This document shows positions 1-64,000 of a stretch of 64,000 nt of DNA, piece by piece. A program made the translations under genes and the position numbers. Under the pieces are notes generated by a model. That model worked only from the letters and a program-made list of their open reading frames with translations. It searched no databases and was not told where the DNA came from. Source of the stretch: Mobula birostris (taxonomy: Eukaryota). Position 1 is the stretch's first letter; every line of letters starts with the position of its first letter. The stretch spans positions 16,283,939-16,347,938 of the forward strand of contig NC_092394.1 of assembly GCF_030028105.1 (NCBI RefSeq), in the 5' to 3' direction.

Positions 1-297
1 TGGGCGATGCTGGGAGTGTGTGGACCTCATACAGAAACGATGATTTATTGTATACGCACACACCCCTCCACGTTACAGTTTACACCTTAAGCCTTGTCAA
101 AGCCTGTGCAGTTGTATGAGTATTCGTTGTGCTTTATGTTTTGCCAAGCAGCTTGGGTTGTTTGCCAAGTACAAAGTGTGATGTAAAAAAAATGTGACCG
201 TTGCTTCTCATGATGTGAGACCTTTTACCATGAAGTAATTCCAGGATGTCCATTGTAATGATTTATTGTAGTTTTTGTTCTCATTCTTGTATGCATG

Positions 298-298
<1 letters not shown>

Positions 299-365
<67 letters not shown>

Positions 366-382
366 CACACACGCGCACACAC
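299..382. repeat. (CA)n microsatellite
   Basis: About 29 uninterrupted CA units at 301-358 plus imperfect flanks; explains the spurious ORFs 208..417 and 275..508. Confidence 0.97.
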
Positions 383-732
383 GACAAAAGATGTTTTGGG
401 GAGAGAGGTTTAACCATCCTGCTAATGTGTAATGGGGGGAAGAAAAAGGATACTGAAGACTTGAACTTTAAACTCTGGGCCAGGCTGGTGTGGCGTGTGC
501 ATAGCTAAGGGGTTGCTGTGTGGAAGTATAACGCAAAGGGAACTGTTGCCAAGAAGTGGCAGAGCATTACAAAGCTGCCTGATTGACCCACAGATGTAAA
601 TATTGTACAATTAATTTATTGCTCCTTTGGCAAATTAATTTTGTTGTGATGTAAAAAAACAGAAGGACCTGAAATCCTGTGTTTGTATATTCTGTTTTGC
701 TGTCGACGTCTTTTTGCATAGTGCTGCACAGT

Positions 733-738
733 AATAAA
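733..738 (+). terminator. Candidate polyadenylation signal of an off-window plus-strand gene
   Basis: AATAAA at 733-738 followed by GT-rich sequence (GCTGTCTGTGTTTGGT), TGTAAATA at 595-602, in non-repetitive AT-rich UTR-like sequence. No coding exon of this gene is in the window. Confidence 0.3.
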
Positions 739-1039
739 TGTATTTTGTGTCAAAACTATTTGAGTCGCAAGCTGTCTGTGTTTGGTAGGTTTGATGGTGG
801 GTAGCCCTGAGCCACATAAAGACCCCATTCCAGTCTGAGGTGTGTGTGTGTGTGTCTGTGATGTTGTAAACATCGCACCTGGTTCATATTCAAAATCATA
901 TTAAAGTCGGCAGTGTGGGAGCTGGAGTATTTCATTCTTATTACAGACTAGGTTACCACTGGGACGTGTTTATTTTTATTTATTAAGAGATCTGGCACAA
1001 TAACAGGTCTTTCTGGGCCAATAAGCCCACACCACCCAA

Positions 1040-1220
1040 CTACACCTGTGTGGCTAATTAACCTAGTAACCCAGTAACCCGTAGGTCTTAGAAATGTGGG
1101 AGGAATCCAGAGCACCCAGAGGAAAACCAGAGTCATGGGGAGTACAAACTCCTTACAGGCAGCGGCGGGAATTGAACCTGTGTCGCCGGCGCTGTAACAG
1201 CATTATGCTACCATGCCACG
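1040..1220 (-). mobile_element. tRNA-derived V-SINE (HE1-like)
   Basis: Minus strand: tRNA-like head with B box GGTTCAATTCC, then GCTGCCTGTAAGGAGTTTGTAC and a V-core-like TTTCCTCTGGGTGCTCTGGATTCCTCCCAC. Confidence 0.8.
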
Positions 1221-1542
1221 CTTACGGATAACAAATGCCAGGCTTTTGCCAGTTCCCAACCAAATGGATCAATGTTACAGATAACTTTTGAAATGGATAA
1301 AAGTTCCCTTTCCAAATCAACCAAAAAAACCCCAGTTTTGCTAACATTGCTCTGACATCCTCTGCCCAAAACCTTGGAGATATTTTAATCTCCCACATAC
1401 CAAGGGTCCAGGTATTGGGTTTGCTGACCACAAAGGTTCTGAACTCAAAGATCTTAAGCCATATCAGATCTAAGTAGTCACAAATACTCACACTAAATGG
1501 AGATTTTACTGTAACTTCCCAATCTTCAAAACTAGTTTACTT

Positions 1543-1911
1543 ACTGCTTCTTACACCTGTGGTGTTTAGGATAGCAATGAAGGTCCTCCAGCTCTGGGGG
1601 TGTTCATCATGTCAGTAGTTTCCTCTCGGTTTTCACTACTGTCAGTCATGCAACTCCTGGGTGGAGACTCAGGAATACTGTCGCACTCAGATGTAGAGGG
1701 ATTCTTCATTGCTGTTTCCATAACAATTTTGTTGAACCTGGAGGACCGGTCGACGACTCTTCATTTGTCCTCGACCCTTTGACCTGTTTGGTATGGGGTG
1801 ACCCTGCCAAAAGCCAAAGTGTAAAGCCCTGACTCCAGTCAACATAGTTCTCCAAGTCACTGAGGCACGCAAGCCTCTAAACAACCACGACAAGGTTGTG
1901 GTTCCTCTTGG
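1543..1911 (-). mobile_element. Non-autonomous RTE-derived element (RTE 5' UTR fused to RTE 3' end)
   Basis: Minus strand begins like a Rex3/Expander/BovB 5' end (CCTTGTCGTGG...GAGGCTTGCGTGCCTCAGTGAC...CTATGTTG) and ends like an RTE 3' end (TGGAGGACCTTCATTGCT...CAGTAAG); 9-bp direct repeat AGTTTACTT at 1534-1542 and 1912-1920; homologous to 50492-50925. Confidence 0.7.
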
Positions 1912-2199
1912 AGTTTACTTTCCCATTTTTTTCTCCACAGCGAGCTGAGCTGCCAATGCTCACTGTTTGAGTAGTGGGTCCCTCCTCCCTACCAAGGAGG
2001 AGATACTTCCAACTAGCAAAGTAGTTTACAACACAGGTCATTTATTTACACTGATATATGTTTCAATCCACATATTCTTAAAGGATATTTAAAACTCACA
2101 GAGGATTTATATCTTAAATGGTTATTTCCCAACACCAAAACATTTCTTAAAAAGGATTTACAATACACAGGTACAATTCCTATAAGCTAAAAAGGCATA

Positions 2200-4523
2200 A
2201 CATATAACCATATAACAATTACAGCACAGAAACAGGCCATCTCAGCCCTTCTAGTCCGTGCCGAACTCTTACCCTATCCTAGTCCCACTGACCTGCACGC
2301 AGCCCATAACCCTCCATTCCTTTCCTGTCCTTATATCTATCCAATTTAACTTTAAACGACAACATAGAACCTACCTCAACCACTTCTGCTGGAAGCTTAT
2401 TCCACACAGCTACACTCTCTGAGTAAAGAAGTTCCCCCTCATGTTACCTCTAAACTTTTGTCCTCTAATTCTCAACCCATGTCCTCTTGTTTGAATCTTC
2501 CCCACTCTCAATGGAAAAAGTCTAACCACGTCAACTCTATCAATCCCCCTCATAATTTTAAACACCTCTATCAAGTCCCCCCTCAACCTTCTACGCTCCA
2601 AAGGATAAAGACCTAACTTGTTCAACCTTTCTCTGTAACTTAGGAGATGAAACCCAGGCAACATTTTAGTAAACCTCCTCTGTACTCTCTCAATTTTATT
2701 GACATCTTTCCTATAATTCAGTGACCAGAACTGAACACAATACTCCAGATTTGGCCTTACCAATGCCTTATACAAATTCAACATTACATCTCAACTCCTA
2801 TACTCAATGCTCTGATTAATAAAGGCCAGCAAACCAAAAGCTTTCTTCACCACTCTATCCACATGAGTTTCCATCTTCAGGGAACTATGCACCATTATTC
2901 CTAGATCCCTCTGTTCTAAAGAATTCTTTACTGCCCTACCATTTACCATGTATGTCCTATTTTGATTAGTCCTACCAAAATGTAGCACCTCATATTTTTC
3001 AGCATTAAACTCCATCTGCCATCTTTCAGCCCACTCTTCTAACTGTCCTAAATCTCTCTGCAAGTTTTGAAAACCTACCTCATCATCCACAACACCACCT
3101 ATCTTAATATCATCTGCATACTTACTAATCCAATTTACCACCCCATCATCCAGATCATTAATATATATTACAAACAACATTGGACCCAGTACAGATCCCT
3201 GAGGCACACCGCTACACACCGTCCTCCAATCTGACACACAGTTATCCACCACTACTCTCTGGCGTCTCCCATCCAGCCACTGCTGAATCCATTTTACTAC
3301 TTCGATATTAATGCCTAACAATTGAACCTTCCTAACTAACCTTCCGTGTGGAACCTTGTCAAAGGCCTTACTGAAGTCCATATAGACAACATCCACCGCT
3401 TTACTCTCGTCAACTTTCTTAGTAACCTCATCAAAAAATTCAATAAGATTTGGCAAAAATGACCTTCCACGCACAAATCCATGTTGACTGTTCCTAATCA
3501 GACCCTGTCTATCCAGAAAATGATATATACCATCTCTAAGAATACTTTCCATCAATTTACCCACCACTGACGTCAAACTCACAGGCCGATAATTGCCAGG
3601 TTTACTCTTAGAACCTTTTTTAAACAATGGAACCACATGACCAATACGCCAATCCTCCGGCACCATTCCCGTTTCTCATGACATTTGAAATATTTCTGTC
3701 AGAGCCCCTGCTATTTCTACACTAACTTCCCTCAAAGTCCTAGGGAATATCTTATCCGGACCCAGAGACTTATCCACTTTTATATTCCCTAAAAGTGCCA
3801 GTACTTCCTCTTCTTTAATTGTCATACTTTCCATAACTACCCTACTTGTTTCCTTTACCTTACACAATTCAATATCCTTCTCCTTAGTGAATACTGAAGA
3901 AAAAAAATTGTTCAAAATCTCCCCCATCTCTTTTGGCTTCAGACATAGCTGTCCACTCTGATTCTCCAAGGGACCAATTTTACCTCTCACTATCCTTTTG
4001 CCACTAACATAACTGTAGAAACCCTTTGGATTTATTTTCACTTCACTTGCCAAAGCAGCCTCGTATCTTCTTTTAGCTTTTCTAATCTCTTTCTTAAGAT
4101 TCTTTTTACATTCTTTATATTCCTCGAGTACCTCTAACTCCAAGCTGCCTATATTTATTGAAGATCTCTCTCTTTTTCTGAACTAAGTTTCTACTATCTC
4201 TTGAAAACCACGGCTCTCTCAAACTTTTAACCTTTCCTTTCAGCCTAACAGGAACAAAGACTCTGAACCCTCAAAATTTCACCTTTAAATGTCCTCCATT
4301 TCTCTGTTACATCCTTCCCATAAGACAAATTTTCCCGATCCACTCCTTCTAAATCCTTTCGCATCTCCTCAAAGTTAGCCTTTCTCCGATCAAAAATCTC
4401 AATCCTAAGTCCAGTCCTATCCTTCTCCATAATTACACTGAAACTAATTGTATTGTAATCACTGGACCCGAAGTGCTCCCCAGCAAATACCTCCATCAGC
4501 TGCCCTGTCTCATTCCCTAACAT
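2200..4523 (-). mobile_element. CR1 LINE, 5'-truncated, disrupted ORF2 with reverse transcriptase domain
   Basis: ORFs 2410..2784, 2791..3666, 3676..4143, 4245..4538: [63 protein letters not shown]; 3' UTR and simple-repeat tail near 2200. Confidence 0.95.
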
Positions 4524-7200
4524 GATGTGGACAAGCAAGTCGTCCGTCGCAGAAATTGAAGCTAGAGAAATGGATCCTATTCACCCATTTTTCTTGATGC
4601 TTTTCACCCACTCCTAATAAGCCTGAACTGCTGTTTACCTTTTTCTATCACTGGGGTAACTTCACACACGTGATATTTCCTCAGATGCCCTTTCAACACA
4701 AGTGGTCTAAAAGCATTTTGGAAACACAGTTCTTCAGCTACCTACCCTCAATGCTGTAAAGTTAACTTCCTTGAGCACATAAAACCTCCCAACTGTAAAC
4801 ATCATAGTTATTGATATGTAAATAATATCCATCTGTTCTGCAAACTTCCTTGAACCAAGCAACTTAAGAGTCAGCTTCTCTACTTGAAACAACCCGAATT
4901 AAACAACCCATTGTCTTATACCGTATCTGGAACAGCAAGTAAAGCAGGTCTAGTGAGATAAACCTTGCTTCTCCCAAACAGCACGTCAACCACCCACAAA
5001 GCTTGTTTGCAATGCCGGTCTTTAGACAATACTTGCCTTAACCTCAAGCTGATAAATGCTTTCCATTTACATTTCAAGAACTGAAGACCAACTTCCCTTT
5101 ACAAGCAGAAGCCAAACAACTGCTAGATGTAAGTTTACATACATCTGTTTGTGATCTGACAACTGGCAGAAGCCATGTTTAGAAAGTAGGATTGGTGAAC
5201 AACCAAGAAAGAGAAAGAGGCCGACTGGCCAAGAAATTAATACCCATCACACAGGAATAAGGAAGGAACTCTCTCCCTCCGTTCACAGGTTCAATGCATA
5301 CTTAGAGACACTGAGGTTTTTGTGAAGTCACTGTTATAACGTGACAGCCTCCTACAGACACGCATTGCTGAAATGATTAAAAACTATTTGTTTTATTTTG
5401 TTGGTGCTGGGTGGGGGAGAAATGGGGGGATACTGCACCACTGGCACCTGCATTCCCCAGTGCTGTCCCAGAGTACCTGCTGAACCTGTCAAGCTTATTG
5501 TGTTCAAGCACAGTGAGGTACTAATATGATGAACAACTTCCTTCCAGTGGCACCACAGGCATGTAGGTATGGACAACAGATGGAATATGCACTCAGTGCC
5601 CACCTCCTCTACCTAATAAAGTGGCCACTGACTGCATGTTCATGGTCTTCTGCAGCTGTAGCTCATCCACTCCAAGGTTCAGTGGGTTGTGCAATCAGAG
5701 ATGCTCTTCTGCACACCACTGTTGTAACACGTGATTGTTTGAGTTACTGTTGCCTTCCTGTCAGCTTGAACGAGTCTGGCTATTCTCTGCTGACCTCTCT
5801 CATTAACAAACACAAGAAAATCTGCGGATTTTCAAAGCAATATGATGAAACATCAACTGTTCACACTTTTCCATAATGCTGCCCGGCCTGCTGAGTTCCT
5901 CCAGCATTTGTTTTTATCCACAGCACTGCTGCTCACTGGATGTTTTGTTTTTTGCACCATTCTCTGTAAACTCTAGAGACTTGATCGTGAAAATTCCAGG
6001 AGAGCAGCAGCCTTTGAAATACTCAAACCACCCCTTCTGGCACCAAGGGTAATTTCACAGTCAAAAGTCACTTAGATCACATTTCTTTCCCATCCTGATG
6101 TTTGGTCTGAACAACAACTGAACCTCTTGACCATGTCTGCATGCTTTTATGCATTGAGTTGCTGCCACATTAACAAGCAGATGCACAAGTGTACCTAACA
6201 AAGTAGCCATTGAGTGTAAATTATACAAGGTACTGAAGAGGCAGAAAAAAACTGTCAATACTCATGCTATTTTAAAAGGGAATATGGATGGTTGATTGAA
6301 AATTAAATAACACAGAGTCATTCCATTTGCTTTTTAATTGTCCATTTTAATTCCCTATGTAAACTTGAGTCTCAGTACCACTACAATCATTTCAGTGAAA
6401 ACAATACAGAACTATGGGGCTGCACATAACTCATGACACTAACAAGTTCAGTAAAACAAATTGCTAACCCAAGCCATCCATGCAAGTAGAGTGGTACAGT
6501 GATGCTAGAAAGTTTGTGAACCCTATAGATTTTTATCTATTTCTGCATAAATATGACCTAAAGTGTGATCAGATCTTCACCCAAGTCCTAAAACCAGATA
6601 AAGGGAGCCCAATTAAATTAAGTAACACAAAAACATTATAGTTGTGCATTTATTTATTGAGAAAATGATCCAATGCTACATGTATTTGTTGCTGAACCTC
6701 TGGGGTAATGCTTTCTACAAAGCTATTTGGAGTCAGGTGTACCAATCAATGAGATGAGATTGGAGGTGTGGGTTGTAGAGGAGCCCTGCCCTATAAAAAA
6801 GACACAAAGTCAGGTTGCTGACAGAGTCTGCTCTTCTCAAGAAAGACCTGTTTATGTCCACTATGCCTCAATCAAAACAACTTTCAGAGGACCTTAGAAG
6901 AATTGTAGGGATGCATGAAGCTGGAAAAGGCTACAAGAGCATTTCTAAATACCTGAGTGTTCATCACCCACAGTAAGAGAAACTGTCTACAAATGGAGGA
7001 AATTCAGTACTGTTGCTACTCTCCCGAGGAGTGGGCATCTGGCAAAGATCACACCAAGAGCACAACGTGTAATGCTGAAGGAGGTGAAAAACCACCCGAG
7101 GCTAACAGCAAAAGATCTGCAGAAATCTCTAGAACTTGTTAAAGTCTCTATTCATGTGTTCACTATAAGAAAAACACTGAACAAGAATAGTAAAACGCAA

Positions 7201-7496
7201 ACACGAGGAAATCTGCAGATGCTGGAATTTCAAGCAACACACATAAAAGTTGCTGGTGAATGCAGCAGGCCAGGCAGCATCTCTAGGAAGAGGTAGGTAC
7301 AGTCAATGTTTCAGGCCGAGACCCTTCGTCAGGACTAACTGAAAGAAGAACTCTTCTTTCAGTTAGTCCTGACAAAGGGTCACAGCCCGAAACATTGACT
7401 GTACCTCTTCCTAGAGATGCTGCCTGGCCTGCTGCGTTCACCAGCAACTTTTATGTGTGTTGCTTGAAATTCCAGCATCTGCAGATTTCCTCATGT
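7201..7496. mobile_element. Palindromic Penelope-like pseudo-LTR derivative (two opposed copies)
   Basis: Arms 7201-7349 and 7352-7496 are near-perfect reverse complements (2-nt loop; 4-nt GGTA duplication in the left arm); each arm matches the terminal repeat of the Penelope-like element at 57170-57530. Confidence 0.9.
7300..7336 (-). ncRNA. Minimal type I hammerhead ribozyme motif
   Basis: AGTC-CTGACGA-A-GGG(TCTCGG)CCT-GAAA-CATT-GACTG: stem I AGTC/GACT, intact core, 3-bp stem II; stem III has a CG-to-CA change. The opposite-strand copy at 7365-7401 has core CTGACAA (broken). Confidence 0.7.
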
Positions 7497-8058
7497 TAAC
7501 AGAATGGAATTCGTGTTTTGGAATGGCCGAGTGAAAGTACTGACCTTAATCCTATAAAATGTTGTGGAAGGGCCAGAAGCAAGCAATTCATGCAAGGAAG
7601 CCCACCAACATCCCAGAGCTGAAGCAGTTTTGCAAGGAAGAATGGCCTAAACTTCCTCCAAGCTGATGTGCAGGACTGATCCAACAGTTAACAGAAATGT
7701 TTGATTGAAGTTATTGCTGCATCTGTTACTGAAGGCAAAAGTTCACATACTTTTTCCAATACATGTAATGTTGGTTCATTTTTCTCCATAAATAAATAAC
7801 AGGTATAATTTTTTTTTGTGTTATTTAGTTTTAGGACTTGCGTGAAGATCTGATCACATCTATGCAGAAATAGAGAAAATTATACAGGGTTCACAAACTT
7901 TCTAGCACCACTGTATCTGACTCTCTTTATTAGATGAGCTCTCTCAATAAAATGAGCTATGCTTGTGTCACTGAGTCATGAACGGGTGCACTTAGTGTTA
8001 AAATTTGTTGCCCGTATGCATTTCCAACATCTACATAACAGCAGTTACATGGCCAAGC

Positions 8059-8074
8059 CCGCCCCCTAGTGGTG
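8059..8074 (-). promoter_or_regulatory. CTCF-like motif
   Basis: Minus strand CACCACTAGGGGGCGG matches the CCASYAGRKGGCRS core, in non-repetitive sequence. Confidence 0.5.
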
Positions 8075-8319
8075 GCTTGCTGTTCTCCAAATGGATGCTT
8101 GACAGGACTGCACATTAAGTACTACTGCCAACTAGAAGGAAGGCGATTGGCTAATCCTCCTGTCACTCAATGCTAGTGACCATTCTGCTGACACTGAGAC
8201 TGATTTAATAACCATAACAGTTAAATTTTTCACCACACTTACTGGGAGAAGTTTTAGTTCCTGCTTATTCTGCTCCTTATTTCTGCTCTAGGAGTAAATT
8301 GACTCTTTTGTTAATAAGG

Positions 8320-8780
8320 CCATAAGACACAGGAGCAAAATTAGGCCATTTTGGCCCATCGAGTCTGTTCTGCCATCCGATCATGGTTCATTTATTATCC
8401 CTCTCAACCTTCTCCCCATAACCTTTAAGAATCAAGAATCTATCTCCCATTACCATACTAATCAAGAATCCATCAACCTCCACTTAAAATATACCCAATG
8501 ACTAGGCCTCCACAGCTGTATGTGGCAATGAATTACACAGATTAATATGCTCTGGGTAAAGAACTTTCTCTTCATCTTTGCTCTAAAGGGATTTCCTTGT
8601 AATCTGAGACCGTGCCCTTTGGTCCCAGACTGCCTCACTATAGGAAACATCTAGACCTTTCAATCTACAATAGGTTTCAATGAGATTTACCCCCACCCCT
8701 ACCCCCCATTATTCTAAACCTCAACGAGTACAGGTCTAGGCTATCTAATAATCCTCACCCTTCTCACCCTTTCATTCCCG
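8320..8780 (-). mobile_element. CR1 LINE 3' fragment
   Basis: ORF 8462..8650 (GTKGHGLRLQGNPFRAKMKRKFFTQ), typical CR1 ORF2 C-terminus and 3' UTR. Confidence 0.8.
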
Positions 8781-9184
8781 GAATAATTATTATAAACCTT
8801 CTCCAAATAATCTAAATAATGAAATCAGCTAATAATCATAAACACCTGACTGTCCAGCCTGCTCAGCGGATGGCGCAGCATAACCAATAAATATTTTAAT
8901 ACACCGGCCAACCCTGAGTGGCCAGGGTTCTCAAACTCAAAGCAAAAGGAATCAGATCATAACAAGCTTGGAGGGGGCAATAGTCCTTATCCATCTGCTA
9001 ATGACACAAGTTGTGTGGTAAATAGTGGCCAGAACACTCAAAAAAAAGGGGAAAAAAACATGCAGATGCTGCAAACCTGAAATAAAAACAGAAAATATTG
9101 GTAATATTCAGCTGGTCAGTCAGTATCTGTGGAGAGTAACAAAGTCCATTGATCCACAATGTACCAATATTAAAGCCCTAGCGA

Positions 9185-9470
9185 TGACCAATTGGGGTTC
9201 ACTTCCCACCACTGTCAGATTTTGTAGGTTTCCTTTGGGTGCTCCAGTTCCCTCCCACATTCCAAAGACGTATGGTTAGGGTTAGAGTATTGTGGGCATG
9301 CTGTGTTGGCAACAGAAACATGGCCACACTTGCAGGTTGCCTAGCACAACCCCAGAAGTCACAGAGTCAAATCCTCACTCGATTTGACACAAACAACGCT
9401 TTGCACTATAAGTTTTGATATATGTGACAAATAAAGTTAAGCATTTTTTAAATCTAATCTCCAGCAGTAA
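9185..9470 (+). mobile_element. V-SINE (HE1-like)
   Basis: GGGGTTCACTTCCCACCACTGTC...GGTTTCCTTTGGGTGCTCCAGTTCCCTCCCACATTCCAAAGAC core, ending in ATAAAG...AATCTAATCT. Confidence 0.75.
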
Positions 9471-9639
9471 TTATATTGATCAATAGAGGAGCAGGCTGGA
9501 GGGAAGTGGTGTCCCACCCCCGAACCTGTCTTGTTATGTACTGTGTTTCTCTCCATACATCCTCCCTGACCTGCTGATTATTTGCAGGACTTTGTTTTGC
9601 TGTAGGCACCGCCAGTTATAGCCTAACTCCTCTTCAAAA

Positions 9640-9830
9640 CAATACCGATCTATATGCCAGGCAAGGCCTCAGTTTAAAGTTCAGGATGGAAGACAGTTCC
9701 CTGACACTGCTGCACTCCACCAGCACAGCGTTGAGCTACCTCCCTGGAGTTTTGTGCTCAAGTCTCTGGACTGGAACTCACAGCCCACTGTCACGGAGGC
9801 AGGAGTCTTACTCAGTGAGCCACGGCCAAT
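9640..9830 (-). mobile_element. DeuSINE (SacSINE1/AmnSINE1-like) fragment
   Basis: Minus strand GAGTTCCAGTCCAGAGACTTGAGCACAAAACTCCAG...GGAGTGCAGCAGTGTCAGGG...TTTAAACTGAGGCC resembles the shark DeuSINE body; family assignment from memory of the consensus. Confidence 0.6.
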
Positions 9831-10099
9831 ACGTTTCCAGGAGGAAGTTCCCGATTTCCTCGTTAGTAAATCAAAGTCACGCAGCCTCAATGCCAACTGC
9901 AGATTCATTTAACCTGAGTGACCCTCGGAGAAAGCAGTGCCCCACGGGCTCAGCTTTGAGAACGGGAGGAGGATTTAAAAGGGACAGAATGGCAAAGCAA
10001 CAGGTTTCACCTCATCTTGGTCCAGGTATTAGGCAGGATGACAAGCTCCACTCACTGCAAGGAAAGCATTAGGAGTTGGTAATATAGACCTCAGCTACC

Positions 10100-10780
10100 C
10101 GCTGCAATTAATCAAGGCTGCAAGCAGTCTAATCTCTGCCACCTCCAGCACCAGGCCAAGTGCTTTCTCCCTCCCACTGGGCCCTACGGCTTTCCTTCCC
10201 CCATCACTACTCCCACCCGATCCCAGGACTCTCAGCATCCCATCTACCCCTCATTCCCCCAGTCATTCCTCTGAGACCCCATCTTCCTCCCACCCCTTTG
10301 CCTGAACGCTCAAACATTCCATTCTTCTCTGACCCCTACCAACTCTCTACCTTTGCCCGGCCCTACCTCTTATCCCTGCTGTCTTCACCATCCCCACCAT
10401 CCTTCCCCTCTCTGAGGCAGAATGTTCGGTCCTCCGCAAGCGCCTTACCTTTGTCCCCTTACGACTACCCCTCAGTGAGTTTCACACCCGCTATGACACC
10501 GAGCTCTTCTTCTATCGCCTCCATCTCCGAGCCACCTGCTTTAGCAAGAGCTCCCCCACCCTGCACCACATTCCCCTTCATCCATCTCCAACCCTCCTCC
10601 TCTTCTTGGACACCCCGTTCCGGTTTACTGCCTACTCTGGATCTTTTCATCTCTAGTTGACGATGAGACATCAACTGCTTGACCTCAACACTCCTCCCTC
10701 CTGTCTGAAGCTGACCCCCTCTGAACGCACTGCCCTCCACTCCCAACCTTAGCATCAAACCCACAGGCAGCAGCTCTCAG
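10100..10780 (+). mobile_element. Degenerate Penelope-like element fragment (region upstream of RT)
   Basis: Pyrimidine-rich sequence resembling the Penelope-like ORF upstream of the RT domain; 14210-14270 is a shorter homologous piece (CTCTGGATCTTTTCATCTCTA...AACCTTAGCA). Confidence 0.45.
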
Positions 10781-10879
10781 ACACCTCATCTTACATACCC
10801 CTTGAAATTAAGATAAATAGCTGACTGATGGTCAAGGCTCACTCGATGGACCATATGGCTCATTTCCTCCCTGTATCTC

Positions 10880-11200
10880 TCAACGGTTCTCTGACTAAAG
10901 CTCCTGCCCCAAGGTCAGAATGTTGTGGGTTCAAATTCATTCCAAGACCGAGCATGGTCCACAGGGTGAAAGCACCCTGATTATTAGAGCTTGTGCCTTC
11001 CAGATGGAACTTTAAACTGAGGCTCGACTTTCCGGTTCCTGGGACTCAAGTGGATGCCGTATTCCCAATGGGAAGAGGACTGATGAGTGGTTCTGGTGTC
11101 CTGGTCAACATTCCTCCCCGGGCAAGTCAATAACTGGATGATTTGCCTCCTTTGCTCTTTGTAGGTCCCTGCTGTGCATGCTCTCTGCTCTGTTTTAGTC
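10880..11200 (+). mobile_element. DeuSINE (SacSINE1/AmnSINE1-like)
   Basis: tRNA-like head GTCAGAATGTTGTGGGTTCAAATTC, TTTAAACTGAGGC, and Deu-domain-like CTGGTGTCCTGGTCAACATTCCTCCCC...CTTTGTAGGTCCCTGCTGTGC. Confidence 0.6.
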
Positions 11201-11324
11201 TATAGCCATTCGTTTTAAGCAGTTTACTAGCTGCGGAACGCATTAGTTGATTCCAAGAACACAAGGAACCTGTATTAACACAGGTTCCTTCACTCCTTAG
11301 CAGCTGCAGTATTCTTTGAAGTGC

Positions 11325-11339
11325 TCAATATGGTTTCTT
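11325..11339 (-). CDS. TAPBPL: Tapasin-family gene exon 8 (KKPY-stop, KKxx ER-retrieval motif)
   Basis: Strong acceptor CTTTCTTTTATCTCTCCTGCAG then AAG AAA CCA TAT TGA in phase 0. Confidence 0.8.
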   Translation of the reverse strand, partial: KKPY

Positions 11340-13215
11340 CTGCAGGAGAGATAAAAGAAAGATCACTGCACATGACAATAGCCATTATCATATCGGTAAT
11401 AGAATGCTTTAAAAGTGTTAAATTATCTTTATATTAACTTCTACTTTGTCAGGACTTGAGTTTTATGGAAAGATTGAATAGGTTGGGACTTTAGGATCTA
11501 GAGCGTAAGGGAATGAGGGGAGATTTGATAGAGGTATACAAAATTATGAGGGGTATGGATAGGGTAAATGCAAGCAGGAGGTTGGGTGAGACTACAACTA
11601 GAGGTCACGGGTTAAGGGTGAAAGGTGAAATGTTCAAGGGGAACATCTTCACTCTGAGGTCGGTGAGAGTGTGGAACGATCAGGCAGTGAAAGTGGTGGA
11701 TGTGGGTTTGATTTCAATATTAAATGAAATTTGGATAGGAACATGGATGGCTGGGCTATGGTTCAGGTGCAGGTCAATGGGAGCAGGCAGATTAATAGTT
11801 TGGCACAGACTGAAAGGGCCAACTGGCTTGTTTCTGTGCTGTAGTTTTCTACGACTCTGTGGCTCTTGGTTTAATTTTATTGGTTCAACACAAGCCAAAC
11901 TCTAGCCCATGTTTCATGTTAGTAAACGAACTAGTTTCACCCTCACGCATCCCTCCCCAGAACTACTGTGAAACACTTACCTGCTCCAAAATCCAAGGAA
12001 CCCTCTTCAGTGGGCACACTCAGAGACACACTAACTGATCCAGGTCCTCCTCCACCCGCCAACTACCTTAAACCACCCCCACACCGCCCCAGAACACTAA
12101 CTTCAAATCCTCCTTGACAACACAAACACCTACGTCAGGATGCTGTTAATCCACTATAGCTCGGCATTTAACACCATCGTTCCCACAATCCTGATTGAGA
12201 AATTGCAGAACCTGGGCCTCTGTACCTCCCCCTGCAAATGGATCCTCAACTTCCTAATCGGAAGACAATAATCTGTGTGGATAACATATCCTCTTCGCTA
12301 ACGATCAACACTGGTGCACCTCTGGGGTGTGAGCTTAGCCCACTGCTCTACTCTCTCTATACCCATGACTGTGTGGCTAGGTATAGCTCAAATACCATCT
12401 ATAAATTTGCTGACGATACAACCATTGTTGGTAGAATCTCAGGTGGTGACGAGAGAGCGTACAGGAGTGAGATATGCCAACTAGTGGAGTGGTGCCACAG
12501 CAACAACCTGGCACTCAACGTCAGTAAGATCAAAAAGCTGATTGTGGACTTCAGGAAGGGTAAGACGAAGGAACACACACCAATCCTCATAGAGGGATCA
12601 GAAATGGAGACAGTGAACAATTTCACGTTCCTGGGTGTCAAGATCTCTGAGGATCTAACTTGGTCCCAACATATCGATGTAGTTATAAAGAAGGCAAAAC
12701 AATGACTGTACTTCACTAGGAGTTTGAAGAGATTTGGTATGTCAACAAATACACTCAAAAACTTCTATAGGTGTACTGAGGAGAGCATTCTGACAGGCTG
12801 CATCACTGTCTGGTATGTGCGGGGGGCGGGGGGGGGGGGGGTAAGACTACTGTACAGGACCGAAAGAAGCTGCAGAGGGTTGTAAATCTAGTCAGCTCCA
12901 TCTTGGGCACTAGCCTACAAAGTACCCAAGACATCTTCAGGGAGCGGTGTCTCAGAAAGGCAGTGTTGATTATTAAGGACCTCAGCACCCAGGGCATGCC
13001 CTTTTCTCACTGTTACAACAGGGAGGAGGTACAGAAGCCTGAAGGCACACACTCAGCAATTCAGGAACAGCTTCTTCCCCTCTGCCATTTGATTCCTAAA
13101 TGGACATTGAACCCGTGAACACTACCTCACTTTTTTAATATGTATTATTTCTGGTTTTGCATGATTTTAATCTATTCAATATACATATACTGTAATTAAT
13201 TGATTTATTTATTTA

Positions 13216-13246
<31 letters not shown>

Positions 13247-16200
13247 CTTCTATATTATGTATTGCATTGAACTGCTGCTGCTAAGCTAACAAATTTCACG
13301 TCACATGCCAGTGATAATAAACCTGATTCTGATTCTGATTAATAAGTTTACTATGCACTGGCCCCAGTCTCATCTACAGCCATGGAGTCACAGAGAGGTA
13401 CAGCCCAGAAACAGGCCCTTCGGTCCATCGAGTCTCTGCCCACCATCAACCACCCATTTATAATAATCCTACATTAATCCCCCACATACCTATCAGCTCC
13501 TCCCCGGATTTTACGACTGACCTGCACACTGGGGGCAATTGATAACGGCCACTTAACCTATCAACCCACACGTCTTTGAAATGTGAGAGATCACATGGAC
13601 GTAAGGAGAGCATGCAAACTGCACACAGACAGCACCCATGGGCAGGATTGAGCACAGCTCTTTGGCATTGCGAAGTGAGGCACAGGCTCAACTCACTGCA
13701 CCTCTTTCCACAATCAGTTCCTGTGTTGCACACTGGTACACTCCCCCCAACCTCTCGTCCACTTTTTACTTCCCCCACCCCCCCACAATGACAGACCCAT
13801 CAGCCAGTTAGGTGTTTCCGAATGAAGCTGCTCTCTTAGACCATGAGACACAGGTACAGAGTTAGGCCACTCCGCCCAGTGAGTCCGCTCCGTCATTCCA
13901 TCATGACTGACTTATTTCCCTTCTCAACACCATCCTCCTGTCTTCTCCCTGTAACCTTTGACGCCCTGACTAATCAAAAACCTATCAACCTCTCTGCCTT
14001 AACGAATTGGCCTGCTCGGCCGCCTGTGGCAATGAATTCCACAGATTCACCGCCCCCTAGCTCAAGAAATTCCTCTTCATCTGTGTCCTACATGGATGTC
14101 CCTCTAATCTGAGGCTGTGCTCTCTGGTCCTAGACTCTCCCACTACAGGAAACATCCTCTCCACACCCACTCTACCGTGGCCTTTCAACCCCCCTCTTGC
14201 TCCGACACCCTGCTCTGGATCTTTTCATCTCTAATTGCCGATGAGATTATCAACAGTCTCAACCTTAGCACTCTCAACTCCTATTCGAAGCTTAGGCCTT
14301 TAAAGGCACTTCCCTCCACTCTCTCCGCACGAGTCCAACCTTACCATCGAACCAATGGACGGGGCGGGGGGGGCGGGTGCTGGTGTCGCCTGTCGTCTGT
14401 CAGACTGACCTTGACCTCACATCAGGCCAGATACCCAACCATGAAAAAGTGAGCAAAGCTCATGAAATCACTCAACAACAAGAATCTGTCAGAGAAAGAA
14501 TGCAGCTATATTGCCCAATAAGTTACAAGATCCGGTCAAATTACAGTTTTGTACAGTTTTCCTAAATGAAACTTTGTAGTATTAAAATTCAACATTCCTC
14601 TTACCTTGCTTTTAACCATAACTGCAAAACAAAGGGTAGAGAGTCGTTAGAATTCACATTAGCACACGCACATCATACAGTCAACTTAACACAAGAGATT
14701 CTGCAGATCCTGAGCAACACACACAAAATGCTGGAAAAGAATCAGCAGGTCAGGCAGCATCCATGGAGGGATGCTGAGAAACATCCAGGGATGCGCTGGG
14801 ACACAGCATCAGTGAAGTAACATAGGGTCATCAGGTGTTTCGGGTCTTTGAACATCAGACCCCCTCGTCCAGGTGACCCAGCCAGGGTTGATCAGGCCCG
14901 GCTTGTACCCCAGCAGCATTGGTCCACAGGTCACGCCTCTTCATCCACAGCCATCTGGGGCTCGCTCAACAGCCTCAGTGACAGGTCCTGATGGCTTTTT
15001 CTCTGCAGACCCTGTAATTCCAGGGAGAGAGTAGGTTCTGCACAGCGAGCAGACAGCAACATCTCTACACCCCACCTCTGTAGGCTCGCATCGTGCCCTC
15101 CACCCCTGTCTCTGGCACTACTATACCAGCTCCTGGTATTTGTAAATAAATATTCAATGCTTCTGGCTGAGACCCTCTTTCTGGGTCCCTCTGTCCTGAT
15201 CAAAGACGCTTTGTCCTGATGAAAGGTCTTGACCTGAAACATCGACTGTTTAATTCCCTGCCAGGCCTGCTGAGTTTCTCCAGCATTTGATGTGTGGTTG
15301 ATACAGTGAACTGACACATTTTCCACACTGACATCGCTCAAAACTCATTTTCGTTTCCTTTTTTGAAAGTGAATCAGAACGTCACAAACTCTTGGGTGCT
15401 CTTCTCTGAGGATTAGTTGGATTTGTCACATGTACATTGAAACACAGAGTGAAATGCATCGCTTGTGTGCTCTGGGCAGCCTGCAAGTGTCTCCACGCTC
15501 CTGAAGCCAACAGCGCACCCCCACAACTTACTAACCCTAACTCGTACGCCTTTGGAACGTGGGAAGAAATGAAGCACCCAGAGGAAACCCACGTGGTATT
15601 GGGGAGAACGTACATACTTACAGACAGCGGCAGGAAGCGAGCCCTGACTGGCCATCGCTAGCGCTGTACAGCAATTGCGCTGCTACGCCCCCACGTTAGA
15701 AGTGCAAACACACTGGTTATTACTAAACATCAGATACAGTCGTCTTGTTCAGAGCAACCCCCAGGCCAGGTCCATCAGAACGGCTAACCCTGCTGGGGTG
15801 ACAGGGGCTCTCTGTGTTACCAGCTCAGCTCTGAGCTTGATCTTTGTCTTTCTCTAGCTGAGCCCATCTCATGCAGAGCTTCAGTTCCTGGTGGAGTCCG
15901 TTAGCTTGGGTCAGAACAGGTTAGACCAGTCCTTTATGTGGCTGTGGATCTAGTGTCATGTTCAACCAGACTGGATCACTGCAGCTGGTCCTAACCCGAG
16001 GGTTCCAGAATACATCCAGTTAACCAGGCACAACAGTGGGCTTGGAACCCACCCCCTTTACCCAGCCAGTAACTTACCACTGTATCAAAGCACCATCAGC
16101 ACTTTTGGGCTCAGGAATCCCGTGACAAGTCATTCTTGCAAAACCTCATCTCAGAAATGTATGAAAGTTCTGATTTGTCACCTTAACCTGTCTCATTCTG

Positions 16201-19200
16201 TCTGCAGTTCAATGGTGAAGATGGCCACAGACCAGGGGTTCCCAACCTCGGGCCCACGGGCCTCCTCGCTTCATGGTAGGGGTCCATGGCATAAGGAAGG
16301 TTGGGAACCCCTACCATAGAGCACAGAACAGTACAGCACAGGATCAGACCACCCCCCACAGCTCACGATAGAACACAGAACATAGAATAGTACAGTACAG
16401 TAAGGCCCTTCGGCCCACAATGTTGTGCCAACTCTCAAACCCTGCTTCCCATATAACCCCCCACCTTAAATTCCTCCATATACCTGTCTAGTAGTCTCTT
16501 AAACTTCACTAGTGTATCTGCCTCCACCACTGACTCAGGCAGTGCATTCCACGCACCAACCACTCTCTGAGTAAAAAACCTTCCTCTAATATCTCCCTTG
16601 AACTTCCCACCCCTTACCTTAAAGCCATGTCCTCTTGTATTGAGCAGTGGTGCCCTGGGGAAGAGGTGCGCTGGCTGTCCACTCTATCTATTCCTCTTAT
16701 TACCTTGTACACCTCTATCATGTCTCCTCTCATCCTCCTTCTCTCCAAAGAGTAAAGCCCTAGCTCCCTTAATCTCTGGTCGATGTTGTGAATTAAATTA
16801 GTAATCAAATACCTAACTATACTAATCCCTTCTGCCCACACACAGTGTCCAAATCAGTCCATTTCCTGCGCATTCGTGTGTCTATCTAAGAACCTCCTGA
16901 ATGCTCCTATTGCATTTGCCTCCCCCATCGCCCCCAGCAACGCATTCTGGGCACCTGCCACCCTCTGCGTAAAGAACTTGCCCCACACATCTCCCGTGGG
17001 GGCAGCACAGTCGCATGGCAGTTAGCGTAGCACACTACAGTGCCATCTGTAGGATCGGGGTTCCATTCCCACTGCTATCTGTCAGGAGTTTGCAGGCTCT
17101 CCTTGTGGGTTTCCCCCAGGTTCTCCATTTTCCTCTCTCGTTCCAAAAACGTACGAGTTTGGGTCATTGTGGGCAGGCTACGTTGGCGCTGGAAGCATGT
17201 CCCCAGCACATCTTGGACTGTGTTGGTCATTGCCACAAACAATGCATTTCACTGTATGTTTCAGTGTTTCGTCATACAACTTACTGGCAGTTCTCAAAAC
17301 AAGGAATACAACTAAATACCTTATCTGTTAAAAAACAAACACGGTAAACCATCACTGCGAACAGTGGAGAGGTGAGCAAAGGCCCGGCTCAGTCGAGGAT
17401 TGAAGTGGAATGAAGTGCAGACACTGGTAAACACAGTTACACACCCAGTTACAAAGCATTCAAATTTGGAGATGGAATGATTCCACATTCTATCAAGAAT
17501 GAAAATTCCTGCAAAAATAGGGGTAAGAAAATGGCAGTGTAGTGTACTAATTGTGAAAGGAGGAAAAAGTAAAGTTGTTAAAACAAAAGAAAATCTTGTC
17601 TTTGTTGTTTGAACGTTATCAGCTTGAACTTTGATGTGGCAAATAAAACTAATCTAATCATTTGAATTTACCCTCTCTCACCTAAATACATGCTCTCTGG
17701 TATTAAACATTTCAACCTTGGGAAAAAGATACTGACTGTCTACTCTTGGCTGTCTGACTTCCACCAGACTCCAATAATCCTGCTTGTAAGAAATAGCAAA
17801 TTTCTCTGACAGCGAATCTTGACAGGCTGTCTGTCCAACGAGATCTATAAACTCATAGCATCGTAACAGCTTGCTCAAAGCTCAAGCTGTGAATCATTTA
17901 TGCTTCAATTGAGGCTGTTTGCTCTATCCCAACGGGGCCTGTAGTGATGTCTGTATTTGTGAAACGAAACAGCATGGATTCTTTCAAAAGGAAATTAGGC
18001 AAATATGTGAATGAAAAAAAAATGCACTGGTAGAAATCCTGGAAGACAGAGAGAGGGCAATAGACCGGGAGAAAACATCAGCTTTGACCAGTTACAGCAT
18101 TTATTCCTCTGCTGTATGTTTCAGAGGCATTTAGACGGATACTGTTGGGTAATCAAAACTGACCAACGCATCACTGGCGCCAGCCCACCTGCCATCAAGG
18201 ATCTATGTGGTGCTGGCAAAAAGGCCAGCAACGTCATGAAGGATCCCACCCACCAAGGTGCACCTATCATTTGCTGCGAGTGCACAAAGGAATTTAAACT
18301 GCGCACCAAAGGTTGTCCCCCACTACCTCGTTGGCACGCCAAGTATAATTCACGATCGTACTCAGTCACATTTCCTTTTCCGGTTTCTAACGCGGATGGT
18401 GTTGACCGCATTGAGTTTGCGATGATTTGCCTGCAGATTTTAGAACTGGGATATTTATACTGTTCTTATTGAAGAAATTATCTCATGCGCACATGTTGTT
18501 GTCACTGGGCAAAAAAATTGCACAGCGCAAGATTTTTGCACACAGCGGTCATTACAAATTAGAGGCCACCCACCCTGCTTGCCCCACTCCCATATACATA
18601 GCAACCACCTGACTCAAAAACAGTTACTTTCCCCAAGCAGTAAGGCTGATCAGCACCTCCACCCACTGACCCACTTTATCATCTCCTGTCAGGCACCCTA
18701 CGTACAGACACTCTGGGCCTAGTGTCACTCTATAAGGACACACAATCAATTTAAGTATATAAGCTATCTTATACATTTATATTTGTTTTTTATTATTCTA
18801 CTCTTTTTCTTATTGTGTGTTTTTTTGCACTGCATTGTATCCGGAGTAGCAATTATTTTGTTTACACTTGTGTACTGGAAGTGACACTTGAACAATCTTG
18901 AATCTTGACATGAATGGGCAGAGAGTGGAGGGATATAGACCACGTGCAGGCAGATGGGGTAGGTTTAAACTGGCATCGTGGTTGGCACAGGCACTGTGGG
19001 CCACAAGGCTTGTTCCAAAGCAGTACTGTTCGAAGTTTCACTTTATTCAATAACTTCTTTACACTGGAACAATTCTCCAAATTAAGCACTTAGACAAGAA
19101 CGAAAGAAATCAGAGCCGGAGTAGACATTCCCACATTCAGTCTGATCTGGTCTGGTCACTGGCTTTACCCCCGCCTGTTCCTCAAACCGAGGATTCCTCT

Positions 19201-22200
19201 CATAGTCAAACCATCTCAGCCTCGAACACACTCAATGACTCAGACCACTGGGTAAAGAATGGCAAAGTTTCACCACCCTCTTTGGGAGGAGAATCCCCTT
19301 CTTCTCATGCTTATATCTGAAATCTAGACTCTACCGTCAAAGGAATCAGCAACCCGTCAAAGTTCAAAGTAAATTTATTATTAAAGTACGTCTGCTACCC
19401 TGAGATTCATCGTTTTGCAAGCATTCACAGTAGAACAAATAAATACAACAAAATCAATGAAAAACCAAGCACAAAGACTGACAAACAACCAATGTTTAAG
19501 GGAAGACAAGATGTGCAAATAGAAAATAATAAATAAATAGATAGATACTGAGAACATGAAGCCCCCTCAGAACTGTATATGTTCCCTTGAGATCACTTCA
19601 TCTCTGCCAGCAGTTCCTAGGACCATGATGATATCGAACTGGTCTTTTAGAAAGGTTATACAATCGTGGGGCTGAAATCAGGACCTCAAGAGATGGGCTC
19701 ACCTCTTAACAGCAGAGAACACAAAACAGCGAGCACTCACCTTTATTCAAGTAGATGAGCAAGACGATCAGAAGAACACATAAGAATAGGAAGAATGCCA
19801 ACAATACAAAGGACTGTTCTATCTCGACTTGTGCTGAAGAGACAAGAGAAAATACTGAGCATGATTGCTTTAAGATTTCTGTCACACATTACTGCGAAGA
19901 TTAGAACGATGGTGATGAGTTTCCATTCTGCTCTTGTTAAGTCTTATCCCTGACATCTGCATCACCAGAAACTAATAGTTCTTCATTCATTTGCAACCAC
20001 ATCCGTTTTCTCATTACTTAATCAGGTGTGCACCCGATCCAAATATCCCGAGACAAGTGTCTGCTCACCTCTGTATTAGAGTGGCGTCCGCATTGAAGCT
20101 TCACTGGTTTCTGTTTCCCAGGTCACTTACGTTAATACACTGTGACTGATCCAAGCCTCACTGACAGACCAAAAGACTACAAGACATAGGAGCAGAATCA
20201 GCCCATCGAGTCTGCTCTGCCATTCCATCACGGCTGATTTATCATCCCCCTCAACCCCATTCTCCAGTGCTCTCACCGTAGGTGCCCAGACTAATCAAGA
20301 CCCTATCAACCTCCACTTTAAATATACACCAATCTGAGAAGTGATCGTCCTGATGTTTTCAATAATAATAATATTGTATGGGTGGCAGGGCGGAAATACG
20401 TCTCCTCCTTCCTTCTGCAAGCCTGCATGTCACCCTTGGGCAAAGTGTAGCACCTGCTTAGCCTCCCCGATCGGGGTCACGTGAAACATGGGAGCCGGTG
20501 TTGGATGGCTGTATGAGCAGCTGGTGCACATCACAAGTCCTGGTAATGTGACCACTGACGAGCTCTGAAGAGTACTGATAATGGCTGGGATTACCCGAAT
20601 TCTAAAGACACTGCCCAGATAAAGGCAATGGCAAACCACTTCTGTGGAAAATTTTGCCAAGAACAATCTTGGTCAAGGAAAGACCATGATCGCCCACGTC
20701 ATACGACACGGCGCATAACAAATGAATAATCCACATGGAACTCCAATGTATCTTCATCAGTGAAGTCTGCCCACTGCTTACCTTCCACGTTCACGTGGAC
20801 ATAACGTTTAATCGGCTTCTTCAAGCCAACATGGTCAACCAGGCAAACGTACGTGGCACCATTGTCTCTGAGGGAGGCGGTGAACCTGAAGTAACCCGTC
20901 ACATTGTAAGTGCCATCTCTGTTGGGCTTATGGGATGAGAAGACGGTGTTGGGTATGTAGACGGGTACGAGGTGCTCCTGGCCCTGATGCCGCTGCCATT
21001 TCATCGTCACGTCAAGTGGGTAAAACATCTCTGCATCACATGTCAGCTCCTGCTCGTCCCCTTCCCTCAGGGAGAGAGCACTGTGGCTTAGGGAAACCAA
21101 GGGAGGCTCTGCAAAGGGAACAGCCAAATATTCTGTCAGAGAAGGGCACAACACCCGGGTGGATGCTCACAAAAAAAAGCTGAAAATGCTGGAAACACTC
21201 AGCAAGTCAGCCAGCATCTGTGGAGAGAGAAACTGAATTAATGTTTCAGGTCAATGACTTTTCATCAGAACTGTGAATAGTTAGAGACAGGCAAGCCTTA
21301 GGCTGCAGAGAGTTGGTGGGGAAACAGGGAACAACCCTGAAGGCTGGAGAGACTTTAATGACAAAAAAGCCGGTGGAAATGGGATAAAGGCATAAAGGCT
21401 CTTTCTGACAAACGGTCTTCAACTTACAACATTCACTCTGTTTCTCTCTCCGCAGATGCTACCTGACCTGCTGAGTGTTTCCAGCATTCCCTGGCTTTAT
21501 TTCAGATTTTCAGCATCTGCAGTGCTTTCATTTTCAAACAAATTTTGGGTCTAGGGTTGGTGAAACTGAGGATAGCAATATCTTTATCAGGAAACCGTTG
21601 AGCTTAATCTTGAGGGTGTTAGGCTCCAGCGTGCTGAGTTAAAAGACGAGGCACCTTTGACTTTATATTCAACACGAGCAGAGGTGTGCAGGAAACCAAG
21701 AACAGAGGAGATACTGGAATCATAATTAAAGTGACACAGTGGTCAGAAGTTAGGAGTTAGGCACAGGCTGAACAATGATGGTCTACATCTCCAAAGTGTC
21801 TTGCTTGCTTCCCTAGTGTAGAGGAGAATGTGTTGTGAGCACTAAAAACAGAATACTGAACCATAGGTACAAGTAAATGGATAGACATGGACTGATTAAG
21901 GATAGCCCAGCATGACTTCGTGAGTGGTAGGTCACGTCTAGCCAATCTCATGGAGTTTTTCGAGGAAGTTACCAGGAAAGTTGATGAAGTCAAGGCAGTG
22001 GATCTTGTCTGCATAGACTTTAGAAAGGCATTTGACAAGGTCCCGCATGGGAGGCTGGTCAAGATGGTTCAGTCGCTTGGCATCCAAGATGAGGTAGTAA
22101 ATTGGATTAGACATTGGCTTTGAGGGAGAAGCCAGAGTGGTGGTAGAGGGTTGCCTCTCTGACTGGAGGCCTGGGACTAGTGGTGTGCCGCAGGGATCGG

Positions 22201-25200
22201 TGCTGGGTCCATTGTTGTTTGTCATCAATTTCGATGTTCTGGATAATAACGTGGTTAATTGGATCAGCAAACTTGTGGAAGACACCAAGACTGGGGGAGT
22301 CGGGGACAGTGAGGAAGGCTATCATGGTTTGCAGAGGGATCTGTATCAGCTGGGAAAATGGCAGATGGAACTTAATGCAGACAAGTGTGGGGTTTTGCAA
22401 TTCGGTCGGACCAATGGGGTTAGGTCTTACAGAGTGTACGGTAGGGCACTGATGAGTGCCATAGGACAAACAGATCTGGGAATACCTGTCCATTAATCAT
22501 TCACAGTGGCTTCACAGGCAGATAGGGTCCTGAACAAAGCTTTTGGCACATTGGCCTTCATAAGTCAATGCACTGAGTACAGGAAATGGGATATTATGTT
22601 GAAGTTGTATAATATATTAGTGAGGCTGAATTTGGAGTATTGTGTACAGTTTTGGTCACCTACCTACAGGGAGGATGCAAACAAGGTTGAAAGAGTACAG
22701 AGAAAATTTACAAGGATGTTGCTGGGTCTGGAGGACCTGTGTTATAAAGTAAGATTGAAGAGGATAGGACTGTATTCTTTAGGACATAGAATATTGAAAG
22801 GAGATTTGATACAGGTATACAAAATTATGAGGGGTATGTTATGTTTATTATATTATATTTATTATATTAAAATTATGTTCGATGTTCTATGTTCTATATA
22901 GATAGGGTAAATACAAGCAAGCTTTTTCCACTGAGGTTGTGTGGGACTACAACCAGAGGTCATGGGTGGAGGGTGAGAGGTGAGGTTTAAGGGGAATATG
23001 TGGAAACTTCTTCACTCAGAGAGTCGTGAGAGTGAGGAATGAGCTGCCAGCACAAGCGGTGCATGCAAGCTCAATGTCAATGTTTGAGAGAAATTTGGAT
23101 AGTTACATGGCTGGTAGGGGCATGGAGGGCTTTGGTCCCAGTGCAGGTCGAGGGGAGTAGGCAGTTTAAATGGTTTTGGCATGGACTCGATGGGCTGAAG
23201 GGCCTGTTTCTGTGCTGTACTTGTCTATGACTTTATGACTCTAAATCACCTGGAGAGAGTGCTGGGGGACCTAGATCAGAAGATTGGAAAGTAAGGACAA
23301 ATGGCATTTTTACTGATTGCATTGGTCACTTTCATACCTGTAAGCTGCACTGGCTCACTGTCACCTCTACCCACCAAGACTCTAACACTGTTGATAGACC
23401 CTTGGAAGCTGAGAGCTTTAAGGCCTTCCTGATAGAGGATAGAAGTGTATAGGGACCGTACATCCATAGCGATTAGGGCCAAGGAACTGAAAATGGTTGA
23501 AGAGATCTAGAACACGTTGATAGTCCTGTCAGCTATGGTAGGGGGAGAAAGGAAAATCTCAGCATCAGAGCACACTCATTGGGGACTTTGAAGAGACATC
23601 CTGACAGACACATGAATGTGAGGGATATGGACACTGTGTAGGCTGAAGAGATTAGTTTAGTTGACCATTTGATTACTAACTTAATAATTGGTTCGGCAGG
23701 ACATTGTAAGCCGAAGGGCTTGTTCCTGCATTGTACTGTTCTGTGTTCTGTATGATGGAGAGGGAATCTGGGAGAACGGGACATGGTCCTTACAGCATGC
23801 AGGATGTACTATAGCTATGGGAGTAAGAGGGCTTATAAAGTAGCTTGCCTATCTACTGAGGTGACAAAAGAAAGGGAAGAGTCAGATAAAGACCATGATA
23901 TTTTTGACTTCTAAATGAATGAAGCAGTCACCAACTATTAAGGAAAAGGTCCTGAATCAGGCTGGAGAAAGTGATATTTCTTTCACATATCCAAGAACAT
24001 GACCAGCATGGCTTAGGCCTTCTGCTTCTTTCCAGACAACAGAGCTAACCAGTTCCCCTCCACCACCACCCACCACCATCTTCCGCCTCACCTAGCTCCA
24101 CCTATCACCTTCCATCATGTACTCTAGTGGTCGCCAACCGGTCAATCGTGATCAACCGGTCGATCTTTGAGACCTTCCCAGTAGATCCCAGAAAAAAATG
24201 AAAAATAAATACACAAACACATTATGCCTGATAAACCTTTTGGTGCAAAAGCAAATTTTACCCCTAGAGCACATACGTGAGTCATATGTAGTAACTTCTA
24301 GTTTGCAAAAGGACCACTCGACAACTTCATGTCCCAAGGAACAACTTTATCTGGGACGGCAAAACCAATTCAGTGGAGGGGCTTATACACACATGCGCAG
24401 ATTAGACCAGAAGTAAAACCCCGCAACCCCGGAAACAACCTCTGTTTATAAACAGTTTTCCGTAGCGGGAGTATTGCTATATTACCATTATCCTAATTGG
24501 TATTAACTTATCTTTATAATGCTCACATTACAACACCTCTAATTCTAAGTTTCATTATTTAATTTTATTTCAACACGAAAAATAAATGAATAAAAATTGA
24601 CTGTTGCACTCAGTGTGATGACTGGGGCTGAATACTTTCTGCTAGTTCCCTGAAACTTGGCTCATAACTACAGACAGCCAATCTGAGAGTCTGTGCGGTG
24701 TCTGTCAGTAAGACAGCTCCTGTACTTAGATTTAATAATTTTCATCTGTGAAAATGCAATTTCACACAGATAAGTTGACCTGAAGTAGGCACTGACTTTT
24801 AGTGTACATGTGGTGAGTCACCGTCCCTTGATCTTGCTTTAAGCTCGATGTCATTTTGCAAATCAATTATTTCCAATTCAATATCACTTGGCACACCAAA
24901 TACTTGCTGGAATTTGGCTGCTATCTGTTCTATATCGATCGGCAGAAATGGGTTTGAAAAAAATGCAGCAATATCTTTCATGACGTTTGACTCCCAAACC
25001 GCTGATCAAATTCTATTGCCAGTTTGTCTAGGTAAGCATAGTACTGCTCAGGGTGAAAAGCATTTTTTTTTTCCTTGATGGCCTATAACAGTTTCTCCAA
25101 GTTGGGAAAGTGTCTCAGCCTCCCGTTTTTTAAATTTGAAATCCAAACACCGAGCTTGGCCTAAAACACATTTACTGCGCTTATCATGTGGGGCAGGTGT

Positions 25201-28200
25201 CAGTCTTTTCCGATGAGCTTGCAGTTTAAGTGCGTTTAATTTAGCCGTTCCGTTAGGTTTGTCAGAAACCCTAAATCCAGTAGCCATGCATTATCTGACA
25301 GTTTCTTGTGCTCCTTGTTTCTTTATTTCAGGCAGCAAGTCAACAAACCGTTGCAGCACAGCACCCTCACAAACCTCCTGACAGACTGAATATTCGAATG
25401 GACAGTTTCCTTTGTTAGACTGAATGTTCAATCTGCCACATTTTTCAGGTGTTTTGTATTGGTAAACTGTTACTGAGACACTAGTATAAGTTTCAGGGGT
25501 ACGCAAGCTAATGACACCACTGTTTTTTGTTTCCCAGTTCTTTTACATTTGGGGAATGTTGGAATTTAAAGGGGGAGAAATGTTGTAATGTGATCATTAT
25601 AAAGATAATACCAATTAGGATAATGGTAATATATTAATACTCCCGCTACGGAAAGCTGTTTGTAAACAGAGGTTGTTTCCAGGGTTGCGGGGTATTACTT
25701 CCGGTCTTTTCTGCGCCTGTGTGTATAAGCCCCTCCGCCACATTGGTTTTGCCGTCCCAGATAAAGTTGTTCCTTTGGACATGAAGTTGTCAAGTGGTCC
25801 TTTTTCAAAGTAGAAGTTACTGCAAAGGGTATGAAGTATTGTAATATTCTTAAAGAAAGACAGCTATGGCCTGTTTGATATGCTAGTTATAGAGTTTTCT
25901 TGGTTGAATTAATTTGAAAGTTTGACAAAAGTATTTTATGTAATTCAAATACAATTAGCCCAAGTAAAAGGCCTCAAGTTGGAAGTACAATCTGAGTTGC
26001 TTTTTCTCTAAACGATTTAGTAGGTAGATCTTGCCTTTCACTAAGGCTGAGGTAGGGGATCTTGGGCTTAAAAAAGTTGGTGACCCTGATAACAACCTAC
26101 AAAGTTACATAAATAATATTGTCAACCCGTGGGTGGGATGGCCTCTTAAAATATGGAAAACTATTATAAAAGAATATAAGCTAGTGAGAGACATTGCAAT
26201 TCTTAAATGGTGTGCATATGACTCGGATTTTATGCTGAATAAACTGGATGCTAGATTTAAGGCCTGGACAGCTAAAGGAATAACAGCCATTTGCAATATA
26301 ATGAAAGAAGAAACATTGTTCAGTTTTGAAATGCTCAAAGAGAAACACTTATTAGAAAAACAAGACTTTTACCGGTATTTACAGATGCGACAGTATGTTA
26401 ATAGGAGGGTTAAAAATGTAACCCAGGCAAGTACATGTCTGATAGAGCTATTTAGAAAAGCATATAATTCAGACAACGGTAGTAGAAGAATTTCAAGTGT
26501 GTATAAGGGTTTGTCAAATCTTAAAACAAATTCGACTTCATATTAAAAAATGGGAGAAGGAGGGAGGGATAATAATATCTGAGGAAGATTGGACAATAAT
26601 ATGGAGGTATCAATGGAAGTGTACCAGTTCACAGAAATGGAGGGAGTTCGGGTGGAAAAACTTGATATTTTATTACACCCTCTCAGAAATCCCATTATGA
26701 TAGTAACCCCCGTTTGCTGGAGAAATTGTGGAAATCAAAATGCAAACCATTATCATATTTTCTGGGAATGCCCCGTTATCAAAGACTATTGGAGTGGGAT
26801 ACATAATGCCCTACAAGACATCTTTAAATGTAAAATACCCTTAGAGAGTAAGACCATATATTTTGGGTACATACCTCAAGAATGGTTGAAAAGAGATAAA
26901 TATTTAATGAATGTACTGCTGGTGGCTGGTAAAAAGACCCTTACTGTACCAGGAAATGGTTATCACAGGAGAGCCCAACTTTAAATGTATGGATGGAAAT
27001 TACAGTGGACATTTACAAAATGGAGGAGATAACAGCATCTGTTAATCATAAGTTGGAACAATTTTATTCATACTGGAAAAAATGGTTTAACTACATAACA
27101 CTTCATAGGCCTGATTTTGTTCTCACAAGTCAATTAATAAGTTGTAAAAAAAATCACTCCCTCTGTACATAGTTTTCTTCTTTCGATTGTTCTTTCTTTC
27201 CTCTCCTTTCTATAAGTATTACCTCAGATAAATATTATGTGGAGATTTGTGACATATACATATGTACAGTATCTGAAATACATCTTATGGAAATGTTTGT
27301 CTGATGATGATACTCAATAAAAAATAAATAACAAAAAAAAAGATTGGCGACCACTAATGTATTCCTTCTCCTCTCCCCCACCCACCTTCTTATTCTGGCT
27401 TCTTCCCTCTTCCTTCCTCGCCCTGATGAAGAGCTTCGGCCTGAAACATCGAATATTTACTCCTTTCCATATATGCTGCCCACCCTGCAGAGTTCCTCCA
27501 GCATTTTGTGTGAGGGCTCTCAAATGTGTCTCTACATTGATAGCTTCCCGTTCCCATTCTCTCTCTCTCTCTGTGTCTCCTTTCTTAAACATTCGTTCTA
27601 ATCCATAGGAACATTTCCAGAACCTCTGAAGCCATGTAAGATGATAAGCTCTTTCATAACCCTGGGAAGTATGATCATCAGGTCCTTGGAATTCATTAGG
27701 CTTTAAGCTTCAACTAAAATGGCTGAAAATGATTTGCCAATTGCTAGTATTAACCTTAACCACTGCATTGATACACTTCAAGCTAAGAGAAACAAAGTCC
27801 TTTTCCAGCTTTAAACCAACCCTTATTCTACTGGTTGTATAGTACAATAATTAAACTGGACTCCTTCTCTACCAGTACAGCCCTACAGGCTCTGGATTTT
27901 CTGCTAATTTGCTAAAAATTTTCATCCAGGTTCTATACGAATAAAATAGGCAGCTTACCAATAATCTGCACGCTGATGGTGTGTGTACCAAAGAGAGGAG
28001 GGACATAAACCAAACAGGTGTAGGATCCTTCTTTGCTGATATTAATATTTCTTAAGCGGAGGGACGCATTCCCATTCTTGATCTGGTCCAAGGATACTTC
28101 AACTCCCTTCTCAATGTCTTCAATCTGCTGAGACCGTCCATTGTAGGAGAACAATTTCTTCTTTACCCCCCTGTATTGGTATCTCCAGTCAATGTTAGCA

Positions 28201-31200
28201 GCAGCATTGTGATCAACCTTGAAGCCACAGTCCAGAACCAGGTCTTGATTCAGTTTGGTTTTAATCAGTGGTGTACTTGTGTGAATGATATAGTTCACTA
28301 ACAGATAAAAACAGAAATAACCAAATTATTAGATGGTCTCACTAGACCATTCAGATTTCACTTACCTCAAAAGATAAAGGTACGGAATATTGTGAGCAGT
28401 TTTGGGCCCCTTATCTAAGGAAGAATGCACTGGCATTGGGGAAGATCCAGAGGAGATTCACAAGAATGAGGGTTTGATGGCTCTGGGCCTGTACTCACAG
28501 CTTAGAAGAACGAAGGGGTTCTTAGTGAAAGATTGAAAGGCCTAAATAGAGTGGATGTGGAGTGTGGGGGGGGGGGGGGTCGAGGACCAGAGGGCACAGC
28601 CTCAGAATACAAGGATGTCCCTTTAGAACAGAGATGAGGAGGAATTTCTTTAGCCAGAGGGTGGTGAATCCATGAAATTCATTGCCACAGATGGCTGTGG
28701 AGGCCAAGTCATTGGGTGTATTTAAGGCCGAGGTTGGTGGGTTCTTGATTAATAAGGGTATCAAAGGTTATGGGGAGAAGGCAGAAGAATGGGATTGAGA
28801 GGGATAATAAATCAGCCCTGATGGAATAGTGGAGCAAACTCAATGGCCCAAATGGTGTAATTTTGCTCCCATATCTTATAGATCTATGGTCTAAAAGCTT
28901 ACCATTTTAATATAACTATTTACATGCCTTCTGGCCTTCTGATCTTATGTGTTCCTGTGGAAACACAGCTGTGCAAAGCCCTACAAGGGATAAATTATTA
29001 AATAGATACAAAAAGGAGCTAAAATATTTCTAATGGGAAAATAGATCAAAGGAAATAGGAAGCTTCGATGATGACATCTGATCACCAAACACATTGAATC
29101 ACAGAGCAAGAACAAAGAGGTGAATCTCCTACCCCTCCTCCTTCTCTTTCTCCCATGGTCAACTCTCCTCTCCTATCAGATTCCTTCCTCTCCAGCCCTT
29201 GACCTTCCTGGCCCACCTGGCTTCACCTATCATCTTCTACCTATCCTCCTTCTCCTCGCACCAGCTTTTCCTTCTGGCATTTACCCCCTTCCTTCTCAGT
29301 CCTGAAGAAGGGACTTGGCCCGAAATGACAACTGCTTATTCAATTCCATTGATGCTGCCTGACCTGCTGAGTTCCTCCAGCATTTTGTGTGTGTTGACTT
29401 AAGCTTGCATCGAACAGTTCTTTATCTTGGTTCAGCCAGAATGTGTTTATTTTCTGGCCATCAGCATTGTCAGGCAATACAGTGTTGTTTTAAAAAAAAC
29501 TCTGTACATCAGTACATCAGCTTTTGGCTCCAATCATAAATTGTAACTAAATTGGTAAAGGCAATAATAATAACTGCACCTTAAATATTGACCCATGTTT
29601 CACTGCTCTCTCCACACCACCCCCCAAGCAGGTTCAATAATGCTTTCAGAAATGAATGTAATTGGTCAGTAGGCACAAACAAGGCTCACATTTTGATATT
29701 CACATTCTTCAAAACAAAGTCATGACTGAAATTATAAAACTAAATGGCAGAGTTTTACAGTATGAAAAGAACAAATTTTTTTTTTAAGCAGTCTTAAGGG
29801 ATCCTCTTTAGAATTGACCAAAAATAAAGAATGCATGCCCTAGAACAGCGATCCACGGCCTTCCCTTGTGCCAAGATGAGGCCAACCTCAGGGTGGAGGA
29901 GCAACACCTTATATTCCATCTGGGCAGCCTCCAACCTGATGGCATGAATATTGATTTCTCCTTCTGGTAAAAAATATTTTCCCTCCCCTCCCCTTCCCTA
30001 CTCCTCTTCCTCTATTCTCCACACTGGTCTCTTACCTCTTCTCGTCAGCCTATCACTTCCCCCTGGGCCCCCTCCTCCTTCCCTTTTTCCACTCTCCTCT
30101 CCTATCAGCCCTTTACCTTTCCCACCCACCTGGCTTCACCTATCACCTTCCAGCTAGCCACCTTCTGCTCCCCTACCTTCTTACTCTGGCATCTGACCCC
30201 TTCCTTTTCAGTCCAGAAGAAGGGGCTCAGCCTGAAACATCACTGTTTAAATAGATGCTACCTGATTTGCTGAGTTCCTCCAGCATTTTGTGTGTGTGTG
30301 TGTGTGTGTGTTGCTATCTTTTCTTGTACAGGTTTCAACAAATTATATTGTACTTCTTCAGTCCGTATAAACTTTAAGATTAAGATTGCCCTTTATTTGT
30401 CACATGTACATCAAAACATCGGAGCATACAGTGAAATGCATCATTTGGGTCAATGACCAATGCAGGCTGAGGACGTGCTGGCAGTAGCCCCCAAATTCTG
30501 CTATCAGCACGGCAAGACCACAATTTACTAACCCTAACCCATATGTCTTTGGACTGTGGGAGGAAACCAGAGCACCTGGAGGAAACCCAAGCGGTCACGG
30601 GGAGAACATACAAACTCCTTACGGACAGCGGCAGGAAATGAACCTGGGTCGCTGGCACCATAAAACGTTATGCTGTTATGCCACCGTGCTGCCCCGTTAC
30701 CTTGGACTGACACAGTGTCTGTGTTTCCAATGGGTGGGTCTTCTTCATCAGTTGGACTTTCACGCTCCTTATTGTCCTCGTGATTAGGCGCTTTTAGCTT
30801 CCTCATGAATCCAGTTACGGTGAACTTCCCATGTCTGTGCTTTACAGTCACCGTGAGCCACTTGTCTTCACCTTGTTCCTCGTCCTTCTGCGGCCAGGGA
30901 GCATGGAATCCATAGGTGGAGTGTCGGCTAATCTCACATTCCAAATCATCAGGTTTTGTGCCCACGTACTGGAATATGTCTAAGGAAGAATCTGTAAGTG
31001 AAAGGATTACATTTACGTTAAAAGGGAAGGCAGTACATGACTATGAGAAGTTCAAAGTAAATTTATTATCAAGGTACATATACGTCACCATATACAACCC
31101 TGAGATTCGGTTTCTGGCGGATATACTAAACATAACAGAATCAATAAAAGGCCGCATCCAACAGGACAGACAAATCTGGCAATGTTCTTGTAAATCTAAC

Positions 31201-34200
31201 TTGCATTTGCTAATGAGGCCCTTGTTATAACAGGGTAACTAAAATTGTACACAACATTCCAAGTGTGGCCTCCTAATCTAGTTAGAGTGCCAGTTTTACA
31301 CCAAATCCCTTTATTGCTTTCCAGCCACATCAAATTGCATTGGATGGTAATGTCTGCTTTAATCCCAGTTTCGTCCATCTTCCAAAGTGCGGGTTAGTTA
31401 AAATGAAATGTGCCTGTTCATGCTTTGTCTCCTCTCCTTATAAATCAGAGGATCTACTGACTTACCATGAACAGTAGCTTCGGAAAAAGGATCTAGCGCT
31501 TTCCCAGCGTATGTGACGCATGAGCTCTTCTTGGGCTTCCAGCCGGGTACAAATGTTGATTTTAACCAGCATTTTGATGACAAACTCCCCAATGAAGATG
31601 GCAGAGTCTGTCATCGAAACGTCGGTTAAAATCGACACCTAGACCCGGCTGGAAGCTGAGAAGAGTTTATGCACAGCTCTGGAGATCCGCTAGTGAAATA
31701 AAATTAACAAGCCTGTCTTACATAATAAGCAAGTATTGATGTTTTAGGTGACAGAGTAACAACTTCCCAAATTATTAGAACCACTATGTTACAAAGGATG
31801 TGTGCCACAGATAATTAATTGCAGAGAATGCTTGATGTTTCCACGTTACCTTTAACTTTAAAACGAATTGCTTCCTCATTTGTATCGAAATCGCCATACA
31901 GCAGCAATGCCTTCCTCAAGATGATCGTCTGCCCTATCGGAAGAGACCCATCATCTTCCTTCACTTCTCGAAAACTGCAATCCAGCTTTCTGTTTGGAAG
32001 CACGTGTCCATTCTCGGCCAGTGCAATTCCTGAGGAAAGAAAAGCAAAGTAGGAAACGAAAGGGAAATCTTTAAACAAAGGTTGAACAATGTACTATACT
32101 GCCACTTCACTGAAGAAATAGAAATATCTTTGTACTGATAGTGAGTACTTCAGCCTCGACATCTATATTTTTTCTCTCATGTCTGGAATGTCTGTAATAA
32201 TTTTGGCCATAAACAAACTTGCATTAATCAGGAAGCTCTCAGTTCAAACCCTACTCTGGAGACCTAGTCAGTGGTTGACAAATATACCCAGTACTGTGGC
32301 ATCCCCTCAGTACTGTACTGCTATGTAGACCTTTATGATCAAAGGATTCAATTAAGACACTGGCCAGCAGGTCAGGCTTGAGGTGCTTGGTGACCTTTTG
32401 TTCTTCTCTTGTAGACCCGTTATGAATTGTTTCTATATTGGTCCAATTTTATTTATGAAGTGTGCTACATAATGGGACAAAAATGTATAACTCTTTCATC
32501 TGAAGCACTGACTTCTATTAGCAGTGTTATCTTTCCTTTGCACCCCACCCATTAATTTCACTTATAGTGTAGTGGTTAGCACAACACTTTACAGTACAGG
32601 CGATCCAGGTTTAATTTCCGTTGCTGCCTATAAGGAGTTCGTACGTTCTCCCTGTGACCGCATGTGTTTCCTCCGGGTGCTCCGGTTTCCTCCCACAGTC
32701 CAAAGACACACCAGTTGGTAGGTTCACTGGTCAATGTAAACTGTCCCGTGAAACAGGCCAGGGTTAAATCAGGGGATTGCTGGACGGCGTGGCTCGAAGG
32801 GCCAGTTTCATGTTGCATCCCAATAAATAAATTATACAAAGATGACTGGTCTACGGTGATGTTCATATCATTTGAGAAAGTACATCTCTTGTCCCTATAA
32901 CGTTAGAAGCACAACTATATTTGACAATCTTCTCCACTTCACTGTCTCTTGCAAAATCATGAAAGCATTCACTTAAATTTGAAATTGCCAAAATATCTAC
33001 ATTATGCACCACATAGACCTACTTTGTTTCACAAGCAAGATGGAGCCATGTGGATGCATATCTTGGGCTTTTTCATGAAAAAAACCCTGCCGCGTACACT
33101 AAGATAAATGACCAGTTAGCCTGACTTCAGTGGTTGAGAAGAATCTGAAGTCCATTATAAAGGATGAGGTTTCGGGGTACTTGAAGGCACGTGATAAGAG
33201 AGGCCAAAGTCAGCATGGCTTCTTTAAGAGGAAATCTTGCCTGACAAATCTGTTGGAATTCTTTGAGGAAATAACAAGCAGGATAGACAAAGGAGAGTCA
33301 GTGGATGTTGTTTATTCGGATTTTCAGATAGTATTTGACGAGGTACCACACACGAGGCTGCTTAACAAGATAAGAGCCCATGGCATAACAGGAAAGATAC
33401 CAGCATGGATAGAAACACACATCAAAGTTGCTGGTGAACGCAGCAGGCCAGGCAGCATCTCTAGGAAGAAGTACAGTCGATGTTTCAGGCCAAGACCCTT
33501 CGTCAGAACTAACGTTAGGATGTTAGCCCTGACAAAGGGTCTCGGTCTGAAACATAAACTGTACCTCTTCCTAGAGATGCTGCCTGGCCTGCTGCGTTCA
33601 TCAGCAACTTTGATGTATGTTGCTTGAATTTCCAGCACCTGCAGAATTCCTCGTGTTTGAGCATGGATAGAAAATTGGCTGACTGGCAGGAGGCGAAGAG
33701 GGGAATAAAGGGGACCTTGTCAGGTTGGCTGCCAGTGACTAGTGATGTTCCACAGGGATTGGTGTTGGAACCACTTCTTTTCATGTTATATATCAATGAT
33801 TTGAATGATGGCTCTGTGGCCAAGTTTGTGGACAATACGAAGGTAAAAAGGTAGGTAGTGCTGAGGAAGCAGGGAGTCTGCAGAAGGACTTGAACAGGTT
33901 GGGAGAATGGGGAAAGAAGTGACAGATGGATACATAGTGGAGGGAACTGTGCAGCAATGCACTTTGATAGAAGGAATAAAGGTGTAGACTATTTTCTAAA
34001 CAAGAAGAAAATTCAAAAAACAGAGCCGCAAAGCAACTTAGGAATCCTCAAGCAGGATTTCCTAAAGGCTAATTTGTAAATTACGTCGGTGGTAAGGAAA
34101 CAAATGCAATATTAGCATTCATTTCGAGAAGGGTAGAATATAAAAGCGAGAATATCATGCTGAAGCTTTATAAGGCATTGGTCATATCGCACAGAGTATT

Positions 34201-37200
34201 CTGAGCAATTTTGGGCCCCTTATCTAAGAAAAGATGTGCTGTAATTGGGGAGCGTCCAAACGAGGCTTCAGAGAATGATTCCAGGAATGACAGGGTTAAT
34301 GGATTGGGAGCGTTTGATGGCTCAGGGCCCGCACTCGCTGGAGTTTGGAAGAATGAGGGGGATCTTACTGAAACCTATTGAAGTTGAAAGGTCTGGGTAG
34401 ATTGGATGTGGAGAGCATGTTTCCTCCGGTGGGGTACTCTAGGACAACAGGGTACAGATTCAAAACAGAGGGATGTCCATTTAGAACAGAGATGAGGAGG
34501 AATTTCTTTAGCTGTGGGGTGGTGAATCTGTGGAATTCATTGCCACAGATGGCTGTGGAAGCCAAGTTATTGAGTATATTTAAAGCAGAGGTTGATTAGT
34601 CAGGGTGTCAAAGGTTACAGAGAAAAGGCAGGAAAATGGCGTTGAGAGTGATAATAAGTCAGCCACGATGGACCAGATGGCCTAGGTCTGCTCTCACGTC
34701 TTATGGTCTGTAATCTGGAGGTAGGACAGTTGGCCCAAACACTCCATGCCAACACCATTTCTCCACTCAAGCCTTGTCCCATCGTTCCACATCCAATTCT
34801 ATCATCATATCCCTCAAATCCCTTCTTTCTTATTTAGTTGTCCAGCTTCCTCTTAAATGTATCTGTGACATTCACTACAAGCACTCCTTATGGGAGCAAG
34901 TTCCAGTCCCTGGATAAGGATTATTTCTTCTGAGTTCCCTGATGGACTGTTTGGCAACCATCTTACATTGACGGTTCTGCTCTTCTCCACTAATGGAAAT
35001 ATTCTCCCTGACCATCCTATAAAAAAGCTTCACTGAAACTTACAGGACTTGACAGGTTGGAAGCAGGCAGGATGACAGTCCTGGCTGAGGAGTTGAGAAG
35101 CACGAGTCAGAATAAGGGGTCAGTTGTGTAGGACTAAAACGAGGAGGAATTGCTCAGAAGGTTGCAGCTCTTTGGTATTCCCCGCCCTGGAGGGGTGCAA
35201 AGATTTGATCTTTTGAGCTTATCCAAGGAGGCTGATAGACCTCTGAATATTTGGGGAATCAATTAAGACAGAAACAGGACAAGAAACTAGCAAGAGAGGT
35301 AGAATAACAACAGTGATCTTAATGAATGATGGAGCAGACTCAAATTCCTGCTCCTTACGTTCATGATTTAAAGACGTCCAGCAGGTCACCCCTCAGATTT
35401 CTCCAGTGAAAAACCTTAATGGATCCTAAGAGTTAAAGGTTGGCCTGGACGTCCAGGAAAACCCTCTGTCGCTCTCTGAACAGGACCATGGGACACCTGG
35501 GATTTCAATGGCTTTACTTCCTACCAAAAACACAGTATCAATGACAGTGCAAAAGACAAAACTCGAGTACAACATTTACCATCAAACCCGCAGGCTAAGA
35601 GGGTGCTGTTGCTGGGTGGCAGACTGACCTTTACCCTATGGAAGCCAGGTAGCATCGCTCAGACCCTCTTACCTACTTCTTGAAGGGGACCCCACTCTGG
35701 ACCATCAGAAGACTATCTCCAACACCATCACTGATCTCATCAACTCTGGCACCATCCACTGCCTCCAAACTCAATGTTCCCTTACCCTGCACTGCTTGCT
35801 TCTACCTCCTACTCAAGATCCACAAACCTGACTGATGGGGTAGGCCCATTGTCTCTGCCTGCTCCTGCCCCACTGAAATCGTGTCCATTCTATCCTCCTT
35901 GGTTCAGTCCCGTCCCAATTCTATCCATGACGCTCTCCTGCTCTTGATCTCATTATCTTTCACTTCTCTGGCCCTGACCGCCTCTTTTTCACCATGGATG
36001 TCCAGTCCCTATATACTTCTATCCTCCATCAAGGATTTAATGCTCTCTGCTTTATTTCCTCATTAAAAGAAACAACCAGTCCCCTCCACCACCACCCTCT
36101 TCCGTCTGGCAGAACTGGAACAATTTCTCTTTCCACCTTCTCCAGACTCGAAGGGTGGTCATGGACACCCACGTGAGCCCCAGCTAAACCTGCCTTTCTG
36201 ATGGCTACATGGAACAGTCGATGTCAGGCTCCACAACACTTCCTCCCTTACATTGCTTACTGCATTGGTGCTGCTTCTTGCACCCATGCTGAGCTCATCA
36301 ATTTCATCAACTCCTTCCACCCTGCCTAAAGTTTACTTGGTCCATTTCTGACACCTCCCCCTCCTTTCTTGATCTCTGTCTCCATCTCTGGGGGACAAAC
36401 TATCGACCAACATCTTTCATAAAAATTACCGATTCTCACAGCTATACCTCTTCCCACATTGTCTCCTGTTAAAATGGTACTCCGTTTCTCTCAGTTCCTC
36501 CTTCTCCGCCGCATCTGTTCCCAGAATGAGACTTTCCTTTCTAGGATGACAGAACGGGGTTTTCCTTCCTCCACCATTGATGCTGCCCTCACCCGCATCT
36601 CCTCCATTTCCTGGACATCCACACTCACCCCATGTTCTTGTCGTCTTAACAGCAATAGAGTTACTTTTGTCCTTATTTACCACCCCATGAGCCTCTCCAT
36701 CCAACACATCACTCTCCATAACTTCTGCATCTCCATAGAAACATAGAAAATAGGTGCAGGAGTAGGCCATTCGGCCCTTCGAGCCTACACCGTCATTCAG
36801 TATGATCATGGCTGATCACCCAACTCAGAACCCTGTACCTGACTTCTCTCCATACCCCCTGATCCCTTTAGCCACAAGGGCCATATCTAACTCCCTCTTA
36901 AACATAGCCAATGAACTGGCCTCAACTGTTTCCTGTGGCAGAGAATTCCACAGATTCACCACTCTCTGTGTGAAGAAGTTCTTCCTCATCTCGGTCCTAA
37001 AAGGCTTCCCCTTTATCCTCAAACTGTGACCCCTTGTTCTGGACTTCCCCAACATCGGGAACAATCTTCCTGCATCTAGCCTGTCCAATCCCTTTAGAAT
37101 TTTATACGTTTCAATAAGATCCCCCCAATCTTCTAAATTCCAGAGAGTATAAGCCTAGTCAATCCAGCCTTTCATCATATGAAAGTCCTGCCATCCCAGG

Positions 37201-40104
37201 AATCAAATTGGTGAACCTTCTTTGTACTCCCTCTATGGCAAGAATGTCTTTCCTCAGATTAGGGGACCAAAACTGCACACAATACTCCAGGTGTGGTCTC
37301 ACCAAGGCCCTGTACAACTGCAGTCGTACCTCCCTGCTCCTGTACTCGAATCCTCTTGCTATGAATGCCAGCATACCATTCGCCTTTTTCACCGCCTGCT
37401 GTACCTGCATGCCCACTTTCAATGACTGGTGTACAAAGACACCCAGGTCTCATTGCACCTCCCCTATTCCTAATCGGCCACCATTCAGATAATAATCTGT
37501 TTTCCTGTTTTTGCCACCAAAGTGGATAACTTCACATTTATCCACATTAAATTGCATCTGCCATGAATTTGCCCACTCACCTAGCCTATCCAAGTCACCC
37601 TGCATCCTCTTAGCATCCTCCTCACAGCTAACACTGCCGCCCAGCTTCGTGTCATCTGCAAACTTGGAGATGTTGCATTTAATTCCCTCATCTAAGTCAT
37701 TAATATATATTGTAAACAACTGGGGTCCCAGTACTGAGCCTTGCAGTACTCCACTACTCACTGCCTGCCATTCTGAAAAGGTCCCATTTATTCTCACTCT
37801 TTGCTTCCTGTCTGCCAACCAATTCTCTATCCACATCAAGACCATACCCCCAATACCGTGTGCTTTAAGTTTGCACACTAATCTCCTGTGTGGGACCTTG
37901 TCAAAAGCCTTTTGAAAATCTAAATATACCACATCCACTGGTTCTCCCCTATCCACTCTACTAGTTACGTCCTCAAAAAATTCTGTGAGATTCATCGGAC
38001 ATGATTTTCCTTTCGCAAATCCATGCTGACTTTGTCCGATGATCGTACTACCAAACACATCTTTATCTCAACCCCCCCCCCCCACTCTCCACTCCCTTCA
38101 TGGTTCCCTCGTCCATTCGTCCCTCCCCACTAACCTCCCTCTAAGTAGTCACTCCTGCAGGTGGCCAAAGTACTCCACCTGTCCATTCACCTCCATTCAG
38201 AGCCCTAAACATTTGCTGAATGGTGAGGCAACACTTCACCTGCTAATCTGCTGAGGTCGCCTATTTTATCTGATGCCCCCAATGCAGCCTCCCCTACACT
38301 GGAGAGGCCTGCTGTAAACTGGGGGACCGCTTTGCCGAGCACCTCGGCTCCATCCGCCAAAAGCGGAACTTCTCAGTGGACAAACATTTTATTCCCAATT
38401 CCCATTCCTGTTCGGACATGTTGCTCCGAGGCCTCCTCTTGTGCAAAAGATGAGTCCATCCTCAGGATGGAGGAGCACCATCTGTCCAGGTAGCCTCCAA
38501 CCTGATGGCATGAACATTGGTCTCTCCCTCCGATATAAAAAAAATCCCTCCCCCTTTCTCCTCTTCTACTCCCCACTCTGGCCTCCTACCTCCTCTCACC
38601 TGCCTATCACCTCCTCCTGGTGCTTTTCCTCCTTCTCCTCCTCCTATGGTCCACTCCCCTCTCCTATCAGATTCCTTCCTCTCCAGCCCTTTATCTTTAC
38701 TACCCACCTTGCTTCACCTGTCACCTTCCAACTATCATCATCATCCTCCTCCTCCTCCTCCTCCTCCTCCTCCTCCTCTCCCCCCCCCCACCAAGCTTTT
38801 TATTCTGGCATCTTCCCCCTTCTTTTCCAGTCCTGAAGAAGGGTCACAGCCCGAAACATTGACTGTCCATTCATTTCCATGAATGCTGCCTATCCTGCTG
38901 AGTTCCTCCAGCATTTTCTGTGTATTGCTCTGATTATAAAAATCAAACAGCATAAAAAAACAGGCCCCTCAGGCCAGCCCATCCAAGCTGATCAAGACAT
39001 CTACCTGACCTAGCAACATTTACCTGCATTTCTCCCATATCCCCCTTAAACCTTCTCCATCCATGTACCTGTCCAAATGTTTTTTAAACATTGTAATTCC
39101 ACCTGCCTCTAGTTTTTTTTTCTGGCAGCTTTTTACCATACATCTACCACCCTCTGTGTGATAGAATTGTCTTTCAGTCACCTTTTAAACCTTCTGCCTC
39201 TCACATTAAATCTATGTCCTATAGTTTTAGACTTCCCCCACCCTGAGAAACAGATTGTGACCATCAGGCTTATCTACCCCCCTCAGGATTTTACTCTGTA
39301 ACAGGAGTTCCCAACCTTTTTTATGCCATGGACCCCTATCATTAACAGACAGATCCGTGGACTCCAGGTTGGGAACCCCTGCCCTTCAGCCTTCTATGCG
39401 TCAGAAAAAAGATGTCCCACTCTACCCAGCCTTTCCTTGTAACTCAAGCCCTCCGGTCCCAGTTACGTCCACATGAATCTAATCTGCACCTTTTCCAGTT
39501 GAATAACATTGTCCGTACAGCTGAGCTACCAGAACTGAACATGGCAGAAAATGTGATCTCTCCAATTGATAGCCCGAAAAGCATGTCCGACGCATTCTTC
39601 CCCATCTTCTCTACCTGTACAGCCTATTTCAGGGAACTATACACATGCACCCATACCCGTTGACCTCTTCCAGAACATTCTCCATGACTTTTCGTCCTGG
39701 TTGATCGTATCAAACTCAAAACTACTGTGTGCTAAACTACATGCCAAGGAAATCAAAAAACACGTCCAACAGTCATTAACAAATCTGGTCTTTTTTCCTC
39801 AAAAAAAAATTGCAAAGAAAAGCATGGATGATATCTAATCTGTCCGCTGGGGCCCCGAGGAACCAGTTCCTGCCTGGTTTATGGAGTACGCCCCTTGGGA
39901 GACTGTCGCTTGCGGCCTGAGTTTGCAATTATACCGCCCGAACTCGCCTTTTTGTTTCTAGCGCTCGCGTTTGACCTGAGGGGCGCCGGAGATCGAACGC
40001 GGACGCTCAGGTAAAATAAATGCCTCGTCCGGTGAGTTCCGCTTAGCCTAAAAACGAGTGGTGGGCTTACCAGCAACCAGAACGTAAAGGCTCAGGTAAG
40101 ACAT
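11325..40104 (-). CDS. TAPBPL: Tapasin-family type I membrane glycoprotein (tapasin-related / TAPBP-like), 8 coding exons, 431 aa
   Basis: join(complement 40071-40104, 31850-32029, 30701-30991, 27959-28297, 20782-21108, 19741-19833, 14605-14621, 11325-11339) = 1296 nt, all GT-AG, phases 1,1,1,1,1,1,0, open to TGA. Signal peptide, N-domain with LDC and CEISR...W motifs, IgV, IgC1, TM, KKPY terminus. Family assignment is firm; exact orthology (tapasin, TAPBPR or a third lineage) is not, so the symbol is provisional. Confidence 0.9.
11440..11850 (+). mobile_element. CR1 LINE 3' fragment
   Basis: ORF 11513..11905 ([18 protein letters not shown]...TRGHGLRV). Confidence 0.85.
12110..13340 (+). mobile_element. 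Rex1/Babar-type LINE, 5'-truncated
   Basis: ORF 12238..12705: [44 protein letters not shown]; 3' UTR with (TTAC)n and a (GATTCT)n tail at 13325-13340. Confidence 0.88.
13380..14180 (-). mobile_element. CR1 3' fragments and a V-SINE fragment
   Basis: CR1-type 3' UTRs (CAGGCCCTTCGG, TTAGGCCACTCCGCCC) and a SINE-like segment at 13560-13690. Confidence 0.65.
14605..14621 (-). CDS. TAPBPL: Tapasin-family gene exon 7 (17-nt micro-exon, (V)MVKSK)
   Basis: Acceptor CTCTCTACCCTTTGTTTTGCAG, exon TTATGGTTAAAAGCAAG, donor GTAAGA; converts phase 1 to phase 0, joining the TM exon to KKPY. Confidence 0.75.
15213..15248 (+). ncRNA. Hammerhead motif in an old Penelope-like pseudo-LTR
   Basis: GTC-CTGATGA-A-AGG(TCTTGA)CCT-GAAA-CATC-GAC, followed by the pseudo-LTR tail CCTGCTGAGTTTCTCCAGCATTTGATGTGTG. 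Confidence 0.6.
15400..15700 (-). mobile_element. V-SINE (HE1-like)
   Basis: Plus strand GAAGCACCCAGAGGAAACCCACGTGG...GGGGAGAACGTACATACTTACAGACAGCGG is the reverse complement of the V-SINE head and core. Confidence 0.8.
16233..16313. mobile_element. About 80-bp hAT (Charlie-like) MITE
   Basis: TIRs CAGGGGTTCCCAACCT / AGGTTGGGAACCCCTA; 8-bp flanks CCACAGAC / CCATAGAG (6/8); second copy in opposite orientation at 39302-39381. Confidence 0.75.
16320..16990 (-). mobile_element. CR1 LINE 3' fragments
   Basis: ORF 16614..16841 ([29 protein letters not shown]) and a (TTCTATG)-type tail. Confidence 0.85.
16996..17270 (+). mobile_element. V-SINE (HE1-like)
   Basis: GCATGGCAGTTAGCGTAG A-box-like, GGGTTCCATTCCC B-box-like, GTCAGGAGTTTGC...GTGGGTTTCCCCCAGG core. 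Confidence 0.75.
18200..18910 (+). mobile_element. Rex1/Babar-type LINE 3' fragment
   Basis: CTCAAAAACAGTTACTTTCCCCAAGCAGTAAGGCTGATC (ORF2 C-terminus) and a (CTTGAAT)-type tail at 18885-18910. Confidence 0.55.
19741..19833 (-). CDS. TAPBPL: Tapasin-family gene exon 6 (transmembrane)
   Basis: Acceptor TTCTCTTGTCTCTTCAG, donor G|GTGAGT, 93 nt phase 1-1, encoding [31 protein letters not shown]. Confidence 0.9.
20374..20724 (+). mobile_element. RTE-related short non-autonomous element (Bov-A/Sauria-like motifs)
   Basis: AAGGCAATGGCAAACCACTTCTGTGG (BovB/RTE 5' UTR motif) followed within about 60 bp by an RTE-like 3' end GACCATGATCGCCCACGTCATACGACACGGCGCATAA. Confidence 0.6.
20782..21108 (-). CDS. 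TAPBPL: Tapasin-family gene exon 5 (IgC1 domain)
   Basis: EPPLVSL...[17 protein letters not shown]...[10 protein letters not shown]...YVCLVDH; acceptor TTCCCTTTGCAG, donor G|GTAAGC; 327 nt. Confidence 0.95.
21170..21530. mobile_element. Old Penelope-like pseudo-LTR pair in inverted orientation, with hammerhead remnant
   Basis: 21180-21235 and 21430-21490 are reverse-complementary; minus-strand AGTT-CTGATGA-AAAGTCATTGACCT-GAAA-CATT-AATT at 21236-21272. Confidence 0.6.
21890..23245 (+). mobile_element. CR1 LINE, RT domain to 3' UTR, degenerate
   Basis: ORFs 21920..22123 ([11 protein letters not shown]), 22137..22496 ([11 protein letters not shown]), 22506..22901 ([14 protein letters not shown]); (ATGACT/ATGACTT) tail near 23225-23240; small AT-rich insertion at about 22835-22897. 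Confidence 0.92.
23276..23540 (-). mobile_element. Penelope-like RT fragment
   Basis: ORF 23276..23482 [19 protein letters not shown] matches the Penelope-like RT motif also seen at 35994 ([14 protein letters not shown]). Confidence 0.7.
24125..27356 (-). mobile_element. hAT DNA transposon (SPIN/GTF2IRD2-like remnant) with long internal inverted repeat, interrupted by an L1
   Basis: TIRs TAGTGGTCGCCAA (24125) / TTGGCGACCACTA (ending 27356); 8-bp TSD ATGTACTC / ATGTATTC; transposase remnant FFSNPF...[14 protein letters not shown] (24799..24981). Confidence 0.85.
25830..27341 (+). mobile_element. L1-clade LINE, 5'-truncated
   Basis: ORFs 26031..26546 and 26589..26984 with the ORF2 C-terminal zinc knuckle CWRNCG...HIFWECP; AATAAA and poly(A) at 27316-27341. 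Confidence 0.88.
27357..27515 (+). mobile_element. Penelope-like pseudo-LTR (3' part, split from 24040-24124 by the hAT)
   Basis: Degenerate hammerhead CTGATGAAGAGCTTCGGCCTGAAACATC at 27423-27450 and tail AGTTCCTCCAGCATTTTGTGTG. Confidence 0.7.
27959..28297 (-). CDS. TAPBPL: Tapasin-family gene exon 4 (IgV domain)
   Basis: LVLDCGFKV...IDWRYQYRG...[22 protein letters not shown]; acceptor TTTTATCTGTTAG, donor G|GTAAGC; 339 nt. Confidence 0.95.
28360..28890 (+). mobile_element. CR1 LINE 3' fragment
   Basis: GAGCAGTTTTGGGCCCCTTATCTAAGG...GAGATGAGGAGGAATTTCTTTAGCCAGAGGGTGGTGAATC...ATGGTCT tail. Confidence 0.85.
29120..29400 (+). mobile_element. Penelope-like pseudo-LTR with degenerate hammerhead
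   Basis: CAGTC-CTGAAGA-AGGGACTTGGCCC-GAAA-TGAC-AACTG at 29297-29334. Confidence 0.75.
29850..30312 (+). mobile_element. Penelope-like 3' fragment (GIY-YIG C-terminus and pseudo-LTR)
   Basis: Encodes [29 protein letters not shown], nearly identical to the end of ORF 57560..57886; hammerhead core mutated (CAGAAGA); ends in (TG)n. Confidence 0.85.
30380..30695 (-). mobile_element. V-SINE (HE1-like)
   Basis: GGAAACCAGAGCACCTGGAGGAAACCCAAGCGGTCACGGGGAGAACATACAAACTCCTTAC; starts a few bases from the exon 3 donor. Confidence 0.85.
30701..30991 (-). CDS. TAPBPL: Tapasin-family gene exon 3 (N-terminal domain, part 2)
   Basis: [26 protein letters not shown]...WP...KWLTVTVK; acceptor CCTTTCACTTACAG, donor G|GTAACG; 291 nt. 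Confidence 0.93.
31518..31672. mobile_element. Short palindromic pseudo-LTR derivative of a second Penelope-like family
   Basis: Reverse-complementary arms (CTCTTCTTGGGCTTCCAGCCGGGT... / ...ACCCGGCTGGAAGCTGAGAAGAG); hammerhead remnant ATGA-A-GATGGCAG(AGT)CTGTCATC-GAAA-CGTC at 31587-31625. Confidence 0.7.
31850..32029 (-). CDS. TAPBPL: Tapasin-family gene exon 2 (end of signal peptide, N-terminal domain part 1)
   Basis: [46 protein letters not shown]...IRFKVK; acceptor TTCTTTCCTCAG, donor G|GTAACG; 180 nt. Confidence 0.9.
32560..32850 (+). mobile_element. V-SINE (HE1-like), near full length
   Basis: A box GTAGTGGTTAGC, B box GGTTTAATTTCC, V core TTTCCTCCGGGTGCTCCGGTTTCCTCCCACAGTCCAAAGAC. Confidence 0.88.
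33416..33659. mobile_element. Asymmetric palindromic Penelope-like pseudo-LTR insertion with 14-bp TSD
   Basis: Direct repeat AGCATGGATAGAAA at 33402-33415 and 33660-33673; arms inverted about 33511-33524. Confidence 0.9.
33474..33510 (-). ncRNA. Minimal type I hammerhead motif, sense to the tapasin-family pre-mRNA (intron 1)
   Basis: AGTT-CTGACGA-A-GGG(TCTTGG)CCT-GAAA-CATC-GACTG; core intact, stem III CG changed to CA. Confidence 0.7.
36737..38045 (-). mobile_element. CR1 LINE, 5'-truncated, nested in the Penelope-like element
   Basis: ORFs 37450..38058 ([27 protein letters not shown]), 37159..37422, 36825..37088; ATAGAAACATAGAAA tail at 36741. Confidence 0.95.
38828..38865 (+). ncRNA. Minimal type I hammerhead motif
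   Basis: CAGTC-CTGAAGA-A-GGG(TCACAG)CCC-GAAA-CATT-GACTG: perfect 5-bp stem I, intact core, perfect stem II. Confidence 0.72.
38940..39650 (-). mobile_element. CR1 3' fragment containing an 80-bp hAT MITE (39302-39381)
   Basis: CR1 3' UTR and ORF2 C-terminus remnants; MITE TIRs CAGGAGTTCCCAACCT / AGGTTGGGAACCCCTG. Confidence 0.75.
40071..40104 (-). CDS. TAPBPL: Tapasin-family gene exon 1 (signal peptide [12 protein letters not shown])
   Basis: ATG at 40104, hydrophobic 11 codons plus G, donor G|GTAAGC; phase 1 fits exon 2; lies in a local CpG-rich patch next to an ISRE. Confidence 0.8.
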
Positions 40105-40136
40105 CACGAACTCCTATCGTGTAAACTGCTGTTCAT

Positions 40137-40152
40137 TTTCACTTTCGTTTCC
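40137..40152 (-). promoter_or_regulatory. ISRE / IRF-binding element
   Basis: GGAAACGAAAGTGAAA (two overlapping GAAANNGAAA units), 33 bp upstream of the predicted ATG. Confidence 0.75.
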
Positions 40153-40939
40153 CGGATTCAACGCGGAAGGCTTTCCGATTATAATAATAATCTTATTTAC
40201 AGAACACTTTTCATACAGACGTTGTAGTTCAAGGTGCTTTATGCAAGTACGGAAAGTCAAAAAGATGCTAATTAGAAGTAATGTAAAATAAATAGGGTTT
40301 GAATTGGCGTTTTAAAGTGTCGGGTGAGTCTGTATTCCTTATAGTTTTAGGTAATGGACTGCACAGTTTAGGAAGGTGACAAATCAACAAAGCTGACTTA
40401 CCAATTAACTTTTAAGGAAGAATGTTTAAATTTAGGAGACCGGCGGTAGGGGACCTGAAAGCTCGAGTAGGATTATAAAACGAAAGTGATTCTGTGATGT
40501 ACTCTGGTCCCTGAGCATTGAGAGCTCTTTTCAGAGGATGTGTGACGGCTGCTGGGTGGGGAGCTTGCTGATACCGACAATGACAATGCAAGGGGCGGTG
40601 GAGGGAAGATGGGTTGGTCAGGGAGATGGAGAGAGGGGAGCCCGGATGGGAAAGTCAAGAGCAGTTGTGGCCAACATTTGTCGTAGGGACTGTGAGACGA
40701 TGGGCTCCAGGAAGGCAAAAGAACATAGGAGGACATGCAAGATGGCGAGGTGGAATCCAGGGGGCCGAGAGATGGGGCAAAGACGGGGTTGGGGAAATGG
40801 GTTGCAGGAAATGGAAGGGGAGGTTTGATGGAGAAGTAGGTTAGAAGGCAAGATATGATCAATACACCACAGAACAATCGAAGGCAATTTAGCCCATGGG
40901 ATATTTAGGCTTTGAAGCTCCAACACAGGAAGGTGGTCA

Positions 40940-41345
40940 AAATTACAGCACACAAGGCTGGGGCTTTTCCTCCTTGGAACGACGTTGGATGAGAGGTGAC
41001 CTGATAAAGGTACAGATGATGATGAGAGCCATTGATCTCATTTTTTTTTCCCAGTAGTGAAATGGCTAACACGAGGGGGCATAGTTTTAAGGTGCTTGGA
41101 ATGTCAGAGGTAAACTTTTCACACAGAGAGTGGTGGGTGCGTGGAATTCACTGCCAGCAAAGGTGGTAGAGGCGGATACAATAGGGTCTTTTAAGAGACT
41201 CTTAGATAGGTACATGGAACTTAGAAAAATAGAGGGCTATGCGGTAGAGAATTCCTAGGCAGCTTCTGGAGTAAGTTATGTGGTTGGCACAACATTGTGG
41301 GTTGAAGGGCCTGTAATGTGCTGTAGATTTTCTATGTTCTAATAT
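40940..41345 (+). mobile_element. CR1 LINE 3' fragment
   Basis: GAGAGGTGACCTGATAAAGG...CACACAGAGAGTGGTGGGTGCGTGGAA...TTCTATGTTCTA tail. Confidence 0.85.
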
Positions 41346-41349
41346 ACTC

Positions 41350-42382
41350 CTGGTGTCATGGATTCTTGATTACCTGACTGGCAGACCACAGTACGTGTGC
41401 TTGCAACACTGTGTGTCCGACCGAGTGATCAGCAGCACTGGGGCTGCACAGGGGACTGTCTTGTCTTCCTTTCTCTTCACCATTTACACCTCGGACTTCA
41501 ATTACTGCACAGAGTCTTGTCATCTTCAGAAGTTTTCTGATGACTCTGCCATAGTTGGATGCTTCAGCAAGGGAGATGAGGCTGAGTACAGGGCTACGGT
41601 AGGAAACTTTGTCACATGGTGTGAGCAGAATTATCTGCAGCTTAATATGAAAAAGACTAAGGAGCTGGTGGTAGACCTGAGGAGAGCTAAGGTACCGGTG
41701 ACCCGTTTCCATCCAGGGGGTCAGTGTGGACATGGTGGAGGATTACAAATACCTGGGGATATGAATTGACAATAAACTGGACTGGTCGAAGAACACTGAG
41801 GCTGTCTACAAGAAGGGTCAGAGCCGTCTGTATTTCCTGAGGAGACAGGTCCTTTAACATCTGCCGGACGATGCTGAGGATGTTCTACGAGTCTGTGGTG
41901 GCCAGTGCTATCATGTTTGCTGTTGTGTGCTGGGGCAGCAGGCTGAGGGTAGCAGACACCAACAGAATCAACAAACTCATTCGTAAGGCTAGTGATGTTG
42001 TGGGGATGGAACTGGACTCTCTAACAGTGGTGTCTGAAAAGAGGATGCTGTCCAAGTTGCATGCCATCTTGGACAATGTCTCCCATCCACTACATAATGT
42101 ACTGGTTGGGCACAGAACTACATTCAGCCAGAGACTCATTCCTCCGAGATGCAACACAGAGCGTCATAGGAAGTCATTCCTGCCTGTGGCCATCAAACTT
42201 TACAACTCCTCCCTTGGAGGGTCAGACACCCTGAGCCAATAGGCTGGTCCTGAACTTATCTCCTGGCATAATTTACATATTACTATTTAACTATTTATGG
42301 TTTTATTACTATTTATTTATGGTGCAACTGTAACAAAAACCAATTTCCCCCGGGATCAATAAAGTATGACTATGACTATATT
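41350..42382 (+). mobile_element. Rex1-type LINE, 5'-truncated
   Basis: ORF 41353..41769 (GAAQGTVLSSFLFTIYTSDF, LQKFSDDSAIVG), ORF 41871..42242, tail GGGATCAATAAAGT(ATGACT)n. Confidence 0.9.
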
Positions 42383-42494
42383 CACATAGATTAAAGACCA
42401 AGGAGAAAGCCAAGAATAGGAATATTGTCAGGTTAGCAGGCTGTGGTGGTCTGACTGTGGGGAACTAAATGTCATTTTCAATGTTATTAAAGCA

Positions 42495-42720
42495 CTAGTG
42501 TTCTCCCTGTGACCGTGTGGGTTTCCTCTGGGATCCCCCCACATCCCAAAGATGAACAGGTTAAGGTTAGTGAGTTGTGGGCATGTTATGTTGGCGCCAG
42601 AAGCCTGGCAATACTTGAGGGCTGCCCAGCACAGTCCTCACTAATTTAATGTTTAAAACACATTTCACTGTATGTTTAGATGCACACGTGACCAATAAAA
42701 CTAATCTTTAATCTTTAGCT
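42495..42720 (+). mobile_element. V-SINE, 5'-truncated
   Basis: GTTCTCCCTGTGACCGTGTGGGTTTCCTCTGGG...CCAATAAAACTAATCTTTAATCTT. Confidence 0.7.
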
Positions 42721-42904
42721 CTTTATCCAAGCTCGCCCATGATGAAAAAACTAGGTGGGATTGTGAGCAGGGAGGATGAAAAAGTGAGATAGATCAAGTT
42801 GAATGAGAGGGCAAGAACACAGCAGATGCAACATAATGTGAACTTGTGTGAACTTGTCCACTTCGAACACAAAACAGAAAAATCATACTACATTTGAAAA
42901 GTGA

Positions 42905-43805
42905 ATATAAGAACACAAGAAATAGGAGCAGGAGTAGGCCATCTGGCCTATCAGGCCTGCTCTGCCATTCAATAAGATCATGGCTGATTTGGCCATTGAC
43001 TCATCTCCACCTACCTGCCTTTTCCCCATAACTCTTAATTCTCCTACTATGCAAAAATCTATCCAACCTTGTCTCAAATATATTACCTGAGGTAGCCTCC
43101 ACTGCCTCATTGGGCAGAGAATTCCACCCATTCACCACTCTCTGGGAAAAGCAGTTACTCAGCTCCATCCTAAATCTACTCCCCCGGATCTTGAGGCTAT
43201 GTCCCCTATTTCTAGTCTCACCTACCAGTGGAACAACTTTCTTGCTTCTATCTTATCTATCCCTTTCATAATTTTATGTTTCTATAAGATCTCCTCTCAT
43301 TCTTCTGAGTTCCAGCGAGTACAGTCCCAGGCAACTCTCCGCATAGTCTAACCCCCTCATCTCTGGAATCAACCTGGAGAACCTCCTCTGCACCGCCTCC
43401 AAAGCCAGTATATCCTTCCTCAAGTTGGGAGACCAGAACTGCACACAGTACTCCAGGTACAACCTCACCAGTACCCTGTACGGTTGCAGCATAACCTCTC
43501 TGCTCTTAAATTCAATCCCTCTAGCAACAAATGCCAACAATCTATTTGCCTTCTTGATAGCCTGCTGCACCTGCAAATCAACCTCTTGTGACTCATGCAC
43601 AAGCACTCTCAAGTCCCTCTGCAGAGCAGCATGCTGCAATTTTTACTATTTAAATAATAATCTGCTTTCATTTCTCCTTCCAAAGTGGATGACCTCACAT
43701 TTACCAACATTGTACTTCATCTGCCAGACCTTGGCCCACTCACTTAACCTATCTATATCTCTCTGCAGATTCTCCATATCTTCTGCATGCTTTGCTTTTC
43801 CACTT
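42905..43805 (-). mobile_element. CR1 LINE 3' part
   Basis: ORFs 43274..43639 ([15 protein letters not shown]) and 42883..43131; ATAAGAAC tail near 42910. Confidence 0.9.
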
Positions 43806-44109
43806 GATTAAAGGTAAGGTTGACCTTCAAAGAGACCTGGGTGTTATTGTACACTAGTCTCTTCAAATTAATTAGGAAAGTAAATGAAATGTTTTTTTTA
43901 TTACAACTGAACTGAGTACAGGAGTAAAGATGTCTTGTTGCAATTATAAGAACCTTGATATCACAATGGATTACTGTATACAGACCTTATCTAAAGGAGG
44001 GAGCGCTGCAAATATTCACTTGTCTGGTTCCAGAGAGGTCAAGCTTGTTCAATGAGAAGGTGGGAGAAGTGGTTGGAATACCAAGCCACAGCCTGGGTGC
44101 TAGAAAATG

Positions 44110-44427
44110 GGATTACCATAGATAGTACCGTACGTCACCCCAGAATACACTAAAGTGTACCCCTGCCTAATAGGGGTCAAAAATAATGACAGTGTTGCTC
44201 GCTGCACTGTTTGCAACAGTGACTTTTCTATTGCCCATGGTGGGTTAAGACTGTAAAAGACATGTTGAGGTGAGTTTAACAGGTGTCATTCGTTCATTAG
44301 CATAGCTAACGTTATTTAAACTAGCTGGCTAGCTGCTAAGGAGCTACCCTATTGCAGACATCCCACTTCTCTCGCAAATTGATGGTGCTACCTCCCTGAA
44401 ATAAGTTTTTGCAGGGTGGGATGTCTG
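44110..44427 (+). mobile_element. DNA-transposon 5' remnant with BED-like zinc finger and a 73-bp TIR-bounded segment
   Basis: Encodes YTKVYPCL...ARCTVCNSDFSIAHGG; CAGACATCCCAC (44355) / GTGGGATGTCTG (44427) inverted repeat. Confidence 0.5.
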
Positions 44428-47400
44428 GAATATCTTTTTTCCCAGGGTAGAACTGTTTAATAGCAGAGGGCATGCACTGAAGGTGAGGAGGGGTAGATTC
44501 AAAGGAGATATGAGGATTAAGTTTTTTTATTCAGAGATGATGCCTGGAATGCATAGCCTGGTATGGTGGTAGAGGCAAACACATTACAGGCTTTCAAGAG
44601 ACATTTACAGACACATCACTATGAGGAACATGGAGGAATATGGACATTGTGTAGGTAGGAGGGATTTGTTTTTTGTGGGTTTTGGATTTACTTTTTAGCT
44701 GGTTCAGCACAACATTGTGGGCTGAAGGATCTGTTCCTGTGTTGTGGAATATTTGCACATCACTACAATTACGAAGTTCTTCTGTCTGCCAGCACGCATA
44801 TTTGCAGTAAGTGTGGATCTAAGATGCCTCCCAAGTGTAATGAAAAATTGTGAACACATTTTTGCCTGCTATTAATGTAACTTGATATCTTGAGGAAATC
44901 CCGCATCCAGCGAACAAATACATCTTCCATGCTAACACTGGTAAAACTGCTGAACTTTGCAGCTGGCTCAGAGAAATTATTACAAATTACAAAAGGGGGA
45001 AAAAAACACATCTTGGCCATCAATAGAAACTTTACACAAAGATTTATCAGCACTTCAGAAAGAGAAAATAAAATACCATTTTATACAGAGCTCAAGTTTT
45101 TATTATTTATGATCATGAATCATGATTAGAGAAATTAATACGAAATATTACAATGTCAGCAACTGTTGCTTAAGGTTTAAAACTGTACTAAGCATTTTCA
45201 GTGCACTAAGTACATGGGGCACAATAAATTCTACTTTGTCAAAAGACAACTCTGGGCAACACACAAACTTCAAGCTTATAAACATGATTATAATGCTCAA
45301 CATCAACTGCAGCTTACCTTTCAGCAGGTCAAAGGCTCTGTAATTATTCGTTGTAATCAGCATGCAGATTCTTATGTTTCATATTTAATACCTTTTCCTG
45401 TTTAAGATACTGTAAAAGCCTTTTTCTCCTTCAGTCTGCTATGCACCTGTAGCTTTTATGTAGATGCATCCACCTGTGTGAGGGTAATTAGAAACTTTTT
45501 CCCTTAAGCAGAGATACCTACATCCAGCAGAGATACAAGTTTAAGGTAAGGGGAAGAAGATTGAGGAGACTTGATTTTTTTTGGATCTAGACTAGAGGGT
45601 GGTTGAAATCTGGAACGCACTGCCTGAGGGGACAGTGGTAAACAAGTACTCTCCAAGATTTATAAAGAATGTGGATTACCCCTTCAAATACCATGGCATA
45701 AAGGCTAAAGGGAGAAGGATGCAAAAAGGGATTAATACACATTGGTATATGACGACAGGCATGGACACAGTGGGCTGATGGGGCTGTTTCTGCCACTATA
45801 TGACCTTCTGAAGTGTTTTATCTCCTGGTAGAGCTGCAATACTCAGTCTTTGCATCATTGCCTCTTTCATCATTACAAATGTCCCGTCCTACTTTATTCC
45901 TATTCACATGTCCACAGACTATTTCTACTGTAACCAACCTGGTTACTACCTACTTGGAAAGATGTTTTTTGCTGAGCGTCAACCATCTTCTAGAAATTGT
46001 ACAACAATCCATGGATCAATCTTTCTCAATCATCTTGCTACTGGTACTAGAAGCTTACCAATACTGTGGAAATTTGAAGGCTTTTTTGTTGAACACTAAG
46101 CTCCGAATAAGATGCCAGAAGTCAACGAGGTTGAATGAGGAAAATGGAAAGCATTTTTTAATAAAAGCATTTTGTGCCAGAATGCTTATTAACTTGATGG
46201 ATTCATTCAACTGCCTGCAGCAAGGTGAATGTGCTATCTACCAACCCCAGATGGTTATATATGGACACTTGGAAATAAGGGCATTAGGTAAGTACATGAT
46301 TGGAAATATTCAGGAGGTTATGGACCAAAGACTGGTAAATGGGCTAGCATGGAAGAGGCATCTTGGTTGGTATAGAGTTGGGCTGAATGGCATGTTAAAG
46401 TGCTGTATGACTTAATGACTCAACATAAAGTGCACAACTTTTACAAGAAATAACACAATTAGAAGTTAATTTTTAATGCAAAATGATGAATGTGGTCATA
46501 GTGTGGCTAAACTGTGGTGATTATGATTACGCCAGTTGCTTCAAGAACCAGATGGTTAAAGGGAAAAATAACTAAGGAATGAAAAGTAGACACCCTGCTA
46601 CCACATTATCTATGACAGCAGCAGTAATATTTAACCATATGCCACATATGCACTATGTCAGCTTGCACATCTACAGAATTTTTTTTATTTTCTGATAATA
46701 ATGTTAATATTATTTGATATTACATACGTACTGTGTTTTGCACCTAGGTTCCTCCCAGAGGAACGTTGTTTTGTTCAAGTATGGTTGAATGATAATAAAC
46801 TTGGATATAAAGTTCCAGAATTATTATTTTGCCCTTAGATTTCCTTCCTGTAGTTTACAAGCGTAAATTCATCACCATTGAGGATGATTCTAAAAACTTT
46901 AAGTCAGAATGCTCTGACAGCAAAGCATTAAGCTGTGGTCCCCAAAACCTTTGAAATGGAAGAAAGTTGTTGACTTTGTCTAAATATACTGGTTGGACTA
47001 CTGTTTACAATCAGTTAAGTTCAACTGTCAAGCCACAACACAATAATAATAACAATTAACAACTTTAGCAGTTAGTAGTTCCTTGGAACAGTGTGTGGTT
47101 ATGAAATGTGAAACGAAGCTCCCCATCACCCCCTCCGCCATATCAACTATATGTGGTCAGAAAACCCACAAATACAAGCAGGACTGCATTTCCTTTATAA
47201 TATTGACAAATGGTACTTGGTTAAATTTCAAGAAATGCTGCAAGTAATGTTGCCTCTTGGCATACCCGGTCCACTAGTAGTCCTATTTGTCCAAATTGCT
47301 GTAGATCTGCAAACAGCTAAGTAGTTGTCAGTATCACAATGCATTTCACATGTAAAGGTGCTTTCAATTGTATATCACAGGGTACTGGACTGAGGCATTA

Positions 47401-47590
47401 CAAAACCAATAATGATAACTTAATCTTCTGTGAGCATGGCTCCTTGGTTGAGTGTGTATCCTGGCCAGCCGAATGATACACTGGCAATGATGTGCTTAAT
47501 TTATCAAGAGGCATTGTTAGCAAGTTCACTACCTGGCATGCTAACAATAGAGGAGAAATTTGATGGCCCCTTTAAACTAAAACTTGATCT

Positions 47591-48058
47591 TCATTTTCTA
47601 CGATTTGCTTGATTCTTTTCTGCTGCTTCTTCAGCTTTCTTCTTTCTCCACTGACAAATATCGGCAAAATCACACGTCCGACATTTCCAGGCCTCCTCGA
47701 TGTCCACCCCCTTGGCCTCCCTCTGGCCCTTCCAGAAGGAGCAATAATATTTCAGCTCCTTTTTAACCCACTCCTCTTCAAAGCACACCACTTCTGTCCC
47801 AATTACAGATGCATCAGCTTGGTAACAGTATTCTATCTTTAGGATGTCAATGGTGGGGATCTCGGCGTACATCAGGTTCAAAAAAATTAAATCCAAGAGG
47901 TCACCAAATGTGTTTACAGACAATCCTATCGTTTGAGTATATGCCATGACCTCTGAACTGAAGCTCCGCTCTGTTTCTAAGTGAAGATGGTGAATGATTG
48001 TGTTTTTGTTCAGCTGGCCTTTGATCAGAGCCTCAAAGAGAAGTTTGTATACACTGAC
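47591..48058 (-). CDS. EXO5: EXO5 last coding exon
   Basis: Acceptor CCTTTTTATCACCAG; [11 protein letters not shown]...[14 protein letters not shown]...NRRK-stop; 468 nt. Confidence 0.95.
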   Translation of the reverse strand, partial: VSVYKLLFEALIKGQLNKNTIIHHLHLETERSFSSEVMAYTQTIGLSVNTFGDLLDLIFLNLMYAEIPTIDILKIEYCYQADASVIGTEVVCFEEEWVKKELKYYCSFWKGQREAKGVDIEEAWKCRTCDFADICQWRKKKAEEAAEKNQANRRK

Positions 48059-51000
48059 CTGGTGATAAAAAGGATTTAGATTTACTACATCAAAGATATC
48101 CTATCTGCATACCACAGAGACAACTCCTGCTTTTCATTCAAATCACATAGTGAGGATTATTATTCAGTCATTGGTTTTGTGGCAAAGAAACATGAAATAA
48201 ACAAAAAACATTATGTTGATTTAATCAGACAGTTGTCCAATCACTTGCCAGGACATTCTAGCACTCACTCTATGGGGCATGCAATTTATAAATAATATAA
48301 CTGTGGTAGGAAGTAAATACTTATTTAAATAGATTATGTTTAAAACATAAACTGATGTTTTATTTTAAAGTGTGAGAACTGTTGCACAGGCAAGTGCAAC
48401 AGGTATTCTACAACAGATATTTGTCACTTACTATCAGCATAAAATTGGTTGATCAGTGTGACAAAATTGAAGCAACGCTTAAAGCCTGTAATAATTTTAT
48501 TCCAGTGTTAGGATTTTGAAATAAAAGTGTTCTCCCCCCCCCCCCATTCATTTCTATGATTACAGGCTTTGAAAGCATATACATTTAGAGCAAATAGTTC
48601 ATTGTATTAGACAACAGATTCTTATCGTTTTGGCAAACAACAAACAAACTGTTAGAGAAATTCAGCAAGACAGTCAGCATCTGAGGAGGGAAATGGACAG
48701 TCAACATTTTCTTTCTGGAAGATGGAGTTCGGATAGCCCATATAAAGAGGTGAGGAGAAGGGGCGGAGCAAGAGCTTGCAAGTGCTAGGTGGTTCCAGGT
48801 GAGGAAGGGTATTAAGCAGATGGTGGAGGGAAGAGTGGAAATAGTGACAGAGGCTCTGAGGTGATAAATGGAGGTAGGAAATGGTTGTAAATTATGGAAT
48901 CTGATAGGAAAGGGAAGTGGAGCAAGGAAATAAGTATTTCATTAAATCAAAAAATTCTTGCAACCAAATAATAATCTGCAAACCTGTATGTTCTTTTTTT
49001 TTGATTAAGATGATTTTTCTCAGAATGATATGGTAGATTAACTAACTCTTGTGCAGGAAAGAAGTACAAGATTTAATGGAATTGGGTACACCTAGTCTAT
49101 AAAATGCCTCAGGTATCAACCATTCATATGTATTATATGCCCTACAGAGGATTAAATAAAAATTCTCCATAATACTTTGACTGATGAAGAATAGTTTGTT
49201 TATGATTAACACATTCTCTTAATAAACCTAGAAATGTGGTCCAGGACAACTGCTTGCCACCTTTGAAAATATCATGTGAGAGGCACAAGATCATTTATAA
49301 ATAAACAGTTAACAGGAAGCTCATTCTATTTGTTGATTAGGAAATATGTCTAGATGTGATGGGAAATTAGGTCACTCTCAGTATTGGGAAATTTTTGAGA
49401 ATAAATTAGGAATCACCCAACACATTAATATAACCATTGAAGGGTAAGCTAAAGACTGACATAAACATAAAAGAAAATTGTTTTTCTTTTGAAGATATTC
49501 TGAGGTGCCTCAGTTTAACATTTGAAAGATGATACTTTAGCAGTGTAATATATCATGTTACTGTACTGGATTTGCGTGTTTAAGTTCTAATTGGTGGCTG
49601 GAAACCAAACCCTCCAGCCCAGAGGAGACTGTACTGTTAAATAAGCCATCTAGAAAGGTCTATGAAGATCCTCCTACAGAATGCACTTTGGATTTACTCT
49701 GGAACACAAAAGCCCATGTTATTAAGTGTAGATTTGGTCTGCTCTTATCAACGGTATTGCTTTGCACTGTTGTAACTATATGCTATAATTATGTGGTTTT
49801 TGTCAGTTTTAGTCTTGATCTGTCTTGTGTTTCTGTGATATCATACTGGAGGAACATTGTATCATTTTTTAATGCATGCATTTCTAAATGACAATAAACG
49901 AGGACTGAGTGTCCTCATAATCTAATCTAATCTAGATTTGATTCTGCTATAGGAGAGTATAAAATCTAACCTATGATAGGCACTTTACCCATGCAACTGG
50001 ATGTGTCTGCCCAATGAAATCTGGGATGACCAAGCACCTTTGTTTGAATTATTAGGTCAAGATCAAAATAATCGATGGCAATAATCTAATTAGAAGTTAG
50101 TGCGAAATTCCTACATTTCAAATGGTTCTTGTCCTACTCACTCACTTGTAAGTGATGGCTCTTCCTTTGGGCTGCATGGGGTAATGTTGGTTGACCACGA
50201 GTTTTCAGTTCATGGAGTTCCAGTTCACCACTGGAATTGTAGCACAGCTCATCAATCACACCAACCAGGAAAATCCCCTCCACTTCTCCAAACACAGGCA
50301 ACTCTCGGACACGCTCTCCTGTACAACACACAACCAAATTACTTTGAATTATCAGGCTATCTGCTAAAGATTTTGAGTCGAATATGACCTACTGCCCAAA
50401 GCAACTGGCTTGCAGCTAGAATTTGTCAATAATCAGATGAGATTATAGGTGCAGCATCTTGCCCACAAACAGGCCACCCACATCCTGAAGGGACTTATTT
50501 ACAGCCCGTTATGCTGCTAGTGTTCAAAGGTTGTTTTATCATTTTAGGGCAGCAATGAAGGTCCTCCATCTCTGATGGTGTTCAGAGCTTCCTTCAGCAA
50601 GTCAGTAGCTTCCTCTGGGTTTTCACTACTGTCAGTCATGCAAGTCCCAGGTGGAGACTCACTCAGATGTAGAAGGATTCTTCATTGCTGATTTCTGTAA
50701 CAGTTTTGTTTTACCAGTCAGGGTGTTTAGCCCTGAAATGAACCCCCAAACTGGGAGGTCTGGTGGACCATACTCTTAGTCTGGTCTCTACCTTTTGACC
50801 AGTTTGGCATGGATGACCTTACCAAGAGCCAAAGCATAAGGCCCTGACTCCAGTCAACAAAGCTCTCTGCGTCATTGAGGCACGTACACCTCCAGACCAC
50901 AACATAGTTGTAGTCCTCTTGGTGGCTGAAGGAACCAACCAGTAAAGCAATATTTAAAATGGTAATCAATTTTCATCCATAAGAAAAACAGTGATACTGT

Positions 51001-54000
51001 GAAAAAAAATGCTACAAACCAAACATCCAAGCTAAAGGTGCTTTGATAAGAAAAAATACATTTATCATATTGTTTTTGAATTTCAAGCTCCCTACCTTTT
51101 ATGTAACAACCTATTGATATATTTGTACATACCTGCCTGCAAGAACTGGATCATTGAGAGAAAATTAAGAAGCTTAACACCCCAACTATCTTCCTGGCAC
51201 TGTATATTGATTGGGACAATGTCCTGGATCTCCAACTCTAAAGAAAAACAGACAGAAATTATATATTTTTATAACCACAATTCCTTCAGTTTCACTCTGT
51301 ATAGTGTAATGTGACACCTCCGTGAACTAGGCTGAGAAAAAGTAAATGGGCGGCTCTAACCCCGTCATTAGATTTATGAAAAGGATTTACTTTAAGATCG
51401 AATTTGATCCTACCATGCACCATTTAACAATAAAGAGATGCCACATTTTAAGTTATTGTGGGAACTGTCAGTTTAATCACAGTCATTTCTCAACAGCAAC
51501 CATGCATATTCCACAGCAGCAGTTAATTTATTCAGACATAAATTATACAGCTTTTGATATGAATTAAGCAATCTTAGGAAACATACCAGGCAGGGATCCT
51601 ATAGGAAAATGGTTAGATTTAGCTGCACTATATCACACAATCAATTATCAAGCTAATGACAACTATGCAAGCATGCAAAGCTTCTCCACTGGGGTTCCAT
51701 GAGAGATCGTTAGGGGTTCTGCGAGAGATAGTGATTTTAAAAGACATCGTTTTTTAAACTTCACGCTCACAGTGGAGGGCAGTGACCAAGCAGCCCCGTT
51801 AGCATTCTTGTTAGAGGTCCCTCAGCTCAGTATGGCAGCATGCAGTAGGACTGTGTTTATTTGCTTGACTTCATGGATGGCAGGACAGTAGGCTGATGAG
51901 GAGAATGAAGTGTGTTTTCTGAGCACTGAATGGATTCACCCAACTTGGGCTGTGACGCCAGCCTCTCCCTGCCAAGTTACCTCCCCCAACTTACACTTAC
52001 GCATTGCCAACTGACTTATGGGAGTGAACAAACTTGACTGGTGTAGTAGAACATTGGAGAGAAAGTTTCATTGTAAAGAAGGAATCTTTACACGCCACAA
52101 CTCAGCTGCTGGCCTGCCGCTTTGCTGTTGTAAACGTTGCAAAGGTGGATTGTGTAGGTTAGAAGTGAATTGTCTTGTGAAGTTTTAGTATTTTCACAAT
52201 TTTCTCATTTATTATGCCGTACTATTTTATATTTTATCAACCCCCATGATTTACAGATATGTCTGACAGTACAATGGTCCAAGTCATTTCACTGCACTAG
52301 TGCAACAACAGACACAAAAAAAGTCCATCTTTACAATGAAAGCGACTTATAGGTTTTACATAGACTGGTGATTTAAGTTGTCCTATTCCATTGTGCCTAG
52401 TCTGTAGCAAACAACTTACAAATGTAGCAATGGCTCCAGCAAAGACACTTAACTACACATCACAGCCATATGGCACACAACAGTGCCGAATATTTTAAAT
52501 GGCTATTGGAATCTCAAAACAGAGTAAAGTTTTTGTTAATAAAGTCATCGTCAGTAAAAAGACTCAGGAAGCAAGTTATTTACAAACGTTTGTAGTAGCA
52601 GAACTTATTACCCTGAAAAGGAAATGTCACACAGCTGGTGAGAACCTAATAATGCCAGGATGTAAAATGATAGTGGCTAAAATGCTAGGACAAGATGCAG
52701 CACGAGAAATTGAAAATGTTTCACTCTCAAACAATATGATAAGTCGACATACTGATGCCATGTCATTTAATGCTGAAGAGGTTTTATGTGATAAACTGAA
52801 AAACAACAGCTTCTCTATCAAGGTTGACGAATCAACAGATTTCACCAATAAATGTCATGTCGTAGCAGTTGTAAGATTTGTAAATGATGGTGAAATTCAA
52901 GAAAACTTTTTCTGTTACACAGAGCTGCCTAAAACAAGCAAAGACCAAGATATATTTAATATTTCGTCTTCATATCTCAAAACAAAAGGTCCATCTTGGA
53001 GGAACTGTATTGGCACTTGTGTTGCTTCAGATTATGGCTTTTAGTAAATTTACTATTAATTTTCATGTTAAAATCAATTTACAACCTTTATTTGAATTAA
53101 ATCTACCGAGCCTACAAAATTAAATCCCATTTTGGCTTAAGCCAGTTATTTAACAGAATTTATTATATTTTCCTTATGAGTTTTTAAAATTTATGAAAGG
53201 GAAAGAAAGATACTAATTTCAAGAAAGGTAAGCTAAGCTTAACTACCTGTTTTTTTTTTTCTCTCTAGGAAAGGTTCATTCTCTACTCAAAAGAGCATTG
53301 ACAATTACTTTTGGATTATTATATCTACAACTCACTGATCATGCTATTGTGCCGTGAGTTGTAGATATAATAATTTTTACACAGGGGTTGTCTGAGACCT
53401 GAAAATTAATTCAAGGGTTCCTCGAGGGCAAAAAGGTTGAGGAAGGTTGTTTTAGCCCCTTAAGCCTGCTTCACCATGTAAAAATATAATGCTGATCCAA
53501 TTATACCCTCAACTCCATATTCTCATCTACCTGTGATAACTTTCATGTCCTTGCTGATCAAGTTTGTCTTCGTATCCATCTTAAACTGTGATTGCTCGCT
53601 TTAGATTGCTCTACACGAGGAAACGTCCTATCCATATCCACCCTGTCAAGACCCATCAGGAGCATAAATATTTCAGTATCTTCGTGTTCTTCGAAATCCC
53701 AGTGAATGTGAACCACCTGCATCTAACTATTCCTTACAAGATAATTCATCCATTTCCAGTATTAGTCAAGTAAATCTTTTCTCAACTGTTCCAAGGGAAT
53801 TAACACTCTTCCTTAAATAAGGGGCCTGTTATTGTACACTCCTCAAACTGGGGCTTCACTTAAGCATAAGCATGTTGCTGCAACACACATCAAAGTTGCT
53901 GGTGAACGCAGCAGGCCAGGCAGCATCTGTAGGAAGAGGTGCAGTCGACGATTCAGGCCGAGACCCTTCGTCAGGACTAACTGAAGGAAGAGTGAGTAAG

Positions 54001-57000
54001 GGATTTGAAAGCGGGAGGGGGAGGGGGAGATCCAAAATGATAGAAGACAGGAGGTGGGGGATGGAGCCAGGAGCTGGACAAGTGATAGGCAAAGGGGATA
54101 TGAGAGGATCATGGGACAGGAGGTCTGGGAAGAAAGACAGGGGGGGGGGCCCAGAGGATGGGCAAGGGGTATATTCAGAGGGACAGTGGGAGAAAAAGGA
54201 GAGTGAGAGAAAGAATCTGTGTATAAAATGTTGCTCATGTTGCTTTTGTCTCATAATATAGTACAACAGCTAGTTTACCAGTTTTTTGCTGTAACTAATT
54301 TTTCACAAAAAACTGCTAGTTAATTTTTGTGAATTATGCACTACGGCAACCTAACTCCACTGCAGCAGGGACTCTGGAGTTTCTTACCATTCAGGTACAT
54401 TTTCCTTATCCTTCCTGCTGAAATAGACAATTTTACATTTTTTAACATGATGCCAAATATTTGTCCATTGACCTAACCTACCTAACATCCATTTATACCT
54501 CACTAGGGCGACTTCACAACTTACTTTCCATACTGTCATCTTGTCTTCTGCAAATTTAGCAACCACCTCTTCAGTCCATTCATCAGTGTCATTTTTATAA
54601 ACTGTAAAAACTGAGGATTCCAACGTCAGCCTTTCTGGCATACCACTCCTTATAGCTTTCAACCACAAAAATACCTATTTAGGCCTATTTTCTGATTACT
54701 TTATTAGCACAGTTTGTCTTCTTTTGCACATTGTCTGTCAGCCTTTGTGTGTAGTTTTTTAAAATTTATTTTACACCCCTTCTGATTATTGAGGAAACTT
54801 AACCAATCCTGTATTTCCCTGATCCTCCAGAAAGACCAGTAGTCGGTTCTCCTAAGTTAGCTGTTAGGAGTTGCACTGAAATTATTTCTTTATTTATTGA
54901 GATCTAGCACGAAGTAGGCCTTTGAGCTGCACCACCCAGCAACTGCCGATTTAACCCTAGCCTAATCATGGACAATTTACAATGACCAATTAACCTAACA
55001 ACCAGTATGTCTTTGGACTGTGGGAGAAAACCAGAGCACCTGGAGGAAACGCACGCAATCACTAGGAGAACATACAAACTCCTTACAGGCAGCAGTGGGA
55101 ATTGAACCCAGGTTGCCCATACTGTAAAACATTGTGCCAAGTACTACACTACCATGCTGTCTGATTTCCCCCATGGAAATCACTATTTGACATTATTGGT
55201 GGTCGACATTTGGAATTGTGGTTTCACTTCTGCATTTTAGCTTATTGTATTGCAAAACTGGGGCCTGTTCCCTGGAGTCTGATAGGGTACCTCTTGCCAG
55301 ATGAATGCTGCTACCGGTTTTCACAACTGGATGTTCATCACGTAGTCGTTGAATGTGCGGTATTTCCATCCCATAGACCACCTGCTGTTCACACCAAGCC
55401 TGTTGACTCAGGTCTGTGACACTCAGGTACTTTCGATCAAACCGCTCCAGTGGGATCCTACTGTCCCGCCTTCTCCTTTTGAAGCTGCTGCCTTCACACT
55501 GAGAATCACTTCCATTCCCTGACACAGGCAGCTGAATGGAAGATTGCTCATGTCCACTGTGGGGGAAAAAAAAAGACTTTTTTTGGCAAAACTCAATGCA
55601 GAGCCTTGACAAAGTTAAATTTAAAAACTTTACTTTAAAAGGAAATACAAGTTGTAGTCCATTTAAAAAAAATTAGATGGCAATACCTTGATATATAGTT
55701 AGTGGGAATGGATTTAAGATTAAATTGATTAAATTGCAAGAAAATGTCCTTACATTTGTCACCAAAAAACTAAATTCACCCAAAAGAAATAATTTCACAA
55801 AGAAGGCAACTGACAGTCATTATGATAAGCGAACTTACAAAACTTGAAGAGCAGAATGATGAGATATTGAGTCAGTTAAACAACAAATATGCCACCTGAA
55901 CACCAAATCCAAGCTGAATTGCTGGTTAACAAAACGCACTGCAAGAACTGGCCAAGATAATGACTGTACATTTGCAGATACAATGACAGCAGAACTATGG
56001 ATTAGGCATGTGAACTGTTAAAATGTACAAGTCCAGATGGATCTGTTAGTATTTCCTACACACACTGCGATCTGGAGCAAAAAAACATACTGCTGGAAGA
56101 TGCTTCCTGACCTGCTGAGTTCTTTCAGCAGTTTGCTTTTTTTTAAAAAGTCAGTGATTTCTTTCTCCTCCACAGGGTACAATTTTTCCCCAAAGCAATC
56201 AGCATAGAATCATTGCTGTGAAGGCACACTATTCTTGCTGTAAAATTGTGTAGAATGGTGTATAACTTCAGTTTTAATTAAGTATTTAAGCCTAATTATT
56301 AGTGTAGCACATCTCTGGCCCTGATAAGCTAACTTTATGTGCAGATTAGGAGTGGGGAGATGGAGTCCAATTTTAAAATAATATTTTAAAGCTTATGATA
56401 TTTCAGATTTCAGTTTAATCCAGATTTATGCCCCAATCTTTATCTGCCCTCATTTTTTTCTTGTTTGGAGGGTGTGGGAATTTTTCAGGGAGCATTGTAG
56501 GTTATTTCAGGTCATGCCAGACAGCAATTCACAATGAAAAAGAGGAGATTGACAATATGATGCCCACAGTTTGGGTTACTGAATTGTGGGCATGCGATGT
56601 AGGTGCCAAAAGCATGGCAACACTTGTGGGTTTGTGAGCACAATTCTCGCTAATTTGATTTGATGCAAACGACACACTTCACTGTAGGTTTTGATGTTTC
56701 AATGTATAATAAACCTCTCTCTTTTGCCTGTTACACCGCCGGCATTTAGGGAAGTAACAAAGGTCCTCCATCGCTGGCAATGTTCATGGCTTCCTTCATC
56801 ATGTCAGTAACTTCAAATAAAGCTAATACTTAATTTTTAAACTACTTAGACCACTTGGACTGTGGTCAGGCATGGCAGGGAGAGTTTTCTTCCTTCTCCC
56901 GTCTGCATGAGATGTGGGACTTTGGAGAAACTTTGAACTTTTTTTTACTGTGCCATGGACTGTTCTTCATCAAGTTATGATATTGTTGCACTGTTGTAAC

Positions 57001-60000
57001 TATATGTTATAATATGTGGTCTTGTTAGTTTTTCAGCCTTGGTCTGTCCTGTGTTTCTGTGATATCACACCGAAGGAATATTGTATCATTTCTTAATGTA
57101 TGCATTACTAAATGACAATAAAAGAGGACTGCGTGTCTTCATAATCTAATCCAATAATCTAATCTAACTACACACATCAAAGTTGCTGGTGAACGCAGCA
57201 GGCCAGGCAGCACCTCTAGGAAGAGGTACAGTCGACGTTTCGGGCCGAGACACTTCGTCAGGACTAACTGAAGGAAGAGTTAGTAAGAGATTTGAAAGTG
57301 GGAGGGGGAGGAGGAGATACAAAATGATAGGAGAAGACAGGAGGGGGAGGGATGGAGCCAAGAGCTGGACTGGTGATTGGCAAAGGGGATATGAGAGGAT
57401 CATGGGACAGAAGGTCCGGGGAGAAAGACAAGGTGGGGGGGAACCCAGAGGATGGGCAAGGGGTATAGTCAGAGGGACAGAGGGAGAAAAAGGAGAGCGA
57501 GAGAAAGAATGTGTGTATAAAAATAAATAACAGATGGGGTACGAGGGGGAGGTGGGGCATTAGCGGAAGTTGGAGAAGTCGATGTTCATGCCATCAGGTT
57601 GGAGGCTACCCAGATGGAATATAAGGTGTTGTTCCTCCAACCTGAGTGTGGCTTCATCTTTACAGTAGAGGGGGCCGTGGATAGACATGTCAGAATGGGA
57701 ATGGGATGTGGAATTAAAATGTGTGGCCACTGGGAGATCCTGCTTTCTCTGGCGGACAGAGCATAGGTGTTCAGTAAAGCGGTCTCCCAGTCTGCGCCGG
57801 GTCTTGCCAATATATAGAAGGCCACACCGGGAGCACCGGATGCAGTATATCACCCCAGCCGACTCACAGGTGAAGTGTCGCCTCACCTGGAAGGACTGTT
57901 TGGGGCCCTGAATGGTGGTAAGGGAGGAAGTGTAAGGGCATGTGTAGCACTTGTTCCGCTTACAAGGATAAGTGCCAGGAGGGAGATCAGTGGGGAGGGA
58001 TGGGGGGGACGAATGGACAAGGGAGTCGCGTAGGGAGCGAACCCTGCGGAAAGTGGGGGGGGGGGGGAGGGAAAGATGCGCTTAGTGGTGGGATCCCGTT
58101 GGAGATGGCGGAAGTTACGGAGAATAATATGTTGGACCCGGAGGCTGGTGGGGTGGCAGGTGAGGACCAGGGGAACCCTATTACTAGTGGGGTGGCGGAA
58201 GGATGGAGTGAGAGCAGATGTACGTGAAATGGGGGAGATGCGTTTGAGAGCAGAGTTGATAGTGGAGGAAGGGAAGCCCCTTTCTTTAAAAAAGGACATC
58301 TCCCTCGTCCTGGAATGAAAAGCCTCATCCTGAGAGCAGATGCGGCAGAGACGGAGGAATTGCGAGAAGGGGATGGCATTTTTGCAAGAGACAGGGTGAG
58401 AAGAGGAATAGTCCAGATAGCTGTGAGAGTCAGTAGGCTTATAGTAGACATCAGTGGATAAGCTGTCTCCAGAGACAGAGACAGAAAGATTTAGAAAGGG
58501 GAGGGAGGTGTCAGAAATGGACCAGGTAAACTTGAGGGCAGGGTGAAAGTTGGAGGCAAAGTTAATAAAGTCAACGAGCTCAGCATGCGTGCAGGAAGCA
58601 GCGCCAATGCAGTCGTCGATGTAGCGAAGGAAAAGTGCGGGACAGATACCAGAATAGGCACGGAACAGATTGTTCCACAAAGCCAACAAATAGGCAGGCA
58701 TAGCTAGGACCCATACGGGTGCCCATAGCTATACCTTTAGTTTGGAGGAAGTGGGAGGAGCTAAAGGAGAAATTATTAAGAGTAAGGACTAATTCCCGGC
58801 CTGCTGCGTTCACCAGCAACTTTGATGTGTTGCTTGAATTTCCAGCATCTGCAGAATTCCTGTTGTTTGCATCTAATCTAACTTCTTTGTCAGTAGGTTT
58901 TCTCAACATCACTAGTAAGCACTGCTCTTCAATCTTCCTCTGGAATATCTAGGTCATTAAATCAATTAAATTCAATACTTGAAGTAACCTGCAGGAAGCT
59001 TTGTCCGTTCCATGGCCAGTCTGGTTCGACTCACTAGACCTGCTTGAGGTGTAATTGTCTCCTTCACTTTGCTGAGTGCCTTCTGCAATTCAGAAATTTG
59101 ACAACATATTAGATACACTTCAGAAGACACCTCAAATTCAAAGTACATTTATTATCAAAGTATGTATATATTATACAACCTTGAGATTAATCTCTTTACA
59201 TCCAGCCACAAAACAAAGAAACCCCAAAAGAACTCATTTTAAAAAAAGACCGGCAAACATCCAATATGCGGAAAGAAAGAAAAATAAATCATGCAAGCAA
59301 TAAAAGTAGCGCTCAGAACTGAAGTTTTACGAAGACACAAAGCCAGGCATCACCGCAGCCAGAGCAGGCCAGAACCCCAGTTCAGTTCAGAGCAGAGCTG
59401 AGTAAACATATTGAGACCACAGATGTGAGACCAGGCATTAGTGTAGCCGGGAGCAGACCACAGCCCCAGTTCAGAGCAGAGCAGTGCTGAGTAAACATTG
59501 TGAGGCCAGGCATTAGTGCAGTCGAAGCAGGCCACAGCCTCACATCTCTTCTCCCATGTTCAAATTAAAATGTCAGTTATTGCAATATGCAAAACCTTAC
59601 ATTTCCAACACTATTAATTAAATGTTTCTTTGACTTGTTGCACTTAATGCCGGTCTCTGCTTCATTCACTGGCAATGGCCAAGTACAGTCAATTTTCCTG
59701 AAGGAAACCAAGTCTATAATTGCCTATTAGAGGTATCGTAATAGACAAAAGTAACAATAGTGAATTATTTGTTACTATAATACAAACGCCTTGAAAGCAT
59801 TCTTCTGCTGCCAATTAGCCAACATATATCATTGAAACAACATCACTGCAACAGATTGTCAGGTCGTTCACCTCAATGTTATTTGTGGGATCTTCCTATA
59901 CAATTGTAGCACAGTTAGTAGAGCTGCATTCAAAGATGATTTCTGGACTGAATGGCCACTGTAAATTGTCCCTTCTGTAAGTAAGTGGTAAAACTGATGA

Positions 60001-62765
60001 GAATGAGAGAACTAATTAAAGGGAAAATTAGTAGGAAAGCAGAGTTGCTCTGAGAACTGACAGCTTTGATGGACAGAATGGCTTTCTTCTCTGTTGTAAC
60101 GAAATACAAAGCATGTTGGTTGCAGCATTTCCCAAATTCCCTGAACTGACATTTCAGAATTGTGGGACTTCACAGGCAGCAAATGTGTTTATGATCTCAA
60201 TGTGCTGTATGAATAAAAGTTAATGATATCATTTTCTTTCCTTGGATGATACAGCCTAATCCAACTCTGGGCAGTTCTAGCCACCTCAAGGTACAGAATT
60301 AACAGAATATTCAGCCATGGTTCAAGCTCACAATAAATGGCCATGGAAGAATACATGGACAGATTATGAGAATGGTCAAGAAAGTAGCCAATGAAATACA
60401 TTGTAGGGAAATACACTTTGATAGTAGAGATACATGTGCAGACTAGAACAGTCTACACACCTTGCATTAGAAAATGGATAGGAAGTCAATAGAATGAAAG
60501 TACATACACTTATTATCACGTGGGACATGATTATCTTGGGTTGTAAAATCCTCTTACAACCTGCCCAGATTTTACATGAAGGTTTCAATAAAGGAAAGAT
60601 ACTGAAAAGCAGATGCCTGTAATAGCAACATCCAATAAGACAATGAAAACATTGAGAATAGAGAAACTGGTAAAAAAAAAATCATTTGCAGATTCAATAA
60701 AGTGAGTACATCACAACTTTTAACAAACATTGGAGAAGATAATCTAGAGCAAGATCTGATTTCCATAAGTGATCAAATCATGAACTACTGACTTTCAGTT
60801 TTTTGTTGTATAATCAGAAGGGCGGAGAACCTAATTTCTAAGAAAAAAAAGCTGAAGATGAGATACAGTGGAAAGTGCCAAAGCCAACCACAAGCAAAAA
60901 TATATAATTCAAATGCAGCTTTTACATTTTTTAAAGCAATAAAGGTAAATAATGACCGCAGAACTGGAAGTCAGCCAGTACCTAGGAAAGCACAGCTCAG
61001 CAAATTGACAATGTCCTTGGGGATAAAATGTCTTGTTGCTAACAAGGATATGAAAAATAACAACAGGAGCAGGTCAGTCAACCATTCTAACCTGCTCAGT
61101 CATCCTTATCATGCTTGATCCAATTTTGGCTGCAGCACCTCTTTTCTGTTCTTGCTCCACACTGCTTGTCTATCTTGTACCGTAAACATGTCAGTTTCCA
61201 CCTTGGCTATGCTCAATGACTTTCCAGAACTCTCTTGGATAGAGAAGTCCAAAAATTTGTAATAATGGAATTGGGAAGAGGGTATATGAAAGGAAAACAT
61301 TTTTGTCTGTAGCCTTCAATAGGGTGTCACACATAAGTTTATTACACAAAATTAAGAGTACAATCAGACTGTGCTTAACATAATTTTACGTATTGAGGAT
61401 TAGCTAACAGATAGAAAACAGTGCAGGGGTAAACAGGTCATTTGAAATGAAAGAGATGATTGGTAGCTCAGGTTGGCTGCTTGTCAGTAGGGCTGTTAAC
61501 CAAGCCTGGAGGTGCGCCTTAACCTTCAGGCTCAGTGAACAACCCTACAAATTAAACAGGTCATTTTTGCATTGGAAGGCTCCAGATGTTCCTAAATCTA
61601 TGACATAATTTAGGTGATAGTACCCTGTGTAGTGGTGGTGGAGAGGGGTGTATGGATGACAGAGGGGTTTCTGACAAAGAATGGGAGTAGATGTGAACTA
61701 AAGTGACAAACGGGGTCAGTGTAAATGGGCAAAGGTTGGTTGTAAATGGGGTGAGGTGAAGGCATTGTTTCTGTGCTAAACAACTGAATGAAAACATTAG
61801 CTACTCAAGGCTAATTGAAGGAAGAATTCCCTCAGAGGGTAGGGGACCTTTGAATTCCTTTCCCCAGAAGTATTTTTGGGGATTTTTAAAAAACCGAATG
61901 TAGTTAATATCTGGCAAATCCCACTTTACAGACTTCAGCACCCAGCAGTTTCAATTAACCAGTCTTTCCACCTTGTATCAAACCTGGACTTTTTCTCGTA
62001 ACAGTTCACCATCTTGTTACATTAACGGCATTTCCTCCTTCTCCACAGACCCTATTCAACCAGTTGTACACTTCCAGCAAGAAAGCACTTGCCTTAACAT
62101 GTTATAGCTATCATTCCTAATGTGGACAAACAGAAGTTCTCTTTGATAGGAAAGTGTTGTATTTTTTAAAGGCGAGTTTAAGAGCTGTTGGTATTTAAAG
62201 AGGCTTAGATATTTGTTCGTTTTTCGCGCGTTCGGGTATTTGATGCTTTCTTGGACGGTGTTTTGTTTCGTGGCTGCCTGCGGGAGGACGAATCTCAAGA
62301 GTTGTACTCCATATACAAACTGTCATAATAAATATACTTTGAATCTGTGTAAATGAATCAAAGCTGATGTAGAGTGAGCAATTAGGAAGGAAAACAGCAC
62401 GCTGACCATGGCTGTAAAATTATTTAAGCGCTAGAATAAAGATATCCTACTTCAATTACATAGGGTTTTTTGTAAAACTGCGCTTGCATTATTGCATCCC
62501 GATGGACAGCACTCTCCTATCCGTCCTCCCAATAACCGACTAGAAACCTCCGCCTCAGAGACATCCCATATTTTGAAAGGAAGGCCGCAGGCGGCCTGGC
62601 GGAGAGAGCATCACCGGGTAAAGTGCATGTACCGGGCTCACTGCTGAACTCGAGCTCCGCAGCCAACAACTCTGCGTCGCTCATCTCCGGCACCACCGCC
62701 GTTCCATCCCCATCACTGTTCCGTCCGCCGGCTTCCGGCTCCATCCGTTCCGCGTCCAAGTTCAT
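47591..62765 (-). CDS. EXO5: Exonuclease V (Fe-S cluster, PD-(D/E)xK single-strand DNA exonuclease), 6 coding exons, about 412 aa
   Basis: join(complement 62633-62765, 58989-59082, 55291-55556, 51133-51237, 50146-50318, 47591-48058) = 1239 nt, open, GT-AG, phases 1,2,1,1,0. Motifs KYLSVTDL...[33 protein letters not shown]...[24 protein letters not shown]. Exons 1 and 2 are less certain. Confidence 0.92.
49680..49935 (+). mobile_element. LINE-type 3' UTR fragment with (ATCTA)n tail
   Basis: AAATGACAATAAACGAGGACTGAGTGTCCTCATAATCTAATCTAATCTAG; homologous copy at about 56870-57169. Confidence 0.7.
50146..50318 (-). CDS. EXO5: EXO5 coding exon 5 (nuclease active-site motifs)
   Basis: [41 protein letters not shown]...HHLQ; acceptor GTGTTGTACAG, donor CAA|GTGAGT. 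Confidence 0.95.
50492..50925 (-). mobile_element. Non-autonomous RTE-derived element (second copy)
   Basis: Colinear with 1543-1911; direct repeat CTGAAGG at 50485-50491 and 50926-50932; 3' end CATAACGGGCTGTAAATAAGT. Confidence 0.7.
51133..51237 (-). CDS. EXO5: EXO5 coding exon 4
   Basis: [35 protein letters not shown]; acceptor TTTTTCTTTAG, donor G|GTATGT; 105 nt; missed by the ORF track. Confidence 0.92.
51676..53449 (+). mobile_element. hAT (Charlie/ZBED5-8-like) transposon, internally deleted
   Basis: ORF 52499..53044 (EASY...[28 protein letters not shown]...IQENFF); zinc-finger remnant PLCLVC upstream; Charlie-like end AAAAAGGTTGAGGAAGGTTG. No TSD seen. Confidence 0.85.
53450..54700 (-). 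mobile_element. Old CR1 fragments interrupted by a Penelope-like pseudo-LTR
   Basis: ORF 54384..54668 has RT-like AKFAEDK; CR1 3' UTR-like sequence at 53450-53850. Confidence 0.6.
53880..54235 (-). mobile_element. Solo Penelope-like pseudo-LTR
   Basis: Very similar to 57170-57530; possible TSD CATGTTGCT at 53871-53879 and 54236-54244; hammerhead at 53942-53978 has GAAT instead of GAAA. Confidence 0.88.
54910..55160 (-). mobile_element. V-SINE (HE1-like)
   Basis: GAAAACCAGAGCACCTGGAGGAAAC...CATACAAACTCCTTACAGGCAGCAGTGGGAATTGAACCC. Confidence 0.85.
55291..55556 (-). CDS. EXO5: EXO5 coding exon 3
   Basis: GHEQSS...[33 protein letters not shown]...TGSSIHLAR; acceptor TTTTTTTTTCCCCACAG, donor G|GTACCC; phase 2 in, phase 1 out. 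Confidence 0.93.
57170..58870 (-). mobile_element. Penelope-like retroelement (Neptune-like), 5'-truncated: RT, GIY-YIG, 3' pseudo-LTR and inverted 5' tail
   Basis: ORFs 58580..58912 ([16 protein letters not shown]), 57883..58701 (FLRYIDD), 57560..57886 ([18 protein letters not shown]...RF.EH); pseudo-LTR 57170-57530; inverted tail 58797-58870; 13-bp TSD ATCTAATCTAACT at 57157-57169 and 58871-58883. Confidence 0.95.
57229..57265 (-). ncRNA. Minimal type I hammerhead motif, sense to the EXO5 pre-mRNA
   Basis: AGTC-CTGACGA-A-GTG(TCTCGG)CCC-GAAA-CGTC-GACTG: intact core, intact self-complementary ACGT stem III and GUC site, one mismatch in stem II. Confidence 0.75.
58989..59082 (-). CDS. EXO5: EXO5 predicted coding exon 2 (Ser/Gly-rich linker)
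   Basis: 94 nt, acceptor TTTCTGAATTGCAG, donor CAG|GTTACT, open as [32 protein letters not shown]; supplies the phase 1 to phase 2 change needed between exons 1 and 3. Confidence 0.55.
59125..59540 (-). mobile_element. LINE-type 3' UTR fragment (AAAGTTCAAAGT tail family)
   Basis: CAAATTCAAAGTACATTTATTATCAAAGT...TACAACCTTGAGATT; related pieces at about 19360-19560, 31045-31170 (minus) and 62200-62345 (plus). Confidence 0.6.
62633..62765 (-). CDS. EXO5: EXO5 coding exon 1
   Basis: [14 protein letters not shown]...[18 protein letters not shown], acidic motif resembling the mammalian EXO5 N-terminus; two weak in-phase donors (GTACAT after 62633, GTGATG after 62615); second ATG at 62744. Confidence 0.65.
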
Positions 62766-63134
62766 CACTAATGGAGACACCCGTTTATATTTACATATAT
62801 ATATATAGGAATATCGGACTCTCTGTGTCAACTCTCCTTTATTGCCTCCCCGGCTCTCAGCATAACAAGAATAAAATACGTAACAGGGAATCTCCCAACA
62901 CGGTAAAGGAGCTCTTACACAAGCCCCTGTGTTGTCGCGGAGTGATACTTGACCTGTGAAATTTTAAAAAAGTAAAAACGTTAAACCAAAAATAAATAAA
63001 CTATAGGCGTTATTGTAAATAAGAGTTAAGTATCATACGTTCGCTCTTCACTGGTCTTTAATCGTTATTTGATCTTTAACTTTTGGACTTTTTTCTGCGC
63101 AGGTGCTTTGCTGTTGGGGAGAGAGTAGAGAGGC

Positions 63135-63148
63135 GTCGCCATGGTAAC
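63135..63148. promoter_or_regulatory. RFX X-box in the bidirectional promoter
   Basis: GTCGCCATGGTAAC fits GTNRCC(N0-3)RGYAAC; CpG-rich region between two divergent ATGs; tandem ETS-like CAGGAAGCAGGAAGT at 63352-63366. Confidence 0.6.
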
Positions 63149-63532
63149 GCGTCACTCGGCGCGTCGGTGCAGCTTGTGCATTGGGATGGAGGGAGAAAGG
63201 AAATTTTTACCACAGAGGAGGATAAAATTATTAACTAAACCGCAAATGAAATAGTAATGAACAGCCTGTCATCGATCCCCTTGCTCTGCATTTAAGATCA
63301 GAGCAAACTAGATCATATTGCATGAAATGTAAAAGTCGGGCGATCGAAATCCAGGAAGCAGGAAGTTTTAACGAAAGTTAAATTACTGTTAGACTTCAAG
63401 GGTCGGCCAACGTGCACGCACGCATTTTCTTATTTACCCACAGATCTAGAAGACGTTTGTTGTTCTGGCAACTTATAAAACTTCCAAAACTAAACCGATG
63501 CTACGGCGTGGGTTAAGAAAAGCTGCGAGCTG

Positions 63533-63710
63533 ATGATGGAAGACAATACACCGGCCAGCGGGCACAAGGCAAAGTCAGCCGCGAAGTTCACTGGTGATTC
63601 GGCAGTAAAGAAGAAAATCAAGAAAAAGGGTGTGAAAGAAAAAAAGAATTCCCGCAAAACAAGGAGAAGCTCTTCAAGTACGCCATTAACCTCAGCTGAA
63701 ACAGTAATGG
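63533..63710 (+). CDS. First coding exon of an unidentified gene with a Lys-rich N-terminus
   Basis: MMEDNTPASGHKAKSAAKFTGDSAVKKKIKKKGVKEKKNSRKTRRSSSSTPLTSAETVM, donor G|GTAGGA at 63711; possible acceptor TTTCTTATTTACCCACAG ending at 63443; non-repetitive, CpG-rich context. Confidence 0.55.
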
Positions 63711-63960
63711 GTAGGATAAATAACCATTGAATAGGGATATCAATTCCCCTTCCCCCCAACACTCACATTCCACTCGTCCCAACCGTGGTTAAGGTAATCT
63801 GCTATTGAAACTATTTGTTACTGTAGAAGTATATATTCTAATCTATAATGTACTCTTGTAAGTGGTTTCCTATAATGTTTTACTTTCTCTAAGCTTATGG
63901 TCTAAATCTCCTACTTACACCAACTAACTTGTACCAAATCTCATTACACCATCTCGGCCC

Positions 63961-64000
63961 AAAACATCGACTGTACCTCTTCCTAGAGATGCTGCCTGGC
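63961..64000 (+). mobile_element. Penelope-like pseudo-LTR fragment, cut by the window end
   Basis: AAAACATCGACTGTACCTCTTCCTAGAGATGCTGCCTGGC matches the hammerhead 3' strand and tail of the 7352-7496 arm. Confidence 0.8.

Follow-up and report, generated by a model that had tools for sequence, protein, structure and literature searches.

To our knowledge, tapasin (TAPBP) and TAPBPR are the sole known catalysts that choose the peptides displayed by MHC class I. A stretch of 64,000 nucleotides from the genome of the manta ray Mobula birostris (hereafter the window) holds a gene of the tapasin family next to EXO5, which raises the question of whether this gene is a displaced form of one of the two editors or a member of a further lineage, and what its product may do. 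An earlier note on this DNA had described the gene as a mosaic and proposed that it belongs to a third TAPBP-like lineage. Such a third tapasin paralogue was published in 2018, as bony-vertebrate sequences only (Grimholt, 2018, PMC5824609: teleosts, gar, frog, turtle, alligator, birds and marsupials). Its name, TAPBPL, is used here in the sense of that study, while the human gene symbol TAPBPL means TAPBPR, as does “tapbpl” in Verissimo et al. (2023). In agreement with the earlier note, the literature searched contains no functional characterisation of TAPBPL and calls its function unknown.

The gene lies on the minus strand and is divided into eight exons, whose borders were read directly and are all canonical GT-AG (Table 1). 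From the ATG at 40104 to the stop codon at 11325-11327 (-), the coding sequence amounts to 1296 nt and 431 aa, with splice phase 1 at all junctions up to that of exons 6 and 7 and phase 0 at exon 7/8. All 431 of the 431 residues are identical to the RefSeq protein “tapasin-like isoform X2 [Mobula birostris]”, so that the gene is already annotated and is no new gene; the eight exons, the two tiny cytoplasmic exons and the terminal KKPY that the earlier note had listed were all seen. The human tapasin gene has eight exons as well. For exon 3, an acceptor at 30979 was dropped on comparison with orthologues in favour of the one at 30991, 12 nt further upstream (TTACAG), which yields “DSSL” and thereby matches the skate orthologue. 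Exon 7 was selected from 383 AG..GT candidates, using a polypyrimidine tract, a good donor and two basic residues as filters; three candidates passed, the most skate-like of them was chosen, and the identity with RefSeq confirms the choice. Exons 2 and 3, each taken alone, gave no Pfam match and no PDB sequence match, so that the N-terminal domain is recognisable only by family alignment and fold. A tblastn search with the 431-aa query found no second tapasin-like copy in the window, which has no N runs and consists of vertebrate-like DNA with many retroelement remnants. Within intron 1, a pyrimidine-rich simple repeat is located at 38500-38900, where the ORF translations read poly-L, poly-P and poly-S, and the GC skew is about -0.37 across 36-40 kb.

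Table 1. Features of the manta TAPBPL locus, numbered from the first letter of the window, and the promoter element in the locus sequences of relatives.
Feature	Position	Strand	Content and basis
Exon 1	40071..40104	-	ATG and most of signal peptide; donor GTAAGC; RefSeq residues 1-11
Exon 2	31850..32029	-	First half of tapasin-type N-terminal domain; splice sites and family alignment
Exon 3	30701..30991	-	Second half of N-terminal domain; CEISR, residues 90-94
Exon 4	27959..28297	-	Ig V-set (Pfam V-set 2.9e-10); sequons N245 (NAS), N254 (NIS)
Exon 5	20782..21108	-	Ig C1-set (Pfam C1-set 3.2e-9); sequon N350 (NVT)
Exon 6	19741..19833	-	Connecting peptide and transmembrane helix; hydrophobicity scan
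Exon 7	14605..14621	-	17 nt, cytoplasmic, VMVKSK; skate counterpart “VMDKHK”
Exon 8	11325..11339	-	KKPY and stop; dilysine KKXX-type tail; read directly
Putative ISRE/IRF-E	40132..40153	-	GGGAAACGAAAGTGAAAATGAA, sense strand, 42 nt upstream of ATG
EXO5	47594..55612	-	Coding exons 55196-55612 (Pfam Exo5 4e-9), 47594-47947 (Pfam Exo5 4e-23)
Element in relatives' locus sequences	L001 9877-9895; L003 ~9920; L004 ~9911; L005 ~9950

The protein begins with a signal peptide, which is followed by a tapasin-type N-terminal domain fused to an Ig V domain, an Ig C1 domain, a single TM helix and a 12-residue tail that ends in KKPY, and it is predicted to be a type I membrane glycoprotein. It carries exactly three sequons, which, like the CEISR motif, are those named before (Table 1), and seven cysteines. 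Six of these (29, 90, 192, 263, 305 and 370) show little or no variation across the family in a 50-sequence alignment, and the seventh (409) lies in the TM helix.

Sequences for the family tree were obtained by a HMMER scan with the V-domain exon, followed by name look-ups and word-index searches, and comprised named tapasin-family proteins from sharks, rays, chimaera, coelacanth, lungfish, sturgeon, teleosts, amphibians, reptiles, birds and mammals. In the maximum-likelihood tree (IQ-TREE, LG+C20+F+G4, 50 rows, 471 columns) they form three clades, TAPBP, TAPBPR and TAPBPL, each with support of 100/100. The TAPBP clade contains sharks, rays, chimaera, paddlefish, one teleost, amphibians and sauropsids, and the TAPBPR clade contains mammals, teleosts, bowfin, lungfish and four sharks. 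The manta protein falls outside both and within the TAPBPL clade (24 rows), which holds ten more cartilaginous-fish proteins as well as coelacanth, lungfish, sturgeon, paddlefish, four teleosts, two frogs, a caecilian, the California condor and the wombat. Forcing the cartilaginous-fish group to join TAPBP or TAPBPR was rejected by AU tests (p 0.0007 and p 0.0002, respectively), and the identity of the manta protein to members of these clades is ~22-28% and ~22-25%, respectively. The third clade is the TAPBPL of Grimholt (2018), whose chicken, frog and gar C-termini match it: in the supplementary alignment of PMC5824609 TAPBPL ends with ...KKKPY in gar, ...KPKPY in chicken and ...CKPY in opossum, and the frog TM segment reads ...LLTLILH, with which the condor, wombat and Xenopus rows of our alignment agree in their ends or TM segments. 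The manta gene is almost certainly a TAPBPL orthologue located outside the MHC, as the earlier note had suspected, and extends this third tapasin-family lineage to cartilaginous fish.

Orthologues of TAPBPL were found in at least 11 species of cartilaginous fish, where they are alignable over 91-100% of their length with every domain kept; they are not described in the literature searched. Two sharks, Heterodontus and Heptranchias, have one member each of TAPBP, TAPBPR and TAPBPL, which shows that the three lineages, as placed by the tree, are older than the split between cartilaginous and bony fish and would already have existed in the ancestor that sharks share with bony vertebrates. In the earlier study the duplication could be said only to precede the divergence of tetrapods from bony fish (Grimholt, 2018). 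Rooting with B7-H6 and CD276 over the V-C1 columns gave a basal polytomy, with a B7-H6 branch of 2.6 units and a non-monophyletic outgroup. No order of divergence is therefore claimed for the three lineages, and the earlier note's suggestion of an ancestral state of peptide editing is neither backed nor contradicted by this tree. Inside the TAPBPL clade RefSeq uses the names “tapasin-like”, “tapasin-related protein” and “tapasin-related protein-like” side by side, and this inconsistency might be taken to mean that the manta gene is a TAPBP or TAPBPR that was relocated from its usual neighbourhood. However, the separation of the three clades, the AU tests, the possession of all three lineages by single shark species and an EXO5 neighbourhood common with a marsupial TAPBPL (see below) all stand against relocation, which was tested and rejected and is hardly credible.

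EXO5, which the earlier note had already named as the neighbour, was recognised by two ORFs that match the start and the end of the Pfam Exo5 model. It is located directly upstream of TAPBPL and on the same strand in manta, the skate Rhinoraja (where the adjacency was confirmed by tblastn), the great white shark and the wombat. By contrast, EXO5 is absent within 10 kb of TAPBPL, the length of flank covered, in condor, clownfish, sturgeon and Xenopus, where a linkage over a longer distance may exist. TAPBPL is followed by a Rap-GAP gene on the other strand in sturgeon and condor and preceded by NCBP3 in Xenopus, and the caecilian locus has no neighbours within 10 kb. Since the adjacency is common to elasmobranchs and a marsupial, it is best explained as inherited from the gnathostome ancestor and then rearranged in several bony lineages; no mention of it was found in the literature searched. 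In human, we take EXO5 to lie at 1p34, RAP1GAP at 1p36, RAP1GAP2 and NCBP3 at 17p13 and TAPBPR at 12p13, and these regions to be paralogous. Their paralogy with 12p13 would fit an origin of TAPBPL by early genome duplications. Tapasin is linked to class I, TAP and PSMB, and the usual neighbours of TAPBPR are CD27 and VAMP1, whereas the manta window was found to contain only EXO5 and retroelement ORFs besides TAPBPL: none of TAP, PSMB, DAXX, CD27 and VAMP1 is among its long ORFs, a search that short exons could escape. In the clownfish (Amphiprion ocellaris) locus sequence (L003), two TAPBPL-like V-C1 genes, of 439 and 434 aa, stand in tandem at 10001-28611, the first within the span of an opposite-strand gene of 1144 aa (61-21265) and the second just past it.

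An AlphaFold2 model of the manta protein, built with the 50-sequence alignment, has a mean pLDDT of 87.2 and a pTM of 0.77. The top PDB matches in Foldseek are human tapasin (9rcv_B, 3f8u, 7qng, 6eny) and TAPBPR (5opi_C, 5wer, 7rno), which align over ~350-430 columns with E-values of 1e-22 to 1e-25, so that the modelled protein is predicted to have the tapasin/TAPBPR fold over its whole length. The next in rank is B7-H6, with the V-C1 half only, and the structural match of B7 V-C1 proteins amounts to a TM score of 0.76-0.82 relative to the target. When the V-C1 half was compared pairwise with human proteins, CD276 (B7-H3; 1.8e-28) and B7-H6 (NCR3LG1; 2.5e-22), which share the V-set and C1-set domains and give the highest-scoring pairwise sequence hit among PDB entries, scored better than TAPBPR (5e-21) and tapasin (3e-9). 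One view holds that the tapasin and B7 families are related. The nearness of the V-C1 half to CD276 and B7-H6 fits this kinship, and, to judge from these scores, shows the TAPBPL lineage to be a slow-changing one. It also speaks against the editing role proposed below, as it would make a B7-like role possible, in which TAPBPL is no intracellular chaperone of class I but a ligand or checkpoint molecule for a receptor carried by lymphocytes or NK cells; the rank of B7-H6 directly behind tapasin and TAPBPR points the same way, and T-cell co-inhibitory activity is reported for human TAPBPR/TAPBPL (PMC8103088). However, the ectodomain of B7 proteins consists after the signal peptide of V and C Ig domains only, whereas TAPBPL adds ~150 residues (exons 2-3 in manta) with a tapasin/TAPBPR-like fold, which are kept across the clade. 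Moreover, B7 proteins have neither CEISR nor a KKPY tail, the fold of the full-length protein is closest to tapasin and TAPBPR, and the conserved C-terminal dilysine points to retrieval to the ER, so that a B7-like function seems unlikely.

The features that tie TAPBPL to the rest of its family, and those that set it apart, become visible in the 50-sequence alignment. All three clades share C-E-I, and the alignment has CEISR as its consensus; since C-E-I is family-wide, CEISR, which TAPBPR has in exactly this form, is no mark of TAPBPR. A dilysine tail ending in KPY is normal for TAPBPL, and with both features accounted for in this way the description of the gene as a mosaic falls away. Within the TAPBPL clade identity is spread across every domain, and the tail is among the best-kept parts: it reads KKKPY in manta and the other cartilaginous-fish orthologues displayed and K.KPY in gar, chicken, kiwi, turtle, opossum, salmon, condor and wombat, giving K-x-K-P-Y from manta to wombat. 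No mention of a lineage-wide KPY ending as a signature of TAPBPL was found in the literature searched. TAPBPR, by contrast, has no K.KPY tail; among the aligned TAPBPR sequences, that of the lungfish Protopterus ends with KSKVQ, a dilysine of the KxKxx type, and the others differ. The TM helix of the manta protein has neither lysine nor arginine inside, and a basic residue at this place is never seen in TAPBPL, while K or R is present in seven out of seven TAPBP rows displayed. Architecture, the K.KPY end and the lack of a TM lysine are alike in manta and in bony-vertebrate TAPBPL, and TAPBPR has no TM lysine either.

In the N-terminal domain, exon 2 encodes Cys29 and a loop whose counterpart in the alignment is the editing (“scoop”) loop; the segment from Cys29 to K-A-L-L-L has a similar length in the three clades and a central hydrophobic residue, which is Leu in manta. 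The Glu of CEISR is presumably the residue known as E72 in tapasin and E102 in TAPBPR, by the C7-C71 disulfide numbering. According to a review, tapasin E72, the equivalent of TAPBPR E102, contacts class I residue 84. The D/E-W-R-x-Q motif is kept in TAPBPL, with D in manta where bony-vertebrate TAPBPL has E, and the family-wide GNAS sequon is present in the manta protein too. We take D/E-W-R-x-Q to be the TN6 MHC-binding patch, and the Gln of “AQQ” to be Q261 of tapasin and Q272 of TAPBPR. This Gln is not retained in cartilaginous-fish TAPBPL, which reads PPLFGTHT. The extra lumenal cysteine, which is the “unique cysteine” noted by Grimholt for TAPBPL and lies ~11 residues past the position of human tapasin C95, is present as (W/L)FTCT in sturgeon, Denticeps and condor, and as WFTCT in sturgeon, teleost and bird sequences, whereas manta has WLTVT and thus lacks it. 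Since the cysteine is missing in coelacanth, Xenopus and wombat as well, it is not diagnostic of the whole TAPBPL clade. The manta protein also has no spare lumenal cysteine for a mixed disulfide of the ERp57 type.

Upstream of the start codon, ray, skate, clownfish, sturgeon and Xenopus have a putative ISRE/IRF-E core in common, GAAAnnGAAAGTG. The element reads GAAATCGAAAGTGAAA in skate, GAAACGAAAGTGAAAGTG in Xenopus, GAAAGCGAAAGTG in sturgeon and GAAAGTGAAAGTG in clownfish, and is located 51-124 nt from the ATG in these four species, so that it is promoter-proximal as in manta; the condor element is more distant, at -427. A sense-strand GAAAnnGAAA less than 150 nt from the ATG is present in five of the six TAPBPL loci, where the chance of finding it is 0.012-0.029 per locus, as calculated for a 150-nt stretch from the motif density of each locus itself. 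A conserved ISRE of TAPBPL is not reported in the literature searched. In salmon, TAPBPL genes are upregulated with IFN-gamma, with a log2 fold change of 1.5-3.0 (PMC7573153). The element in five out of six loci together with this induction makes it likely that interferon control is ancestral for TAPBPL, from which it would extend to manta. The EXO5 neighbour, the KKPY tail and the interferon-response element have been kept for more than 400 million years, and such constraint, as read from the compared sequences, indicates that TAPBPL may have a real and specific role in antigen presentation that was lost in placental mammals.

For this role, we propose that TAPBPL is an interferon-inducible and ER-retained editor or chaperone of class I (or class I-like) molecules that acts without docking to TAP. 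Transcription of TAPBPL would be driven by IRF/interferon via the conserved promoter-proximal ISRE, and retrieval of the dilysine tail by COPI would keep the protein in the ER and early Golgi. There it would bind dimers of beta-2-microglobulin and MHC class I (or class I-like) molecules that are empty or sub-optimally loaded, using the same face as tapasin and TAPBPR, so that the dimers would be stabilised and the exchange of their ligands accelerated. TAPBPL would not dock on the TAP transporter, since the basic TM residue kept by the TAPBP clade is missing, and manta TAPBPL is presumably TAP-independent like TAPBPR. The six conserved cysteines, the CEISR Glu, the hydrophobic loop residue, D/E-W-R-x-Q and GNAS support such a mechanism. 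On the other side, the loss of the “AQQ” Gln in cartilaginous-fish TAPBPL, the missing “unique cysteine” of manta and the conservation of K-P-Y up to the last residue, which is stricter than a generic KKXX signal requires, would each count against it. We regard the mechanism as about equally likely to hold or to fail, whereas the whole, identity and mechanism together, is the best explanation of the locus and is favoured by a modest degree. The conserved features offer predicted handles for experiments, namely ER retention (KKPY), induction (ISRE) and TAP independence.

Two other assignments keep TAPBPL in antigen presentation and change its partners. In the first, TAPBPL is an alternative tapasin in a TAP-containing peptide-loading complex, which it joins by contacts other than the TM lysine. 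Manta TAPBPL resembles tapasin, the MHC-encoded editor of this complex, in its whole-length fold, the six cysteines, C-E, GNAS and a dilysine-type ER tail, and Grimholt (PMC5824609) speculated about loading complexes formed from duplicated CALR, ERp57 and TAPBP. However, the absence of a basic residue from the TM helix, in contrast to the TAPBP rows, the absence of a spare cysteine for an ERp57-type bond and the lack of linkage to TAP among the long ORFs of the window all argue against this assignment, and we consider it improbable. In the second, TAPBPL serves a client other than classical class I, either non-classical class I or, in animals without DM, class II. Tapasin, encoded in the MHC, and in sharks also TAPBPR serve class I, and still a third paralogue was kept for more than 400 My; in addition, the “AQQ” contact residue differs in the TAPBPL clade, and no DM-like editor of class II is known from cartilaginous fish or from most bony fish (PMC9586880). 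On the other hand, TAPBPL persists in birds and marsupials, which have DM (PMC9586880), and the remaining putative class I-contact motifs are retained, so that a different client is a minor possibility compared with the class I (or class I-like) editor proposed above.

In annotated batoid proteomes TAPBPL and TAPBP were found, and a word-based search with great white shark TAPBPR gave orthologues from seven shark species, but none from ray, skate or chimaera, among the matches listed (120 of 154). Batoids, manta included, may lack TAPBPR. Batoid transcript assemblies contain 17 sequences of a V-C1-TM protein of 271-292 aa, which was considered as a fourth lineage and rejected, as it nests among the batoid TAPBP proteins; the protein resembles a short form of tapasin without the N-terminal domain. 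Elephant-shark entries titled “Tapasin long form” likewise hint at short and long forms of tapasin. More speculatively, TAPBPL could be the slowest-changing lineage of the tapasin family and the nearest to the B7-like ancestor, induced by interferon, retained in the ER and independent of TAP, which would serve as the sole non-MHC editor of rays and skates and perhaps act on a separate set of clients, for example non-classical class I; we hold this extended picture to be rather doubtful.

The remaining long ORFs tested in the window are reverse-transcriptase or Penelope-like remnants. Upstream of the N-terminal exon of EXO5, an ORF of 104 aa at 62517-62831 (-) has no Pfam match and may represent either noise or a 5' exon, belonging to EXO5 or to a different gene. 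The two recognised coding exons of EXO5 are separated by a gap of roughly 7 kb, in which a 181-aa ORF at 52499-53044 (+) shows a weak match to the transposase-related DUF4371 (E 9e-4, under the Pfam cut-off). At 57563-58912 (-), a Penelope-like remnant consists of a reverse-transcriptase-like ORF followed by an ORF for a GIY-YIG endonuclease (Pfam GIY-YIG 5e-6).
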